From assembly GCA_951406725.2 (NCBI GenBank), contig OX597835.1:32488001-32552000 (forward strand): DNA of 64,000 nt, read 5' to 3'. Positions 1 through 64,000 of the stretch are shown here, piece after piece (positions within the stretch are counted from its first letter, which is position 1; each line of letters begins with the position of its first letter). The translations under genes and the position numbers were made by a program. The notes under the pieces are model-generated. The model did not search any database. It was given only the letters and a program-made list of their open reading frames with translations, and was not told where the DNA came from. The stretch is from Octopus vulgaris. Lineage: Eukaryota.

Positions 1-429
1 GTTATTTTGCCCTTCGCTCTGTTCTGAGTTCAAATTCTGCTGAAGTCAACTTTGCCTTTCATCCTTCCTTGTGGGGTCAATAAATTAAATACCAGTTGAG
101 TACTGGGGTCAGTGTAATCGACTAGTCCCCTTCCATCAAATTGCTGCCCTTGTGGCAAAATACGAAACCATCATTGATTCATATTTTAAGGCAGTGAACT
201 GCTAGAATCTTTAGAAGGCCCGACCAAATGCTAAGTAGCCTTTTGTCCGGGTTCACTTTCTATGTTCAACTTCCAGCTTGGGTCAACTTTGCCTTTAAAA
301 TAAGAACCAATGCCACTTAGAAGTATTTCTTCCAAATTTTTGTTCGGAGTTCAAATGTTCCTCCTCTCCTCAATTTTCTGGCTTTGATCCAAAATTTGAA
401 TCAATCAATAAATCATCGTCATCATTATT

Positions 430-890
430 TAAGAATACTACCTCCAGTGGCTATAGCAAAAAAGGTAGTATTGGGGTCTCATTTGAAAGGGCTAAAATTG
501 GACACTTTCCTCTTTGGCCAAACCCTCAACTTTTTCAAGTTTAACTTGAAAAGGAAAGTGAGGGTAGAGAGGGAAGTGTTGTCTTCTAGCAAATTTGTAG
601 AAAGGTGGGCGGATGTTGGAAAAATGGCCAGTGTGAAAGGACCAATTCTGAGAATACACCTGTAAAAATAAAAGAAGGGCTCTTGCCCTGTCGATCAGAT
701 ACCCATGGCTTTTGTGGGTTTTTCCATGAGTAACCTTTAAAGCTCCCCTTCCCCACTGGGAGTTTTACTGGTTACCTTTTTATTGTTATTTAATGTTTAC
801 GCGAATGTGAAAACCCTTTGTTTCATCTTGTGTTGTATTTTATGTATAATTTATATTTGCCCTTGTGGCGAATAAAAGAATAAATTATCA
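430..890 (+). mobile_element. Probable L1/Tx1-type LINE 3' remnant
   Basis: ORF end AKKVV...FFKFNLKRKVRVEREVLSSSKFVERW resembles Tx1-type C-termini; A-rich tail with AATAAA. Confidence 0.5.
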
Positions 891-1454
891 TTGTTTAAGG
901 AGGTGAGTTGGCAGAAGTGTTAGCACACTGGGCAAATGCTCGGCAGCATTTCGTCCATCTTCGCATTCTGAGTTCAAATTTCACTGAGGTCATCTTTGCC
1001 TTTCGTCCTTTTGGGGTTGATAAAATAAACCCCAGTTGATCACTGGGGTCGATGTAATTGACTTACTCCCTTCCATGAAATTGCTGGTCTTGTGCTAAAA
1101 TTTGAAACCGTGCTGTGATTGTTTCACTTGTAGAATCATAGTCTTCCCTAAACCATTTCCTAATCTCCACTGACATGAACAAAACCTAATCAGCCATTTC
1201 CTATCATCTTGTAACTTAGTAGTTCTGTGATAGACAAGTAGAACAAGAATAAGATTTAGAAATAAATACTGGTGTTGATTTGTTCAGCTAAATCCCTCAA
1301 ACTGGTGCCCCAGTTTGGTTACAGTCCAATGACTGAAACATGTCAAACATAAAAGATAAAACATGAGGTAAGCTCCTCTAAAGATGAATGTATATACAGC
1401 CAACATGTGGTAACATCTGAGTATGTATGTCTGTACCTAACCATGTAGTGGTTA

Positions 1455-1862
1455 CTCTTACTCTTTACTCTTTTACTTGTTTCAGTCATTTGACTGCGGC
1501 CATGCTGGAGCACTGCCTTAGTCGAGCAAATCAACCCCGGGACTTATTCTTTGTAAGCCCAGTACTTATTCTATCGGTCTATTTTGCCGAACTGCTAAGT
1601 GACGGAGACGTAAACACACCAGCATCGGTTGTCAAGCAATGCTAGGGGGACAAACACAGACACACAAACATATACACACACACTTATATATATATACATA
1701 TATACGACAGGCTTCTTTCAGTTTCCGTCTGCCAAATCCACTCACAAGGCATTGGTCGGCCCGGGGCTATAGCAGAAGACACTTGCCCAAGATGCCACGC
1801 AGTGGAACTGAACCTGGAACCATGTGGTTGGTTAGCAAGCTACTTACCACACAGCCACTCCT
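1455..1862 (-). mobile_element. SINE family A (about 400 bp, tRNA-like head, internal TA/TG microsatellite). Other copies near 2597-2966(+), 3018-3413(-), 15972-16365(+), 16381-16770(+), 18067-18455(+), 27382-27799(-), 30263-30640(+), 35561-35959(-), 44121-44525(+), 46005-46385(+), 50211-50631(-), 50840-51215(-), plus partials
   Basis: Recurrent head gagtggctgtgtggtaagtagcttgc..ggttcagtccc (A/B-box-like), ccttgggcaagtg core and gactgaaacaagtaaaagag tail. Confidence 0.93.
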
Positions 1863-2206
1863 TATTATTACTGAGGTCGACTTTGCCTTTCATCCTTTTG
1901 GGTGTTGGTAAAACAAGTACCAGTTGACCACTGGTACTTGATATAATTGACCTACACCCTGCCATGAAATTGCTAGCCTTGTGCCAATAGTCGAAACCAA
2001 TATATGTCTTTTGTGCTGTGATTATTTCACTTGTAGAATCATAGTCTTCCCTAAACCATTTCCCAATCGCCACTGACATGAACAAAACCTAATCAGCCAT
2101 TTCCTATCATCTGGTGCATTGCCCCAACCATTGACTAATTGTGCTCTATATCATGTTTCATCTCTAATATTGTTGTTATTGCTGCTGTTGTCTCTCTCTG
2201 TTTCAG

Positions 2207-2270
2207 TATTGCTATAGCGTTAGTCTGTAGCTTTTTACTTGGATTTGGTGATAGCATTTTTAATACTCAG
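2207..2270 (+). CDS. MFSD11: UNC93-like MFS transporter MFSD11, internal exon A (xIAIALVCSFLLGFGDSIFNTQ)
   Basis: Polypyrimidine tract + tttcAG acceptor and CAG|GTAAGA donor; 64 nt. The peptide matches, from memory, the MFSD11 motif CSFLLGLGDSCFNTQ. Confidence 0.88.
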
Positions 2271-4850
2271 GTAAGAACATTCTTTCAGTCATATTTATAA
2301 AAAGTGGGGAGCCTTTATTAACGTATTATTGTTGTTGTCTAGTCCAAGATAATCCTTATGCAGCAGACATTTGAGGCATTCCAGACACGAACATCCTGTT
2401 TTTCATTTAGACATGTATCTGAGACTACATTGATCATTTTCAATAGTGTATAATTTAAACAGGATCTCATATGAGGTTGTCCAGAAAAAAGTCACTGTAC
2501 AAAAAAGTAATACGAAAAATGGCCCCCTTTTTTTTTCCTAATGTTATAAGCAATTAAAGTAATAGAACAAAAGATATTTTAAATCAGTTAGGCATACGAG
2601 TAGCTGTGTGGTAAGTAGCTTGCGTACGAACCACATGGTTCTGAGTTCAGTCCCACTGCATGGCACCTTGGCCAAGTGTCTTCTACTGTAGCTTCGGGCT
2701 GACCAAAGCCTTGTGAGTGGATTTGGTAGACGGAAACTAAAAGAAGCCTGTCGTATATATGTGTGTGTGTCTGTTTGTCCCACCTCCAAATTCGTTTTAC
2801 AACCGAAACTGGTGTGTTTATGTCCCTGTAACTTAGCGGTTCAGCAAAAGAGACCGATAGAATAAGTACTAGGCTTACAAAGAATAAGTCCTGGGATCAG
2901 TTTGCTTGACTAAAGTCGGTGCTCCAGCATGGCCACAGTCAAATGACTGAAATGAGTAAAAGAGTAACGGACAGTACATGACTTATATGCAATTTCTATG
3001 TGATGGTATAACATATATACTCTTTACTCTTTTACTTGTTTCAGTCATTTGACTGCGGCCATGCTGGAGCACCGCCTTTTTTAGTCGAGCAAATCAACCC
3101 CAGGACTTATTCTTTGTAAGCCTAGTACTTATTCTATTGGTCTCTTTTGCTGAACCGCTAAGTAATGGGGATGTAAACACACCAGCATCTGTTGTCAAGC
3201 AATGCTAGGGGGACAAACAGACACACAAACACACACACACATATATATATATATACATGACAGGCTTCTTTCAGTTTCCGTCTACCAAATCCACTCACAA
3301 GGCTTTGGTCGGCCCGAGGCTATTGTAGAAGACACTTGCCCAAGGTGCCACGCAGTGGGACTGAACCCGGAACCGTGTGGTTGGTAAGCTAGCTACTTAC
3401 CACACAGCCACTCCAGTGAAAGAAACAAAAACTTTTATTGAATTTTCTTAAGCAAAGTAAGACAACGAAAACAAAAGAATTAAGTTGGTCATTTATTGAC
3501 AAAAACATGATATATCCAAACTGAAAACATCTTACATCGTCCTTCTCCTTATCATTTAATGTCTGCCTTTCATGTTGGTATGGGTTGGATGGTTTGACAG
3601 AAGCTGGCCAGACGTGAGCCCTGCACCAGCCTTCAGTGTCTGCTTTGGCATTGTGTTTACAGCTGAATGCCCTTCCAAATGCCAACCGCTTCAGAGGGTA
3701 GAGTGGATGCTTTTTACATGGCACCAGCAGGGTCACCAAGCAAGGCAAGGAATTTTTGAGAGGAGAAAGTGATCTTGTGTCAAATGATGAAAGATTTGAG
3801 TGTAACAGAGAGACAGGATCAGAAATATAGTCACCAGTATTAAAAACACTATATGCACGTGTGGAGGCGCAATAGACCAATGGTTAGGGCAGCGGACTCG
3901 CAGTCATACGATCGTGTTTTCGATTCCCAGACCGGGCGTTGTGAGTTTTTATTAAGCGAAAATACCTAAAGCTCCACGAGGCTCCAGTACGGGATGGTGG
4001 CGATCCCTGCTGTACTCTTTTGCTGCAACTTACTCTCATTCTTTCTTCTGTTGGCCTGCTTGCTTAGCCAGTGGGGTGGCGCCATTTGAAGGCTAAAACA
4101 ATGCAAAGCGCATTGTGACCAGCGATGTGTAGCAACATCTGATAGCCTGGTCGTTCACGGTGATCACGGTGATATTAACGTATTGCCACGGTACTAAGAC
4201 GAATATTCCAGCCAACACCACCAAGAAACTCTGCCACTGCCTTACAGTTCTCCCATTGAGCAAAGAATAAGTTAGAAAGCTGCAGATAGCATCAACCAAA
4301 TTTTCTTTGAGGTAGGTTACTAACAACATTCTGCTGGATTATTTTGATCACTGTCACTCACTGACTTTTTTTTTCTGCGACGTTTGGCTGTTCTTTCTAG
4401 CACGCCAGATAACCACTTAGAGCTGGCTCTGTATTACTACGCAGAGATCACCTTCGATTCTGCTATTATGCCTGTGCGAAGGTCACATCTATTTCTTTAA
4501 CTCCAGCAGATATATGATTCTTATCTTATCAAGTCGGAAGGTTCGAACCATGAAGTCAAATCCCGTAAAATTTATATTTAAAACATAGAACGAAACTAAT
4601 TTCTCCAGCAAAAGATTTAATCGAATGGAAAGTAAAGAGAAAAAGAAAAGTAAAACATAGGTGTAAGGGAAATAACTCTTACTAAGTTCAGGGGAGATAA
4701 CCTAAATATTGAATAAACCCCGGTTTGGCGGAATAATTAGTGTCGAACGGACACCTTACAGCATTTGGTTACGATCCTTTACGCTCCGAGCTCAAATCTC
4801 TTCAAGGTTGATTTTTGACATTTATTCTTCCATGCTCAGTAAAAAAAAAA

Positions 4851-5245
4851 GGATCTTTTCGGTTTGAACGGCAGTTTTTTAAAATAATTTCCACGTAACT
4901 AAACACTTTTAAACTTCGTATACTGGTAGAATGTGTTTATAAAACATTCTTTTTCTCTTCGCTTTATTGAGAAAATAGTTTGTAAGATATTTGTTGTTTT
5001 TTTTTCTTCAATTTCTGCAATTTCAACCAATCAATGACATCTATTGAGGTAAAAAAACATTCTGTGCTGTATGAATATATCCCTCGTTTAAGAAACAGAT
5101 TGGGTTTATTTACATTTGTGAAGCAAAAAAGATACCCTTCACCCCACCCCTAACCCTAAAACAGATTGAAATGCAATAGATCGATACTAGGGTCATAATT
5201 ATGGGTGACACCGCTAGAAAAAACTGCCGTTCAAACCGAAAAGAT
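4851..5245. mobile_element. MITE with about 27-bp terminal inverted repeats; partial inverted copy 52343-52735
   Basis: atcttttcggtttgaacggcagttttt ... aaaaactgccgttcaaaccgaaaagat. Confidence 0.85.
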
Positions 5246-6909
5246 AAAAAATAATTTAAAAGAACCAGTCATGTCCTGGATTCATATCGATTCTTTCCTT
5301 TCCAATTTTTTTTTTTGCTATGTAAGAAATCATCATTTGTTTGAACAATTTTTGCAACCTCAATTTGCCTAGGGATGCCATTGATGCGAAACAATAGTTA
5401 AGTACTATTGCTCATTACTTTTATATATGCAAGCACTTTCTCGCCGTTTACTCCTTCCCTGGATCATTATAAAAAAAGTGGGGGATTCAAAGACAGGAGA
5501 CTTCTAATATAGATATTGTTTTTTTAGCTCCAGAAGTGAGATTATTTGCTATTTCTACCTATTCCAGTGTCCACAGAGAGGCTCTCTCGTTGTTCTGTGT
5601 TAGTCAGCCTTGTTTCATATGTTCTTGGTAATATGAAGCTTTCATGTCCATAAGTTCCAAGGTACTCTGGTGATTGGAAAAATTAGGAATGTATATCATA
5701 TGAGACATTTGACGATATGCTGTGCTTGAGAAGACGTGTCAAGCCAAGTGACACCATAGCTGTGGCTGTTGTCAGTGTCACATAAATGGCACCTGTGTCG
5801 GTGATTTGTAAAAAGCACATTTCAAGTGTTGGGCCTCCACAGAGGCATTGTGGCCAATGCTGGTGTTGCGTCACTGGCACACTTGCTGGTGGCACATTAA
5901 AAGCACTGTTTGAGCGCTGGGCCACATGGAAGTAATGACAAATGACCAAGACCTTTAGCAATATGCTGTGCTTGAGTAGAAGACCCTTGAAGCCAAGCGA
6001 AATTATAGTTGTGGCAGATACTGGGGTCACACAACTGGCACCCGTGCCGGTGACACATAAAAGCCCCAGCACACTCTGTAAAGTAGTTTGTTTGTTCCTT
6101 CTCGAGCCATCCCTGCCTCATAGGTCCGGTTTCCTTGGCGCATAGGTTCCCCACCTAGATGGGATGCCAGTCCGTTGCAGGTGAGCTGCAAGATGCAGGA
6201 GGAAAGCGTGAGAGAAAGTTTTGGCGAAAGAGTCAGCGGAAGTTCACCCTTACCTTCTGCCGGAGCTGTGTGGAGCTTAGGTGTTTCGCTCATAAACACA
6301 CACATCACCCAGTCTGAGATTCGAACCCGCAAACCCTCAACTGCGAGTCCGCTGCTCTAACCACTAGACCATGTGCCTCCACATGGCCTATGCGTATGTG
6401 TAGATACATAAACATGTATATCATCATCTATATTTACTGTCCCTTTTCCATGCTGCTATGGGTTGGACATCTTGATTGGAACTGGCCAGGCCAGGGACTA
6501 CACCAGGTTCTATTTTGGCCTGATTTCTACAGTGAGATATAAAAAAGAAAATCATAGTTGCCAAAAATACCCTGCCATGAGATTGAACCTAAGGCTTCAT
6601 GACAATAAAATGAGCATCTCTAACCATCCAGCTCTACCTCTCTTCTTCCATCTGTAGACCAGTAATCCTGTCAGCGTTAGAAGTGGCTCTCTTTTTCTCC
6701 TTTCTTTCTTCCTCTCATGTCATCACTCCTTCTCCTCTATACCCCAATGTTCTTTTCAACTCCCTTGCTTCTCTCTACTCTCCACATCTCTTTTCCTACC
6801 TCTCCTCCTCCACCTCTCTCTGTCTCCTTTTCCTCTCACAACCTCTCTTCCTCTACTCTGTTGCTCCTCTCTAATCTCATCATCTCTCTCTTTCTCTCTT
6901 CCTTTCCAG

Positions 6910-6981
6910 ATATTCGCTATATTAGGAACTGTATTCCCAGAAGATGGAGCTCCTGCTTTTGCATTGTACAAGTTCGCTCAG
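6910..6981 (+). CDS. MFSD11: MFSD11 internal exon B (IFAILGTVFPEDGAPAFALYKFAQ)
   Basis: ctttccAG acceptor and CAG|GTAATT donor; 72 nt, phase 0-0, in frame with exon A. Resembles MFSD11 LLSILGFLYSEDSAPAFAIFKFVQ. Confidence 0.88.
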
Positions 6982-7017
6982 GTAATTCTTTCATTTCCAT
7001 TCATGGATGGTCGATTG

Positions 7018-7385
7018 TACACACACACACAGACACATACACACACATACGCACACACACATATACTTATACACATGCACACACACACACACACACATAC
7101 ATACACCCATACACACACACATACCTACATACTCCTATACGCACATACATACACACAGACATACACACATACACACACACACATACTTACACACACACTC
7201 ACATGCATGACAAACATCCATACACTCACACTCACATACGCACACACCAACATAAACACGCACACGCACACACACACTCCCACACACATACACACGCACC
7301 TACATACACACACGCACGCATACACATGCACACACACGCATACACACATACATTACACACGTACACACACACCTACATACACATG

Positions 7386-7421
<36 letters not shown>

Positions 7422-7790
7422 CATACACACACACATGTACGCACATACACACACATATACGCACATACATATATACCCACACACATGCACACACACACAT
7501 ACGCACATGCATGCATGCATGCACACGCGCACACCTACACGCATACACACACACACACGCACGTACACATACATACATACACACACACATACATACACCC
7601 ATACACATACATGCATCCTACACACACATACATACACACTCACACATACATACACACACACACACTCACTCACACACCTGTATGTACGCGCACACACATG
7701 CACATACACACACTTCCACACACCCACACGTACATACATACACACAGACACACTCACACATCCACACACATACATACTTACGCGCATACT
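7018..7790. repeat. Degenerate (CA)n/(CATA)n microsatellite
   Basis: Direct inspection; source of the His/Thr and Val/Cys ORFs. Confidence 0.95.
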
Positions 7791-8654
7791 CGCAGGCGCG
7801 CGCACACACGCGCTTGCGCCAGTTCGCGCACGCATACGCGCTGCATGCACCTCGCTCTTGGACCCGACGATACCTCCCGCTCGTTCCTGGGACCGTCGCT
7901 TGTCGTTGGGTTTTCCCACGCCCGTCTCCGCGGGACCACTCATCCATCTTCCCCTCAGCTGGAGTCCTTTTTCCTTAACCCCCCCTTTTTTTGTTACGCA
8001 CGCGCGCACACATATACACACCCACTCACACACACACATTGCTTAAATATATACATTACTCTTACACACATTCAATCCACTCGCCATTAATACTACCACG
8101 ACGCTGGACACACACACACACTACTACTCAACACACGCTGGCACGCTACATACGCCCCCACCCCTTCCCCTCCCTCCCTTCCTCCTTCCTTCTTTTTCTT
8201 ACTACTGACCACTGTCTGCTATGCCTACCACTGTCTCGCCCTACCTCACACGCCTACACACAGACGCACACACTAACACATACATATATTTTTTGTTTTT
8301 TTATCTCGCCTCACACACACACATACACACACGCACACACTCACACATACACACACATCTGTTGCGTTACCAACCTTGTCTCCACTCTTTTGGCTTTAAA
8401 AACCTACTTTGCTCTTGTTATCGTAAACTTCCGCCTTTCACCATGTGTAACTCGTAAACACCAGTCGTTTTTTTCTCTATCTCCTGTTGCCCGCTTTGGG
8501 ATCTTTCTTTCCTCTCTCTTCCTTCTTTATGTTTCCGACGAAGAGCTCCGCTCGAAACGTCATACCTTCCTGCTTCCATTTCCTGAGCGCCTATTAATAA
8601 TAATACTGTAATTGTTCCATTGTTGTTGTTTTTTTTTGTTTTCCCGTTTGGATT

Positions 8655-8700
<46 letters not shown>

Positions 8701-9568
8701 GACAGGCTTCTTTCAGTAATTATAGTAATAATATTTTTATAATAATAATATTTATACTTAATAATAATAATAATATAATATTATCATTAAGGCTAGCAGA
8801 CTCATTAGCATGCTGGACGAAATGCTTAGGAGTATTTCACTCGTCATTACATTCTGAGTTCAAATTCCACCGAGGTCAACTCTACCTTTCATCCTCTCAG
8901 GATTGATGAAATAAGTACCAGTTACGCACTGGGGTCAATATAATTGACTCATCCTCACCTGCCCCAAGCTGCCCTTGTGGCCAAAAGTTGTAACTATTCT
9001 GTTGTGTCTGAGGAGAGTCATTCTCTTTTAGTGCTTTATAATTTAACACACTCACTGGTAAAATTTCCACTTATTTCTTATTTCCTAAAAGTTTTGTTGC
9101 ATCTTGCAACCTTTTCAATAGTCTTGACTCTGTCCATTATTTACATTGCATTCCTTTTTCTTGGTTTGTGCACATGTGTGTGTGTGTGCCTATGCATGCA
9201 TGCATGTACATATGTATGTATGTATATAATGTTTAGCAGTATTTTGTCTGCCGCTACATTCTGAGTTCAAATTCCAACGAGATTGACTCTGCCTTTCATC
9301 CTTTCGGGGTCGATTAAATAAGTACCAGTTATGCACTGGAGGGGGGGGGGCGGCGATGTAATCAACTTAATCCGTTTGTCTGTCCTTGTTTGTCCCCTCT
9401 GTGTTTAGCCCCTTGTGGGTAGTAAAGAAATGGTATACATGTGTGTGTATGCATCTGTATGTATGTATTCTGCATATTCATGTTCTTGCATGTCCGTGTT
9501 TGTAATTATCATTATTATTATTATTTATTTATTATTGTAATTGTTGTTGATGTCATTTACTCTTTCAG

Positions 9569-9707
9569 TCAATGGCAGCGGCCATCTCCTTCATGTACAG
9601 TATAGCACTTCCACTCCAATGGCAGTTACTCATCATGGTCATCTTAGGCACATTTGCTTCCCTCTCGTTTTTCACACTGGAATGGACTATATTTGGAAGA
9701 CTACCTC
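9569..9707 (+). CDS. MFSD11: MFSD11 exon C, last transmembrane helices (SMAAAISFMYSIALPLQWQLLIMVILGTFASLSFFTLEWTIFGRLP)
   Basis: tctttcAG acceptor, in frame with exon B; resembles MFSD11 SICAAVAFFYS...HWQLLVMVIFGFFGTISFFTVEW. Strong C|GTAAGT donor at 9708 (phase 1); unspliced, the frame stops at 9832. Confidence 0.88.
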
Positions 9708-10027
9708 GTAAGTATTCCTCTTGTTCTTGTTCTTTCTCTTATTTCTGTTCTGAGGAGGCACAACAAGTTTGGAGAGAAGTTGATAGGGCAAAGCTGGTTC
9801 CTGCTGTAAGAGGAAGGAATGGAAATGAATGAGCAGTTGTTAGAAAGGGGATGCTGCATAATATGTATCATCATCATCGTCATTTAATGTTGTCCATGCT
9901 GGTATAGGTTGGACAGTGTGACCAGGGCTGGCAAACCCGGGAGCTGCACCAGACTCCAGTTTGCTTTGGCATGGTTTCTATGGCTGAATGCCCTTCCTAA
10001 GGCCAACCACTTTACACAGTATGCTGG

Positions 10028-11465
10028 CTGCTTTTACATGGCACTATACAGGTGCTATTATGTGACACTGCACAGGTGCTATTATGTGACACTGCACAGG
10101 TGCTATTATGTGACACTGCACAGGTGCTATTATGTGACACCGCACAGATGCTATTATGTGACACCGCACAGGTGCTATTGTGTGACACCTCACAGGTGCT
10201 GTTATGTGACACCACACAGGTGCTGTTATGTGACACCGCACAGGTGCTGTTGTGTGACACCGCACAGGTGCTGTTATGTGACACCGCACAGGTGTTGTTA
10301 TGTGACACCGCACAGATGCTGTTATGTGACACCACACAGATGCTGTTATGTGACACCGCACAGGTGCTGTTATGTGACACCGCACAGGTGCTGTTGTGTG
10401 ACACCACACAGGTGCTGTTATGTGACACCGCACAGGTGCTGTTATGTGACACCGCACAGGTGCTGTTATGTGACACTGCACAGGTGCTATTATGTGACAC
10501 CGCACAGATGCTATTATGTGACACCGCACAGGTGCTATTGTGTGACACCGCACAGGTGCTGTTATGTGACACCACACAGGTGCTGTTATGTGACACCGCA
10601 CAGGTGCTGTTGTGTGACACCGCACAGGTGCTGTTATGTGACACCGCACAGGTGCTGTTATGTGACACCGCACAGGTGTTGTTATGTGACACTGCACAGG
10701 TGCTGTTATGTGACGCCGCACAGGTGCTGTTGTGTGACACCGCACAGGTGCTGTTATGTGACACCACACAGGTGCTGTTATGTGACACTGCACAGGTGCT
10801 GTTATGTGACGCCGCACAGGTGCTGTTATGTGACACCGCACAGGTGCTGTTGTGTGACACCACACAGGTGCTGTTATGTGACACCGCACAGGTGCTGTTG
10901 TGTGACACCACACAGATGCTGTTATGTGACACCGCACAGGTGCTGTTGTGTGACACCGCACAGGTGCTGTTATGTGACACCGCACAGGTGCTGTTATGTG
11001 ACACCGCACAGGTGTTGTTATGTGACACCGCACAGGTGCTGTTGTGTGACACCGCACAGGTGCTGTTATGTGACACCGCACAGGTGTTGTTATGTGACAC
11101 CGCACAGGTGCTGTTATGTGACACCGCACAGGTGCTGTTATGTGACACTGCACAGGTGCTGTTATGTGACGCCGCACAGGTGCTGTTATGTGACACCGCA
11201 CAGGTGCTGTTGTGTGACACCACACAGGTGCTGTTATGTGACACCGCACAGGTGCTGTTGTGTGACACCGCACAGGTGCTGTTATGTGACACCACACAGG
11301 TGCTGTTATGTGACACTGCACAGGTGCTGTTATGTGACACTGCACAGGTGCTGTTATGTGACGCCGCACAGGTGCTATTATGTGACGCCGCACAGGTGCT
11401 GTTATGGGACACCGCACAGCTGCTGTTATGTGACACCGCACAGGTGCTTTTATATGGTACCCTCA
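10028..11465. repeat. 24-bp minisatellite, about 60 units, consensus GTGCTGTTATGTGACACCGCACAG
   Basis: Direct tandem repeat; 8-aa periodicity in four ORF-track frames. Confidence 0.97.
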
Positions 11466-12219
11466 CAATTGCTTTACATGGCCAGAAGGATCAGTCTTAA
11501 CACTCCTGCTGCAGAGTACAGATCTTTTTGACTCGTACTCCACAGTGTATATGAATAAATGGTTGACCAATTGATTATAAATGATTAACCAATTGATTGA
11601 TAATAACAACAATAATTGAACCCCAATGAGCATGTTTATTGTTGGCATAATGACCCTTCTAAAAATACAAGAAAATCAAATATGTTTTTGTACAAAATTA
11701 ACTTCACTCACTCAGCCAATCAGAATTGACTTTGTGCATGTAACCAATCAAACAATCCCTTCTTGTTTTGATTCAGTGAATTTCACTTTAAATGGTTTCC
11801 TATTTCATTGTTCAGGTTTCCTTTGACAATTGGAGATGTCAGACTCAGAGTCACAAAATTTAGTCTTTCGACATAAAAAATCTATTTTGATATTCTAGTT
11901 TAGTAGTATTTCCTTTCCCTTTTTTCTGGTTTTTAACCATTTTCTATTTACTGAAATATTTGCATTCTGGTGTCCATGCCGGTGGCATGTAAAAAGCACC
12001 ATCCGATCGTGGCCATTGCCAGCCTTGCCTGGACCCCGTGCCAGTGGCACGTAAAAAACACCCACTACACTCACGGAGTGGTTGGCATTAGGAAGGGCAT
12101 CCAGCCGTAGAAACATTGCCAGATCAGACTGGGCCTGGTGCAGCCTTCCGGCTTCCCAGACCCCAGCATGGAAAGCGGACACTAAATGATGATGATGATA
12201 AGTGTTTATGCATATATAA

Positions 12220-12253
<34 letters not shown>

Positions 12254-12370
12254 ACATATATATTATCATCATGAGTTGTGTGTGTGTATAGATATATGTA
12301 CATACATATTATAAACACATGTACAAGTATGCATGTATATGTGTATGTATAGATATATATGTACATATAT

Positions 12371-13152
12371 ATTACACATCCAGCGGATCAGCAGCATGAT
12401 CCGCTGGATGTGTAATGTCAGCTGCATGCACGACAGCGTGTAAGTGCCTTGAGAGAAATGTTGGACATAAGAAGCATTGAATGTGGCATGTAGGAGAGAC
12501 GCCTGCATTGGTATGGTCATGTACTATGGATGGATGAAGAGAGATGTGTGAAGAAGTGCCACTCCCAAACAGTTGAAGGAATCTGGGGTAGGTAGACCCA
12601 GGAATGAGGTGGTCAAGCATGACCTTTGAATGTTGGGCTTCACAGAGGCAATGATAAAAGACCGAGAATTCTGGACATATGCTGTGACTGTGAAGACCTG
12701 ACAAATGAAGTGAGTTCATGGCCCACAGGATTGCCTGCTGTGCTTACCTTGGATCGTAGGGTGACCTGCTGTGCTTGAGGAGACCTATTGAGTCAAGTTC
12801 ATCAACATCAAATGGAAATAGTAGTTGTGGTACCTGTGCCGGTGGCACATAAAAAACGCCGTCTGAACATGGCCGATGCCAGCACCACCCTGACTGACGT
12901 CCATGCCAGTGGCATGTAAAAGGCATCAACCGATCGTGGCCGCTGCCAGCCTCCTCTGTCCCCTGTGCCAGTGGCATGTAAAAAGCACCCACTACACTCA
13001 TGGAGTGGTTGGCATTAGGAAGGGTATCCAGCTGTAGAAACATTGCCAGATCAGACTGGAGTTTGGTGCAGCCTCTTGGCTTCCCAGACTCCGGTCGGAC
13101 CGTCCAACCCGTGCTAGCATGGAAAACAGGCATTAAACAATGATAATGATGA
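12371..13152 (+). mobile_element. 5'-truncated RTE copy (end of ORF + 3' UTR + GAT tail)
   Basis: Homologous to the reverse complement of 36475-37360 (MIRWMCNVS..., gtggtcaagcatgacct). Confidence 0.88.
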
Positions 13153-13399
13153 TATATATATATATATATATACTATAAATATACATACGCTTAAATGTGT
13201 ATATGTATGTGTGCATGGAGATAAGTGCAGGAACTCGTGACAGTCTGAAGGAAATAAAGCATGCATGCTGTGCAGGATTTGTGGAAATATTGTACCTCAA
13301 TATAGAATTAGACTTGACCAAAGAGAAATCAGATGCAATGGGCATAAGAGGAAATTTCAATGGCATGGCTGTGTGTTACACGTTTGCATCTCCAAAGTC

Positions 13400-13740
13400 C
13401 ATCCCCTCCTCACCGTGGTGGGGATGCTGGCAACGGGTAGTGTCAGAGCTATGCCGTCGGGAACTTCGGTTCCTGGTAGGGCCACCCAAGGTGGATTGGT
13501 CTGACACCGAGTGGTATTAGGGCCACAACCCGGCAGACGGGGCTCTGGTGAAAATCCTCGGAGTGTCTGTTTCGGCAACCGGAAGCTCCTCGGTTGTTCT
13601 GTCCCTGCATCTGCAGACAATCTGCGGCAAACAGGATGTCTCTACATGCGGGATTGTTGGGGACCGCTTGTGAAATCCACATATTCCCATGAAACTTCTT
13701 CCAAAGAAGAAGCCGACTCAACCCGCCCAGGGTGAATGTC
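13400..13740 (+). mobile_element. GC-rich block, possible RTE-type 5' UTR fragment
   Basis: Composition shift; cctggtagggccacccaagg recalls RTE 5' UTRs. Weak evidence. Confidence 0.3.
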
Positions 13741-14312
13741 GTCACAAGTACAAGTAAGTAAGTATTACACATGAAGGATGAAGTTACACATGAAGTGTCT
13801 CATACTCCATATATGGCATATACCCATGTCACCAGTCTTCTCTCTTGCACAATACAGTTGATTGCTCTTTACTTTTTCTCCCAGCTTATTTGTACTCCAA
13901 AGACGATGCACACAAACACTACACCTTCAGTTGAAGTCTGCTAACTTTATATCTTTTTAGTCTTTGCAAATCTTCTACATTCAAAGCCCATGCTGTGTTA
14001 TTCTACATGGGTATTACTGTTACCATGTGTGTGTATACATGTTTGTATATGTGTCTATGTAGGGCGGTGAGCTGGCGGAAACGTTAGCATGCCAGGCGAA
14101 ATGCATAGCCGTATTTCATCTGCCATTACGTTCTGAGTTCAAATTCCGCCGAGGTCGAATTCGCCTTTCATCCTTTTGGGGTCGATAAATTAAGTACCAG
14201 TTATGCACTGGGGTTGATATAATCGACTTAATCCATTTGTCTGTCCTTGTTTGTCCTCTCTGTGTTTAGCCCGTTGTGGGTAGTAAAGAAGTATGTATGT
14301 TTATATGTCTAT

Positions 14313-14690
14313 GGGTCTGCTGAAAAGTTCCTAGCTTTGGGTAAAAGAAAATACAAGAGGATCCGTTAAATTCCCATATTAGCAATCCTTTATTTTTTCT
14401 TCTAACTCTGTAATAGAATTTAGAAGGTTAGACCTCCAACCAAGCCTTTCACAAAACCCTTAAAGCCAGGAAATTTCCAGCACCCACTCATACTCTGAGG
14501 GCATGTTAAAAAGCTCTTGGCTTTGAGTAAAATAAAGTATTCAACATATTTCCCTCTCAGATTCACACACTTATTGCAGCGGTCTTTCAGTTTATCTAAG
14601 CCCTGTAAAAGAACTCGGACATTGCTGGCTTTAAGGGTATCAATGAAGGCCTGGTTGGAGGCCCAACCTTCTGTGTTCTTTTACAGGGCT
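14313..14690. mobile_element. Mariner-like MITE remnants (two adjacent)
   Basis: gctgaaaagttcctagcttt vs aaagccaggaaatttccagc inverted ends; related terminus at 63431. Confidence 0.55.
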
Positions 14691-16963
14691 AAGTGGAAAT
14701 GGAAGAAGGTTATGTGCAAGTGGGGAGCAATAGTGCTGGTGCAAAATATGAAAGACTAAGGGAAGAAATTTAGGGTGGCACATGAAAGGGCAAGAGGAAT
14801 GATGTAGAGGTGTATGTATAATGTATATGCGGAAAGGAGAAACAAAAAATAAGAGGTTAAAAGAAAAGGAAATGAGTAAAATAGACAAGTGATGGATGGT
14901 ACTTGAAAAACAAGGGGTGTTATCTTAGTTCACTGGTAGGGAACCCCTGACACCGTAGTACATCTCCAGTGTTAGAAGCTGTGCAAAGACTAAATAATAA
15001 TAAGGGTTTCAAGTTTTGCCACAAGGGCAGCAGTTTTGGGGGGAGGGATGAGTCAATTACATCGACCCCAGTACACAACTGGTACTTAATTTATTGAACC
15101 TGAAAGGATGAAAGGCAAAGTCGACCTCAGTGGAATTTGTACTCAGAATATAAAGACAGACGAAATACCTATTTCTTTACTACCCACAAGGGGCCAAACA
15201 CAGAGAGGACAAACAATGACAGACAAATGGATTAAGTCAATTATATGGACCCCAGTGCCTAACTGGTACTTATTTAATCAACCCCGAAAGGATGAAAGGC
15301 AAAGTCGACCTCTGCGGAATTTGAACTCAGAACGTAGCGGCAGACGAAATACCGCTAAGCATTTCGTCCAGCATGCTAATGAGTCTGCCAGCTCACAACT
15401 TTGTTGATAATAACATTAAAAGTACTAGTAGTAGTAGTAGTGGTGGTGATGTATTGCAAGGATATGATACTGAAGACTCAAATGTAAACTGAAATATTTA
15501 ATGAATTGAATACTGCCTTTCTATACATTATAATTATGTCATTATTGAATTTCTTTTGATACAAAATATAAACAAACCAAATAAATAACAGAATGGTTAA
15601 ATTTTATATCTTGATATTATGAAGTAGAAGAGTGATGGTAATTGGAGTTAAGCAAGTGCACAAATCTAACAAAATTTAATTTGTTCATCATTTGCTATGT
15701 TGATGTTTTGTACTGAAAAACAAGAAGGAAAATTTTCAATAATGAGAGAATTTCAAGAACAAAGTATTTGATAAATAGCCTATTAAAGTTTTCACTTGCG
15801 TCTTCAATATTGTTTCTCTACAGTACACTTTTGCTGTTATTGATTTGTAGGTAAAGATACTCACAATATATTACGTGCCTTTGTTATTTTAATATAGAAT
15901 AATGAACAAAAGTGAATATGTTGCTGTGTGTGTTCGTCAAATGATCTCCATTTAAAAAATGTAAATAAATGGGTGCAAGTGTGGCTGTGTGTGGTAAAAT
16001 GCTTGCTTCCCAACCACATGGTTCTGGGCTCAGTCCCACTCTGTGGCACCTTGGGCAAGTATCTTCTGCTATAGCCTCAGGCCGATCAAAGCCGTGTGTG
16101 TGGATTTGGTAGATGGAAACTGAAGGAAGCCCGTCGTCTATAAATATATGTGTGTGTGTGTGTATTTGTGTATCTGTGTTTGTCCCCACCACTATCGCTT
16201 GACAACCGATGTTGGTGTGTTTATGTCCCCGAGCTAAGTGGTTTAGCAAATGCGACTAATAGAATAAGTATAGGCTTACAAAGAATAAGTTCTGGGGTCG
16301 ACTTGTTTGACCAAAGGCAGTGCTCCAGCATGGCTGCAGTCAAATGACTGAAACAAGTAAGAGAATACAAGAATAGATACGTGCAGGCATGGCTGGGTGG
16401 TAAGAAGCTTGCTTCTCAACCACATGGTTCTGGGTTCAGTCCCACTGTGTGGCACTTTAGGGAAGTGTCTTCTATTATAGCCTTGGGCCAACCAAAAACT
16501 TCTGAGTAGATTTGGTAGATGGAAACTGATAGAAACCTGTCATGTATCTGTGTGTGCTTGTGTGTATCCTCCACAACCGTGTAACAACCGATGTTGGTTT
16601 ATTTACATCCCTGTAACTTAGCAATTTGACAAAAGTGATCAATAGACTAAGTATCAGGCTTATGTAAAAGATAAGTACTGGAGTTGATTCATTTGACTAA
16701 AAAATATTCCACAAGGCGGTGCCCCAGCATGGCCATAGTCTAATGCCTGAAACAAGTAAAAGATAAAAGACAGAATGCTCTAAGACCATTTTCTCTAAAG
16801 TAGTTTTACCAATTTAATAAAATTAGTAAATATGAGATATATTTCAAATAAACTCATTTTTCTTCTAAAATAGTAATTCTCACAGTGTAGCAAAAATACG
16901 TAAGCCTGACTCATGCAATCAGGGAAAAGAGGATGTTAAAACAAAGATGTGGAGGAGGAAATG

Positions 16964-17007
<44 letters not shown>

Positions 17008-17089
17008 GGTGTAGCTGTTTTAGTATGTGCATATATAAGCATATTTGTGTGTGTGTGTATCTATGTTTTTAAATATATTTTTATATAGG

Positions 17090-17509
17090 TGTGAGTGTGT
17101 GTGTCTATATATGTATGTGTATGTCTATGCTTGTGTTCGTGCAAATATATATATATTTCCACGTATGTGTATATATAAAAATGTATATATGTATGTGTAA
17201 TATATACATATATATATATATATCCACGTATGTGTATATATAAAAATGTATATATGTATGTGTAATAAATATATATATATATATATATACCCACGTATGT
17301 GTATATATAAAAATGTATATATGTATGTGTAATATATATATATATATATCCACGTATATGTATATATCCACATATATGTATATATATCCACATATGTGTA
17401 TATATAAAAATGTATATATGTATGTGTAAAATATATATAAAGATATATATCCACATATATGTATATATGTATGTGTAATATATATATCCACGTATATGTA
17501 TATATAAAA

Positions 17510-17550
<41 letters not shown>
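17090..17550. repeat. TA-rich compound minisatellite
   Basis: Repeated ccacgtatgtgtatatataaaaatgtatatatgtatgtgtaa unit. Confidence 0.9.
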
Positions 17551-17552
<2 letters not shown>

Positions 17553-18549
17553 TACCTTGAAAGTTAATTAAATTGTCATTAACAATATTCAATATTTGTT
17601 TCTTCTTTCAGGTGTATGTATAAATAGTGAGGCATACATAATTGTTTCTCAATGGTTTTTGCTGTCTCAAATTTTGACGCTTTATTAATAATATTTATCA
17701 TTATTATTATTATTATCACCATCATCATCATCATTAATAATAAGGTGTAAAGCTGGCAGAATCATTAGCAAGCCAGACAAAGTGCTTTGTGATATTTCGT
17801 CTGTCTTTATGTTCTGACTTCAAATTCCTCTGAGGTCGACTTTACCTTTTATCCTTTCGGGGTCAATAAGTACCAGTTGAATACTGGGGTCGATGTAATC
17901 AACCTGTTCCCTCCCCACAAATTCTAGGCCTTTTGCCTATAGTAGAAAGGATTATTATTATTATTATTATTATTATTAGTAGTAGTAGTAAGTGAGGAGT
18001 ACCAAATTCTAGGCTTTATGCCTATAGTAGAAAGGATTATCATTATTATTATTATTATCATTAATAGGTGCAGGAGTGGCTGTGTGGTAAGTAGCTTGCT
18101 TACCAACCATAGGGTTCTGCATTTTAGTCCCACTGTGTGTCACCTTGGGCAAGTGTCTTCTACTATAGCCTCAGACCAACTAAAGACTTGTGAGTGGATT
18201 TGGTAGATGGAAACTGAAAGAAGCCCATCATATATATATGTGTGTGTGTGTGTGTGTTTGTGTCTGTTCCTCCCACCATTGCTTGACAACCAATGCTGGT
18301 GTGTTTATGTCCCTGTAACTTGGCAGTTCGGCAAAAGAGACCGATAGAATAAGTACTAGGCTTACAAAGAATAAGTCCTGGGGTTGATTTGTTTGACTAA
18401 AGGCAGTACTCCAGCATGGCCGCTGTCAAAATAACTGAAACATAAGAATATAAGAATAATAAGATGGCTAGCTGGCTGAATCAATAGTATGCTGAGTGAA
18501 ATATTTAGTGGCATTTTGTCTGCCGCTACGTTCTGAGTTCAAATACTCA

Positions 18550-19530
18550 CCCCCTAAAAGATGAAAGGTGAAGTCGACCTCGGTGAAATTTGAACTCAGA
18601 ACACAGCAACAGGCAAAATACCTCTAAGCATTTCATCCGGTACACTAACAATTCTGCCAGCTTGCTGCCTTACCTTAAAATTAATCCTTTTTACTATAAG
18701 CACAAGGGCTGAAATTTGGTGGGCGGGGTGCAGTTGATTAGATTGACCCCAGTATGCAACTGGTACTTAATTTATCGACCCCAAAAGGATGAAAGGCAAA
18801 GTCAGCCCTGGCAGAATTTGAACTCAGAACGTAGCAACAGGCAAAATACTGCTAAACATTTCATCCCATGCACTAATGATTCTGCTAGCTTGCTGCCTTA
18901 CCCTAAAAATAATCCTTTCTACTGGGGTGGGTGCAGTTGATTAGACCGACTCTAGTATGCAACTGGTACTTAATTTTATTGACCCTGAAAAGAATGAAAG
19001 GCAAAATCAACCTCAGAGTTTGAATTCAGAACGTAGCAACACACGAAATACCGCTAAGCATTTCATCCGGTGTGCTAACGATTCTGCCAGCTTGCTGTCT
19101 TACCTTAAAAATAATCCTTTCTACTATAGACACAAGGGATGAAATTTGGTGGAGGGAGGGGGCCAGTTGATTGGATCGACCCCAGTATGCTACTGGTACT
19201 TAATTTTATTGACCCCAAAAGGATGAAAGGCATATCGACATCAGAGTTTGAACTCAGAACGTAGCAACATGTGAAATACCACTAATCATTTCGACTGGTG
19301 CACTAACTTACCTTAAAAATAATTTTTTCTATAGGTACAAGGGCTGAAATTTGGTGGGGAGGGGGCCAGTTGATTAGATCGACCCCAGTATGCAACTGGT
19401 ACTTAATTTATCAACCCCGAAAGGATGAAAGGCTAAATCGACCTCGGTGGAATTTGAACTTAGGACATAAAGAGATGAAATACCACTAAGCATTTTGCTT
19501 GGCCTCCTAACGATTCTGCCAGCTCTCTGC
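18550..19530 (-). repeat. Head-to-tail tandem array of about 5 SINE-B units
   Basis: Repeated junction ccttaaaaataatcctttctact...gaaatttggtgg between successive SINE bodies. Confidence 0.8.
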
Positions 19531-20136
19531 CTTTTTTTTGACCACGATACTTTATTTTCAAGTGGCTCCAGTTCACTCACAAGACACTGATAAAAACATT
19601 TGCCACAAACTAAGATAAAAACATTTGCCCCTTTCATCCTATTGGAGATGACCTTGGTGGAATTTGAACTCTGAATGTAAAGACTGACAAAATGCCCCTA
19701 AGCTTTATCGCCTGGCATGCTATTGATTCATCAAACTCACTGCCCTTTAATAATGACAACAATAATGCTTTCAAATTTTTACATGGGACCAGTAATTTCT
19801 AGTACATGGGTAAGTTGGTTTCAGCAATCCCAGCATTCAGCTGGTACTGATTTTATTGACCCCCTGCAGGGAAGAAAGGCAAAATCAAATGTGGCTGAAT
19901 TTGAACTCAGAATGTTAAGCTGGATGAAATGCCGCTAATATATTCCCCAGCATGGTAATAATTCTGCCAGCTTGCTACTTCAATAATAAGGATAATGGTT
20001 TTTTAAAATTTTGGTAAAATGTTAGCAAATTTAGAGGTGGGGCGGCATTTAAACTCAGAATGTAAAGCTAAGAGAAATGCTACTAAGTAGCACAGATACT
20101 GTCAACTTGTTGCCTTCACTGATAATAATAATGGTA

Positions 20137-20510
20137 ACAAGCAAGAGCACTCAGAGAGCACAAACCTCCGCCAAGGCAACACCAATGTCCTCTCGACAAT
20201 TAGCCACTGATGATTTTTAAAATGAGAATATCTTAAGTAAACTCGACTGCTCTTATAAATGAGAATACTAAAAATGAACCTGAGCACTTTCAAAAATTAA
20301 GTAAAAAAAATAAATAGAACAAATAATCCAGAATCCTTGTCTGGTAACGCATCGATCCTAACATCTAATCACTTTATGCCAGTCACAACGCCAAACATCC
20401 TTGGAAGTTTCGTCCGAATTCATCCAGCGGTTCTTGAGATATCTTGTCCATAGATAAACAAACAAGCATGACTGAAAACAATACCTCTGCCTTCACTAAG
20501 TCAGAGGTAA
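20137..20510 (+). mobile_element. Unclassified element with terminal hairpin
   Basis: cctccgccaagg near the start and hairpin tacctctgcctt-cact-aagtcagaggta at 20482-20509. Confidence 0.45.
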
Positions 20511-20730
20511 TAATACTGATTTCTACTATAGGCACAATGCTTGGAATTTTGGGTTAGGGGTTTAGTTGATTACATCGACCCCAAGCGCTCAACTGGTACT
20601 TATTTCATCAACCCCAAAATGATGAAAAGCAAAGCCGATCTCAGCAACATTTTGTCGGTCTTTATGTTCTGGGTTCAAAGTCCACTAAGCATTTTGTTCA
20701 GTGTGCTAATGATTCTTCCTGCTCATCCCC

Positions 20731-20732
<2 letters not shown>

Positions 20733-20767
<35 letters not shown>

Positions 20768-20832
20768 TAATAATAATAATAACAATAATAATAACAATAA
20801 TAATAACAATAATAATAACAATAATAACAATA

Positions 20833-20896
<64 letters not shown>

Positions 20897-20928
20897 TAAT
20901 AATAATAATAACAATAACAATTATAATA
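20733..20928. repeat. (AAT/AAC)n microsatellite
   Basis: Direct inspection. Confidence 0.97.
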
Positions 20929-21460
20929 AATGCCCTGATGCAGTAAATAGCAGTGGCTCTCATGACTTCTGATCTTAACTGATTGGAAGTGTTATCATGT
21001 ACATTGATTTGTCTTGTTATAAAAGATGGGGCTACAGCAAATATTCTGCTCAATACCACAGATTTGCTTGCCAGTTGCTTGACCTTAACCAGCAGAGCAT
21101 GTCCCTTAGTGGCTGACGATATGTGCATCTCTGATCGCAAGCAATAGTAGTGGGGGAGTACCATTACCATGTGTTGCAAAGAATTCTTTTAGGTTTGAAT
21201 AAATCACCTCTGGAAACATGGGTGTTTTGTTCAACATCCTTAAACAACTCTTTTTCAAGGACCACATGAGTGGAATGGGCTACTCGACGTGAAGAAAATT
21301 CTAACTGGGCCCCACCTGCAAGGTCATGCACTGTTATCTTGATGGTTGTGATGCATGTACCTGGTGTACCCTTATTGGACGGGTAGTTATGATGGATATA
21401 CTGGGTTTTGTATAGTTTACTCCAGTGTCACTTTGATGGCCTGCACTGCTATCTCACTCA
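20929..21460 (+). mobile_element. Unclassified interspersed element (about 530 bp) flanked by (AAT)n; second copy about 28950-29450(-)
   Basis: Shared ctgatcttaactgattgg, aaagatgggctaca and cacctctggaaacatgg motifs; both copies begin immediately after (AAT)n. Confidence 0.75.
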
Positions 21461-22230
21461 ATAATAATAATAATAATGATGATGGTTTCACATTTTTGCA
21501 CAAGGCCTGCAATTTCGAAGGAGGAGGTAGGTCGATTAAACCAACTCAAGTGTTTGACTGGTACTTATTTTATCAGCTAGATGAATGGTAAAATCGACCT
21601 CGGTGAAATTCGAACCCAGAACATTAAGACAAATGAAATGCTTCAAAGCATTCTGCTTAGTTTCCTAATGATTCTTCCAGCTCACCACTTCATGGTACTG
21701 ATAACAACAATAATAATTATTATTATTATTGTTTCAAATTTTGGCTCACAACCCATTAATTTAGGGGAAGGGCAGTATTTGAACACAACATAAAACCAGA
21801 AGAAATGTCTTTAAGCGATAGTAATTCTGCCAGCTCACTGCCTTTACTACTACTAATAATAATGATAATAATAATAATCCTTTCTACTATAGGCACAAGT
21901 CCTGAAATTTGGAGGGAAGTTGATTACATCAACCCCAGTGTTTAACTGGTACTTAGAATGTAAAGACGGATGAAATATGGCTAAGCACTTTGTCTGCCTT
22001 AATAATAATAATAATCCTTTCTACTAAAGGCATAAGACCTGAAATTTTGGGGGGAAAGGACTTGTCGATTACATCGACCCCAGTGTTTCACTGATAATTT
22101 ATCAACCCCCAAAATGATGAAAGGCAAAGTTGACCTTGGCAAAATTTGAACTCAGAACGTAAAGACAGACATCATACCACTAAGCACTTTGTCCAGTTTG
22201 CTAATAACTCTGCCTGCTCACCACCTAATG

Positions 22231-22261
<31 letters not shown>

Positions 22262-23178
22262 CAACAACTATTGTTTCAAATTTTGGCTCAGGGCCTACGA
22301 ATATACAAGAAGGGCAACATTTGAAGAGAGCACATAAAACTGGCAAAAATGCTTGCTCTCTGCCTTTACTACTACTACTACTACCACTAATGATAATAAT
22401 AATAATAATAATAATCATTAATAAATGGTAACTGGCTTCAAAAAATAGACATATGACTCGAAAATTGTTCCTTGTGTGCCAAAATTCACACAATTGACAT
22501 CTCATGGTTAATGTGTCTGCGTACTAGGTCTGCCTGTATTCGCTTTGTACAGTTTTTACCGATTCTAACTATACTGGGGCAACTGCTGATACTTAAGTTG
22601 GAATTTTCTTTTTTTTTTCATACGCATATTTTAATTTTTCAAAATTTCAGCTGTATTTATTATTTTTTCTTTTTTTTTTGTTTTCCAAATTTTTGACAAT
22701 ATTTTATATTTTGAGGAATTGTGGATCACTTAAACAGCAACAACAACAACATTAATATTATCGATATGATCAATAACTAGAAATTCTCAAAATGACGATT
22801 ATTGAATATAAAAGAAAATAATTAAAATATTAGAGGGAAAAAAAAATTCAGTGCCCTGCCCCCACAAAAAATATCAAAATTTTTTTTTTTTAAATAATAA
22901 TGAAATATTGTATCAAGACATTAATTGTACCCCTGCCCCTTTTTTAGTATTTTTGTTGTTTGTGTTGTGTTAATTCTTTTTCTTTTTTGTATTTTATTTT
23001 TGCATTGTTTTAAAAAATATTTTGGGGGATTCTTTGTTTGCTTAACTTCTGCATTCGATGTTATCAATTAATTTAATTTCTCTTTTTCTTTCGTTTCGAT
23101 AATTGTGAAATGTTTGTGTTTTTGTTTGTTTTTAATTTTATAATTATTTACTAATTATTTCTACATTTTCATGTAAAG

Positions 23179-23339
23179 TTAAAAAATACCATTGCTACTA
23201 CCACTGCCTCATCCACCACCACCACCACCTTCATCACTACCACCACCACTTCCTCCTCTTCCTCTTCCAACGACCCAGAATATATCCCACTAAGAAAAAT
23301 TGCTTGAAGTACAGCTACCATGTTATTCACCCTTTAAGG
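23179..23339 (+). CDS. Candidate downstream exon D (His-rich), phase 1 to phase 0
   Basis: Weak AAG acceptor after a T-rich tract and strong AGG|GTAAGA donor; 161 nt, open in the frame continuing exon C. Overlaps a (CAC)n low-complexity tract, so it may be coincidental. Confidence 0.2.
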
Positions 23340-23557
23340 GTAAGACCTCCTGACGTCAAAATATATTCTAAGGTTTTGGGTAGACACTCCATCACGATGC
23401 TTAACGCATACTTCTCTTTCCATCTGTCTTTCTGCCGCTCTTCTCTCTGCTTCTTTTATATTTCTCTGTACTTCTCTTCTCTATCCTCATCAGTTTTTCA
23501 TTCTTCTTCCCTGAAGCTTCCATTTTTGTCTTGACATAATGTTATGGACAAATTTAA

Positions 23558-24307
23558 CCCTTTAGTGTTCAGCTTACTCTGTCAAGTGTAATGCTAATTT
23601 AGTCACACTGCTCTGAATTAATCATGCATTATCTTGTAGCCTTGAGCTTTCAGATACCATAAATCTTAGAGTATAGTCTGCCCTTGAGTATAATATGCAG
23701 GGGATTTTTAGGGAGCTGTACCTCTGAAAAACCTAAACCTTGTGTATAATACGCACTCCTTCTCTAACTTGAGTCATGCATAATTAAGCCAGCAGCATCT
23801 AGTTGAACAAACACTTCTGCACATGCGTAATACAATAATGGTGATGTTCTTAACTGTTATATGGGAATGTAAATATGTTTGCAAATTGTTTTTGTTACAT
23901 GTTATTCTGTGTTCTGAATGCTTATATTATAATAAATCTTGATTATTGCAAGTTATGGATGATTCTTTTATGACTTCATTACTTTCAGGCTTAGCTTAAG
24001 GTATTTTCGCACCCGACGTCACAAAATACGTCTGAATAAACATTGCCGGGTAGCAAATAGAGACTCGGACATTGCTTAGAAAATATTTTTTCATTTTTAA
24101 CCTCGTATATAGTACACACTAGGGATTTTAACCTTTAAATTTTGGGATAAAAATTGCGGATTCTACTCGAGGATTTACGGTAATTGGAGTGTTTAATTTT
24201 TTCGGAATAACATTGCAGGGTAGGTGTGAGAAGCCAGATCTGATTTATTTTAACATAAAACAAGCATAATATTTAGTCTAGATATGGTTGGTTTAAATGC
24301 TAAAGGG
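23558..24307. mobile_element. piggyBac-like MITE (TTAA|CCCTTTAG...CTAAAGGG|TTAA)
   Basis: TTAA TSD and CCC/GGG termini. Confidence 0.75.
23657..24180. mobile_element. Tc1/mariner-superfamily (pogo/Tc2-like) MITE nested in the piggyBac-like MITE
   Basis: TA|ccataaatcttagagtata ... tctactcgaggatttacgg|TA imperfect TIRs. Confidence 0.7.
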
Positions 24308-25953
24308 TTAAAATAATTTTGATTGCTTTCATTTAACATAAAGGAAACATGGTGCCTGTTTAACAGATTTATATAACAAACTAATTATCGCTGTTCACTA
24401 AATGTTTGCTGAGTGCTGTGTATTTGGATAGAATAGAAATAACATGCTTTGACTACTCACATAACACAAGCAGCTGTTACTACTTAGTTATTTCATTGTG
24501 TTTAATAATAATGTTGATGATTTGGTTAACTTCAAAATGTAATTTGAAAATTCAGTCTTGTCATGTGAATTGCTGTTCTTCCCTCTCTATCTTTAAACTT
24601 TCTTATTGATGTTACTGTTGATGTGTAAGGTCTCATTGGAATTGATCCAGTGAATTTATCACCAAAAATCTCCTTGTCATGCTATTCCTTTTTTTTTTGT
24701 TCTACAGTGTATCTTAGTCTCAGGTAATTTCTGTGTGAGATACACAAGATAGTGATCTTCTGCTAGTATAGTCAATGTGCTTCAGTTCCTTATAACACTT
24801 ATCCTTGTGCTTTTGAGGGTCTTTATTTTAATTTTGGTTTGAGGTATTCTTGGGCCAAGCCTCTCCTCATATCCTCTTATGAACTGACCCACCCACTCTT
24901 CTCAACCCAATGTCCCTGTTCTCGTTTATGCTCACCTTCTACCTTGCAAGTACACCATGTCACTTCATCACTACTGCCTTTATCTCTCTTTCCAGCAATC
25001 CCCACCCACTCTTATATAATCTGCGGTAGCTGTGTATCTTTTCTATAACAAGATACCTGTTCCTGTCCCCCTGACATAACTCTAACCTCTTAACACCTGA
25101 CATAAAGAACATCTATATCCCTCTACTATACTCCTACTCAGTTGTGGAGGCCTTTATAGTTTGTTTGTCTTGTGAATTACTTGGCAAACCCATTAGTGTT
25201 GGTGCCACAGAATAATAGCCACTGAGTGTATTCTATGAAGTGATTGGTATTAGGAAAGGCATTGAGCTATGGAAAACATGTCAAAAGAAGACATTGGCAC
25301 TCAATGCAATCCTTCAGCTCATTGGATCCTGTGAAGCTGACAAAATTATGCCAGTATGGAAAACAGACATTCTAAGATGATAATGATGAGGAAATATATA
25401 ATTATTGAAGACAAGAAGTGCACAACCAGAAAAACACTTGCACAAACACTTCTAAATGTCTGTGAGTGTATCTGTTCTCATTTTCTCTCATCTCACATAT
25501 CTGTGTATTTGTTGCTGTTAAAATCACAGACATACCTTTTAGCTGAAATAAATTTAATTAAAAAGTTGCTCTTAAATAAGTTAATTATTCCATCATTTAC
25601 TAACGAGATCTCCCTATCATCCCCTCATCTTTATTTCCCCCCGACTAAAGTGTTGTTTTAGGAAATCTCACTTCTCAAAAATCCAATTGCTTTGTGAAAT
25701 ATACACATGCACACATACACATACCTTTGTTTCCATACTTACACACACTGTCTCTTTCTCTCTCTCACTCACACAGACACATATGCTAACATATATACAT
25801 ATAAATTCTCCATTCATAAAAATGCTTGCACACAGACAGACATATATATATAGATCCATAGACATATCCATGCTTGTATACACACACATATACTTATATA
25901 TTTCTCTCTATATATATGTGTGTGTGTGTGTATATATACACATATATATATAC

Positions 25954-25983
<30 letters not shown>

Positions 25984-25986
<3 letters not shown>

Positions 25987-26280
25987 GAGGCGCAATGGCC
26001 CAGTGGTTAGGGCAGTGGACTAGCGGTCGGAGGATCACAGTTTCAATTCCCAGACTGGGCGTTGTGCGTGTTTATTGAGCGAAAACACCTAAAGCTCCGC
26101 GAGGCTCTGGCAGAGGGTGGTGACGACCTCTGTTGTACTCTTTCGCCCCAACTTTCTCTCACTCTTTCTTCCTGTTTCTTGGGTAATGCTGCGATGGACT
26201 GGTGTCCCATCCAGCTGAGGGAAACACATACGCCATGGAAACCGGGCCCATGAGCCTGGCTAGGCTTGAAAAGGGTACAT
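25984..26280 (+). mobile_element. SINE family C (tRNA-derived head). Other copies 3861-4170(+), 6090-6382(-), 33599-33873(+)
   Basis: gtggaggcgcaatggcccagtggttagggcag...ggtttcgattccc head with a shared body. Confidence 0.85.
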
Positions 26281-27024
26281 AAAAAAAATAAAATATATAT
26301 ATATATATAAACACACACACACACACTCACTCACACATAAGTACACATATATATATATGACCACATGATCATTTACATATGAACATAAGCAGGTACATAC
26401 ACTAAACACACACACACTAACAGACATGCACTTAAAATCTTCACACACATATATATATATATATATATACACACACGCGCGCGCGCGACAGCTTTCTTTC
26501 AGCTTTCATCTACCAAATTCCAAGGCTTTGGCTAGCCTGGGGCTATAGAAGAAGATATTTGTTGAAGATGTCTTGCAATGAAACTGAACCAACGTCTTAA
26601 CCACACAGCCACATCTGTTCCTATAATACATAATTTATTAATTATGAAAAGATAACTAATTTCAACAGGATTAAATATCATAGATTATGTTTTATAATTC
26701 CTTCCTGACGAAACACCTTATTCGTTTCATTCTAATGAATGAATTATTTATCAATTTATGTATTATGTAATGATTATATGGTTGATGATGTTTATAACAT
26801 CGAAACAGCTGTAGAACGAATGTTTTCTGATTTTGGTACAAGGTCAGTAATTTTAAGGGAAAGGGATTAATCAATACCATTGACTTACACTTTATTTCAC
26901 TGACCCCAGAAGGGATGAAAAGCAAAAAGCTGACCTTGATGAAATTGAAATCAAATTATAAAGAGCCAGAACAATAACTCTAACGGAATTTTTATAGGCA
27001 AACCAAAAAATGCGTACACACACT

Positions 27025-27070
<46 letters not shown>

Positions 27071-27845
27071 AATAAAAAGGGGTTTGTATGATTGTGTATA
27101 GAGGGATATATATTATTCAAAGAAATTCCAACTCTGTTTTTATGTTTTATTTATATTCTTTATAATATTAATGTAGAATATAGAATATATAAATAATATA
27201 TATATAGTAAAATGAAATGAAGTATTTATTGTCTTATTGAATAAATGAAATATTGAATATCAAATATTAAGGGACTAGTATACTTTCTTGCATTTAAGCA
27301 GTCTTCAAGGTCCCAGGATTTGACAGGAGTGTTTCAACATACATACATATATATATAAAAACACACAAACATACATACACATTCTTTTATTTGTTTCAGT
27401 CATTTGACTGAGGCCATGCTGGAACACTGCCTTTTGTCAAGCAAATCGATCCCAGGACTTATTCTTTGTAAGCCTACTATTTATTCTATTGGTCTCTTTT
27501 GCTGAATAGCTAAGTTACAGGGACATAAATATACCAACATCAGTTGTCAAGCAATAGTGGGGGAACAAACACAGATACACAAACATACACACACATACAT
27601 ACACATACATACACACATATATATATATATATATACATGATAGGCTTCTTTCAGTTTCTGTCTACCAAATCCACTCACAAGGCATTGATCAGCCTGAGGC
27701 TATAGCAGAAGACACTTGCCTAAGGTATCACACAGTGAGACTGAACCCAGAACCATGTGGTTGGTAAGCAAGCTTTGTATCACACAGCCACTCCTGCACC
27801 TGTATATATCCATACATACATGCACAGATGTATACACAAACATGC

Positions 27846-27876
<31 letters not shown>

Positions 27877-28437
27877 CACACACACACATACAGACTTATA
27901 CAAATATACATTTTGATCATGTGTGAGAGTGTTTATGTGTGTATGAAATATATGTGAGTTAACTCCTTTCCTAAGAAGCTTATTTATGTCTACATCCATA
28001 GAGATTTGTGTTTCTGTGTCTTTTTTCTTTCTTTTTGCGTGTGTTTGTGTTTCTTTTTGTCTGTTATCTGTTATGCAAAAATTTCGATAGATACATTAGT
28101 CTCCTTGTTATCAAAATCAAACGTGTTTTGGCACCGAAATCATTGTTAGATATAAATTAGGATTTGACTTTTGATTAATGACCCTTACTTCTATATAAGT
28201 GTGTGTGTATGTATGTTTGTATATATGTGTATGTATGCATATATATATGTTTACACCTGTGTATGTTTGGTTGTGTATACGAACATACACATACAGAGAG
28301 ATTGTATTGAAAATGGCTCTACATTGAACCACTTTCAGTTTTGAATTGTGCTAAACACATAATTCTGATGAAAACAAAACCATTATATGGAAGTCTGAGA
28401 GTTATTCCTGGAATTTAGTGTTAACTTTTTTGCTTAG

Positions 28438-28518
28438 AACAACAACATGAAGAACACGTTAAGTGGCCATAACATGATTAATGTGTTGTCACTTCAACAT
28501 GAGCAGTGTGGCAGGAAG
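28438..28518 (+). CDS. Candidate 81-nt exon E (NNNMKNTLSGHNMINVLSLQHEQCGRK in phase 0)
   Basis: ttttttgcttAG acceptor and AAG|GTAAGA donor; length divisible by 3; identical inverted copy at 44652-44732. Confidence 0.35.
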
Positions 28519-31198
28519 GTAAGAATGGTCTAGGCATTGATTAAATACCTTTCATTATTTAAACCTGTGTTTTACATTCTATGTTCTTTTCTTACTCACT
28601 TATAATTTTTTTTAGAGGTTGAAGTAAACCACTTCTAGCAGAGATATATTTGTCTCTTGGGTAGGGGTTGTTTTTTCTTTTTGTTTCACTTAAAGCCAGT
28701 TACCCATTTTCCATAATGTCTAAGTGACAGAGATCACAATCGTGCCAATGAATGGGACACCAACCCATTGCAGGGTTTAATCTTTTGGGATTTAAATCAG
28801 CTTTATATGGCCCAAGTAGTCTGCCTGTTTTATACTCAAACTGACTAGAAGTGGCCTGTCTCACCAACCTAACAATATCATTCCAAAACTTAACAGTTAC
28901 CTCATCAAAATTTCAAAGCAAGAAGATAACCTTGATATGTTTCAACCAGTATAGGCCCAGGCCATGTCTAATACCCATCATGACAGCCTGTCTAATAAGG
29001 GTACATCACAACTACGTGTGCAATATGATGATCAAAAATTGCGATAAACATCACATGACTTTGTAGGTGGAAACTCAGTTAGAATTTTACTCTAGGTCAA
29101 GTAGCCCATCTTGCTCAGAAAGTCCCTGAATAAGGGTCGTTTAAAGATGTTGAATGAAACATCCATGTTTCCAGAGGTGAATTATTCAAACCCCAAAGAA
29201 TCCCTCTCAATACATGACTATGACGCTTCCCCACTACTCCTGCTTGTGGGCAGAGATGCACATATCGTCAGCCTCTAATGGACATACTCATTTGGTTATG
29301 GTCAAACAACTGACAAGCAAATCTATGGTATGGTGCAGAATATTTGTTGTAGCCCATCTTTTACACCAAGACAAAATATGTACATAATAACACCCCCAAT
29401 CAGTTAAGATCAGAAGCCTTGAAAGTCAGTGCCTGATATTGCATCAGGTCTTTTATTATTATTATTATTATTATCATCATTATACTCTTCTTTCAATTTT
29501 ATTTCCATTTCTTGCTGAGTGTCTACCCAACACCTAGGGCAAAGAAACTCCCTGTATACATTGGTAGGCCATTAAACTAAAGACACCAGATTGTTCATTT
29601 ACAAAGTCACATGACAGAAAAAGGGGGAAGAAACACAAAAAGAAAGAAAGGAAAAATCTATCTATAAATGGCATGATGTGTGTGTGTACGTGATTGTAAT
29701 TTATGCACGTCCACAAATTAGCATGCATGTTGCTCCAATTTTAGGAGGACATTCGTCAACACCCTATCTGGGTTTTGTCAACTTATTTTTTTCCCAAGGC
29801 ACCCACGGATAGCGGTAAAAATCTATTTTCAGCAATAGCTTTTAGCAGTAAAAATCTATTTTCAGCCATAGCTTTTACCTATTTTGAAGGTTGTTAACAT
29901 GAGTTAAGTCCCTTCTAGCCATAGCCAAGCGAAAGTGTGTGTGTGAGGGAGAGAGAGAAGTTGTGTGTTGATGTATGTGTGTGAGGGAGAGAGAGTGTTT
30001 TGCAACGTCTAACAAAAATAGTAAAGAAAATGCATGTGTAAGAAAGAGTGGGAGATAGTTTGAGAGTGTCTAACAAGAAAAAAACACAAGGTAAAGAAAA
30101 GTGGAAGAGAGGCAGAGAGTTTCACAGCATCTAAACAAAAAAAAAGGGAGAGACAAAGTGAGAGAGAGGGAGAGTAAGTGACGATGTTCATAAAAAATAA
30201 AATGTAAAATGTTTTGTTTTTTCTTAAACAAGCTGTGTGGAAGCCATCGTGTGTATGTGTGAGGAGTGGCTGTGTCGTAAGTAGCTTGCTAACCAACCAC
30301 ATGGTTCCGGGTTCAGTCCCACTGCGTGGCATCTTGGGCAAGTGTCTTCTGCTATAGCCCCGGGCCGACCAATGCCTTGGTAGACGGAAACTGAAAGAAG
30401 CCTGTCATATATATGTATGTGTATGTGTTTGTCTGTCTGTGTTTGTACCCCTAGCATTGCTTGACAACCGATGCTGGTGTGTTTACGTCCCCGTCACTTA
30501 GCGGTTCGGCAAAAGAGACCGATAGAATAAGTACTGGGTTTACAAAGAATAAGTCCCGGGGTCGAGTTGCTCGACTAAAGGCGGTAGGCGGTGCTCCAGC
30601 ATGGCTGCAGTCAAATGACTGAAACATGTAAAAGAGTAAGAGATATAGTGTTCAAATTCAGAATGTTTTTGAAAGATACTATATTTTATAATCATAGTAT
30701 ATATACTTTCTCACACAACAATTACAATATATTTATTTTAAATCGTTCCTCTTTCTCCTCCCTCTCTCTCACAGAAACATTACTTTGGGTGCGAAAGAGT
30801 TTTGTTTTTCTTTTACGCCAAGTAAAAAAGTGTTCTGTTGAGAATCCATTTACTTAACAACAAAGAGGTAGGTAACAGTTTGTCAGTGAATTACACAATA
30901 TAAATGGGTACAATTTCTGAAGCTTCCACCACACCCCACTCCGTTTCATGGACCACAAAAAGGGTTTTGTAGGCCAGAGTAGTTGCTTCCACACTAAAAA
31001 ACAATGTTTTTTTCTTTGTGAAAATCGTGTGAGTGTTAATCTACAAATTTAACAACATTTTTTCCATTCATTTCTGTTTATGAACATGTATGCATGCACA
31101 AAACATGCAATAGGTGTACGTACATGTGTGTTCGTATGTGTTGATCGTATATATTTATATTATATATATATATTATATAATATATATATTATATAATA

Positions 31199-31243
<45 letters not shown>

Positions 31244-31399
31244 CCAATTTCAATGGATTTCACCCAAATTTGACATCGATATTACTTAGTTCGGTTTGAA
31301 ATAAAGAACTAGATTAGCTTAATAATCTTAACTTAATTCCGGGTTATACTGCTAGTAGAAAATAATGTGGAAATTCACAGCAACAATGCTGTTCTCAAT

Positions 31400-32680
31400 A
31401 CATGTGATGTACCAGTTATGATAATCTTTTGCAGTTCCTGAAAGGATGGTAAGCCAGGGATTATCCTCAAATAATTTTCAGTTCCCTTTTTGATCATTCC
31501 AATTACTCCTACAATTACTGGTATTGTAACCATCTTGAGATACCACATCATTTTTCATTTTAATCATCAAATCTTTATATTTTCTAAGCATATCAAATTC
31601 TTTCGCTGTGATATTATGATCACAAGGTATGCTCTTGTCAATCAATAAGCTGACTTTATTATTTTTTGTCCTTGACAACAATGTCTGGTTTATTAGCTTT
31701 GATTATTATTTTCATATACACTCAACAGTTGGAAAAAGAAAAGAATCCTAACATCGGGTTACAGCAAGTTGCCTTAGATGCCAAGAACCCTCCTACTGGG
31801 TTACATCAAGTAACCTTAGATGCCAAGAACCCACCTTAGTATCCTACCTGTCCCTAATAACACAGTTTTCTGGAGCTGTACTAAACTGGGTTATATGCCT
31901 ATTTCCTCTAGCTATCTGTTCAGATCTTTAAGGATAGTTCCCAATGCACCTATACCTACTGGGATTTATTTTTACCTGCACTTTCCCTAGTCTCTGTAAT
32001 TCAATATCTAGGTCCTTGTTCTTTGCTATTTTTTTTTTTTATATTTCTCATACAAACGTTTTCATCATTTGGGACTGTAAAGTCAATTATCTGGCACTTT
32101 CTATTCTCTTTATCTACTACTACTACTGCTACTAAATCAGGCCTTCTAGCTTCTATCACTCTGTCAGTCTGAATTAGTTACGCACTGGGGTCGATATAAT
32201 CGACTTAATCCCTTTGTCTGTCCTTGTTTGTCCCCTCTGTGGTAGTAAAGAAAAAAAAAATATTATTAATATTATTATTATTATTTCATATAGGTACAAC
32301 AGAATAAACTGCTAACATCAGGATACAGGTAACCTTAGATGCCAAGAACCCACCTAAGTATTCTAGCTGTCCCTAATAACACTGTTTTCTGGAACTGCAC
32401 TAAACTAGATTTTATGCCTATTTCCTCTATCCATCTGTTCAAATTTTTAGGGTTAGTTCCTAATGCATTTATAACTACAGGGGTACATTTTGCTCGCACT
32501 TTCCATTGTCTCTGTAAATCAATGGCTAGGTTCTGGTACATTGACTTTCTCATCATTTAGGACTGTAAAGTCAATTATCTGGCACTTTCTAATCTCTTTA
32601 TCTACTACTATGACACTTTCTGTTCTCTTTATCTACTACTACTAAATCAGGCCTTCTAGCTTCTATTACTGTCAGTCTGA
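31400..32680 (-). mobile_element. Cluster of degraded R4/Dong-like RLE 3' fragments, partly tandemly duplicated
   Basis: ORFs 31478-31681 (LLID..KYKDL) and 32335-32556 (PVVINALG..QKTVLLGTARILR); ccttagatgccaagaaccc occurs three times. Confidence 0.75.
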
Positions 32681-32733
32681 ATTATTATTATTATTACCAT
32701 TATTATTTACTTTCTCTTTTATTTATTTTGCAG

Positions 32734-32898
32734 TATTATAAAATCTTAAAACAAAATGATGATAATAGTGAAGCTGGTGATAGAGGTGACCATGGTAATG
32801 AAAACGATGACATTGATGATGTTGAAGATGATGATGATGAAGATGACATTTATGATGTAAACCAACAAGACCAACTAATTAATGGACATGAAAATTAA
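32734..32898 (+). CDS. Candidate terminal exon F with acidic tail (YYKILKQNDDNSEAGDRGDHGNENDDIDDVEDDDDEDDIYDVNQQDQLINGHEN*)
   Basis: Strong acceptor (tttctcttttatttattttgcAG), protein-like open phase-0 frame to TAA, AATAAA at 33161. Linkage to MFSD11 is not proven. Confidence 0.4.
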   Translation, partial: YYKILKQNDDNSEAGDRGDHGNENDDIDDVEDDDDEDDIYDVNQQDQLINGHEN

Positions 32899-33530
32899 TG
32901 AAATGATTAACTAATCAAACAATGAAACAATATTATGAAAACTTGGTGGTGAAGTTGTTTTTGTATGATTTCAAATACGTGTAAAAAGCCTGATCACTCT
33001 TCAATTAAAATCATTAATAATCTACAGTAAAGACATGAACACCAGAGATTCACTCTGGCTGTACTTTATAAATATGTGACTTTTACGACAAAACATGAAC
33101 TCATTCAAAATGACTGAGGGGAACAAGAACAAAAAAAAAGCAAAAAGGGATAAAAAAAACAATAAATTAAAGAAAGACTGGAAAGGGAGTGTCATGTTTG
33201 GAAATTATTCTAAAACCTTGGTCCTATAATTATTTTTTGATGTCTGTGTGTGATATGCTTCTGTGTATGTATGTGTGTGTGTGTTTCTAAATAGTTTTCT
33301 ATTTTTTCTTTTATTTGTTTATTATTAGACTGTGGCCATGCCGGGGCACCACCTTGAAGAATTTTTAGTCGAATTAGCACCTGTGCTTTTTTTTTTTGTC
33401 CTTTTTTCCCCTAAGCCTAAGCTTGGCATTCGTCCTATTGGTTTCTTTTGCTGAACAGTTAAATTATGGGGACATAAACACCCCAACACTGTTTGTCAAG
33501 TAGTGGGGAGGATAGACACAAAGATACACA

Positions 33531-33599
<69 letters not shown>

Positions 33600-33870
33600 G
33601 GAGGCACAATGGCCCAGTGGTTAGGGCAGTGGACTCGTGGTCGTAGGATTGCGGTTTCGATTTCCAGACCGGGCGTTGTGAGTGTTTATTGAGCGAAAAT
33701 ACCTAAAGCTTCACAAGGCTTTGGCAGGGGGGTGGGTGGCGATCCCTGCTGTACTCTTTTGCCACAACTTTCTCTCACTCTTTCTTCTGTTGGCCTGCTT
33801 GCTTGGCCAGTGGGGTAGTGTCATTGTGACCAGTGATGTGTAGCAACATCTGATAGCCTGGTCGGTCACA

Positions 33871-33908
<38 letters not shown>

Positions 33909-34744
33909 AAATGGGACAAGGACGCAAAACATCCAGACAGGTGACACAAGATAGGGACAACAAAACATCGAGATAGACGATACAAAGCAAACAAGGACAG
34001 GTCATTCAGAATTTTCTTTCCTCAGTCGCGTTCCGGATTATCCTTGCAATTTCAGCTGGTTATACTCGAGATTGCTCCAATCTGGCCAGCCCCAAGGAAA
34101 AACTAAGCTAAGAGCATTAGATTCCTTGGAAGAAAGCAGCAAATGTATACGAAAACAAGGACGGAAAAATGGAGAAAGTTACATAAATACAAATAACAGG
34201 ACATAACAACAGGTGTCTTTTGACTAAGGATGAACTAAATTAAGCTGACGTGTGTGGAAATGAAGCCTTATGGCAGGGATATCGGATTTCACAAGCACAG
34301 GGAAGAATATAGATGCTGCACAGCCAATGGCTGAACCAAGAAAGAAAGGTCAGGCTTGGCCGAACACTGGTCACATGGGGAGAGAAGAGAAAGAGATAGA
34401 TGCTGAGGGACAAAATAAATTAGGAGGGGCGGGAAAAAATGACAGGGACACAGTGAAGTAAAAAGAGGAAGGAAAGTGAGTTTGAAGGGAAGGAAATGAA
34501 ATGTGAGAGAGGGGGAACGAAAGAACAAGTGGAATGAATAAAATAAGCATGAAAGGGCTGATAGAAAGAAAGAAGGAAGGAATAAAAGGACAAAAAAATA
34601 GAGTCCTACAAGATTTAGATAAATATATACTTACATGTAATATGTATATATATATATAAAAATACAAAATGGGACAAGAATGCAAAACATCCAGATAGTT
34701 AGGTGATACAAGAAAGGGACAACAAGACATACATATATATATTA

Positions 34745-35070
34745 AAGGAGCACTCCGTCGGTTACGACGACGAGGGTCCCAGCTGATACGATGAACGGAA
34801 CAGCTTGCTCGTGGAATTAACATGCAAGTGACTGAGCAAACCACAGACATGAGTACCGTTAACGTAGTTTTCAGGGAGATTCAGCGTGACACAGAGTGTG
34901 ACAAGGCCGGCCCTTTGAAATACAGGTACAACTCATTTTTGCCAGCTGAGTGGACTGGAGCAACGTGAAATAAAGTGTCTTGCTCAAGGACACAACGCAT
35001 CGCTGGGAATCGAACTCACGACCTTACAATCGTCAGCTGAATGCCCTAACCACTAAGCCATGCGCCTTCA
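34745..35070 (-). mobile_element. SINE family D (tRNA head + gtgtccttgagcaagacact core)
   Basis: Reverse complement reads ggcgcatggcttagtggttaggg..gagttcgattccc (A/B boxes); single copy in the window. Confidence 0.65.
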
Positions 35071-35072
35071 CT

Positions 35073-35120
<48 letters not shown>

Positions 35121-35757
35121 TACAACATACTTCTTTCAGTTTACATTTACCAAATCTAAGGCCTTGGTTGGCCAGAGGCTATAGTAGAAGACACTTGCCT
35201 AAGACTATAGAAGACACTTGCCCAAGACTATAGAAGACACTTGCCCAATGAGCTACACAGTGGAACTGAACCTGGAACCATGTGTTTGGGAAGCAAGCTT
35301 CTTACCACAGAGCCATGCAAAGAGTAAAGGCTTAAAACCCTTTTGGAAATGAAAGACCATGAGATTGCATGTAGAAAGGTATCCCACAAAGCATAAGTCC
35401 AGGCAAGGTTGTTTATGGTTGACCAGCAGTCACCCATGCATACAAGCCTCCCTTCTCCATGCCACTGATTTTATCCAAAGGAAAGACAAAGACTAATACT
35501 CAGTTCTTCAGCTGAGTGAAATAGAGTGTCTTGCTCATATATATATATGCATACATATATACTCTTTACTTGTTTCAGTCATTTGACTGCGGCTATGCTG
35601 GAGCACCGCCTTTAATTGAGCAACTCGACCCCGGGACTTATTCATTGTAAGCCCAGTACTTATTCTATCGGTCTCTTTTGCCGAACCGCTAAGTGACGTG
35701 GACATAAACACACCAACATCGGTTGTCAAGCAATGCTAGGGGGACAAACACAAACAT

Positions 35758-35788
<31 letters not shown>

Positions 35789-35957
35789 CATATATACGAC
35801 GGGCTTCTTTCAGTTTCCATCTACCAAATACACTCACAAGGCTTTGGTCGGCTCGAGGCTATAGTAGAAGACACTTGCCCAAGGTGCCACGCAGTGGTAC
35901 TGAACCCGGAACCATGTGGTTGGTAAACAAGCTACTTACCACACAGCCACTCCTGCG

Positions 35958-35992
<35 letters not shown>

Positions 35993-36205
35993 CCGTCCAA
36001 CCCATGCTAGCATGGAAAACGGACGCTAAACGATGATGATGATGATTTGCCACATAAATGTGGCTAACGACTAAGAGTGGATGCTATTGTAGCTTGTAGC
36101 CCCAGGAGAACATCTCCAGCTGGCTATAGACACACTTTCTATGCCCTATCAGTATTTGCGAAGGGAAGCCACCCTCCCTATCATCAACCTGACATGATAT
36201 GAATA

Positions 36206-36238
36206 GACCCGAGTTTCTGGATATTTACCCATCATCAG
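36206..36238 (-). ncRNA. Minimal hammerhead-ribozyme core (Penelope-type)
   Basis: CUGAUGA-UGGGU(AAAU)AUCCA-GAAAC-UCGG-GUC; stem I pairs poorly. Confidence 0.55.
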
Positions 36239-36474
36239 CGCACGACAATCACCGGTCTTCGATGCGAAGGGATCCCAATGCAGATACATCTATCCTTTTT
36301 CCAGTGTCGAAAAGCCACTGATCTCGAAAAAGTGTAAACAAGCAATAATATATCTCTGTGGCTAACCACCCTCAGTGGTTGGCCACATTTATATGTCAAA
36401 TATACTTCACATTGTTGTGCAGCTACTGTTTATACCTGGTTCAGAGATTTATTATTGCTTATTATATATATATA

Positions 36475-39400
36475 TCATCATCATCATCATCATCATCGTT
36501 TAACGTCCGTTTTCCGCGCTAGCACGGGTTGGACGGTTCGACCGGGGTCTAGGAAGCCAGGGGCTGCTCCAGGCTCCAGTCTGATCTGGCAGAGTTTCTA
36601 CGGCTGGATGCCCTTCCTAACGCCAACCACTCTGCGAGTGTAGTGGGTGCTTTTTACGTGCCACCTGCACAGGTGCCGGCATCGGTCACGATCGGTTGGA
36701 GCTTTTAACGTGCCAGCGGCACGGAAGCCAGCCAAGGCGGCGCTGGCAACGTTCAGATGGTCTTTTTATGTGCCATCAGCACAGGAGCCAGTCGGGGCGG
36801 CGCTGGCATCGGCCACGTTCGGATGGTGCTTTTTATGTGCCACCGGCACAGAAGCCAGTCGGGGCGGCGCTGGCATCGGCCACGTTCGGATAGTGCTTTT
36901 TATGTGCCACCAGCACAGGCATCACAACTACTATTTCCATTGATATTTATTTCGACGTTCATGTTCATGTACTTGACTCAACAGGTCTCCTCAAGCACAG
37001 CGGGACGTTCTGGGATCCGGGATACTTTGAATGAGCAGGAGCTATGCGGAACTGATGCAGGAAGCAGCCCGGGTCTTTGCAGTCACAGCATATCTCCAGA
37101 GATCTCGGTCCTTCGCCATTGCCTCAGTGAGGCCCAACGCTCTGAGGTCATGCTTGACTACCTCATCCCATATCTTTCTGGGTCTACCTCTCCCCCTGAT
37201 ACCTTCAACTGTTTGGGAATGGCACTTCTTCACACATCTCTCCTCATCCATCCGCAGCACATGACCATACCATCGCAAGCGTCGCTCTTGCACACCACAT
37301 CTGATGCTCACACTCTGTCGTGCGTGCACACTGACATTACACATCCAGCGGATCATGCTAGCTTCATTTCTTTCAAGTCTACGCATGTCCTCTGCAGTCA
37401 CAGCCCATGTTTCACTACCGTGAAGCATGGCAGTTCGCACACATGCATCATACAATCTACCTTTCGCTCTGAGGGAGAGACTCTTTGTCACCAGTAGGGG
37501 TAGGAGCTTTCTGAACTTTGCCCAGGCTATTCGTATTCTAGTGGTGATACTCTCTGTGCATCCACCTCCACTACTAACTTGGTCACCCAGGTAGCGGAAA
37601 CTATCAACTACTTTTAGTTTCTCTCCCTGGAGTGTGATGGAATCTGTTTTCTGAGTGTCTGTGGTGTCTATTGTCTCTGTGCATCTGCCGCACATGAAAG
37701 CTATCTTATCTGTTAATATCCCTTTAATGTTGCTGCACCTCTTGTGCGTCCATAGCTTACATTGGGTGCATCTTATGGAGTTTTTACCTACACCTTTCCT
37801 ACAGATCGAGCAGGGCCACCTGCCCGAGGGTGTGTGTGCTGAGTTCGCCTTTCTGCTTACTATAACTTTGGTCTTTGCTACATTTACTCTAAGGCCCTTT
37901 GATTCTAACCCTTGCTTCCACACCCGAAATTTCTTTTCTAGTTCCGGTAGTGATTCTGCTATGAGAGCCAGGTCATCAGCATAGAGGAGCTCCCAGGGGC
38001 ATCCTGTTTTGAATTCCTCTGTTATTGCCTGGAGGACTATGATGAATAAAAGGGGACTGAGAGCTGAGCCTTGGTGCACACCTACTTCTACCGGGAATTC
38101 TTCACTATATTCGTTGCCAATCCTAACCTTGCTGACAGCCTCTCTGTATAGAGCCTGTACAGCCCTTATTAGCCATTCGTCAATCTCCAGTTTCCACATT
38201 GACCACCAGATAAGGGAACGGGGAACCCTGTCAAAGGCTTTCTCCAAGTCCACAAAAGCTATGTAGAGGGGTTTATCTTTAGCTAGGTACTTCTCCTGCA
38301 GTTGTCGGACCAGGAATATAGCATCAGTGGTGCTTCTACCCGGCACAAAACCGAACTGCATTTCATCTAAGCAAATTCTCTCCCTAATGAGATGGGTTAT
38401 GACCCTCTCTGTGACCTTCATCACCTGATCCAACAGTTTTATACCCCTGTAGTTATTTCTATCTAGAGCATCACCTTTACCCTTGTAGCAGTTGACTATG
38501 GTGCTGCTACGCCAGTCATTGGGTATGACTCCATTATGAACTACCTGGTTTACAATGCAGGTGGCTAGGCCATAGCCAGCTGTTTTAAGCATCTCAGCAG
38601 TGATTCCTGATGGGCCGGGGGCTTTACCTGGTTTCATATCCTTAATTGCCTTAACTACTAGGGAGCTGTCTATTCGGGTAGCTGGTCCCTCTACTGGGTC
38701 AACATTTGGCAGGCTCTCCTCCTCCCATTCATTCTCCTCATTCAGCAGTCTTTCATAATGGCTTCTCCAAGCCTCTTTCTTTTCACTAACAGTAAAAGCA
38801 AGTGCCCCATCATCCATGCGGACACATTTCTCTCCTGTAACATCACTATTTTCTCTGACACACTGTCTGGCAATCCGAAATACCTCAGCTCTTTGGTCCT
38901 CACGTCGCTGGACATTGGCAAACTTCTTCTTTTCTGCTACATCTTTGGCTATGTATATCTGCCGCCCAGCCTCCCTTTTGGCTACCTGGTACAGTTCCCT
39001 GCTGCCCCCATCCCTCCAGGCTTTCCAGGCCTGTCTCTTTGCACTAATGGCTTTGTCTACTGCACTATTCCACCACCATGTAACTCTAGATATGGAAGGG
39101 ACTTTGCACCATCCACAGACTCGGTCTGTGGCACTCAGCAAGCTGTTCCGTAGGAATTCCCAGCTACCTTCTATGTCTGACGTCTGAAGCTCCTCCTCCC
39201 TCTCATCAAATTTCTTGATGAGTATGTCCCTAAATCTCTGACCATAGCTTCCAAATCCTTCTTTTCTGGATTGGTCTGTTTCTTGGAGTCCTTCTGGCCT
39301 CAAGCTTAAAGTCACTGATGATTAGTCTATGCTGAGGGATACATTCTTCACCCGGGAGGGTCCTTGTATTCAAGAGCGACCCTGTATCCCGCTGTGTGGT

Positions 39401-40930
39401 GAGGATGAAGTCTATTTGGCTAGCGGAGTCTCCTGACTGATAGGTTATAAGGTGGCAGTCAGGCTTCTTAAAGTTAATGTTGCAGATTAAAAGGTTACAT
39501 GCATCACAGAATTCCAGTAGTCTAGTTCCCTCATCATTTCTGGTGCCAATACCATGGCCACCGTGTACCCCAGTGAAGATACCCATTCCCGCCCAACATG
39601 CCCATTAAAATCTCCACCCACAAAGTTGAGGTCCTTGCCACTAGTCTTTGAAGTAGCCTGTAGAAGGGTATCATAAAAGTGGTCCTTCTGATCATTTGGT
39701 AGTCCCGCTTGTGGGGCATAGGCGGAGATAATCGTAGCTGTGCCACTCTGTAGGACCAACCTGAGCTTAAGCACTCTATCGCAAACCCTGACAACCTCTA
39801 TGACCTTATCCACCCATTTCTCCGCAAGGAAAATGCCTACACCTTCCATGTTACCTTGCCAGAAAAGTTTGTACCTAAGTGCCTTGCCTGTGAGGACCCT
39901 AGCTGAAGAACCTCTCCATCTTACCTCTTGTATGCAGCATACATCAACCTGTCTTCTCTCAAGCATCTCTACAATCTCACTAGACCTACCTTTCAATGTA
40001 CCAACATTGACAGTGCCAACTCTGAAAACTGGGAAGGAGATGTGGGGGGGGAGGGGAGCAATTCAGCGCCTGAAAAGAAGAGGGTTGTTGTGGTGGTGAT
40101 CGTTTTCGTGGCATTTTTCTTCTGATCTCTCTTCCGACCTGACAACATTCAAGCATTTGGGCATGTTAAGATTGTGGACCCTGCCGTGGGCAGGAGCTGG
40201 TGTTAGCAGCATTGTAGGCATAAGCATTAAGGTCATTGATGATGTAGATGTGGCAGAAAGGCTGAAATTCTTGGTGTTAGTAGATATTCTAAGCAAGCAT
40301 TATCGACACTGAGTAACGTAATTAGGCAGCGTAGCAGAAGCATGGATATTCTAGAGTTGGGTTGGTGGGGTTCCAGCTGAGAAAGGTTCCACCAGTGAGA
40401 AGAGAGGGAGAGAAAGTGGGGGGGGGTGCAGGTAATATAGGGAAGCACCAGTGGGGAGGGTTGGGGTAAGGAGGAACGATGACAGGTAGGGTTGGTGCAG
40501 GTTCGTAGGAATTAAAACGTAGGATATCACGAGTGGGGGAGGGGACTGGAAGGAGATAGCCAGTTGAGGCAGTGACAGATTTCAAAACAGGAGGAAACGT
40601 AAGATAAGTGGGACGGTTGATGAGCTGCGGCGCTAGCTGCTTGTCTTGGTGGGGGGAGGGGTAATACACAGTGAAAGCATGTGAGGAGGAGGGATAGACA
40701 CACGTAATGGTGGTGGGGGAGGGCATATCCGGTGTAGATGGTGTGAACAGTGTTCTCCGGTAGTGGTGGGGGTGGGAAAGGGCGGGCGCACCGCGAATGG
40801 CGAAGATCGAATTAAAGGATTGAAGAAAGTACCATAGAGAAACGAAGGAATGGCGATGTTAAGGGTAGCATAGAGAAACAAACGAATTAACTTTTATACC
40901 GGGGGGGGGGGGGGGGTAAAAGGATTAAAT
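36475..40930 (-). mobile_element. Near full-length RTE-clade LINE (APE + RT + PHD-like finger), frameshifted; (GAT)n tail; inserted in (TA)n
   Basis: APE N-terminus VGTVNVGTL..CIQEVRW (39487-40030) and GDFNGHVG; RT with KAPGPSG, DLEKAFD, GVHQGS and YADD (37042-39315); (CAT)n at 36475-36496. The 5' limit beyond about 40060 is uncertain. Confidence 0.93.
37042..40030 (-). pseudogene. RTE APE-RT polyprotein split over three ORFs (39487-39996, 39230-39586, 37042-39315)
   Basis: At least two frameshifts. A short deletion (HARQSVS|IRCGVQ) is visible against the sister fragment at about 12430-12490. Confidence 0.9.
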
Positions 40931-41042
40931 TATATATATATATATACCGGAGTAAACACAAATGTGAAACAAGGTGGAGAAAAGAGTACTCAAATACCAG
41001 TGGTAGAGTAATATACTTTATTTAAAGCAGCAGAAAATTCAA

Positions 41043-41092
41043 CAAAACCTGTTACTCTGAGTTTCACATTCCCGTTCGTCGGACAGTTTTTG
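41043..41092 (-). ncRNA. Minimal hammerhead-like motif with U4C variant core
   Basis: caaaaacugu-CCGACGA-acg(ggaa)ugu-GAAAC-ucaga-GUA-acagguuuug; stems I, II and III can all form. Confidence 0.55.
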
Positions 41093-41225
41093 CTAGATAA
41101 AGTATATATATATATATTTCAATAATAATAAAAGGGTAAAATTAATTAATTAATTAATCGAGTAATTAATTAATTTTACCAAGTAGTTCGGTATATTAAA
41201 ATAACCTTTTTAGGTAAAATTATAC

Positions 41226-41503
41226 AAATATTCTATAATTATAAACCTAATTATAATGAGGGATCAGCTAATTGCTTCGCCGCACACTGAATTCAGAAAT
41301 AGGAGTTAAAATGCCTTTTCTGCTACCATAAAGATCTCCCAGACAGTAAGTAACACCCTTTTTTTCCATAGGCAAATGTTGCCCTACATAAAAATGTGGG
41401 TTATTCTCTGGGAGATCTTTTAACTCCTATTTCTAAATTTGGTGCATGGCGAAGCAATTAGCTGACTCCTGATTATAATTAAGTTTATAATTATAGAATA
41501 TTT
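41226..41503. repeat. Fold-back inverted repeat (arms of about 100 bp)
   Basis: tcagctaattgcttcgcc..agaaataggagttaaaa vs its reverse complement. Confidence 0.85.
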
Positions 41504-43259
41504 ACATATATATATAGAAGAGAACAAGGTGTACGTTACGCCGCAATAATATATGTATAAAAAATATATATAAAAATACAAAATGGGACATGAAATTGCG
41601 AGGATGATCCGGTTCTTGACTGAAGATTAGAGGCTTCGAATGATCCATCCATTTTTTGTGTCGTCTATTTGAATGTTTTGCGTTCTTGTCCCATTTTGTA
41701 GTTTTATATATATATTTTTTATATATATATACATATATATATATGTATGTATGTGTGTGTATATAGAGGTGGGTTGCTCTTTTCAGTTTCTGTCTGCCAA
41801 TTCCACTCATAAGGCATTGTTCAGCACTGAACTATTCATCATCATCATTGTTTAACATCCGTTTTTCGCGCTAGCATGGGTTGGACGGTTCGACCGGGGT
41901 CTGGGAAGCCAGGGGCTGCACCAGGCTCCAGTCTGATCTGGCAGAGTTTCTACAGCTGGATGCCCTTCCTAACGCCAACCACTCCGCGAGTGTAGTGGGT
42001 GCTTTTTGAACTCATTTGCCCAAGGTGCTGCACAGTGGGACTGAACCCAAGACCACATGATTGGAAAGCAAGCTTCTTCTTATCCACCCAACCAACCAAC
42101 CAGAGCAACATCCATAAAATTTCATGCGAATATTTCCTTTTTACATACAGCAGATGGCTGCACCAATCAGACTACGCTAAGAGCTTAATAAAGACATTTC
42201 TCTTTATAACTTCATTGATTCTCCATAAAATCCGTTCATTAAGCTGGACAGAAATTTGTAAATAGCAACAAGGTTTCTCTGCTGTCAGTCTTATGGAATA
42301 GATCAAACTGCCTGAACTGTGCAAGCATGGAAGGTGAATATAACATGATGATGATGAGGATGATTACAAAGAATATATAAATAGGACAGATAGATTTGCA
42401 GAATTTCTTTAACTCACTGATGCCAAGAAGAAATATCAGAAACATATGATGTGATTGGTTTAAATTGACATTTATTGTACGATTGATATCTCTGTTCCCA
42501 AATGTATTCGCATGTTTATTCTTACATCTGTTTTAAATCACATCTCTCTATTACAGTTCTAATGTTGTATATCAAGTGATTTGTTGTTACTACAAAAGGC
42601 AAATACACTACTGAAGGATATATTGATGTATATATATAGTGTATATATAGAAATAACTAAATATTTCCACTGTGAGGATATATACTCTTTTTATAGGAAT
42701 GAAATCATCCTAGTTACTCTGGTTTAATTCTCTATGTCAATGATAAAAGTTACATCGATATAAATAGGCATATTAAAAATGTAGAATTAAGATAAACAAG
42801 AAAGTGGAAAGTATATAGATATAATTTAATCTATTAACATGATTTTGGAAGAGTAGCACTAACGTGCGGACGTGGCTAAGACTTCTCTCAGGGAAAACCC
42901 TACGCACAGAGAAGCTCTCTCTTTGAACCAGGAATGAACACTGTATCTTCTTGGCTCACCCGAGTGAATATTTACGTACAATCCTGTGGGCTTGGCTGCC
43001 AGTTCGCCCATAAGAAATATATATGTATATATTTTACCTGTGAACCTGAAGAATAAACTACTATTTATTATTGAAGACAGCCGGATTTTTGGTTCCTTTT
43101 CATCGACTTGTATGTGATAAGATAAGACCAGACACCCCTCCAGTGTTCCTGAAACTCTCATCTTGTTACAAACATATAGTTAATTAAAATGCCTACAATT
43201 GTTTCAGTTTTACTCGATGCTAATTACAAATTTATAAAACACTGGAACATAATGTCAAC

Positions 43260-43600
43260 TTTGCTTTTCAGCTCTTCAGGATAGCTTTAAAATTCATCCA
43301 AGGCCTGGCCCCCATGCCATCCATCCACTACAGAAATCATGTTCGTGTTATATTACAACACTATGACAGAACTATTTCCCCTCAACTGGCCCTGCTCTCT
43401 TCAGTGTCATGCCACATAAAGGAGGAAAGGGATTTCAGGGCATTCAAACAGTCCCTAGATGATCCCCTCCAACAAATACCAGACAAACCACCCACACCTG
43501 GATATGCCTCTGAAAACAATAACCCTGTGCTCAAATGGGCTATGGTTCCCAAGAGCTGCCTGTATCTCTTCCAGGTGGTGCTATTAAATTAAACATGGCC
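43260..43600 (+). mobile_element. CR1/Jockey-group LINE 3' remnant
   Basis: FKQSLDDPLQQIPDKP resembles the FKxxLDxxLxxIPDxP LINE C-terminal motif. Confidence 0.5.
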
Positions 43601-43663
43601 TGGGCCAACTTGGGCTGAAACTTATCTAAGTAGTAATCTAAGTAACAGCTAAAATACAATACC

Positions 43664-43896
43664 TATTTCTTTACTACCCACAAGGGGCTAAACACAGAGA
43701 GGACAAACAAGGACAGACAAACGGATTAAGTCGATTACATCGACCCCAGTACGTAACTGGTACTTATTTAATCGACCCCGAAAGGATGAAAGGCAAAGTT
43801 GACCTTGGCGGAATTTGAACTCAGAACGTAGCGGCAGACGAAATACTGCTAAGCATTTTGCCGGGCATGCTAACGTTTCTGCTAGCTCGCTGCTTT
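43664..43896 (-). mobile_element. SINE family B (about 230 bp) with 23-bp target-site duplication. Other copies near 1-300, 897-1109, 8790, 9230, 14062, 15005-15400, 17745, 18460-22230, 51860, 59842
   Basis: Head ggcgagctggcagaa..gagttcaaattcc and central gcctttcatcctttcggggtcgataaattaagtaccag. AGTAACAGCTAAAATACAATACC occurs at 43641-43663 and 43897-43919. Confidence 0.92.
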
Positions 43897-43969
43897 AGTA
43901 ACAGCTAAAATACAATACCGTTCAAGAATTAGGGTCGACATAACTGACTTGCCTCTTCTCAAAAACTAC

Positions 43970-45240
43970 TGGCTTAAACCTTGCAATGAATTAGTGTCCT
44001 ATTCATCAACAATGTTGTAATCTTGGTGACTTATACCTCATGGAAAACTAGGTAACTGGCCTCATAAGTCATAGCAGTTAAGGGAAACAAAAAAACAAAT
44101 CCAATGAGAAATACAGCTACAGGCGCAGGAGTGGATGTGTGGTAAGTAGCTTGCTAACCAACCACATGGTTCCGGGTTCAGTCCCACTGCATGGCATCTT
44201 GGGCAAATGTCTTCTGCCAAAGCCTCGGGCCGACCAAAGCCTTGTGAGTGGATTTGGTAGACAGAAACTGGAAGAAGCCCATCGTATATATGTATGTATA
44301 AATTTATGTATGTATATGTTTGTGTGTCTGTGTTTGTCCCCCTAGCGTTGCTTGACAACTGGTGCTGGTGTGTTTACGTCCCCGTCACTTAGCGGTTCGG
44401 CAAAAGAGACCGATAGAAGTAAGTACTGCGCTTACAAAGAATAAGTCCCGGGGTCGATTTGCTCGACCAAAGGCGGTGCTCCAGCATGGCCACAATCAAA
44501 TGACTGAAACAAGTAAAAGAGAGAGAGAGTACACCATAGCTAGTATTGGTTTATTTCAATCCCTAAAGGAAAATATTAGAAAAAATTTAGACTGTAAAGA
44601 TTCAGGCTTAAATAACGAAAGGTATTTAATCAATGCCGAGACCATTCTTACCTTCCTGCCACACTGCTCATGTTGAAGTGACAACACATTAATCATGTTA
44701 TGGCCACTTAACGTGTTCTTCATGTTGTTGTTCTAAGCAAAAAAGTTAACATTGAATTCCAGGAATAACTCTCAGACTTACAAATAATGGTTTTATTTTT
44801 ATCCCTGTCATACTTTTAGCACATTTCAAAATTGAAAGTGGCTCATTGTAGAGTTTGCTTTCTATATAATCTCTCCTCATCCCTCTTTCTGTATGTGTAC
44901 ACATGTGCTTGTGTGTATACACACACACGCACATATGTGCACACATATATAAATACACACCTGCATACATGCACACATACACACCTGCATATACATACAT
45001 ATATATACACACACACATACATACACACCTGCATACATATATATATATACACACACATACATACACACCTGCATATACATATATATATATACATATACAC
45101 ACACATTCACACATAGTCATACACACACACACATATATACATAAGGGCCATAAGTTAAATCCTAATTTATATCTAACAATGATTTCAGTGCCAAATCACG
45201 TTTGACTTTGATAATGAAGAGACTAATGCATTTATCTAAA
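43970..45240 (-). repeat. Inverted-duplication segment vs about 28090-28790 (interrupted by the SINE at 44121-44525)
   Basis: Exact core around exon E with progressively diverged flanks. Confidence 0.85.
44652..44732 (-). other. Inverted identical copy of candidate exon E
   Basis: Reverse complement identical to 28438-28518, including both splice sites. Confidence 0.75.
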
Positions 45241-45279
45241 CTCGTGTAACACTCATACGCACAAAGATACACACACACA

Positions 45280-45331
<52 letters not shown>

Positions 45332-45496
45332 AAGAGAGGAAAAATACACACAAATTCATACTTTTATGCAGCTTACATAAGTTATCTAAAATGCATTTGA
45401 CACAAACTCACACACAATCATCATCATCAAAATGGACTTTTAATGATGATGATGTGTGTATCTATATAAGTGTCTATGTATATGTGTTTGCATATT

Positions 45497-45543
<47 letters not shown>

Positions 45544-45644
45544 ATTATTTGAAGGAATAAAATCCAAACTTACAAGGAAAAAGAATTCAATTTAGAAATA
45601 CTAAATCAAATTCCACACAATATAATATATATATATATATATGA

Positions 45645-45920
45645 AATATGAGAAAAAAACCACCTTTTATCAATTCAAAATGAATAATTAAATTACACCT
45701 TCTGGAAAATTACATATAAAAGTTAAAATTAAGATAACAATTAAAAAGTAAAGATTAAGTAAATTACAAAAATAATATAATGTATATAATAGGTAGAAAA
45801 ACGACACGTGTCATTTTTCTACCTATTATAATTTAAACTTATATATGTAATTTTCCAGATGGTGAAATTTAATTATTAATTTTGAATTGATAAACGGTGT
45901 TTTTTTTCTAATATTTTATA
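45645..45920. repeat. Imperfect palindrome with zero-loop centre gacacgtgtc (45803-45812)
   Basis: aataggtagaaaaacgacac|gtgtcatttttctacctatt, with further paired outer arms. Confidence 0.85.
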
Positions 45921-45925
45921 TATAT

Positions 45926-45996
<71 letters not shown>

Positions 45997-46590
45997 TTTT
46001 ATAAGTGCAGGTGTGGCTGTGTGGTAAGAAGATTTCTTCCCAACCTCATGGTTCCTGGTTTAGTCCCACAGAGGGACACCTTGGGTAAGTGTTTTCTACT
46101 ATAGCCTTGAGTCGACCTAAGCCTTGTGAGTGGATTTGTTAAATGGAAACTAAAAGAAGCCTGTCATATATATATATATATTTACATACATATATATGTA
46201 TATGTTTGTCTCCCACCATTGCTTGACAACTGATGGTTGTGTTTACATCCCCGTAGCTTAGCAGTTTGGCAAAAGAGACTGATGGAATACGTACTAGGCT
46301 TAGAAAGAATAAGTCCTGGGGTAGATTTGTTCAACTAAAGGTAGTGCTCCAGCATGGCTGCAGTCAGATGACTAAATCAAGTAAATGAAAAAAAATGTGT
46401 GAGTGTTTTACTTAATCCTATACAGTAATTTTTTTGGCACTTTATAATGTAAGTTCAAATCTAGCCAAGTATGACAGGCAGAGACAGACGGGCAGACAGA
46501 GATAGACAGAGAGATATATAAAGAGAGAGAGAAACAGATAAGTATATAGGTATGTATGAATGTATATGCATGCATGTGGATATCTTTGTA

Positions 46591-46674
<84 letters not shown>

Positions 46675-46677
<3 letters not shown>

Positions 46678-47071
46678 TTATATATAAAAGTAAGGTTGTG
46701 TATCTGTCACCTACGATTTAGATTCCTAACTACTCCCACATTTTGTGGTGCAGTTTAACCAAAACCGGGTATCTTATAGTCGTGATTCATATCGAGCCCT
46801 TCCGGGTATTAGCGCATGTCTACGATGAGTCTACGATTTAAAAAAAAATTTACCATCATTTTTTTCCATTTTAATGCATTTCTTTCGCTATTATATAAAG
46901 AAAGCAACTCTCTAAAAATGTCTACGATGAGTCAACGATTTAAAAAAAAATTTACCATCACTTTTTTCCATTTTTAATGCATTTTTTGCTATTTTTTGGC
47001 TATAACTCTCTAAAAATGCTTATATAGTTATTTCCCTTACAAACCCGAGCAACACCGGGCGATACTGCTAG
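46675..47071 (+). mobile_element. Non-autonomous Helitron-like element
   Basis: A|TC 5' end, subterminal hairpin cccg-agcaacac-cggg, CTAG|T 3' end, no TSD. Confidence 0.75.
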
Positions 47072-47099
<28 letters not shown>

Positions 47100-47103
<4 letters not shown>

Positions 47104-47371
47104 CAAAATGGGACAAGAATGCAAAATATCCAGAAGACGATACAAAAAACATGGACGGGTCATTCGAAGCCTTTAATCTTCAGTCGAGAACCAGATCATC
47201 CTCGCAATTTCGGCTGATTAATCTTGAGATTGCTCCAATCTGGCCAGCCCCAAGGAAAAACTAAGCTAACAGCATTAGATTCCTCGGAAAAAAGCAGCGA
47301 ATGTATACGAAACAAGGACAGAAAAATGGACAATGTTACACGAATATAAATACAAAAATAATACGAAAAAC

Positions 47372-47405
<34 letters not shown>

Positions 47406-47470
47406 GGACATCACAACAGGCGTCTTTCGACTAGGGAACGAATTGAATTCACGTGGCGTTTTAGGAATTG
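47100..47470 (+). repeat. (TA)n-associated interspersed repeat; related copies 33905-34250(+), 41575-41700(-), start at 34660
   Basis: aaatgggacaagaa..gattgctccaatctggccagccccaaggaaaaactaagctaa is shared. Confidence 0.75.
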
Positions 47471-47509
47471 TGCCTAACGGCATATATATATATATGTCTG
47501 TTTGTTTGT

Positions 47510-48445
47510 GTGTGTGTGTAAGAGTGTGCTTTGAAACATAGGTATGTGCATGAGTGCATGTATGTCAGTATGTATATGTTAGTAGTGTGTGCATGTGTAT
47601 ATTCCATCAAGTGATCAGATTCTTGGGAAGAAACAAGTGAGATTTCCTATAACAACACTTTTGTAGGGGAGATATAAAGATGAGAAGACAATAGGGAGAT
47701 CTCGTTAGTAAATGATGGAATAATTAACTTATTTAAGAGCAACGTTTTAATTAAATTTATTTCAGCTAAAAGGTATGTCTGTGATTTTAACAGCAACAAA
47801 TACACAGATATGTGAGATGAGAGAAAATGAGAACAGATACACTCACAGACATTTAGAAGTGTTTGTGCAAGTGTTTTTCTGGTTGTGCACTTCTTGTCTT
47901 CAATAATTATATATTTCCTCATCATTATCATCTTAGAATGTCTGTTTTCCATACTGGCATAATTTTGTCAGCTTCACAGGATCCAATGAGCTGAAGGATT
48001 GTATTGAGTGCCAATGTTTTCTTTTGACATGTTTTCCATAGCTCAATGCCTTTCCTAATACCAATCACTTCATAGAATACACTCAGTGGCTATTATTCTG
48101 TGGCACCAACACTAATGGGTTTGCCAAGTAATTCACAAGACAAACAAATTATAAAGGCCTCCACAACTGAGTAGAAATACATTAGAGGGATATAGATGTT
48201 CTTTATATCAGGTGTTGAGAGGTTAGAGTAATGTCAGGGGGACAGGAACAGGTATCTTGCTATAGCTAAGATACACATCTACCTCAGATTATATAAGAGT
48301 GGGTGGGGATTGCTGGAAAGAGAGGTAAAGGCAGTAATGATGAAGTGATATGGTGGACTTGCAAGGTAGAAAAGGTGAGCATAAATGAGAACTGAGACAT
48401 GGGTTTGAAAAGAGTAGGTGGGTTAGTTCATAAGAGGATATGAAG
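47510..48445 (-). repeat. Inverted-duplication segment, mostly near-identical to about 24860-25760
   Basis: ORF-track peptides 25356..25661(+) and 47647..47952(-) are almost identical; the DNA match extends on both sides. Confidence 0.9.
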
Positions 48446-48910
48446 AGAGTAACCGATGGTTCAAATGGAGGTGGAAGCAGACAAAGTTGTGGTTGATGGT
48501 AAATATAAGTTTTGGCATGGAAGAAGGTGGAAGGAATAGGAATGCAGAAGGGAGGAGGTGGTAAGTGGTAGTGAAGAGCAACAGCATAAAAAAACGGTAG
48601 ATAGATGAGAAGTAGGGGTGAGTGTTGGGAGGTAGTTAAGTACAAAGACAGGGATGGAAGTTAGAGGTACATAGGGGTGGATATAGCGTAGGTGAAAAAA
48701 AGGTGTAGGGAACCATTAATAGCAGATCTGAAAGGGTGTTAAAAATGATAGCAGATATGTGAGTGTGTTAAGGGTGATGTATAACACTCATACCATGTAA
48801 CACAAGGGCAAGGGTGGAGGTAACCAGTGCCACAAAAAAGAGGAGTAAACAGCTGGAAATTAAGTGGGAAAGGATGATATCAAGAACAACAACAATTATA
48901 ATAACGGTAA

Positions 48911-49279
48911 TCTCTCTATATATAAATGGCAAAATGTCTGTCTGTGTACGTGTTCCTTTATAAAAATCCACAATTTTTCAGTTAGAGGTCTCGCACTTTC
49001 TGTGGTCATTCAGAACCGTCCAAGGGTGGTCGTGCACATCTTTACATTTCCCCAGTCACCCTGCAAAGCCATTAAAAAATCAATAGAAGTGATTTTTTTG
49101 TGAATTTTCTATCCAAAACACAATCAAAATGCCCGAAACTTGATAAGCCAATTGAATGTCAGCTAGCTGTATGTGATTGGCCGGAAATTTGGACAGTACT
49201 CACGTATATGTGCACACGAACACAGCTGTATATGCATGCACTAGCACTATGACCTGGCGTTGCTGGGTCATATTGCTAG
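48911..49279 (+). mobile_element. Non-autonomous Helitron-like element
   Basis: A|TC start, hairpin tgacc..ggtca, ends CTAG|T. Confidence 0.7.
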
Positions 49280-50047
49280 TGATAATAATATTGGTTTCAA
49301 ATTTTGGCACAAGGCCAGCAATTTAGGGGAGGGAGTAAGTCAAGTACTTATTTTATCAACCCCAAAAGGGTTGAGAGACAAATAAATATGTGTGTGTGTG
49401 TGTGTATACATGCGCAAACACATAAGATTTATTTGTTTGTTGCAAATTTTCTCTCTCTAGAATTATCTGACTCTACAAACACATACATACTTAGATACAC
49501 ATATGTGCATACGAGCATATGTGTAGTTTTCTGGCCCCCGTGCCGATGGCACGTAAAAAGCACCATCCGATCGTGGCCGTTTGCCAGCCTCGTCTGGCAC
49601 GTAAAAAGCACCCACTACACTCACAGAGTGGTTGGTGTTAGGAAGGGCATCAAGCCGTAGAAACATTGCCAGATCAGACTGGGGCCTGGTGCAGCCTTCT
49701 GGCTTCCCAGAACCCAGTTGAACCGTCCAACCCATGCTAGCATGGAAAGCAGACGCTAAACGATGATGATGATGATGAAAGGTAAGAATGTATGTTGGTG
49801 AAATGTATAGTAAGGCAGTTACCATAGAAACACAATGCATGTTGTACAATGTAAGGTGTATAGTGAAGCAGATACTATACAGAGAATTGACTGTCTGTTG
49901 TATAATGTGTGTGTATATGCTTGTAGGTATGTATGCGTACACGTATACATGTGTGTTTATCTCTGAAGGGTTTTTTTTTTGTCTTCCATTGACACCATCC
50001 CACCAGGGTGACGTGACAATGTCTGATGTGTGAATATAATATTTTAA

Positions 50048-50421
50048 CCCTTTTGACACCAATCCAGCGGAAACGGCCTCTGGCTCTGTAATACAAATGT
50101 CATGTTTTCAAAAGTTCTGAATTAAAATCTTCCACCAAACCTTAGTCACGATTTATGTTCCTAACACTAGCTTAAGGACAACTAAGTTATTTTACTAAAT
50201 TCTTTGTTATTCCTTTACTTGTTTCAGTACTTGTTTCAGACTGTGGCCATGCTGGAGCACTACCTTCAGTCAAGCAAATCGACCCTAGGACTTATTCTTT
50301 GTAAGCCTAGTACTTATTCTATCAGTCTCTTTTGCCAAACTGCTAAGTTACAGGGACATAAGCACACCAGCATTGGTTGTCAAGTAATGTTTGGGAATGA
50401 GCAGACACAAACATACACACT

Positions 50422-50471
<50 letters not shown>

Positions 50472-50688
50472 CACAACGGGTTTCTTTCAATTTCCATCTA
50501 CAAAATCCATTCACAAGGCTTTGGTCAACCCAAGGCTATAGTAGAAGACACTTCCACAAGGTGCCACATTATTGAACTGAACACGGAACCAAGTGGTTGG
50601 TAAGCAAGCTACTTACCACACAGCCACTCCTATTTATAATTAATTGAAGTAAACAGAGTATCTCAATGGAAATATGGTAAAAAAAGGG
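50048..50688. mobile_element. piggyBac-like MITE interrupted by a SINE-A
   Basis: TTAA|CCCTTTT...AAAAGGG|TTAA. Confidence 0.65.
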
Positions 50689-53076
50689 TTAACATAATTC
50701 CACTCTGCTGTAAGCATTGAGGGCCAGGTCAAGTCCAAGAATAATCCCCCCTCTCCTCCTCCTATCACTCTCAGAGGCTTCAGTAAAGAGGGAGTGGGCA
50801 CTGCACTTCTTTCTCTCACTAAACTATAAAGGATAAGACGTTTACTTGTTTCAGTTATTGGACTGTGGCCATGCTGGGGCACTGCCTAGAAGGGTTTAGA
50901 CAAATAAATCAAGCCCAGTACTTATTTTTCTTTAAAACTTCGTACTTATTTTATTGATCCTTCTTTGCTGAACTGCTAAGCTATGCCAACATAAACCAAC
51001 ACTGGTTGTCACACAGTTGCAGGGTACAGACACAAATAGAAAGACACACACACCCTCAACATGTTTCTTTCAGTTTCCCTCAACCAAATTCACTCACATG
51101 TCTTGGGTGAGACTGCGGCTATAGAGATAACACTTGCCAAAGTTTCCATACAGTGGGATTGAACCCAGAACCATGGGGTTGGGAAGAAAAGTTCTTACCA
51201 CACAGCCATGCTGCACCAGATAAAGAAAAACAACAAAACACAACAAACACAACAACAACCACAATTGCCTACAATCATCATCATCATCATTTAACATCTG
51301 CTTTTCATGCTAGCATGGGTTGGACAACTTGACTGAGGACTGGCGAACCAGATGGCTGCACCAGGCTCCAATCTGATCTGGCAGAGTTTCTACAGCTTGA
51401 TGCCCTTCCTAACGCCAACTACTCCAAGAGTGTAGTGGGTGCTTTTTACGTGCCACCGACACAGAAGCCAGTTTGCTGCTCTGGCAACAATCAAGCTCAG
51501 ATGGCGCACTTAATGCATGGATGCCAGTCATCGAATTTGATTTCGATTTTACTTGCCTCAACAGGTCTTCACAAGCAGAGTTTAGTGTCCAATGAAGGAA
51601 AGGTATGCATAAATGGGTTGGTTACACCCCTGGCATAGGCCACAAGAGAAAGTTACATGTGATCGATTGATACTGTCAAGTACAAACATGCAACTAAAAG
51701 ATCAATAATTGTTTTTGACAATAAATCAAGATATAGCTGATGTATTGATTAAATTTCATTATGGTTTCATTATTGATTAACCTTTATCCAACCAGCCTAT
51801 AATCAATGGATTTCAGGCCATGACCATCTCATTTCAAATAAGTACTAGTGGGTAAGTGAAAGACAATCATATCGACTCCAGTACTTGACTGGTACTTAAT
51901 TTATTGACCCTGAAAGGATGAAAGGCAAAGTTGACTTTGGCTGAATTTGAACTCAGAATATAATGACATGCGAAATACTGCTAAGCATTTCATCCAGCAT
52001 GCTAACATTTCTGCCAGCTTGCCGCCTTCTCTTGAGCTAAATAATGCAGTATTTTGTGTTCTAACACAACCTCCATGTTAATCTCTTTCTCTTTACTCTC
52101 TTTTACTTGTTTCAGTCATTTGACTGCGGCCATGCTGGAGCACCACCTTTAGTCAAGCAAATCGACCCCGGGATTTATTCTTTGTAAGCCTAGTACTTAT
52201 TCTATCGGTCAGTTTTGCCGAACCGCTAAGTAATGGGGACGTAAACAGACCAGCATCGGTTGTCAAGCAATGCTAGGGGGACAAAAACAGTGTTTCACTG
52301 GTACTTCATTTATCAACCCCAGAAGGATAAAAGGTAAAGTGGTGTCATATGAAATTGTCACCCATAATTATGACCCTAGTAGCGATCTATTGTATTTCAA
52401 TCTGTTTCACGGTTAGAGTTAGGATTAGGGTTAGGGGTGGGGGGAAAGTTATCTTTTTTTCTTTATAAATGTAAATAAACCCGATCTGTTTCTTAAACGA
52501 GGGACATATTCATACAGCACAGAATGCTTTTTAACTCAATAGATGTCACTGATTGGTTGAAATTGCAGAAATTGAAGAAAAAAAAACAACAAATATCTTA
52601 CAAACTATAGAATTTTCTCAATAAAGCCAAGAGAAAAAGATGTTTTATAAACACATTCTACCAGTATACGAAGTTTAAAATTTTTTAGTTACTTAGAACT
52701 TATGTTAAAAACTGCCATTCAAACCGAAAAGATCCGAAATTTTAACAATGACACTTCCTCTATAAGTAGACAATGTTCAAGAGACTGCTCATGAAAAAAC
52801 CCCATATAGCCAAGGGTACCCAGACTTCTTGGGCAGGTGCTTTTCCTTAGTTCCTAATTTCTTAATTACAGGTGTATATTCAGAGTAGGCCTGTTCTCTC
52901 ACACCTTGCTCAACACTCTCAACAATAATAATGTTAATAATAATAATGATAATTCTTTCAACTATGAGCTCAAGAAGCTGTCATCACCTTTGATGAGCTG
53001 TCATGAGCAAAGCAAAGGTTAGGTTATACAGCTGACTATTCGGTGAGTGGGGTGGTGGACATGAAATAAAAATTAC

Positions 53077-53149
53077 CTGAAAAAACTTGCACAGGTGAAA
53101 AAATTGTAGCTATGTCTTCTGTGAACATGGTTCATACAAGAGTTAATAC
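53077..53149 (-). pseudogene. MFSD11: Inverted, disrupted paralog of MFSD11 exon B (VLTLV*TMFTEDIATIFS/LCKFFQ)
   Basis: tttccAG acceptor and CAG|GTAAT donor retained; 73 nt (+1 frameshift); GGA>TGA at 53132-53134; 48/72 positions identical to exon B by manual alignment. Confidence 0.8.
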
Positions 53150-53154
53150 CTGGA

Positions 53155-53620
53155 AATGAAGAGAGAAAGAGAGATGGTGAAAGTAGAGAGGAGTGAGGGG
53201 GAAGTGAGAAAGAGAAGTGGTGAGAGTTGAGAGAAGTGGGGGGGGGGTAGAGGGGAAGAGAAATGGTGAGAGTAGAGAGAAGGGGGGAGGCAGAGAGAAA
53301 GAGAAATGGTGAGAGTTGAGAGAAGTGAGGGGGGGCAGAGAGAAAGAGAAATGGTGAGAGTAGAGAGGAGTGAGGGAGGCAGAGAGAAAGGGAGATGGTG
53401 AGAATAGAGAGAAGTGAGGATTGGGGGCAGAGAGGTGGTAAAAGTAGAGAGGGTTGACAGAGAGATGATGAGAGTACAAAGGAGTGAGAGAGGAGAGAGG
53501 AAGAGAGATGGTGAGAGTAGAGAAGAGCAAGTGAGGGGAGAGTAAGAAAGGTAGTGAGAGGAGTGGGAAGTGATGGAGTAGAGAGGAAGGGAGATAGTGA
53601 GAGTAGAGAAGAGCAAGGGA
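53155..53620. repeat. Purine-rich degenerate tandem repeat (expanded polypyrimidine tract of the pseudo-exon)
   Basis: Repeated atggtgagagtagagaggagtgagg units; homologous to the shorter CT-rich tract at 6690-6900. Confidence 0.8.
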
Positions 53621-56148
53621 GCTGAGAAGACCAATGGGGTAGAGGGTAGAGTTGGAGTAAAGACATTAGAGGGAGAAGGAAAAGAGAAGAGGAGACTCAT
53701 TTTGAAAGCCAATAGAATTACTGGTTTAAAGATGGAAGGATAGAGGTTTGGCTGGATGGTTAAAAGCATTTTTTTTTATTGTCATGAGGCTGTGGGTTCA
53801 ATCCCATGCATAGCATTTTTGGCAAGTATATTATTTTTTTTATATCCCAGGTGGATTCAGGACTTGTAATTAAAACTAACTAAAAAGAAATGGTTTGGAA
53901 TTCTGTTGGATGGATTACTCTTACTCTTTTACTTGTTTCAGTCATTTGACTGCAGCCATGCTGGAGCACTGCCTTTAGTCGAGCAAATCGACCCCGGGAC
54001 TTATTCTTTGTAAGCCCAGTACTTATTCTATCGGTCTCTTTTGCCGAACTGCCAAGTCACAGGGATGTAAACACACCAGCATTGGTTGTTAAACAATGTT
54101 GGGGGGACAAACACAGACACAAACATATACACACACGTACATATATATACATATATATGATGGGCTTCTTTCAGTTTTATATTTTAGTACATTTTCAACT
54201 TTTTCTCAGTATTTCCTCCCCCCACCCACACACACGCATATCATGTGATCATGTGATCAACCATTGACCAGCCTATTGAATGTTGTTATACATCGCTGGT
54301 CACAATGCATTTTGCATCGTTTTAGTTTTTGAAAGATGTCACTCTGCTGGCTTGGTATACAGGCCAAGATATGTGTGTGAGTGGTGCATTGTTGTACTCA
54401 AGAAGGTCTGCCCGCTACAGCAGAATCGAGAGCCTAAAACCGAGGTGCCATGGAAAAAGTGGTGCCAGTGCCGTGTAAAAAGCACCCAGTACACTCTGTA
54501 AACTGCTTGACATTGGGAAGGGCATCCAGCTGTAGAAACCAGGTCAAAACAGACTATGGACTCTTGGTGTGTCCCCTGGTCTTGCCAGTTCCTATCAAGC
54601 CATCAAACCCATGACAGCATGGAAAACAGATGTTAAATATTGATGATGAGGATGATGGTGATGATGATGATGGTGATGGTGATGGTGATGGTGATGGTGA
54701 TATGTGATGGGCTTCTTGCAAATGCTTGCTACCAAATCCACTTACGAGACTTCGATCAGCCTGACACTACAGGAAAAAGCACTTGCCCAAGGTGCTTGGC
54801 AGTGGAATGAACCTGAGAATGTACGGCTGGAAAGCAAGCTTGTATCTAATTACATGAGATTAATACACTAAGTAGACAATTTCAGACGGCTACAGAATCG
54901 TAGATATGCCATATTAATGCCTCGTTTCTTTGAAATAATATATATATATATATATTTAAGATGCAGAGGAAGAGGAAATCATCTTAGTAGTTGAGGAAGT
55001 GCTTACATATATAAATGTAATGAACAATAGTATTAACTATTGCGTTTTGTGCCAATGCCGTCCCTAGGCAAATGGAGGTTGGAAAGATTGTTGAAACAAA
55101 AAATAAACAAAAATAAAAATGATTTCTTACAGAAATATAAACAAGGCGAAAATTTTATGAAGGCACAGTCGATGTTATGAATCCTCGGACCTGTCTGGTG
55201 CTTTGTTTTACCGAGCATGGCAGAATAAAAGTGAAGATCAACCTCAGAAGGATTTGAACCCAGACGTAAAGGATCGTAACCAACTTCTTGTAAAGTTTTC
55301 ATTCTGCCAAAGCTATATTCGATATTTACATTGTCTCCCCTGAACTGTGTAAGAGTTATTTCCCTGAGAAATATATATATATATATATTTTTTTTTTTAA
55401 TGTTGGAGCTGGAACAGAAGAAATGAGTTGTGATATTTTGCTTTGGCTGTATTCTGGTAAAAATTTCCCTTTAAAAAATTTCAGGGCCACTCGCATCACC
55501 GCAACAAATCCCATCAAGTATGAGGGATTGTATAAGTTTATTGTTCGTGCAATAAGCTACCAAATTATTACATTCTCTCGATTTCCCGTGATTCAGAAAA
55601 TTATGTATATTCCAGGAGTCCTTGTTCCTTCTTCAGCACCACATCTGACCTTTTAACCATTCATGAACACATTGCTTAAAGAGCCGCCAAATATAGTGTG
55701 TAACACTTTATATATTAAACAGTTCCTCACCAGGGTTAATAGCTAACATACAACCCACGCAGGTGCATGTAGATATATGAACAAAAGTCCATCAACCATT
55801 GCCATTTATCATTCAGTCGTGTATATATGTGAGGCTGGCATTAAAGACATTTAAAGTTATCACCTTGTTTCATGTATTTCTTTATATCGTGTTCCAGTCA
55901 AATGATAATACAGCTTTCTGAGTAGAGTCACACGAGATGGAATACACCTCACCATCTATAAAACCATACACTACTTGAAATGAATGTAGTTTAAGGTACA
56001 TAACATGTCTAAATGAAAGACAGGATGTCCATATCTGGAATGCCTCGGAGGTCTGCTGTATAAGGATTATCTTGGACTAGACAACAACAATAATACGTTA
56101 ATAAAGGCTCCCCACTTTTTATAAATATGACTGAAAGAATGTTCTTAC

Positions 56149-56212
56149 CTGAGTATTAAAAATGCTATCACCAAATCCAAGTAAAAAGCTACAGACTAAC
56201 GCTACAGCAATA
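56149..56212 (-). pseudogene. MFSD11: Inverted paralog of MFSD11 exon A (xIAVALVCSFLLGFGDSIFNTQ)
   Basis: Reverse complement is 63/64 identical to 2207-2270 with intact splice sites; called pseudogenic because its next exon is disrupted. Confidence 0.8.
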
Positions 56213-56547
56213 CTGAAAGAGAGAGAGACAACAGCAGCAATAACAATAATATTAGAGATGAAACATGATATACAGCACAATTAGTCAATGGTTGGGGCAA
56301 TGCACCAGATGATAGGGAATGGTTGATTAGGTTTTGTTCATGTCAGTGGAGATTGGGAAATGGTTTAGGAAAGACTATGATTCTATAAGTGAAATAATCA
56401 CAGCACGAAAGACATATATTGGTTTCGACTATTGGCACAAGGCTAGCAGTTTCATGGCAGGGTGTAGGTCAATTATATCAAGTACCAGTGGTCAACTGGT
56501 ACTTATTTTATCAACACCCAAAAGGATGAAAGGCAAAGTCGACCTCA

Positions 56548-56607
<60 letters not shown>

Positions 56608-56623
56608 GTAATAATAATAATAA

Positions 56624-57496
56624 GGTTTTATCATAGCAGCTCAGGGTTTATCATAGCAGCTCAAGATCAATGCTTACCAACAAGGAACTACCAGGCCAAC
56701 ATATCAAAGAATGGCAGTACCCCAACATGTTGTGTATGTCAACAACAAAATGAAACCATTGATCATGTTGTCTCCAAGTGCAGTCTTCTAGTGCCTACAG
56801 AGTATCTCAACAGGCATGATAGAGCTGCACAATATATTCATTGGGTAATCTGCAAAAACCTGGATTTGCCCCATGAAAAAAACTGGTGGGAACACAAACC
56901 ACCTCCAGTGTTTGAAAATGACCACATCTCACCCCTCTGGAACTTCACCATTCAAACTGACAGAAAGATAGATGCAAATAGGCCAGACATCATATTGAAA
57001 GACTTCAAACAAAGAACATGCCCTCTCATTGATATGACTGTCCCAATCGATATAAATGTATCTGTCAAGACCTACCAAAAACTGAGCAAATATAAAGATC
57101 TTGAAATAGAAATCAGCAAAATGTGGAACCTGAAGACTAAAACAATACCTGTTGTCATAGGTGCCCTGGGAATGATAGCAAAAGGGGCTGATCGCTACCT
57201 AACTCAGATACCAGGAAACCCCAAAATGGCAGAAATTCAAAAGATAGTGCTCATGGGAACTGCTCATATCCTACGCAAAATACTTTCTATGTAATCTCAA
57301 GTTTTAAAACAAACATAATTACCGTATGTTTTTTTTTTTTAGACATTCACTAGAACAACACTAAAAAATAAAACCAAATATATGGCACACTAGGCATAAC
57401 AACAACATGAACTTCTAACCTGTTGTCTCTTGAGGTCTCTGAGTGAGACTTGGAGCCAACTTGTACAAATATAAAGCAAAAGTCAAACATAGAATG
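56624..57496 (+). mobile_element. 5'-truncated R4/Dong-like non-LTR retrotransposon (CCHC knuckle + restriction-like endonuclease) in (AAT)n
   Basis: CCVCQQQNETIDHVVSKC knuckle, RHD, NRPDI..IDMTVP..KYKDL and IPVVIGALG motifs (ORF 56791-57294); (AAT)n on both sides. Confidence 0.88.
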
Positions 57497-57869
57497 ATAA
57501 TAATAATAATAACCACTACATGGTAAGGTACAGACATACATACTCAGATGTTACCACATGTTGGTTGTATATACATTCATCTTTAGAGGAGCTTACCTCA
57601 TGTTTTATCTTTTATGTTTGTCATGTTTCAGTCATTGGACTGTGACCAAACAGGGGCACCAACATGAGGGATTTAGCTGAACAAATCAACACCAGTATTT
57701 ATTTCTAAATCTTGTTCTTGTTCTACTTGTCTATCACAGAACCACTAAGTTACAGGGCTGTAAACAAAGCAACACTGTTTGTTGTCAAGGGGTGATGAAG
57801 GGACAAAAACAAAGACACACACACACAAAGACACACACACACACACACGCATGCATGCACACATGTGCA

Positions 57870-57910
<41 letters not shown>

Positions 57911-58661
57911 CACATCTTGGTGATCATGTTCGTGAGAAGTCTTGCGTGTGCCCGGATGCTATATATATATATGTATGACGTGTTTAGAGGAGAAAATGAA
58001 ATTTAAAAAGTCTCACAAATTTTTCACAAAAGCCATTTAAATATTTCAAAAGAATATTAATGGTTTAGCTTTGTAATTCTTGTGAGTTAGTGAATTATTG
58101 ACAAATTTAAGAGTAAATAATTTACGCTTTAAGTAAACCATTATTGTTTAATAAGTGTTGATATATTGAAGGAAGAAAACAATTGGAATCTTTTTGTTAT
58201 ATCTTTTTAATTTACAGCAAGTTTATAGATTTGATTGTGAAATATATTTTACTATTAAACATGGATACATTGACTGAAAATTATATTTTATTTTCTGTTT
58301 TGTTTGCAGAACTAATCTAATTTCTCAACACAATTAGAAAGATATACAAAGAAGTTGAAAAGGAAAGAAAAGAGGATAAAAGTTCATCATATACCTAAGT
58401 GAAACAAACTTAAGTAACCGGAAACTATTTGTCTCTAAAATGTTTGGAATTTTCAGTGTCCATTAATTATTTGGTACTCCAACTTCAATTTCTAAGTGAA
58501 AGAGTGTGAATTAAGCTCTGAATTTTTTTTTTTTTTTTTTTTTTTTGTCGTTGCATGGATACAGATGAGGTTTCAAATATATCTTTTAAGATAAAAAAAC
58601 CAGCTTTTGTAATTCTGCTGAGTATTCTCTTCCTCCACTGAACACTGATATTATCCCAATA

Positions 58662-58832
58662 TCTGTCTGTCTGTCTGTCTGTCTATCTATCCATCCATCC
58701 ATCCACCCACCCACCTAACTACCTACCTATCTATCCATCTATCTATCTACCTATCCATCTATCTATCTACCTATCTATCTATCTATCTATCTACCTATCT
58801 ATCTATCTATCTATCTATCTACCTGTCTGTCT
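58662..58832. repeat. Compound tetranucleotide microsatellite (TCTG/TCCA/TCTA)
   Basis: Direct inspection. Confidence 0.95.
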
Positions 58833-58965
58833 GACCTTGTTTTAGTCTAGTGCTTGTGCTAGCAGCAGCAGCTCCCTTGCATTGGTAAAAACTTGCTCCT
58901 TTTCCCTTTCCATATATTGTTCTACTTCTATACTACAATGCTTCAAGCAAACCATAACACTCTTC

Positions 58966-59450
58966 TCATCATCATCATCATCGTTTAACATCTGTTCTCC
59001 ATGCTAGCATGGGTTGGACGGTTCGACCGGGAATCTGGGAAGCTAGAAGGCTGCACCAGGCTCCAGTGTGATCTGGCAGTGTTTCTACTGCTGGATGCCC
59101 TTCCTAACACTAACCACTCCATGAGTGTAGTGGGTGCTTTTTACGTGCCACCGGCACAGGTGCCAGGCGAGGCTGGCAATGGCCATGATCGGATTGGTGC
59201 TTTTTTCGTGCCACCAGCACGGAAGCCAGTCTAGGCGGTGCTGGCATTGGCCACATAGATAGAAAGAGAGATAGATAGATATGGATGCCCTTCCTAATGC
59301 CAACCACTGTGAGAGTGGTTGGCATTAGGAAGTGCATCCAACTGTAGAAACCTTGCCAGATCAGATTGAAGCCTAGTGCAGCCTACTAGCTAGCCAGTCC
59401 CCAGTCAAACTGTTCAACACATGCCAGCATAGAGGTAGCTGATGATGACA
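58966..59450. mobile_element. Two oppositely oriented RTE 3'-tail copies; further tails near 3540, 9870, 11970, 35990, 41836, 49530, 51275, 54470
   Basis: Shared motifs gcatgggttggacgg and ggatgcccttcctaacgccaaccact with (GAT)n tails, matching the RTE 3' UTR. Confidence 0.85.
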
Positions 59451-60198
59451 ATATTGTTCCAGAGAGCACAGAAGAAAGGGATACAACAACTAGCTCTGAA
59501 TGGTAAAATACACTGATTTTTCTCCATTTGTAAATTCATTTGACAACAAAAAATGCAGGAATCTCAAATGAATTTATGCTCACATGAAATGCAAAGAAAA
59601 GTAAATATTTTATGGTACTTTTCAATAATACGATTGTAAATTTTATTGTGCGAAAAACTAACGATTATTATAGTTTTATTACTTATTTAAAGGGAAAATA
59701 AGCATAAAAAATACCCTTAAGGAAAAAAAAAACATTTTTTTGTTTCTTGCCCTTTTGGCACACACTTTCATGCAACCCTTTTCCAATGTTTAAGTATTAA
59801 TTAAAATGACTACCTAGCCACCACTACATCCAACACTATCACCTATTTCTTTACTACCCACAAGGGGCTAAACACAGAAGGGACAAAGACAGACAAACGG
59901 ATTAAGTCGATTATATCGACCCCAGTGCGTAACTGGTACTTATTTAATTGACCCCGAAATGATGAAAGGCAAAGTTGACCTCGGCAGAATTTGAACTCAG
60001 AACGTAATGGCAGACGAAATACCGCTAAGCATTTCGTCCGGCACGCTAACAATTCTGCCAACTCGCCACCTCTACATCCAACACTACATCCACCACTACA
60101 TCCACCACTACATCCAACACTATCACCACCAATCACTTTCACACTAGATTTCTATTGAAAATAGAAATAATATATTTCTAAATCTCTCAGAGAGATTT

Positions 60199-60586
60199 AT
60201 GCAGTAGCAGCATGATAAAGTGATAGTATATTATTTACATTATTTACATTCAACGGATATTTGTCCTCATCTTGTTGTTAACACAACGTTTTGGCTGATA
60301 TGCCCTCCAGCATAGAACTGAAAGTGATAGTATGTATGTTGTCAACTTAATGTGATAGTCACATAAAAGGGAAGAATGCTACTGTTATTTAGGCCTAGGA
60401 AGCACCATTTCCCTTTGGACTTGACACATTTCCTGTGTCGTTAACTCCACTTTGAAAACATAGGGACACAGGAAATGTGTCAAGTCCAACAGGAAACAGT
60501 ATTTCCTAGGGCTAAATTGCAGTAGCATTCTTCCCTTTTATCGGACTGTCACAGCACACTATCACTTTATAGTGCTGCTACTGCAT
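60199..60586. repeat. Fold-back element interrupted by a 13-bp-TSD insertion (60230-60320)
   Basis: ttggacttgacacatttcctgtgtc / gacacaggaaatgtgtcaagtccaa inner arms; aaagtgatagtat is duplicated. Confidence 0.8.
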
Positions 60587-61014
60587 GTTTTTATCCTGGC
60601 CTTCATTGATAGAAATAGCAAATTAACGTATACTGGTTTACTCTTATAGAAGATCAATAAGAAGGGTCAAATGCGAAAAAGAAACAAATATGAAGATGAA
60701 ACAAACAAAAAAAAAAAAACATGCAGTCATAAGTTTTGTGAAACAGTATATTTTAAGGTGATACCTCTTGAAATCACCTGAGGAGACACATCAACATCAG
60801 AGGGTACACCTAAACCTGTTGTGCAGTAATCCACTCCTGAGGGATTGATGCTAGATGTGTCAAAATGATTGTAGTGATCAATAAAGATTCTTGTATTTTC
60901 TATATTCAATCTCTCTCCTTAATTACATATCCAACGAACATCGGAGAAAGTGAACATGTTTTAACATACCATGCGATTTATTAACTACTATATATATATA
61001 TATATATATATATG

Positions 61015-61399
61015 ATACAAATAAGAATGCAAGAACCGATTCCTTTCACTCATCAACTTACAGATAATACCAATTCATATTATTTATTAACTACTTAAAT
61101 AGGAACATCCAAATCCAACAGTATAAAACAGAATAAAACAATATACATCAATAAGTAAGATAATACCATAAAAATAATGCATATAAAATGGATCTTACAG
61201 CTGTTTCAGCCTGTAGATAAAGGTATCTCATTGTGCCTATATTAGTCAAATATATTGAGGTAATATGCACTGTTTTATTCTATTTTATTCTGTTGGATTT
61301 GGATGTTCCTATTTAAGTAGTTAATAAATAATATGAATTGGTATTATCTGTAAGTTGATGATTGAAAGGAATCTGTTCCTCCATTTTCTTATTTGTATT
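61015..61399. repeat. Fold-back inverted repeat (arms of about 125 bp)
   Basis: tcatcaacttacagataataccaattcatattatttattaactacttaaataggaacatccaaatccaacag is matched exactly in reverse. Confidence 0.9.
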
Positions 61400-61897
61400 A
61401 TGATTTTAAGGTAAAATATTTTACCATCGCCCATCTAATACAATAAATGAACTAATTGCATTGCAATTATAAGCATTTATGTATTAGCCTTTTGGGTACT
61501 TCACTAGCATTATATTGGATAACTGGTATCCCATATTGGGTTACACTCATAACCCCTATCCTATCTCATTTTGTACTTTTATATATGTATATGTATATAT
61601 ATAATAAAGTTAATAAAAGAAATTAGAGAAGAAAATATGTAGTAGATATTTGGTTCATTTTATTTGTATCACAATGGAAAAGTAACGCAAAGTAAAAGTG
61701 ATACATATAAGAACAACGATAAAAGAAACCAAATCAACAAAACAACCGCAAAATATCCGAAAAAATCCTACACATGTTTCAATCCGACAATATGCTTGAA
61801 TCATCAACATTCAAACAATTATAGATGTAAGAAACCGTATGTTGCTTTTAACAAACCCTTATGAAGAAATTACATCCTTAAAATTTGTATGTATGTA

Positions 61898-61935
<38 letters not shown>

Positions 61936-62038
61936 TGTGTGTGTGTGTGTGTGCGCGTGTGTGAGCTAGCTAAGAGTCTATAAGTGAAAAAATATGCACT
62001 CGTATATCTGTCAGTGGATTGGGTATATTAATCAAGAT

Positions 62039-62383
62039 GTACAATATTATATATCCATAATGACCAATCTTACAGACAGGTTTTGAACTAGGGTGTTCAA
62101 CAGGATGTTGGGTAACAGTCTAATTATGTAACACTGCACTCTTCAGAGGTAGACGTTATGGAATGAAATATGGTGACCGCTCTCTATTGTGAGAGCTGAA
62201 CAGATTTCTATTGTTGGCGGTGTCTATTCACCTCCAGCAATTCAGAGCACTTGGCATATTTCATTCTCTAATGGTTACCTCTGAAGAGCGCCGAGTTACA
62301 TAATCAGACTGTTACCTAAAACTCCGTTGAACCTTTGGTGCGAAATTGGTAAGATCAGCCATAGTGGATATATAATACTGTAC
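62039..62383. repeat. Inverted repeat whose arms each carry a CTGAAGA hammerhead-like 5' core
   Basis: tacctctgaagag..gttacataat.agactgttacc is present on both strands. Confidence 0.75.
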
Positions 62384-62741
62384 TCCTGCTTACATATTAA
62401 TTGATTGAAATAATGTGGCTATTAAGCTTTCACTTTTATATTATACTACAGAAGACGGTAGGGATTATAATTTTTCTATGACTTAATAGAGTTGTTGCTA
62501 TTTAGTTACGTATCTAGGAGTGGTTGTAATTTACTTATTGAATTTATTTATCGACATGGTCGTACATAGGGTAACTGTGTTTGAAAGTTGTGTTTTTTTG
62601 GTTTGTTTGTAAACACCACTTATTTTAGTGCTGTTGACACTGCGAGATTGAATGGTACTGCCCAGCTGTTGAAACCATAATGATATCTGTGGGGCAGCTG
62701 ATGATGGAAGTATGTTGGATTGTTGGTATGGCTGTGGAATA

Positions 62742-62780
<39 letters not shown>

Positions 62781-62948
62781 TGTATGTATGTGTATATATA
62801 TATATACATATACATATAGATAGATATAGATATAAAAATTATAAATATTTTTGCAATGCAATAGTATTATTTCCCAGCTTTACATACCATTGTACGGTTA
62901 TCAACTGCTATTTCCAGCAAACACTAGTGCCTTGTTGTGCCACTGTTT

Positions 62949-63016
<68 letters not shown>

Positions 63017-63504
63017 TAATTGAGAAAGGGTTAGGAATCCATACAAATCAAAGGTTATAGGTAAAAATAAAAAATGGAAACAGCATGGAAGTATATTTAA
63101 AGACTGTTTTTACTTTACTTTACTTTAATCAGACAGGATAAGTATTTTGATATTTGTTATAGTATTTATAAAAAATATTTCCAGTTTTGATGTCTTATCA
63201 ATTATAAAAGATTCAAAGTCAAGGATTAAGAAATAAAAAAAAAAACTGGAAATTAAAACAACTTGCTCTCATATTCTTGGTGTTCTTAAAATGTTTATAA
63301 AAGTCATTTAGTTTAACTCATATAAAAATACCTAACTTATCTGATTAAAGGAAAAAATGTAAAAAGAATCTTTACACATACTCCCTTGCTCTTTCTACTT
63401 TTACTTTTTACCTAAACACATATATACAAGCGGGTAGTGAAAAGTTCCTTGCTTTGAGTACCAGAAAATACAGGAGGATCAGTTAATTATAATTTTATTC
63501 AACA

Positions 63505-63895
63505 CTAGCAGTATCGCCTGGCATTGCTCGGTTTTGTTTCGACCCTTTAGAATTAGAATTTTTAAAAATTAAAAATTTTGCATTATGTAGCTTGTTATTC
63601 TCTTTAAGTGAACATTTTACTGGTTTAAATACACTGAAAAGTGGTGACACAGCAGTAAAAAAACCCATAAAAAATAGAGATTTCCATAGAAAAAAAGCAC
63701 CTTTTTGATGTAAATAATTTTTGGTCCTAACATGCTCCGATCTGAATTTTTTCTACTACAGAAAGAAGAGCAAGCTTTCTTCTATCATACTCTCAATTTT
63801 GGTCAACTTGCGCCACAGGGTCTTGGAGGAGATAGTGTTAGTTAAAGGCTATCAAACCTGCCACACACAGACAACTTCAGCTGTGTATATACATA
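63505..63895 (-). mobile_element. Helitron-like element nested in a mariner-like terminus starting near 63431
   Basis: 3' end ccgagcaatgccaggcgatactgctag nearly equals that of 46675-47071; the host sequence attcaaca|tatt is split at an AT. Confidence 0.65.
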
Positions 63896-64000
63896 TATAT
63901 ATTTTTTTTCATGCAATTTACGCATGCTTGCACGCGTGGTGAACACAGTTCACGTCAAACAGCTGACTGAGTAAAGTTCACTATTCAATGCATGGGATAA

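What the first reader, a model, noticed from the sequence alone, without database searches (positions are those of the whole stretch)
1210..57753. The window is a ~56-kb tail-to-tail inverted duplication of the MFSD11 3' region
Seen: at least five colinear mirrored blocks (1210-2450/55965-57753; 4660-5450/54990-55370; 6530-6990/53070-53850; 24860-25760/47510-48445; 28090-28790/43970-45240), converging on an axis near 36 kb. The minus arm carries copies of exons A, B and E; no copy of exon C was found by eye. Inference: a convergent gene/pseudogene pair that can fold back at DNA or RNA level.
Basis: partly seen in the sequence, partly recalled or inferred. Interest (0 to 1): 0.75.

Follow-up and report, generated by a model that had tools for sequence, protein, structure and literature searches.

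The report
Decayed inverted MFSD11 copy in octopus
An octopus transporter gene (MFSD11) has an old, broken, mirror-image copy of itself lying just downstream, and small patches of the two are likely still being overwritten with each other's sequence by gene conversion, an ordinary process rather than a giant folding hairpin.

Summary
All five mirrored blocks are real. In the five blocks searched genome-wide, the mirror is by far the best match. It is not a 56-kb duplication of a 3' end. Only about 3 kb of the 56.5 kb aligns, with no single axis. The copy extends past the window and includes the 5' flank and coding exon 1. It is therefore a whole-gene inverted duplicate (70 kb parent, 25 kb copy) that has lost 9 of 12 core coding exons, with a stop and frameshift in exon B and 9 amino-acid changes in exon 1. 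Old blocks are 67-88% identical, but four are 94-96%, three with perfect runs of 113-257 bp. DNA contigs from two other organism labels bridge a copy junction, arguing against misassembly. They also keep four gene-versus-copy differences that are erased here, which points to recent gene conversion. Fold-back function is unsupported: annotated coding ends at 32.9 kb, 11 kb before the copy. It resembles human PMS2/PMS2CL, and this scan noted the same kind on other genomes. Ordinary.

The parts
2207..2271 (+). MFSD11 coding exon 10 ('A')
   Evidence: Ile at the site where 6 of 7 annotated proteins that cover it have Val
6911..6981 (+). MFSD11 coding exon 11 ('B')
9569..9707 (+). MFSD11 coding exon 12 ('C'); no copy on the minus arm
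23178..23340 (+). alternative 3' coding exon (O. sinensis isoforms X1, X3); not copied
32294..32308 (+). likely alternative terminal exon start giving the short tail of isoform X4; in the spacer
32734..32898 (+). terminal acidic-tail exon (O. sinensis X1/X2, O. bimaculoides X1); in the spacer, not copied
28438..28518 (+). 81-nt exon-like segment ('E') with AG/GT ends; not in any of 8 annotated proteins; inside a 113-bp perfect match to the copy
1210..2456 (+). left partner of converted block 1 (95-96%), with an arm-specific SINE-like insert at 1459-1862; perfect run 2215-2359
4633..5442 (+). left partner of two old intronic blocks (82% and 87% of ungapped columns)
6533..6999 (+). left partner of old block with exon B (78% intron, 67% exon)
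24861..25715 (+). left partner of converted intronic block (94.5%), perfect run of 257 bp ending at 25563
27878..28780 (+). left partner of innermost block (76-88% flanks, 96% core 28381-28567)
43974..45487 (-). copy of innermost block with 'E' copy (44652-44732); arm-specific SINE-like insert at 44127-44531
47484..48449 (-). copy of the intronic converted block
53056..53849 (-). copy of exon B region; exon copy (about 53079-53151) has an in-frame TGA and a frameshift
54993..55399 (-). copy of the two old intronic blocks
55961..57754 (-). copy of block 1 with exon A copy (56148-56212, one base different, Val), interrupted by an arm-specific retroelement fragment at about 56646-57511
36709..40096 (-). 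non-LTR retrotransposon (endonuclease, RT, PHD-like) in the spacer; not part of the duplication
57755..64000 (-). unmatched stretch of the copy where exons 2-9 are missing. The copy continues past the window end: coding exon 1 copy at L006:2077-2181 (84% identical, ATG and GT donor kept, 9 of 35 residues changed) and 5'-flank copy at L006:4477-4846. The parent exon 1 lies 40.1-40.2 kb upstream of the window start.

Best explanation
The minus arm is a broken, inverted, intron-containing copy of the whole octopus MFSD11 gene, likely made by one old duplication, and patches of it are likely kept near-identical to the gene by repeated gene conversion. SHOWN: the copy runs from the 5' flank (window coordinate 68.8 kb) to 44.0 kb, tail-to-tail with the gene. 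It keeps coding exons 1, 10 and 11 and the 'E' segment, lacks exons 2-9 and 12 and the annotated terminal exons, and has a stop and frameshift in exon 11. Identity between the arms is a mosaic of about 80% and about 95-100%. Other octopus samples carry the same copy junction. INFERRED: (1) one event (template switch or fold-back repair) copied about 70 kb, from promoter to about +29 kb, in reverse orientation about 15 kb downstream. (2) The copy lost constraint at or soon after birth, then shrank by at least two large deletions while each arm gained its own SINE-like and LINE pieces. (3) Ectopic homologous recombination between the arms has since overwritten sub-kilobase tracts several times, leaving nested tracts of different age. 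One tract ran from the copy into the gene's intron 10 (2323-2354) and differs among close relatives. The copy most likely has no function beyond being a donor and acceptor of sequence.
For: Whole-gene extent: exon 1 copy and 5' flank. A genome-wide search with P0003 gave 14 matches: 11 parent exon hits, 2 minus-strand copy hits (exons 1, 10) and 1 distant paralog. 14 of 19 minus-strand hits of at least 55 bits fall in one mirrored order. Decay: exon 11 copy has a stop and frameshift. The exon 1 copy has 9 non-synonymous and 7 synonymous codon changes, and O. bimaculoides agrees with the parent at 9 of 9 changed residues. Mosaic identity: K2P 0.13-0.30 in 13 old sub-blocks and 0.45 in exon B, against 0.04-0.06 in 4 young ones; heterogeneity chi-square 230, 13 df. 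Perfect runs of 257, 145 and 113 bp compare with a maximum of 77 in 2,000 permutations; within-block p = 1e-4, 0.004, 1e-4. Young tracts include intron and repeat-derived DNA. Cross-sample test: in organisms B and D the contig carrying left-arm alleles differs from the copy at 4 sites in 32 bp (56065, 56091, 56094, 56096). This genome's two arms are identical there, as is organism C's left-type contig. Four new point changes in 32 bp have Poisson p = 3e-6 to 1.5e-3 per window at the 0.3-1.5% divergence seen.
Against: No distant outgroup DNA was available, so the direction and age of most tracts are inferred. The B and D contigs are assigned to the left arm from their alleles and from where their alignment stops; their unaligned ends were not seen. 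B and D share the same variants and count as one observation. C is further from this genome in copy-specific DNA (7 differences in 474) than B and D (3 in about 1,140), yet shares the converted state, so the tract must be polymorphic or older than these splits, not a clean lineage event. Logan contigs can merge near-identical copies. Two of the three perfect cores sit on splice-bounded segments (A, E), which selection could also explain. The fourth young block (1210-1460) shows no clustering (p = 0.56). I picked the 14 blocks by eye, so their perfect order (Spearman -1) is not an independent test.
Confidence: 0.82

Rival explanations
1. Two or more separate duplications: an old inverted whole-gene copy, with later re-duplication of 0.2-1.2 kb pieces inserted into it, without ongoing recombination.
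For: Two clear identity classes, about 80% and about 95%.
Against: Young pieces sit exactly in register inside the old colinear frame with no extra copy left behind. They grade into perfect cores, and one tract edge differs between samples. Replacement in register is gene conversion by definition.
Confidence: 0.06
2. Functional fold-back RNA: a read-through MFSD11 transcript would pair exons A and E with their antisense copies, giving an ADAR substrate or siRNAs, and selection would keep the cores identical.
For: Two of three perfect cores cover exon A and the splice-bounded E segment. In such a duplex the A of the Ile codon (2214) would face a C (56205), and editing it would give the Val found in 6 of 7 related proteins. 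Cephalopods edit RNA heavily (recalled).
Against: The longest perfect run (257 bp) is in no annotated coding exon. Annotated coding ends at 32.9 kb with polyA-like signals at 33004 and 33161, 11 kb before the nearest copy block and 23 kb before exon A's copy. Any G/A difference between arms gives an A:C pair. The E segment has no unusual structure of its own (z -0.7 to +0.3 in 5 of 5 folds), and Rfam gives 0 matches.
Confidence: 0.05
3. Assembly artefact: a falsely duplicated or misjoined haplotype.
For: No read or contig spanning both arms was seen (one search covered only 55000-56545).
Against: The arms differ by about 20% in most blocks and carry different insertions, far beyond haplotype differences. 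Runs X5 and X8 each have a 287-nt contig with 1 difference that bridges copy-specific and homologous DNA. X6 covers 474 nt of copy-specific DNA. These show that the copy exists, not its orientation or distance from the gene.
Confidence: 0.02
4. The copy is a working short gene or spliced lncRNA (exon 1'-A'-B'-E') from its own copied promoter.
For: The ATG and all seven copied splice dinucleotides are intact, and the 5' flank is copied.
Against: Exon 1' (phase 0) spliced to A' reads out of frame into a stop after 7 codons. Exon 1' changes look neutral. Four of the seven splice sites lie in converted tracts.
Confidence: 0.05

Closest known systems
Human PMS2 / PMS2CL (PMC3398144, passages read)
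   Same: A gene with a nearby unprocessed pseudogene from an inverted duplication. The pseudogene has lost an exon by deletion, and recombination has homogenised the two unevenly.
   Different: PMS2CL copies only the 3' exons, lies about 0.7 Mb away in 100-kb duplicons and is transcribed. Here the whole gene was copied, the spacer is about 15 kb, only about 4 kb still aligns, and transcription is unknown.
Interlocus gene conversion between adjacent paralogs in Caenorhabditis (PMC3966223, passages read)
   Same: Old duplicates with perfect tracts inside roughly 77-82% identical sequence. Conversion happens in either orientation, is helped by proximity, and tracts are polymorphic among isolates.
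   Different: The pairs named in the passages lie under 2 kb apart where a distance is given. Here tracts are 16-55 kb apart and one partner is dead.
Primate Y-chromosome palindromes (listing and abstract start only; arm identity recalled)
   Same: Inverted arms exchanging sequence by conversion.
   Different: Those arms are long, continuous and nearly identical. Here the arms are 70 and 25 kb, 6% and 16% alignable, and mostly about 80% identical.
Hairpin or pseudogene-derived endo-siRNA loci (recalled, no call)
   Same: Inverted gene-derived sequence downstream of a gene could pair in one transcript.
   Different: No transcript across both arms is shown and the loops would be 16-54 kb.

Membership tests
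UNC-93/MFSD11 family (parent gene) | PF05978 domain and identity to annotated MFSD11 | tested here: met
   Three upstream exons over the Pfam cut-off. Exon C is 100% and 87% identical to O. sinensis and O. bimaculoides MFSD11. All 12 core coding exons map in order.
Duplicated (unprocessed) pseudogene | Carries intron and flank sequence of an intact parent gene | tested here: met
   Intronic and 5'-flank blocks in mirrored order.
Duplicated (unprocessed) pseudogene | Disabling lesions | tested here: met
   9 of 12 core coding exons have no copy. Stop and frameshift in the exon 11 copy; exon 1' to A' out of frame.
Duplicated (unprocessed) pseudogene | Loss of coding constraint | tested here: met
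   9 non-synonymous and 7 synonymous codon changes in 35 codons; all 9 residues changed on the copy side. Small sample, no formal dN/dS.
Duplicated (unprocessed) pseudogene | No functional product | tested here: inconclusive
   The protein search with the exon 1 copy found no candidate, but it also missed the parent, so it is insensitive. Transcription not established.
Interlocus gene conversion | Identical tracts longer than the surrounding divergence allows | tested here: met
   Runs of 257, 145 and 113 bp; 3 of 4 young blocks significant within block.
Interlocus gene conversion | Non-reciprocal transfer seen across samples | tested here: met
   Four differences kept in the left-type contigs of B and D and absent here and in C, while the copy sequence at those sites is the same in B, D and this genome. 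One tract only.
Interlocus gene conversion | Paralogs group by species against a distant outgroup | not testable with these tools
   No relatives of this genome are held.
Y-type genomic palindrome | Long continuous near-identical arms | tested here: not met
   3,981 of 70,320 and 3,914 of 24,872 bases align, 14% mean difference.
Hairpin RNA / ADAR duplex locus | One transcript spanning both arms | tested here: inconclusive
   One run guessed to be RNA was laid on 1.5 kb of the copy only. Annotated coding exons end at 32.9 kb.
Hairpin RNA / ADAR duplex locus | Editing or small RNAs on the paired tracts | not testable with these tools
   No raw RNA reads were offered.

The most novel reading that the evidence does not exclude
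A dead inverted gene copy acts as a long-range editing guide. Read-through MFSD11 RNA folds exon 10 onto its antisense copy 54 kb away, ADAR edits the A at the A:C mismatch and restores the ancestral Val, and gene conversion keeps the guide matched to the exon.
Probability: 0.04. Interest if true: 0.7.

Novelty: new member of a known kind. Interest (0 to 1): 0.2.

Why it matters
As it stands it is a clean invertebrate example of a gene and its inverted pseudogene still exchanging sequence across 16-55 kb after about 20% divergence, with one tract that differs among close relatives. Practically, reads and variant or RNA-editing calls in MFSD11 exon 10 can be confounded by the copy: the Ile/Val difference is an A/G difference between paralogs and would look like A-to-I recoding. 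A crossover in the converted tracts could invert the gene's 3' end. It would matter much more only if a read-through duplex with editing were shown.

Tried and rejected
miRNA-like hairpin in segment E: 5 of 5 folds were no better than shuffles. Rfam over the window: 0 matches. Copies of exons 2-9, 12 or the terminal exons in 100 kb either side: none; none genome-wide among 20 candidates scored. Expression: no RNA holder listed on record. In one run guessed to be RNA (X11), the one listed contig over the low-copy duplicated part of 55000-56545 carried 7 of 7 left-arm alleles; its other listed contigs were short pieces on repeats. Lack of cover is not evidence of silence. RNA exon joins downstream of exon C were not obtained, so whether E is spliced stays open. 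Protein search with the exon 1 copy: no candidate, insensitive. Pfam scan of 117 of 202 long open frames in and around the window found only MFSD11 exon C and transposon domains, no neighbouring gene; short exons would be missed. Apparent shared variants in merged contigs at 56097-56349 in B and D were not used, because assembly can merge near-identical copies. Literature: 'MFSD11'+'octopus' 1 irrelevant paper; 'gene conversion'+'octopus'+'inverted duplication' 1 listed, irrelevant; 'octopus'+'genome'+'ectopic gene conversion' 1 irrelevant; 'MFSD11'+'pseudogene' 14 papers, 8 listed, none on this locus by title or abstract start. Earlier scan notes near this place: 0. No supplements were read.
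Full report
SETTING. The window is G000:C22:32488001-32552000 in a 2.8-Gb genome. Its exon C matches annotated Octopus MFSD11 proteins at 100% and 87%. I fetched 100 kb on each side. Coordinates below are window coordinates, negative for upstream and above 64000 for downstream.

CHECK OF THE OBSERVATION. Self-BLAST found all five named mirror blocks. The window is full of SINE-like repeats (1,932 self hits), so I masked repeats seen four or more times in 264 kb and searched five blocks against the whole genome. In each the mirror was the best non-self hit by a wide margin. The blocks are real paralogy. Their midpoints are 29.2-30.2 kb for the outer blocks and 36.4-36.7 kb for the inner ones, so there is no single axis. 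About 15 kb between 28.8 and 44.0 kb has no partner. It holds two of the gene's terminal exons and a non-LTR retrotransposon with endonuclease and RT domains.

WHAT IT IS. tblastn of eight annotated Octopus MFSD11 proteins placed 12 core coding exons from -40.2 kb to +9.7 kb, and alternative 3' exons at 23.2, 32.3 and 32.7 kb. It also found a minus-strand copy of exon 1 at 66077-66181, just past the window. The 5' flank (-41.5 kb to 68.8 kb) and two pieces of intron 1 are mirrored too. Of 76 hits, 19 were minus-strand hits of at least 55 bits. Of these, 14 fall in one mirrored order, 1 reflects a small tandem duplication at 983-1212 and 4 are off-diagonal (treated as repeats and dropped). The duplicated unit is the whole gene from promoter to about +29 kb (70 kb), and the copy now spans 25 kb. 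Exons 2-9 and 12 and the 23.2 and 32.7 kb terminal exons have no copy in the 264 kb, and a genome-wide protein search found only exons 1 and 10 on the minus strand.

THE COPY IS DECAYED. The exon 11 copy is 67% identical and has an in-frame stop and a frameshift. The exon 1 copy has 17 base changes, in 9 non-synonymous and 7 synonymous codons, and O. bimaculoides matches the parent at all 9 residues. This fits constraint lost on the copy alone, on a small sample. Exon 1' spliced to exon A' would read out of frame. Each arm has private insertions: SINE-like elements at 1459-1862 and 44127-44531, and a retroelement piece at about 56646-57511. The SINE label is from their copy number and my recall of octopus repeats, not from a library match.

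PATCHY HOMOGENISATION. Of 18 sub-blocks (two of them nested), 13 have K2P distances of 0.13-0.30, exon B has 0.45, and 4 have 0.04-0.06. The sub-block edges were set by me from the alignments. Perfect runs of 257 bp (intron, ending 25563), 145 bp (exon A and downstream intron) and 113 bp (segment E) far exceed the permutation maximum of 77. They are significant within their own blocks (p = 1e-4, 0.004, 1e-4), while the fourth young block is not (p = 0.56). Nested young cores inside older shoulders, in exact register, are the pattern expected from repeated gene conversion (PMC3966223, passages).

INDEPENDENT SAMPLES. I laid contigs of four public runs on 55000-56545. Runs X5 (organism B) and X8 (organism D) each hold a 287-nt contig with one difference that bridges copy-specific and homologous DNA. 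X6 (organism C) covers 474 nt of copy-specific DNA. The copy is therefore not an artefact of this assembly, though its orientation and distance were not tested by reads. In X5 and X8 a second contig carries left-arm alleles at 56033, 56047 and 56048, and also differs from the copy at 56065, 56091, 56094 and 56096. At those four sites this genome's two arms are identical, and X6's left-type contig matches them. Four new mutations in 32 bp are unlikely (p = 3e-6 to 1.5e-3 per window). The simplest reading is that old gene-versus-copy differences persist in B and D and were overwritten, copy into gene intron 10, in the haplotypes of this genome and C. Caveats: B and D are one observation, arm assignment is inferred, and C is further from this genome in copy-specific DNA than B and D are, so the tract is probably polymorphic rather than lineage-fixed.

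FOLD-BACK. Cruciform extrusion needs long near-perfect arms with a very short spacer (established knowledge), which is not the case here. RNA pairing needs a transcript across both arms, but annotated coding ends at 32.9 kb with polyA-like signals at 33004 and 33161. The one run guessed to be RNA gave only a left-allele contig over the low-copy duplicated part, which is not evidence either way. Segment E does not fold better than shuffles and Rfam has no match. One detail keeps the idea alive: the gene has Ile (A at 2214) where the copy and 6 of 7 covering proteins have Val, so a duplex would hold an A:C mismatch there. I give that 4%.

COMPARISON AND VERDICT. It works like human PMS2/PMS2CL, an inverted unprocessed pseudogene with exon loss and uneven homogenisation (PMC3398144, passages), and it meets the tested features of a duplicated pseudogene under interlocus conversion. 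It fails the test for a Y-type palindrome. Four searches found no paper on this locus in the held library. Searches were seen as listings and abstract starts only. The scan's own notes list similar cases in other genomes, unchecked AI notes that I did not test. Verdict: real, partly mis-described, a new member of a known kind. Interest 0.2.

Noticed in passing
window 37045-40062 (-): Non-LTR retrotransposon with an endonuclease frame, a 759-aa RT frame and a weak PHD-finger match inside the RT frame.
   Followed up: partly
window 10048-11453: 24-bp minisatellite, 58.6 copies at 93% match, 340 bp downstream of exon C.
   Followed up: no
window 9569-32900: Annotated Octopus MFSD11 isoforms have six different C-termini after exon C (Thr/Ser-rich, His-rich plus acidic, acidic, and short ones); exon C can also read through to a stop at about 9830.
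   Followed up: partly
window 983-1212 vs 1868-2113: Small tandem duplication in intron 9 that truncates the SINE-like sequence whose mirror copy continues past 57754.
   Followed up: partly
window 2214 / 56205: A/G (Ile/Val) difference between exon 10 and its copy would mimic an A-to-I recoding site if reads mis-map.
   Followed up: partly
window 45625-45936, 60351-60553, 61012-61401, 62025-62397; L016:8671-9168 (97.6%); L013:3025-3906 (99.5%): Several short self-palindromic elements, probably MITE-like; the 882-bp one is almost perfect.
   Followed up: no
L006:7249-8135 (-): Mariner-type transposase remnant (HTH_48, Transposase_1), also present upstream in MFSD11 intron 1 at 90% identity.
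   Followed up: no
window 18551-19533: Tandem array of about 202-bp SINE-derived units.
   Followed up: no

Follow-up and report, generated by a model that had tools for sequence, protein, structure and literature searches.

Gene conversion is itself a well-known process, and the octopus MFSD11 locus described here is a probable further case of it. In mammalian Y palindromes, the arms are nearly identical throughout and hold intact gene copies in both. The sequence-only reading of this DNA had likened the locus to such a palindrome. The likeness lies in inverted arms that appear to exchange sequence by conversion, but it fails beyond that point: only ~4.4 kb of the 70-kb left span aligns (4417 of 70358 bases, ~6%), mostly at ~83% identity, and the right arm carries no intact gene copy.

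IDS/IDS2 is one pair of a gene and an inverted pseudogene. SORD/SORD2P is another, and 411 human pairs lie in opposite orientation, according to the part of PMC12632684 that deals with them. The octopus locus shares with SORD/SORD2P a functional gene beside an inverted, disabled and unprocessed copy, where a crossover would swap good exons for broken ones. Pairs of that type, as described in the same part of PMC12632684, are highly homologous and are studied for inversions, whereas in octopus only small islands have stayed alike and no inversion was observed.

Mosaic concerted evolution of neighbouring paralogs is described for BMP8A/B (inverted), DDX19A/B and TUBG1/2 in the sections of PMC2720389 on these genes. 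They resemble the octopus copies in being old neighbouring duplicates, one pair inverted, with peaks of exon and intron identity in diverged sequence. In those pairs, however, both copies are intact and species-wise grouping is demonstrated (same sections), while in octopus one copy is a fragment and the tracts measure 0.1-0.8 kb. Escape from concerted evolution follows a known course, with conversion lasting until substitutions or transposon insertions break pairing, and opsin exon 5 forms a divergence peak (PMC3924837, in its account of escape). The doubly inserted TTA site of the octopus tract would correspond to such a pairing break, and the single-exon peak resembles exon B'; the opsin peak, by contrast, separates two working genes amid homogenised introns, whereas the octopus exon is broken and its introns are not homogenised (PMC3924837, same account). 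Among the results listed for literature on MFSD11 in octopus or on octopus gene conversion, nothing concerned this locus. The octopus locus is compact, and a single genome suffices to read the age, the edges and partly the direction of exchange between a gene and a pseudogene, transposon remnants serving as markers.

The MFSD11 gene and its inverted partial copy

We analysed a 64-kb window of the 2.8-Gb genome, widened by 100 kb per side to ~264 kb; all coordinates are relative to the window (Table 1). The left arm holds the 3' half of an intact UNC-93-family gene on the plus strand, as seen from PF05978 profile matches, and its exons match MFSD11-named proteins of Octopus sinensis, O. bimaculoides and Argonauta in tblastn. 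The PF05978 domain and the full exon set of the named proteins are present, beginning with exon 1 at -40198, upstream of the window start. All exons, including the terminal ones inside the inner islands, are ordered on the plus strand as in the O. sinensis and O. bimaculoides proteins. Taken by itself, exon A matches PF05978 positions 301-320 (E 0.00037, below cut-off).

The 3' region of the gene (9707-32900) shows at least four alternative C-termini, at about 10.0, 23.2, 32.3 and 32.7 kb, and the acidic tail at 32.7 kb is common to O. bimaculoides MFSD11. Directly behind exon 13 stands a 1.4-kb minisatellite of ~24-bp units (10029-11456), and an old tandem duplication (31807-32684, 75%) surrounds the short terminal exon of isoform X4. 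In one annotated isoform (P0008, 351 aa), exon A is left out and the frame ends five codons further on; exon A may be a regulated cassette.

Table 1 Features of the two arms, in window coordinates.
Feature	Position	Strand	Note
SINE remnant B(a)	983..1109 (element ~897-1109)	+	likely original repeat copy before exon A
U1, additional 100 bp repeating the unique sequence ahead of exon A, confined to the left arm	1110..1209	+	alignment
Segment Y, young tract starting mid old SINE	1210..1454	+	235/245 to 57754-57510
Left-only young SINE at TTA repeat inside tract	1455..1862		absent from right arm
Young exon A tract: SINE remnant B(b), U2, the exon and its 3' flank	1865..2451	+	matched to 56554-55966
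MFSD11 exon 11 (exon A), functional gene	2207..2270	+	named MFSD11 proteins align in tblastn
Three old alignable intron blocks	4666-4848, 5336-5442, 6533-6901 (within 4666..6901)	+	78-87% gap-free
MFSD11 exon 12 (exon B), functional gene	6910..6981	+	match to named MFSD11 proteins
MFSD11 exon 13	9569..9707	+	right-arm counterpart not found
MFSD11 alternative 3' exon (O. sinensis isoforms X1, X3)	23179..23339	+	protein match
Island 2, left copy	24861..25715	+	vs 48449-47586; stepped identity 92% / 99% / 82%
Island 3, left copy	28036..28780	+	98% core 28418-28561 in 77-85% flanks
MFSD11 terminal coding exon, acidic tail (O. sinensis X1/X2, O. bimaculoides X1)	32734..32895	+	protein match
Island 3, right copy	43974..45283	-	alignment to left copy
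Island 2, right copy	47586..48880	-	old transposon extends ~430 bp past shared part to 48880
Exon B'	53077..53149	-	73 bp; stop and frameshift, splice sites intact
Right copy of young tract, incl. exon A' 56212-56149 (open frame, intact splice sites)	55966..56557	-	alignment to left
Right-only LINE 3' fragment at same TAA repeat	56558..57503	+	230-aa frame
Segment Y' and uncut old SINE containing it	57510..57914	-	SINE runs on past 57754
Exon 1'	66181-66077	-	88/105; ATG, open frame, donor intact

The right arm follows the left in colinear order on the minus strand, from matches to the sequence upstream of MFSD11 (68.9-68.4 kb, about 260 bp aligned at 66%) through exon 1', the exon A tract, the three intron blocks, exon B' and island 2 to island 3, which ends at 43974; ~70 kb of left span corresponds to ~25 kb on the right. 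It retains exons 1, 11 (A) and 12 (B) and two patches of 3' intron only. The remaining 10 of the 13 coding exons (2-10 and 13) were not found, none rising above shuffled controls in nucleotide alignment or above 7.8 bits with a four-protein profile. Introns and flanks are kept, as in an unprocessed (duplicated) pseudogene. Disabling lesions are the stop and frameshift in exon B' together with the missing exons, and the earlier description of the paralog as dead holds in this sense, at the coding level. The right arm thus carries part of MFSD11 as an old duplicate in inverted orientation, broken at the coding level.

Exon 1' carries nine replacement and eight silent differences (pN 0.11 vs pS 0.40). 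Its residue 19 is F as in Argonauta, where both Octopus proteins have L; this one site suggests that the duplication may be older than the Octopus/Argonauta split. Among the best candidates scored, exon A, exon B, island 2, island 3 and exon 1 as queries each gave one close second genomic copy, always the right arm; hits on two other contigs match only the intronic repeat behind exon A and were set aside. Further matches within the window, direct or inverted, at 12393-12985, 20899-21399 and 4851-5210 belong to repeats outside the colinear chain. The frame of exon 1' as a protein query had no match among proteins of 71-2000 residues, which is weak evidence, and Rfam gave no match in the window at gathering score. 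A near-complete LINE on the minus strand (36700-40100) sits near the centre of the inner islands; its 759-aa frame reads as a reverse transcriptase (RVT_1 E 5e-30), and the element also gives a PHD-like match.

Stepped identity between the arms

Exon A (2207-2270, plus) and exon A' (56212-56149, minus) agree at 63/64 positions and exon B and B' (53149-53077) at 48/72, with a TGA at codon 6 and one extra base, just as the sequence-only reading had counted them. It had also described near-identical intron for about 1 kb: the near-identity stands, but the length is ~0.75 kb, split by a different transposon in each arm, and lies mostly upstream of exon A, outside 53077..56212. Around exon A (1865..2451), the matched pieces are 330/342 upstream, 63/64 in the exon, and 98/100 followed by 68/77 downstream. 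The intron between A and B proved as heavily diverged as reported, alignable in three blocks only (138/162, 92/106 and 175/224), which pair with 55365-55202, 55100-54993 and 53849-53490 in the right arm.

The near-identical islands that had been placed at 24.9-25.6 and 28.4-28.5 kb were recovered as well, with cores of 455/460 and 141/144. In island 2 the core stands between steps of 273/298 and 80/97. Its 5' 530 bp on the left are an old transposon cut at 24861, whose extent is given by alignment to a third copy (L027, 618/883). Island 3 aligns over 28036-28639 vs 45283-44539. Both islands grade into old homology, which flanks the young core on both sides in island 3 and on the 3' side in island 2.

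Exon-centring of the young tracts is seen for exon A only. Island 3 contains a candidate 81-bp exon (28438-28518) with a strong donor and a weak acceptor, its splice score being reached by 2.2% of 4000 random windows; in island 2 no convincing exon was found, 65% of random windows scoring equally. The antisense strand of the island 2 core (25400-25500 minus, 47810-47910 plus) has a short hydrophobic frame and a better splice pair, whose score of 13.5 is within the random range. The islands are not exons of the annotated O. sinensis isoforms; the alternative exons of these lie at 23.2, 32.3 and 32.7 kb.

Counted without gaps, the arms differ at 25/751 positions in the exon A tract, 25/298 in outer island 2, 5/460 in its core and 3/144 in the core of island 3. 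The background is 174/999 in the pooled old blocks (~17%, biased low by being drawn from alignable blocks) and 24/72 in exon B, and synonymous differences in exons 1 and B reach ~40% (14.5 of 36.7 sites). The exon A tract differs from outer island 2 (p=0.001) and from the island 2 core (p=0.013), and the latter two from each other (p=8e-7), while the core of island 3 shows no difference from the A tract (p=0.60) or the island 2 core (p=0.40); tract borders were placed by eye, which makes these Fisher p-values optimistic. When the 3169 aligned columns with their 383 differences were permuted 20000 times, no permutation gave identical runs as long as the observed 257 bp (25307-25563, island 2), 145 bp (2215-2359, exon A tract) or 130 bp, and seven equalled the 113-bp run of island 3 (p<=0.0004).

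There are thus at least three young age classes, at ~9%, ~4% and 1-2% divergence, within sequence at ~17% or more, and the tracts occupy homologous colinear positions among the old blocks of an older duplication. A single duplication is excluded, as had been argued from the sequence. Uniform identity on proper alignment, which had been named as evidence against conversion, was not seen; divergence steps from 1-4% to ~17%. Purifying selection alone is ruled out, as repeat-derived neutral DNA is homogenised too: because the tracts hold transposon remnants, 96-99% alike between the arms and at most 70-80% to other copies, selection does not explain their likeness.

The proposal of patchy gene conversion between the gene and its inverted broken paralog is supported by the run test and the comparison of tracts with background. 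We consider it highly probable that the right arm is an inverted partial duplicate of MFSD11 whose patches likely arose through repeated non-allelic gene conversion, probably in both directions. Alternatively, small duplications or staggered-break inversions in succession, with an inverted copy left behind each time, could have built up nested repeats that differ in age with no conversion involved, or the middle segment could be flipped by crossovers within the tracts. The three tracts are indeed nested around the locus centre, segment Y is in effect an insertion-duplication, and inversions between a gene and its inverted pseudogene are recurrent in humans in the part of PMC12632684 on such pairs. 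The order of the MFSD11 exons on the plus strand, as in O. sinensis and O. bimaculoides, speaks against this account, as do the young cores embedded in old homology, which is not expected of fresh duplications, and we judge it very unlikely.

An artefact of collapsed or mixed haplotypes would also give near-identical patches. Polishing with mis-mapped reads could produce full identity such as that of the 257-bp and 113-bp runs, and read support for islands 2 and 3 consists of three short pieces in run X8, one with letters of the left-arm flank. However, the A tract is 3-4% different and carries arm-specific insertions, and both arm types occur across a tract edge in independent runs: X2, X3 and X8 all contain contigs specific to the right arm, the 3' edge of the tract is crossed by contigs of left type in X3 and X8 and by one of right type in X2, and contig 32 of X8 spans the 5' tract edge at 57754. 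Right-arm contigs show 11 differences in 2214 bases (0.5%) in X2 (organism B) and 15/1066 (1.4%) in X8 (organism D; contig 26, in a repeat, left out), divergences younger than most tracts, in contigs that collapse variants. In X3 one contig over exon A' (56097-56226) has no difference and a depth of 93 vs ~40 per arm-specific contig, a hint of two identical copies, contig depth being no copy number. Since both arms occur in independent runs, assembly error is unlikely, and we give this explanation hardly any weight. The locus would also mislead duplication dating, as well as short-read mapping at exon A.

Probable direction of exchange and a proposed course of events

The locus began with an inverted duplication of ~70 kb, from the promoter region to the 3' intron, now ~25 kb on the right, and within its background of ~17% or more stand tracts at ~9%, 4% and 1-2%. 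The functional exon A would have overwritten exon A'. At a neutral K of 0.19-0.5, exon A' should carry 6.7-15.4 differences and it carries one. That it has kept the octopus peptide despite an expectation of 7-15 changes leads us to propose that it was likely copied from the gene to the pseudogene, the simplest way for a disabled copy to retain a functional peptide. The differing residue is V in exon A', as in MFSD11 of O. sinensis and O. bimaculoides, and I in the functional copy of this assembly, which is also found in a protein labelled Octopus vulgaris. Transfer of the exon from pseudogene to gene is possible.

A flow in the other direction is suggested by the upstream part of the tract. 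The old SINE around Y is cut at 1210 on the left and continues beyond 57754 on the right, where other genomic copies of the Y' SINE (up to 78%) align over query positions 47-361, across the tract edge. With the SINE whole in the right arm but truncated in the left arm where the tract begins, Y would have come from right to left. An older copy of the junction between SINE B and unique sequence stands upstream in the left arm, just before the cut at 1210; its SINE part is 17% diverged like the arm background, yet is the closest of 91 copies to the SINE B of the tract. Among the 91 aligned SINE copies in 264 kb (self included), the best non-self matches of B(a) are 56409-56560 (83.5%) and 1859-2010 (82.7%), followed by 80.3% with a median of 73.6%, and B(a) is likely the left arm's original copy of the repeat before exon A. 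U1 differs at three positions from 2013-2112 and at six from 56406-56307; the duplicate 983-1212 as a whole cannot be the old copy, its SINE part alone being old and the unique 100 bp young.

From these alignments, ~0.5 kb of intron 10 was likely copied from the pseudogene to the gene as a templated insertion. At ~4% divergence ago, a break just upstream of functional exon A would have been repaired by one-sided invasion of the right arm, copying Y, SINE B and U into intron 10, and rejoining without homology would have left U twice. One-sided invasion with end-joining is a known mechanism of repair. A left-arm deletion would likewise leave a repeat cut at the tract edge, and a template-switch deletion within the left arm could give the arrangement U1-Y-U2. 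Island 2 has the same polarity as Y, its element extending further in the right arm and being cut at 24861 in the left; this too is expected from a left deletion, and a deletion may be all that island 2 shows.

The earlier claim that the functional gene exchanges exon sequence with its paralog is supported as regards exchange, while the direction of the exon points from gene to pseudogene and the flow into the gene is intronic. The locus suggests that a working gene can go on receiving sequence from a decayed neighbour.

The left-only SINE differs from the consensus of 15 copies at 14/341 positions, six of them common to at least four copies, which places it at ~2-4%. The right-only LINE fragment gives a weak zf-RVT match (E 2.8e-05, below cut-off) and its nearest genomic copies are 97% identical, a distance of 3%. 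Because these ages are no older than the tract, the two elements would have entered the same TTA repeat after the conversion event. Some LINE clades prefer TAA repeats. Patches still alike would stay usable as templates and keep converting while the remainder escaped, and selection would remove any event that brought the broken exon B' into the gene or caused an inversion of the arms at exon A.

Exon B' and possible selection on the right copy

Exon B' (24/72 differences; pN 0.32, pS 0.39) is more diverged than the adjacent intron blocks (p=0.0015) and exceeds the divergence that the age taken from the introns would allow (p=5e-5 at K 0.265), while its splice score remains 27.2 vs 28.6 for exon B. 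Only a K near 0.5 marginally fits both exon 1' (p 0.03) and exon B' (p 0.065). Either the alignable blocks, being older conversions or survivors, understate the age of the duplication, or exon B' underwent past positive selection. No indel was listed in the X2 or X3 contigs over its stop and frameshift region.

Selection could also have acted on the right arm as a transcribed paralog, a regulatory RNA or short peptide, holding exon A' and island 3 and driving B' apart with conversion as its vehicle. Several observations are consistent with this: exon 1' keeps its ATG, open frame and donor at pN 0.11 vs pS 0.40, B' has strong splice sites and a pN of 0.32 above that of exon 1' (p=0.002), the 113-bp identical run of island 3 just spans the candidate exon, sequence upstream of exon 1 was duplicated too, and one contig of X12, a run guessed to be RNA, exactly matches the right-specific intron at 53329-53622. 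On the other hand, the joins 1'-A', 1'-B' and A'-B' all stop within eight codons, no other exon exceeds 7.8 bits with the four-protein profile, island 2 yields no convincing exon, its score being equalled by 65% of random windows, X12 may contain DNA, and with 17 and 24 differences neither exon 1' nor B' alone clearly departs from neutral decay. We therefore regard it as unlikely. The runs guessed to be RNA (X19, X15, X12) gave no contig on island 3', and X12 none on exon A', which has no bearing on expression.

A distinctly unlikely variant would make the right copy a spliced, selected partner in antisense orientation, made up of exons 1', A' and B' and the island exon, that shapes splicing of its parent, with B' driven apart and exon A and the two 3' islands held identical. 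If true, the inverted copy has already rewritten MFSD11 intron 10 beside an exon that an isoform skips, and the route would possibly be the formation of long RNA duplexes, RNA editing being abundant in this animal.

Several right-arm variants at 53238-53637 in X3 (labelled organism A) are common to X2 (organism B), and X3 depth is about half over 52.9-53.9 kb. Young inverted repeats also stand outside the window at 88596-92242 (234 bp, 100%) and 129193-129614 (178 bp, 98%), probably as transposon ends.
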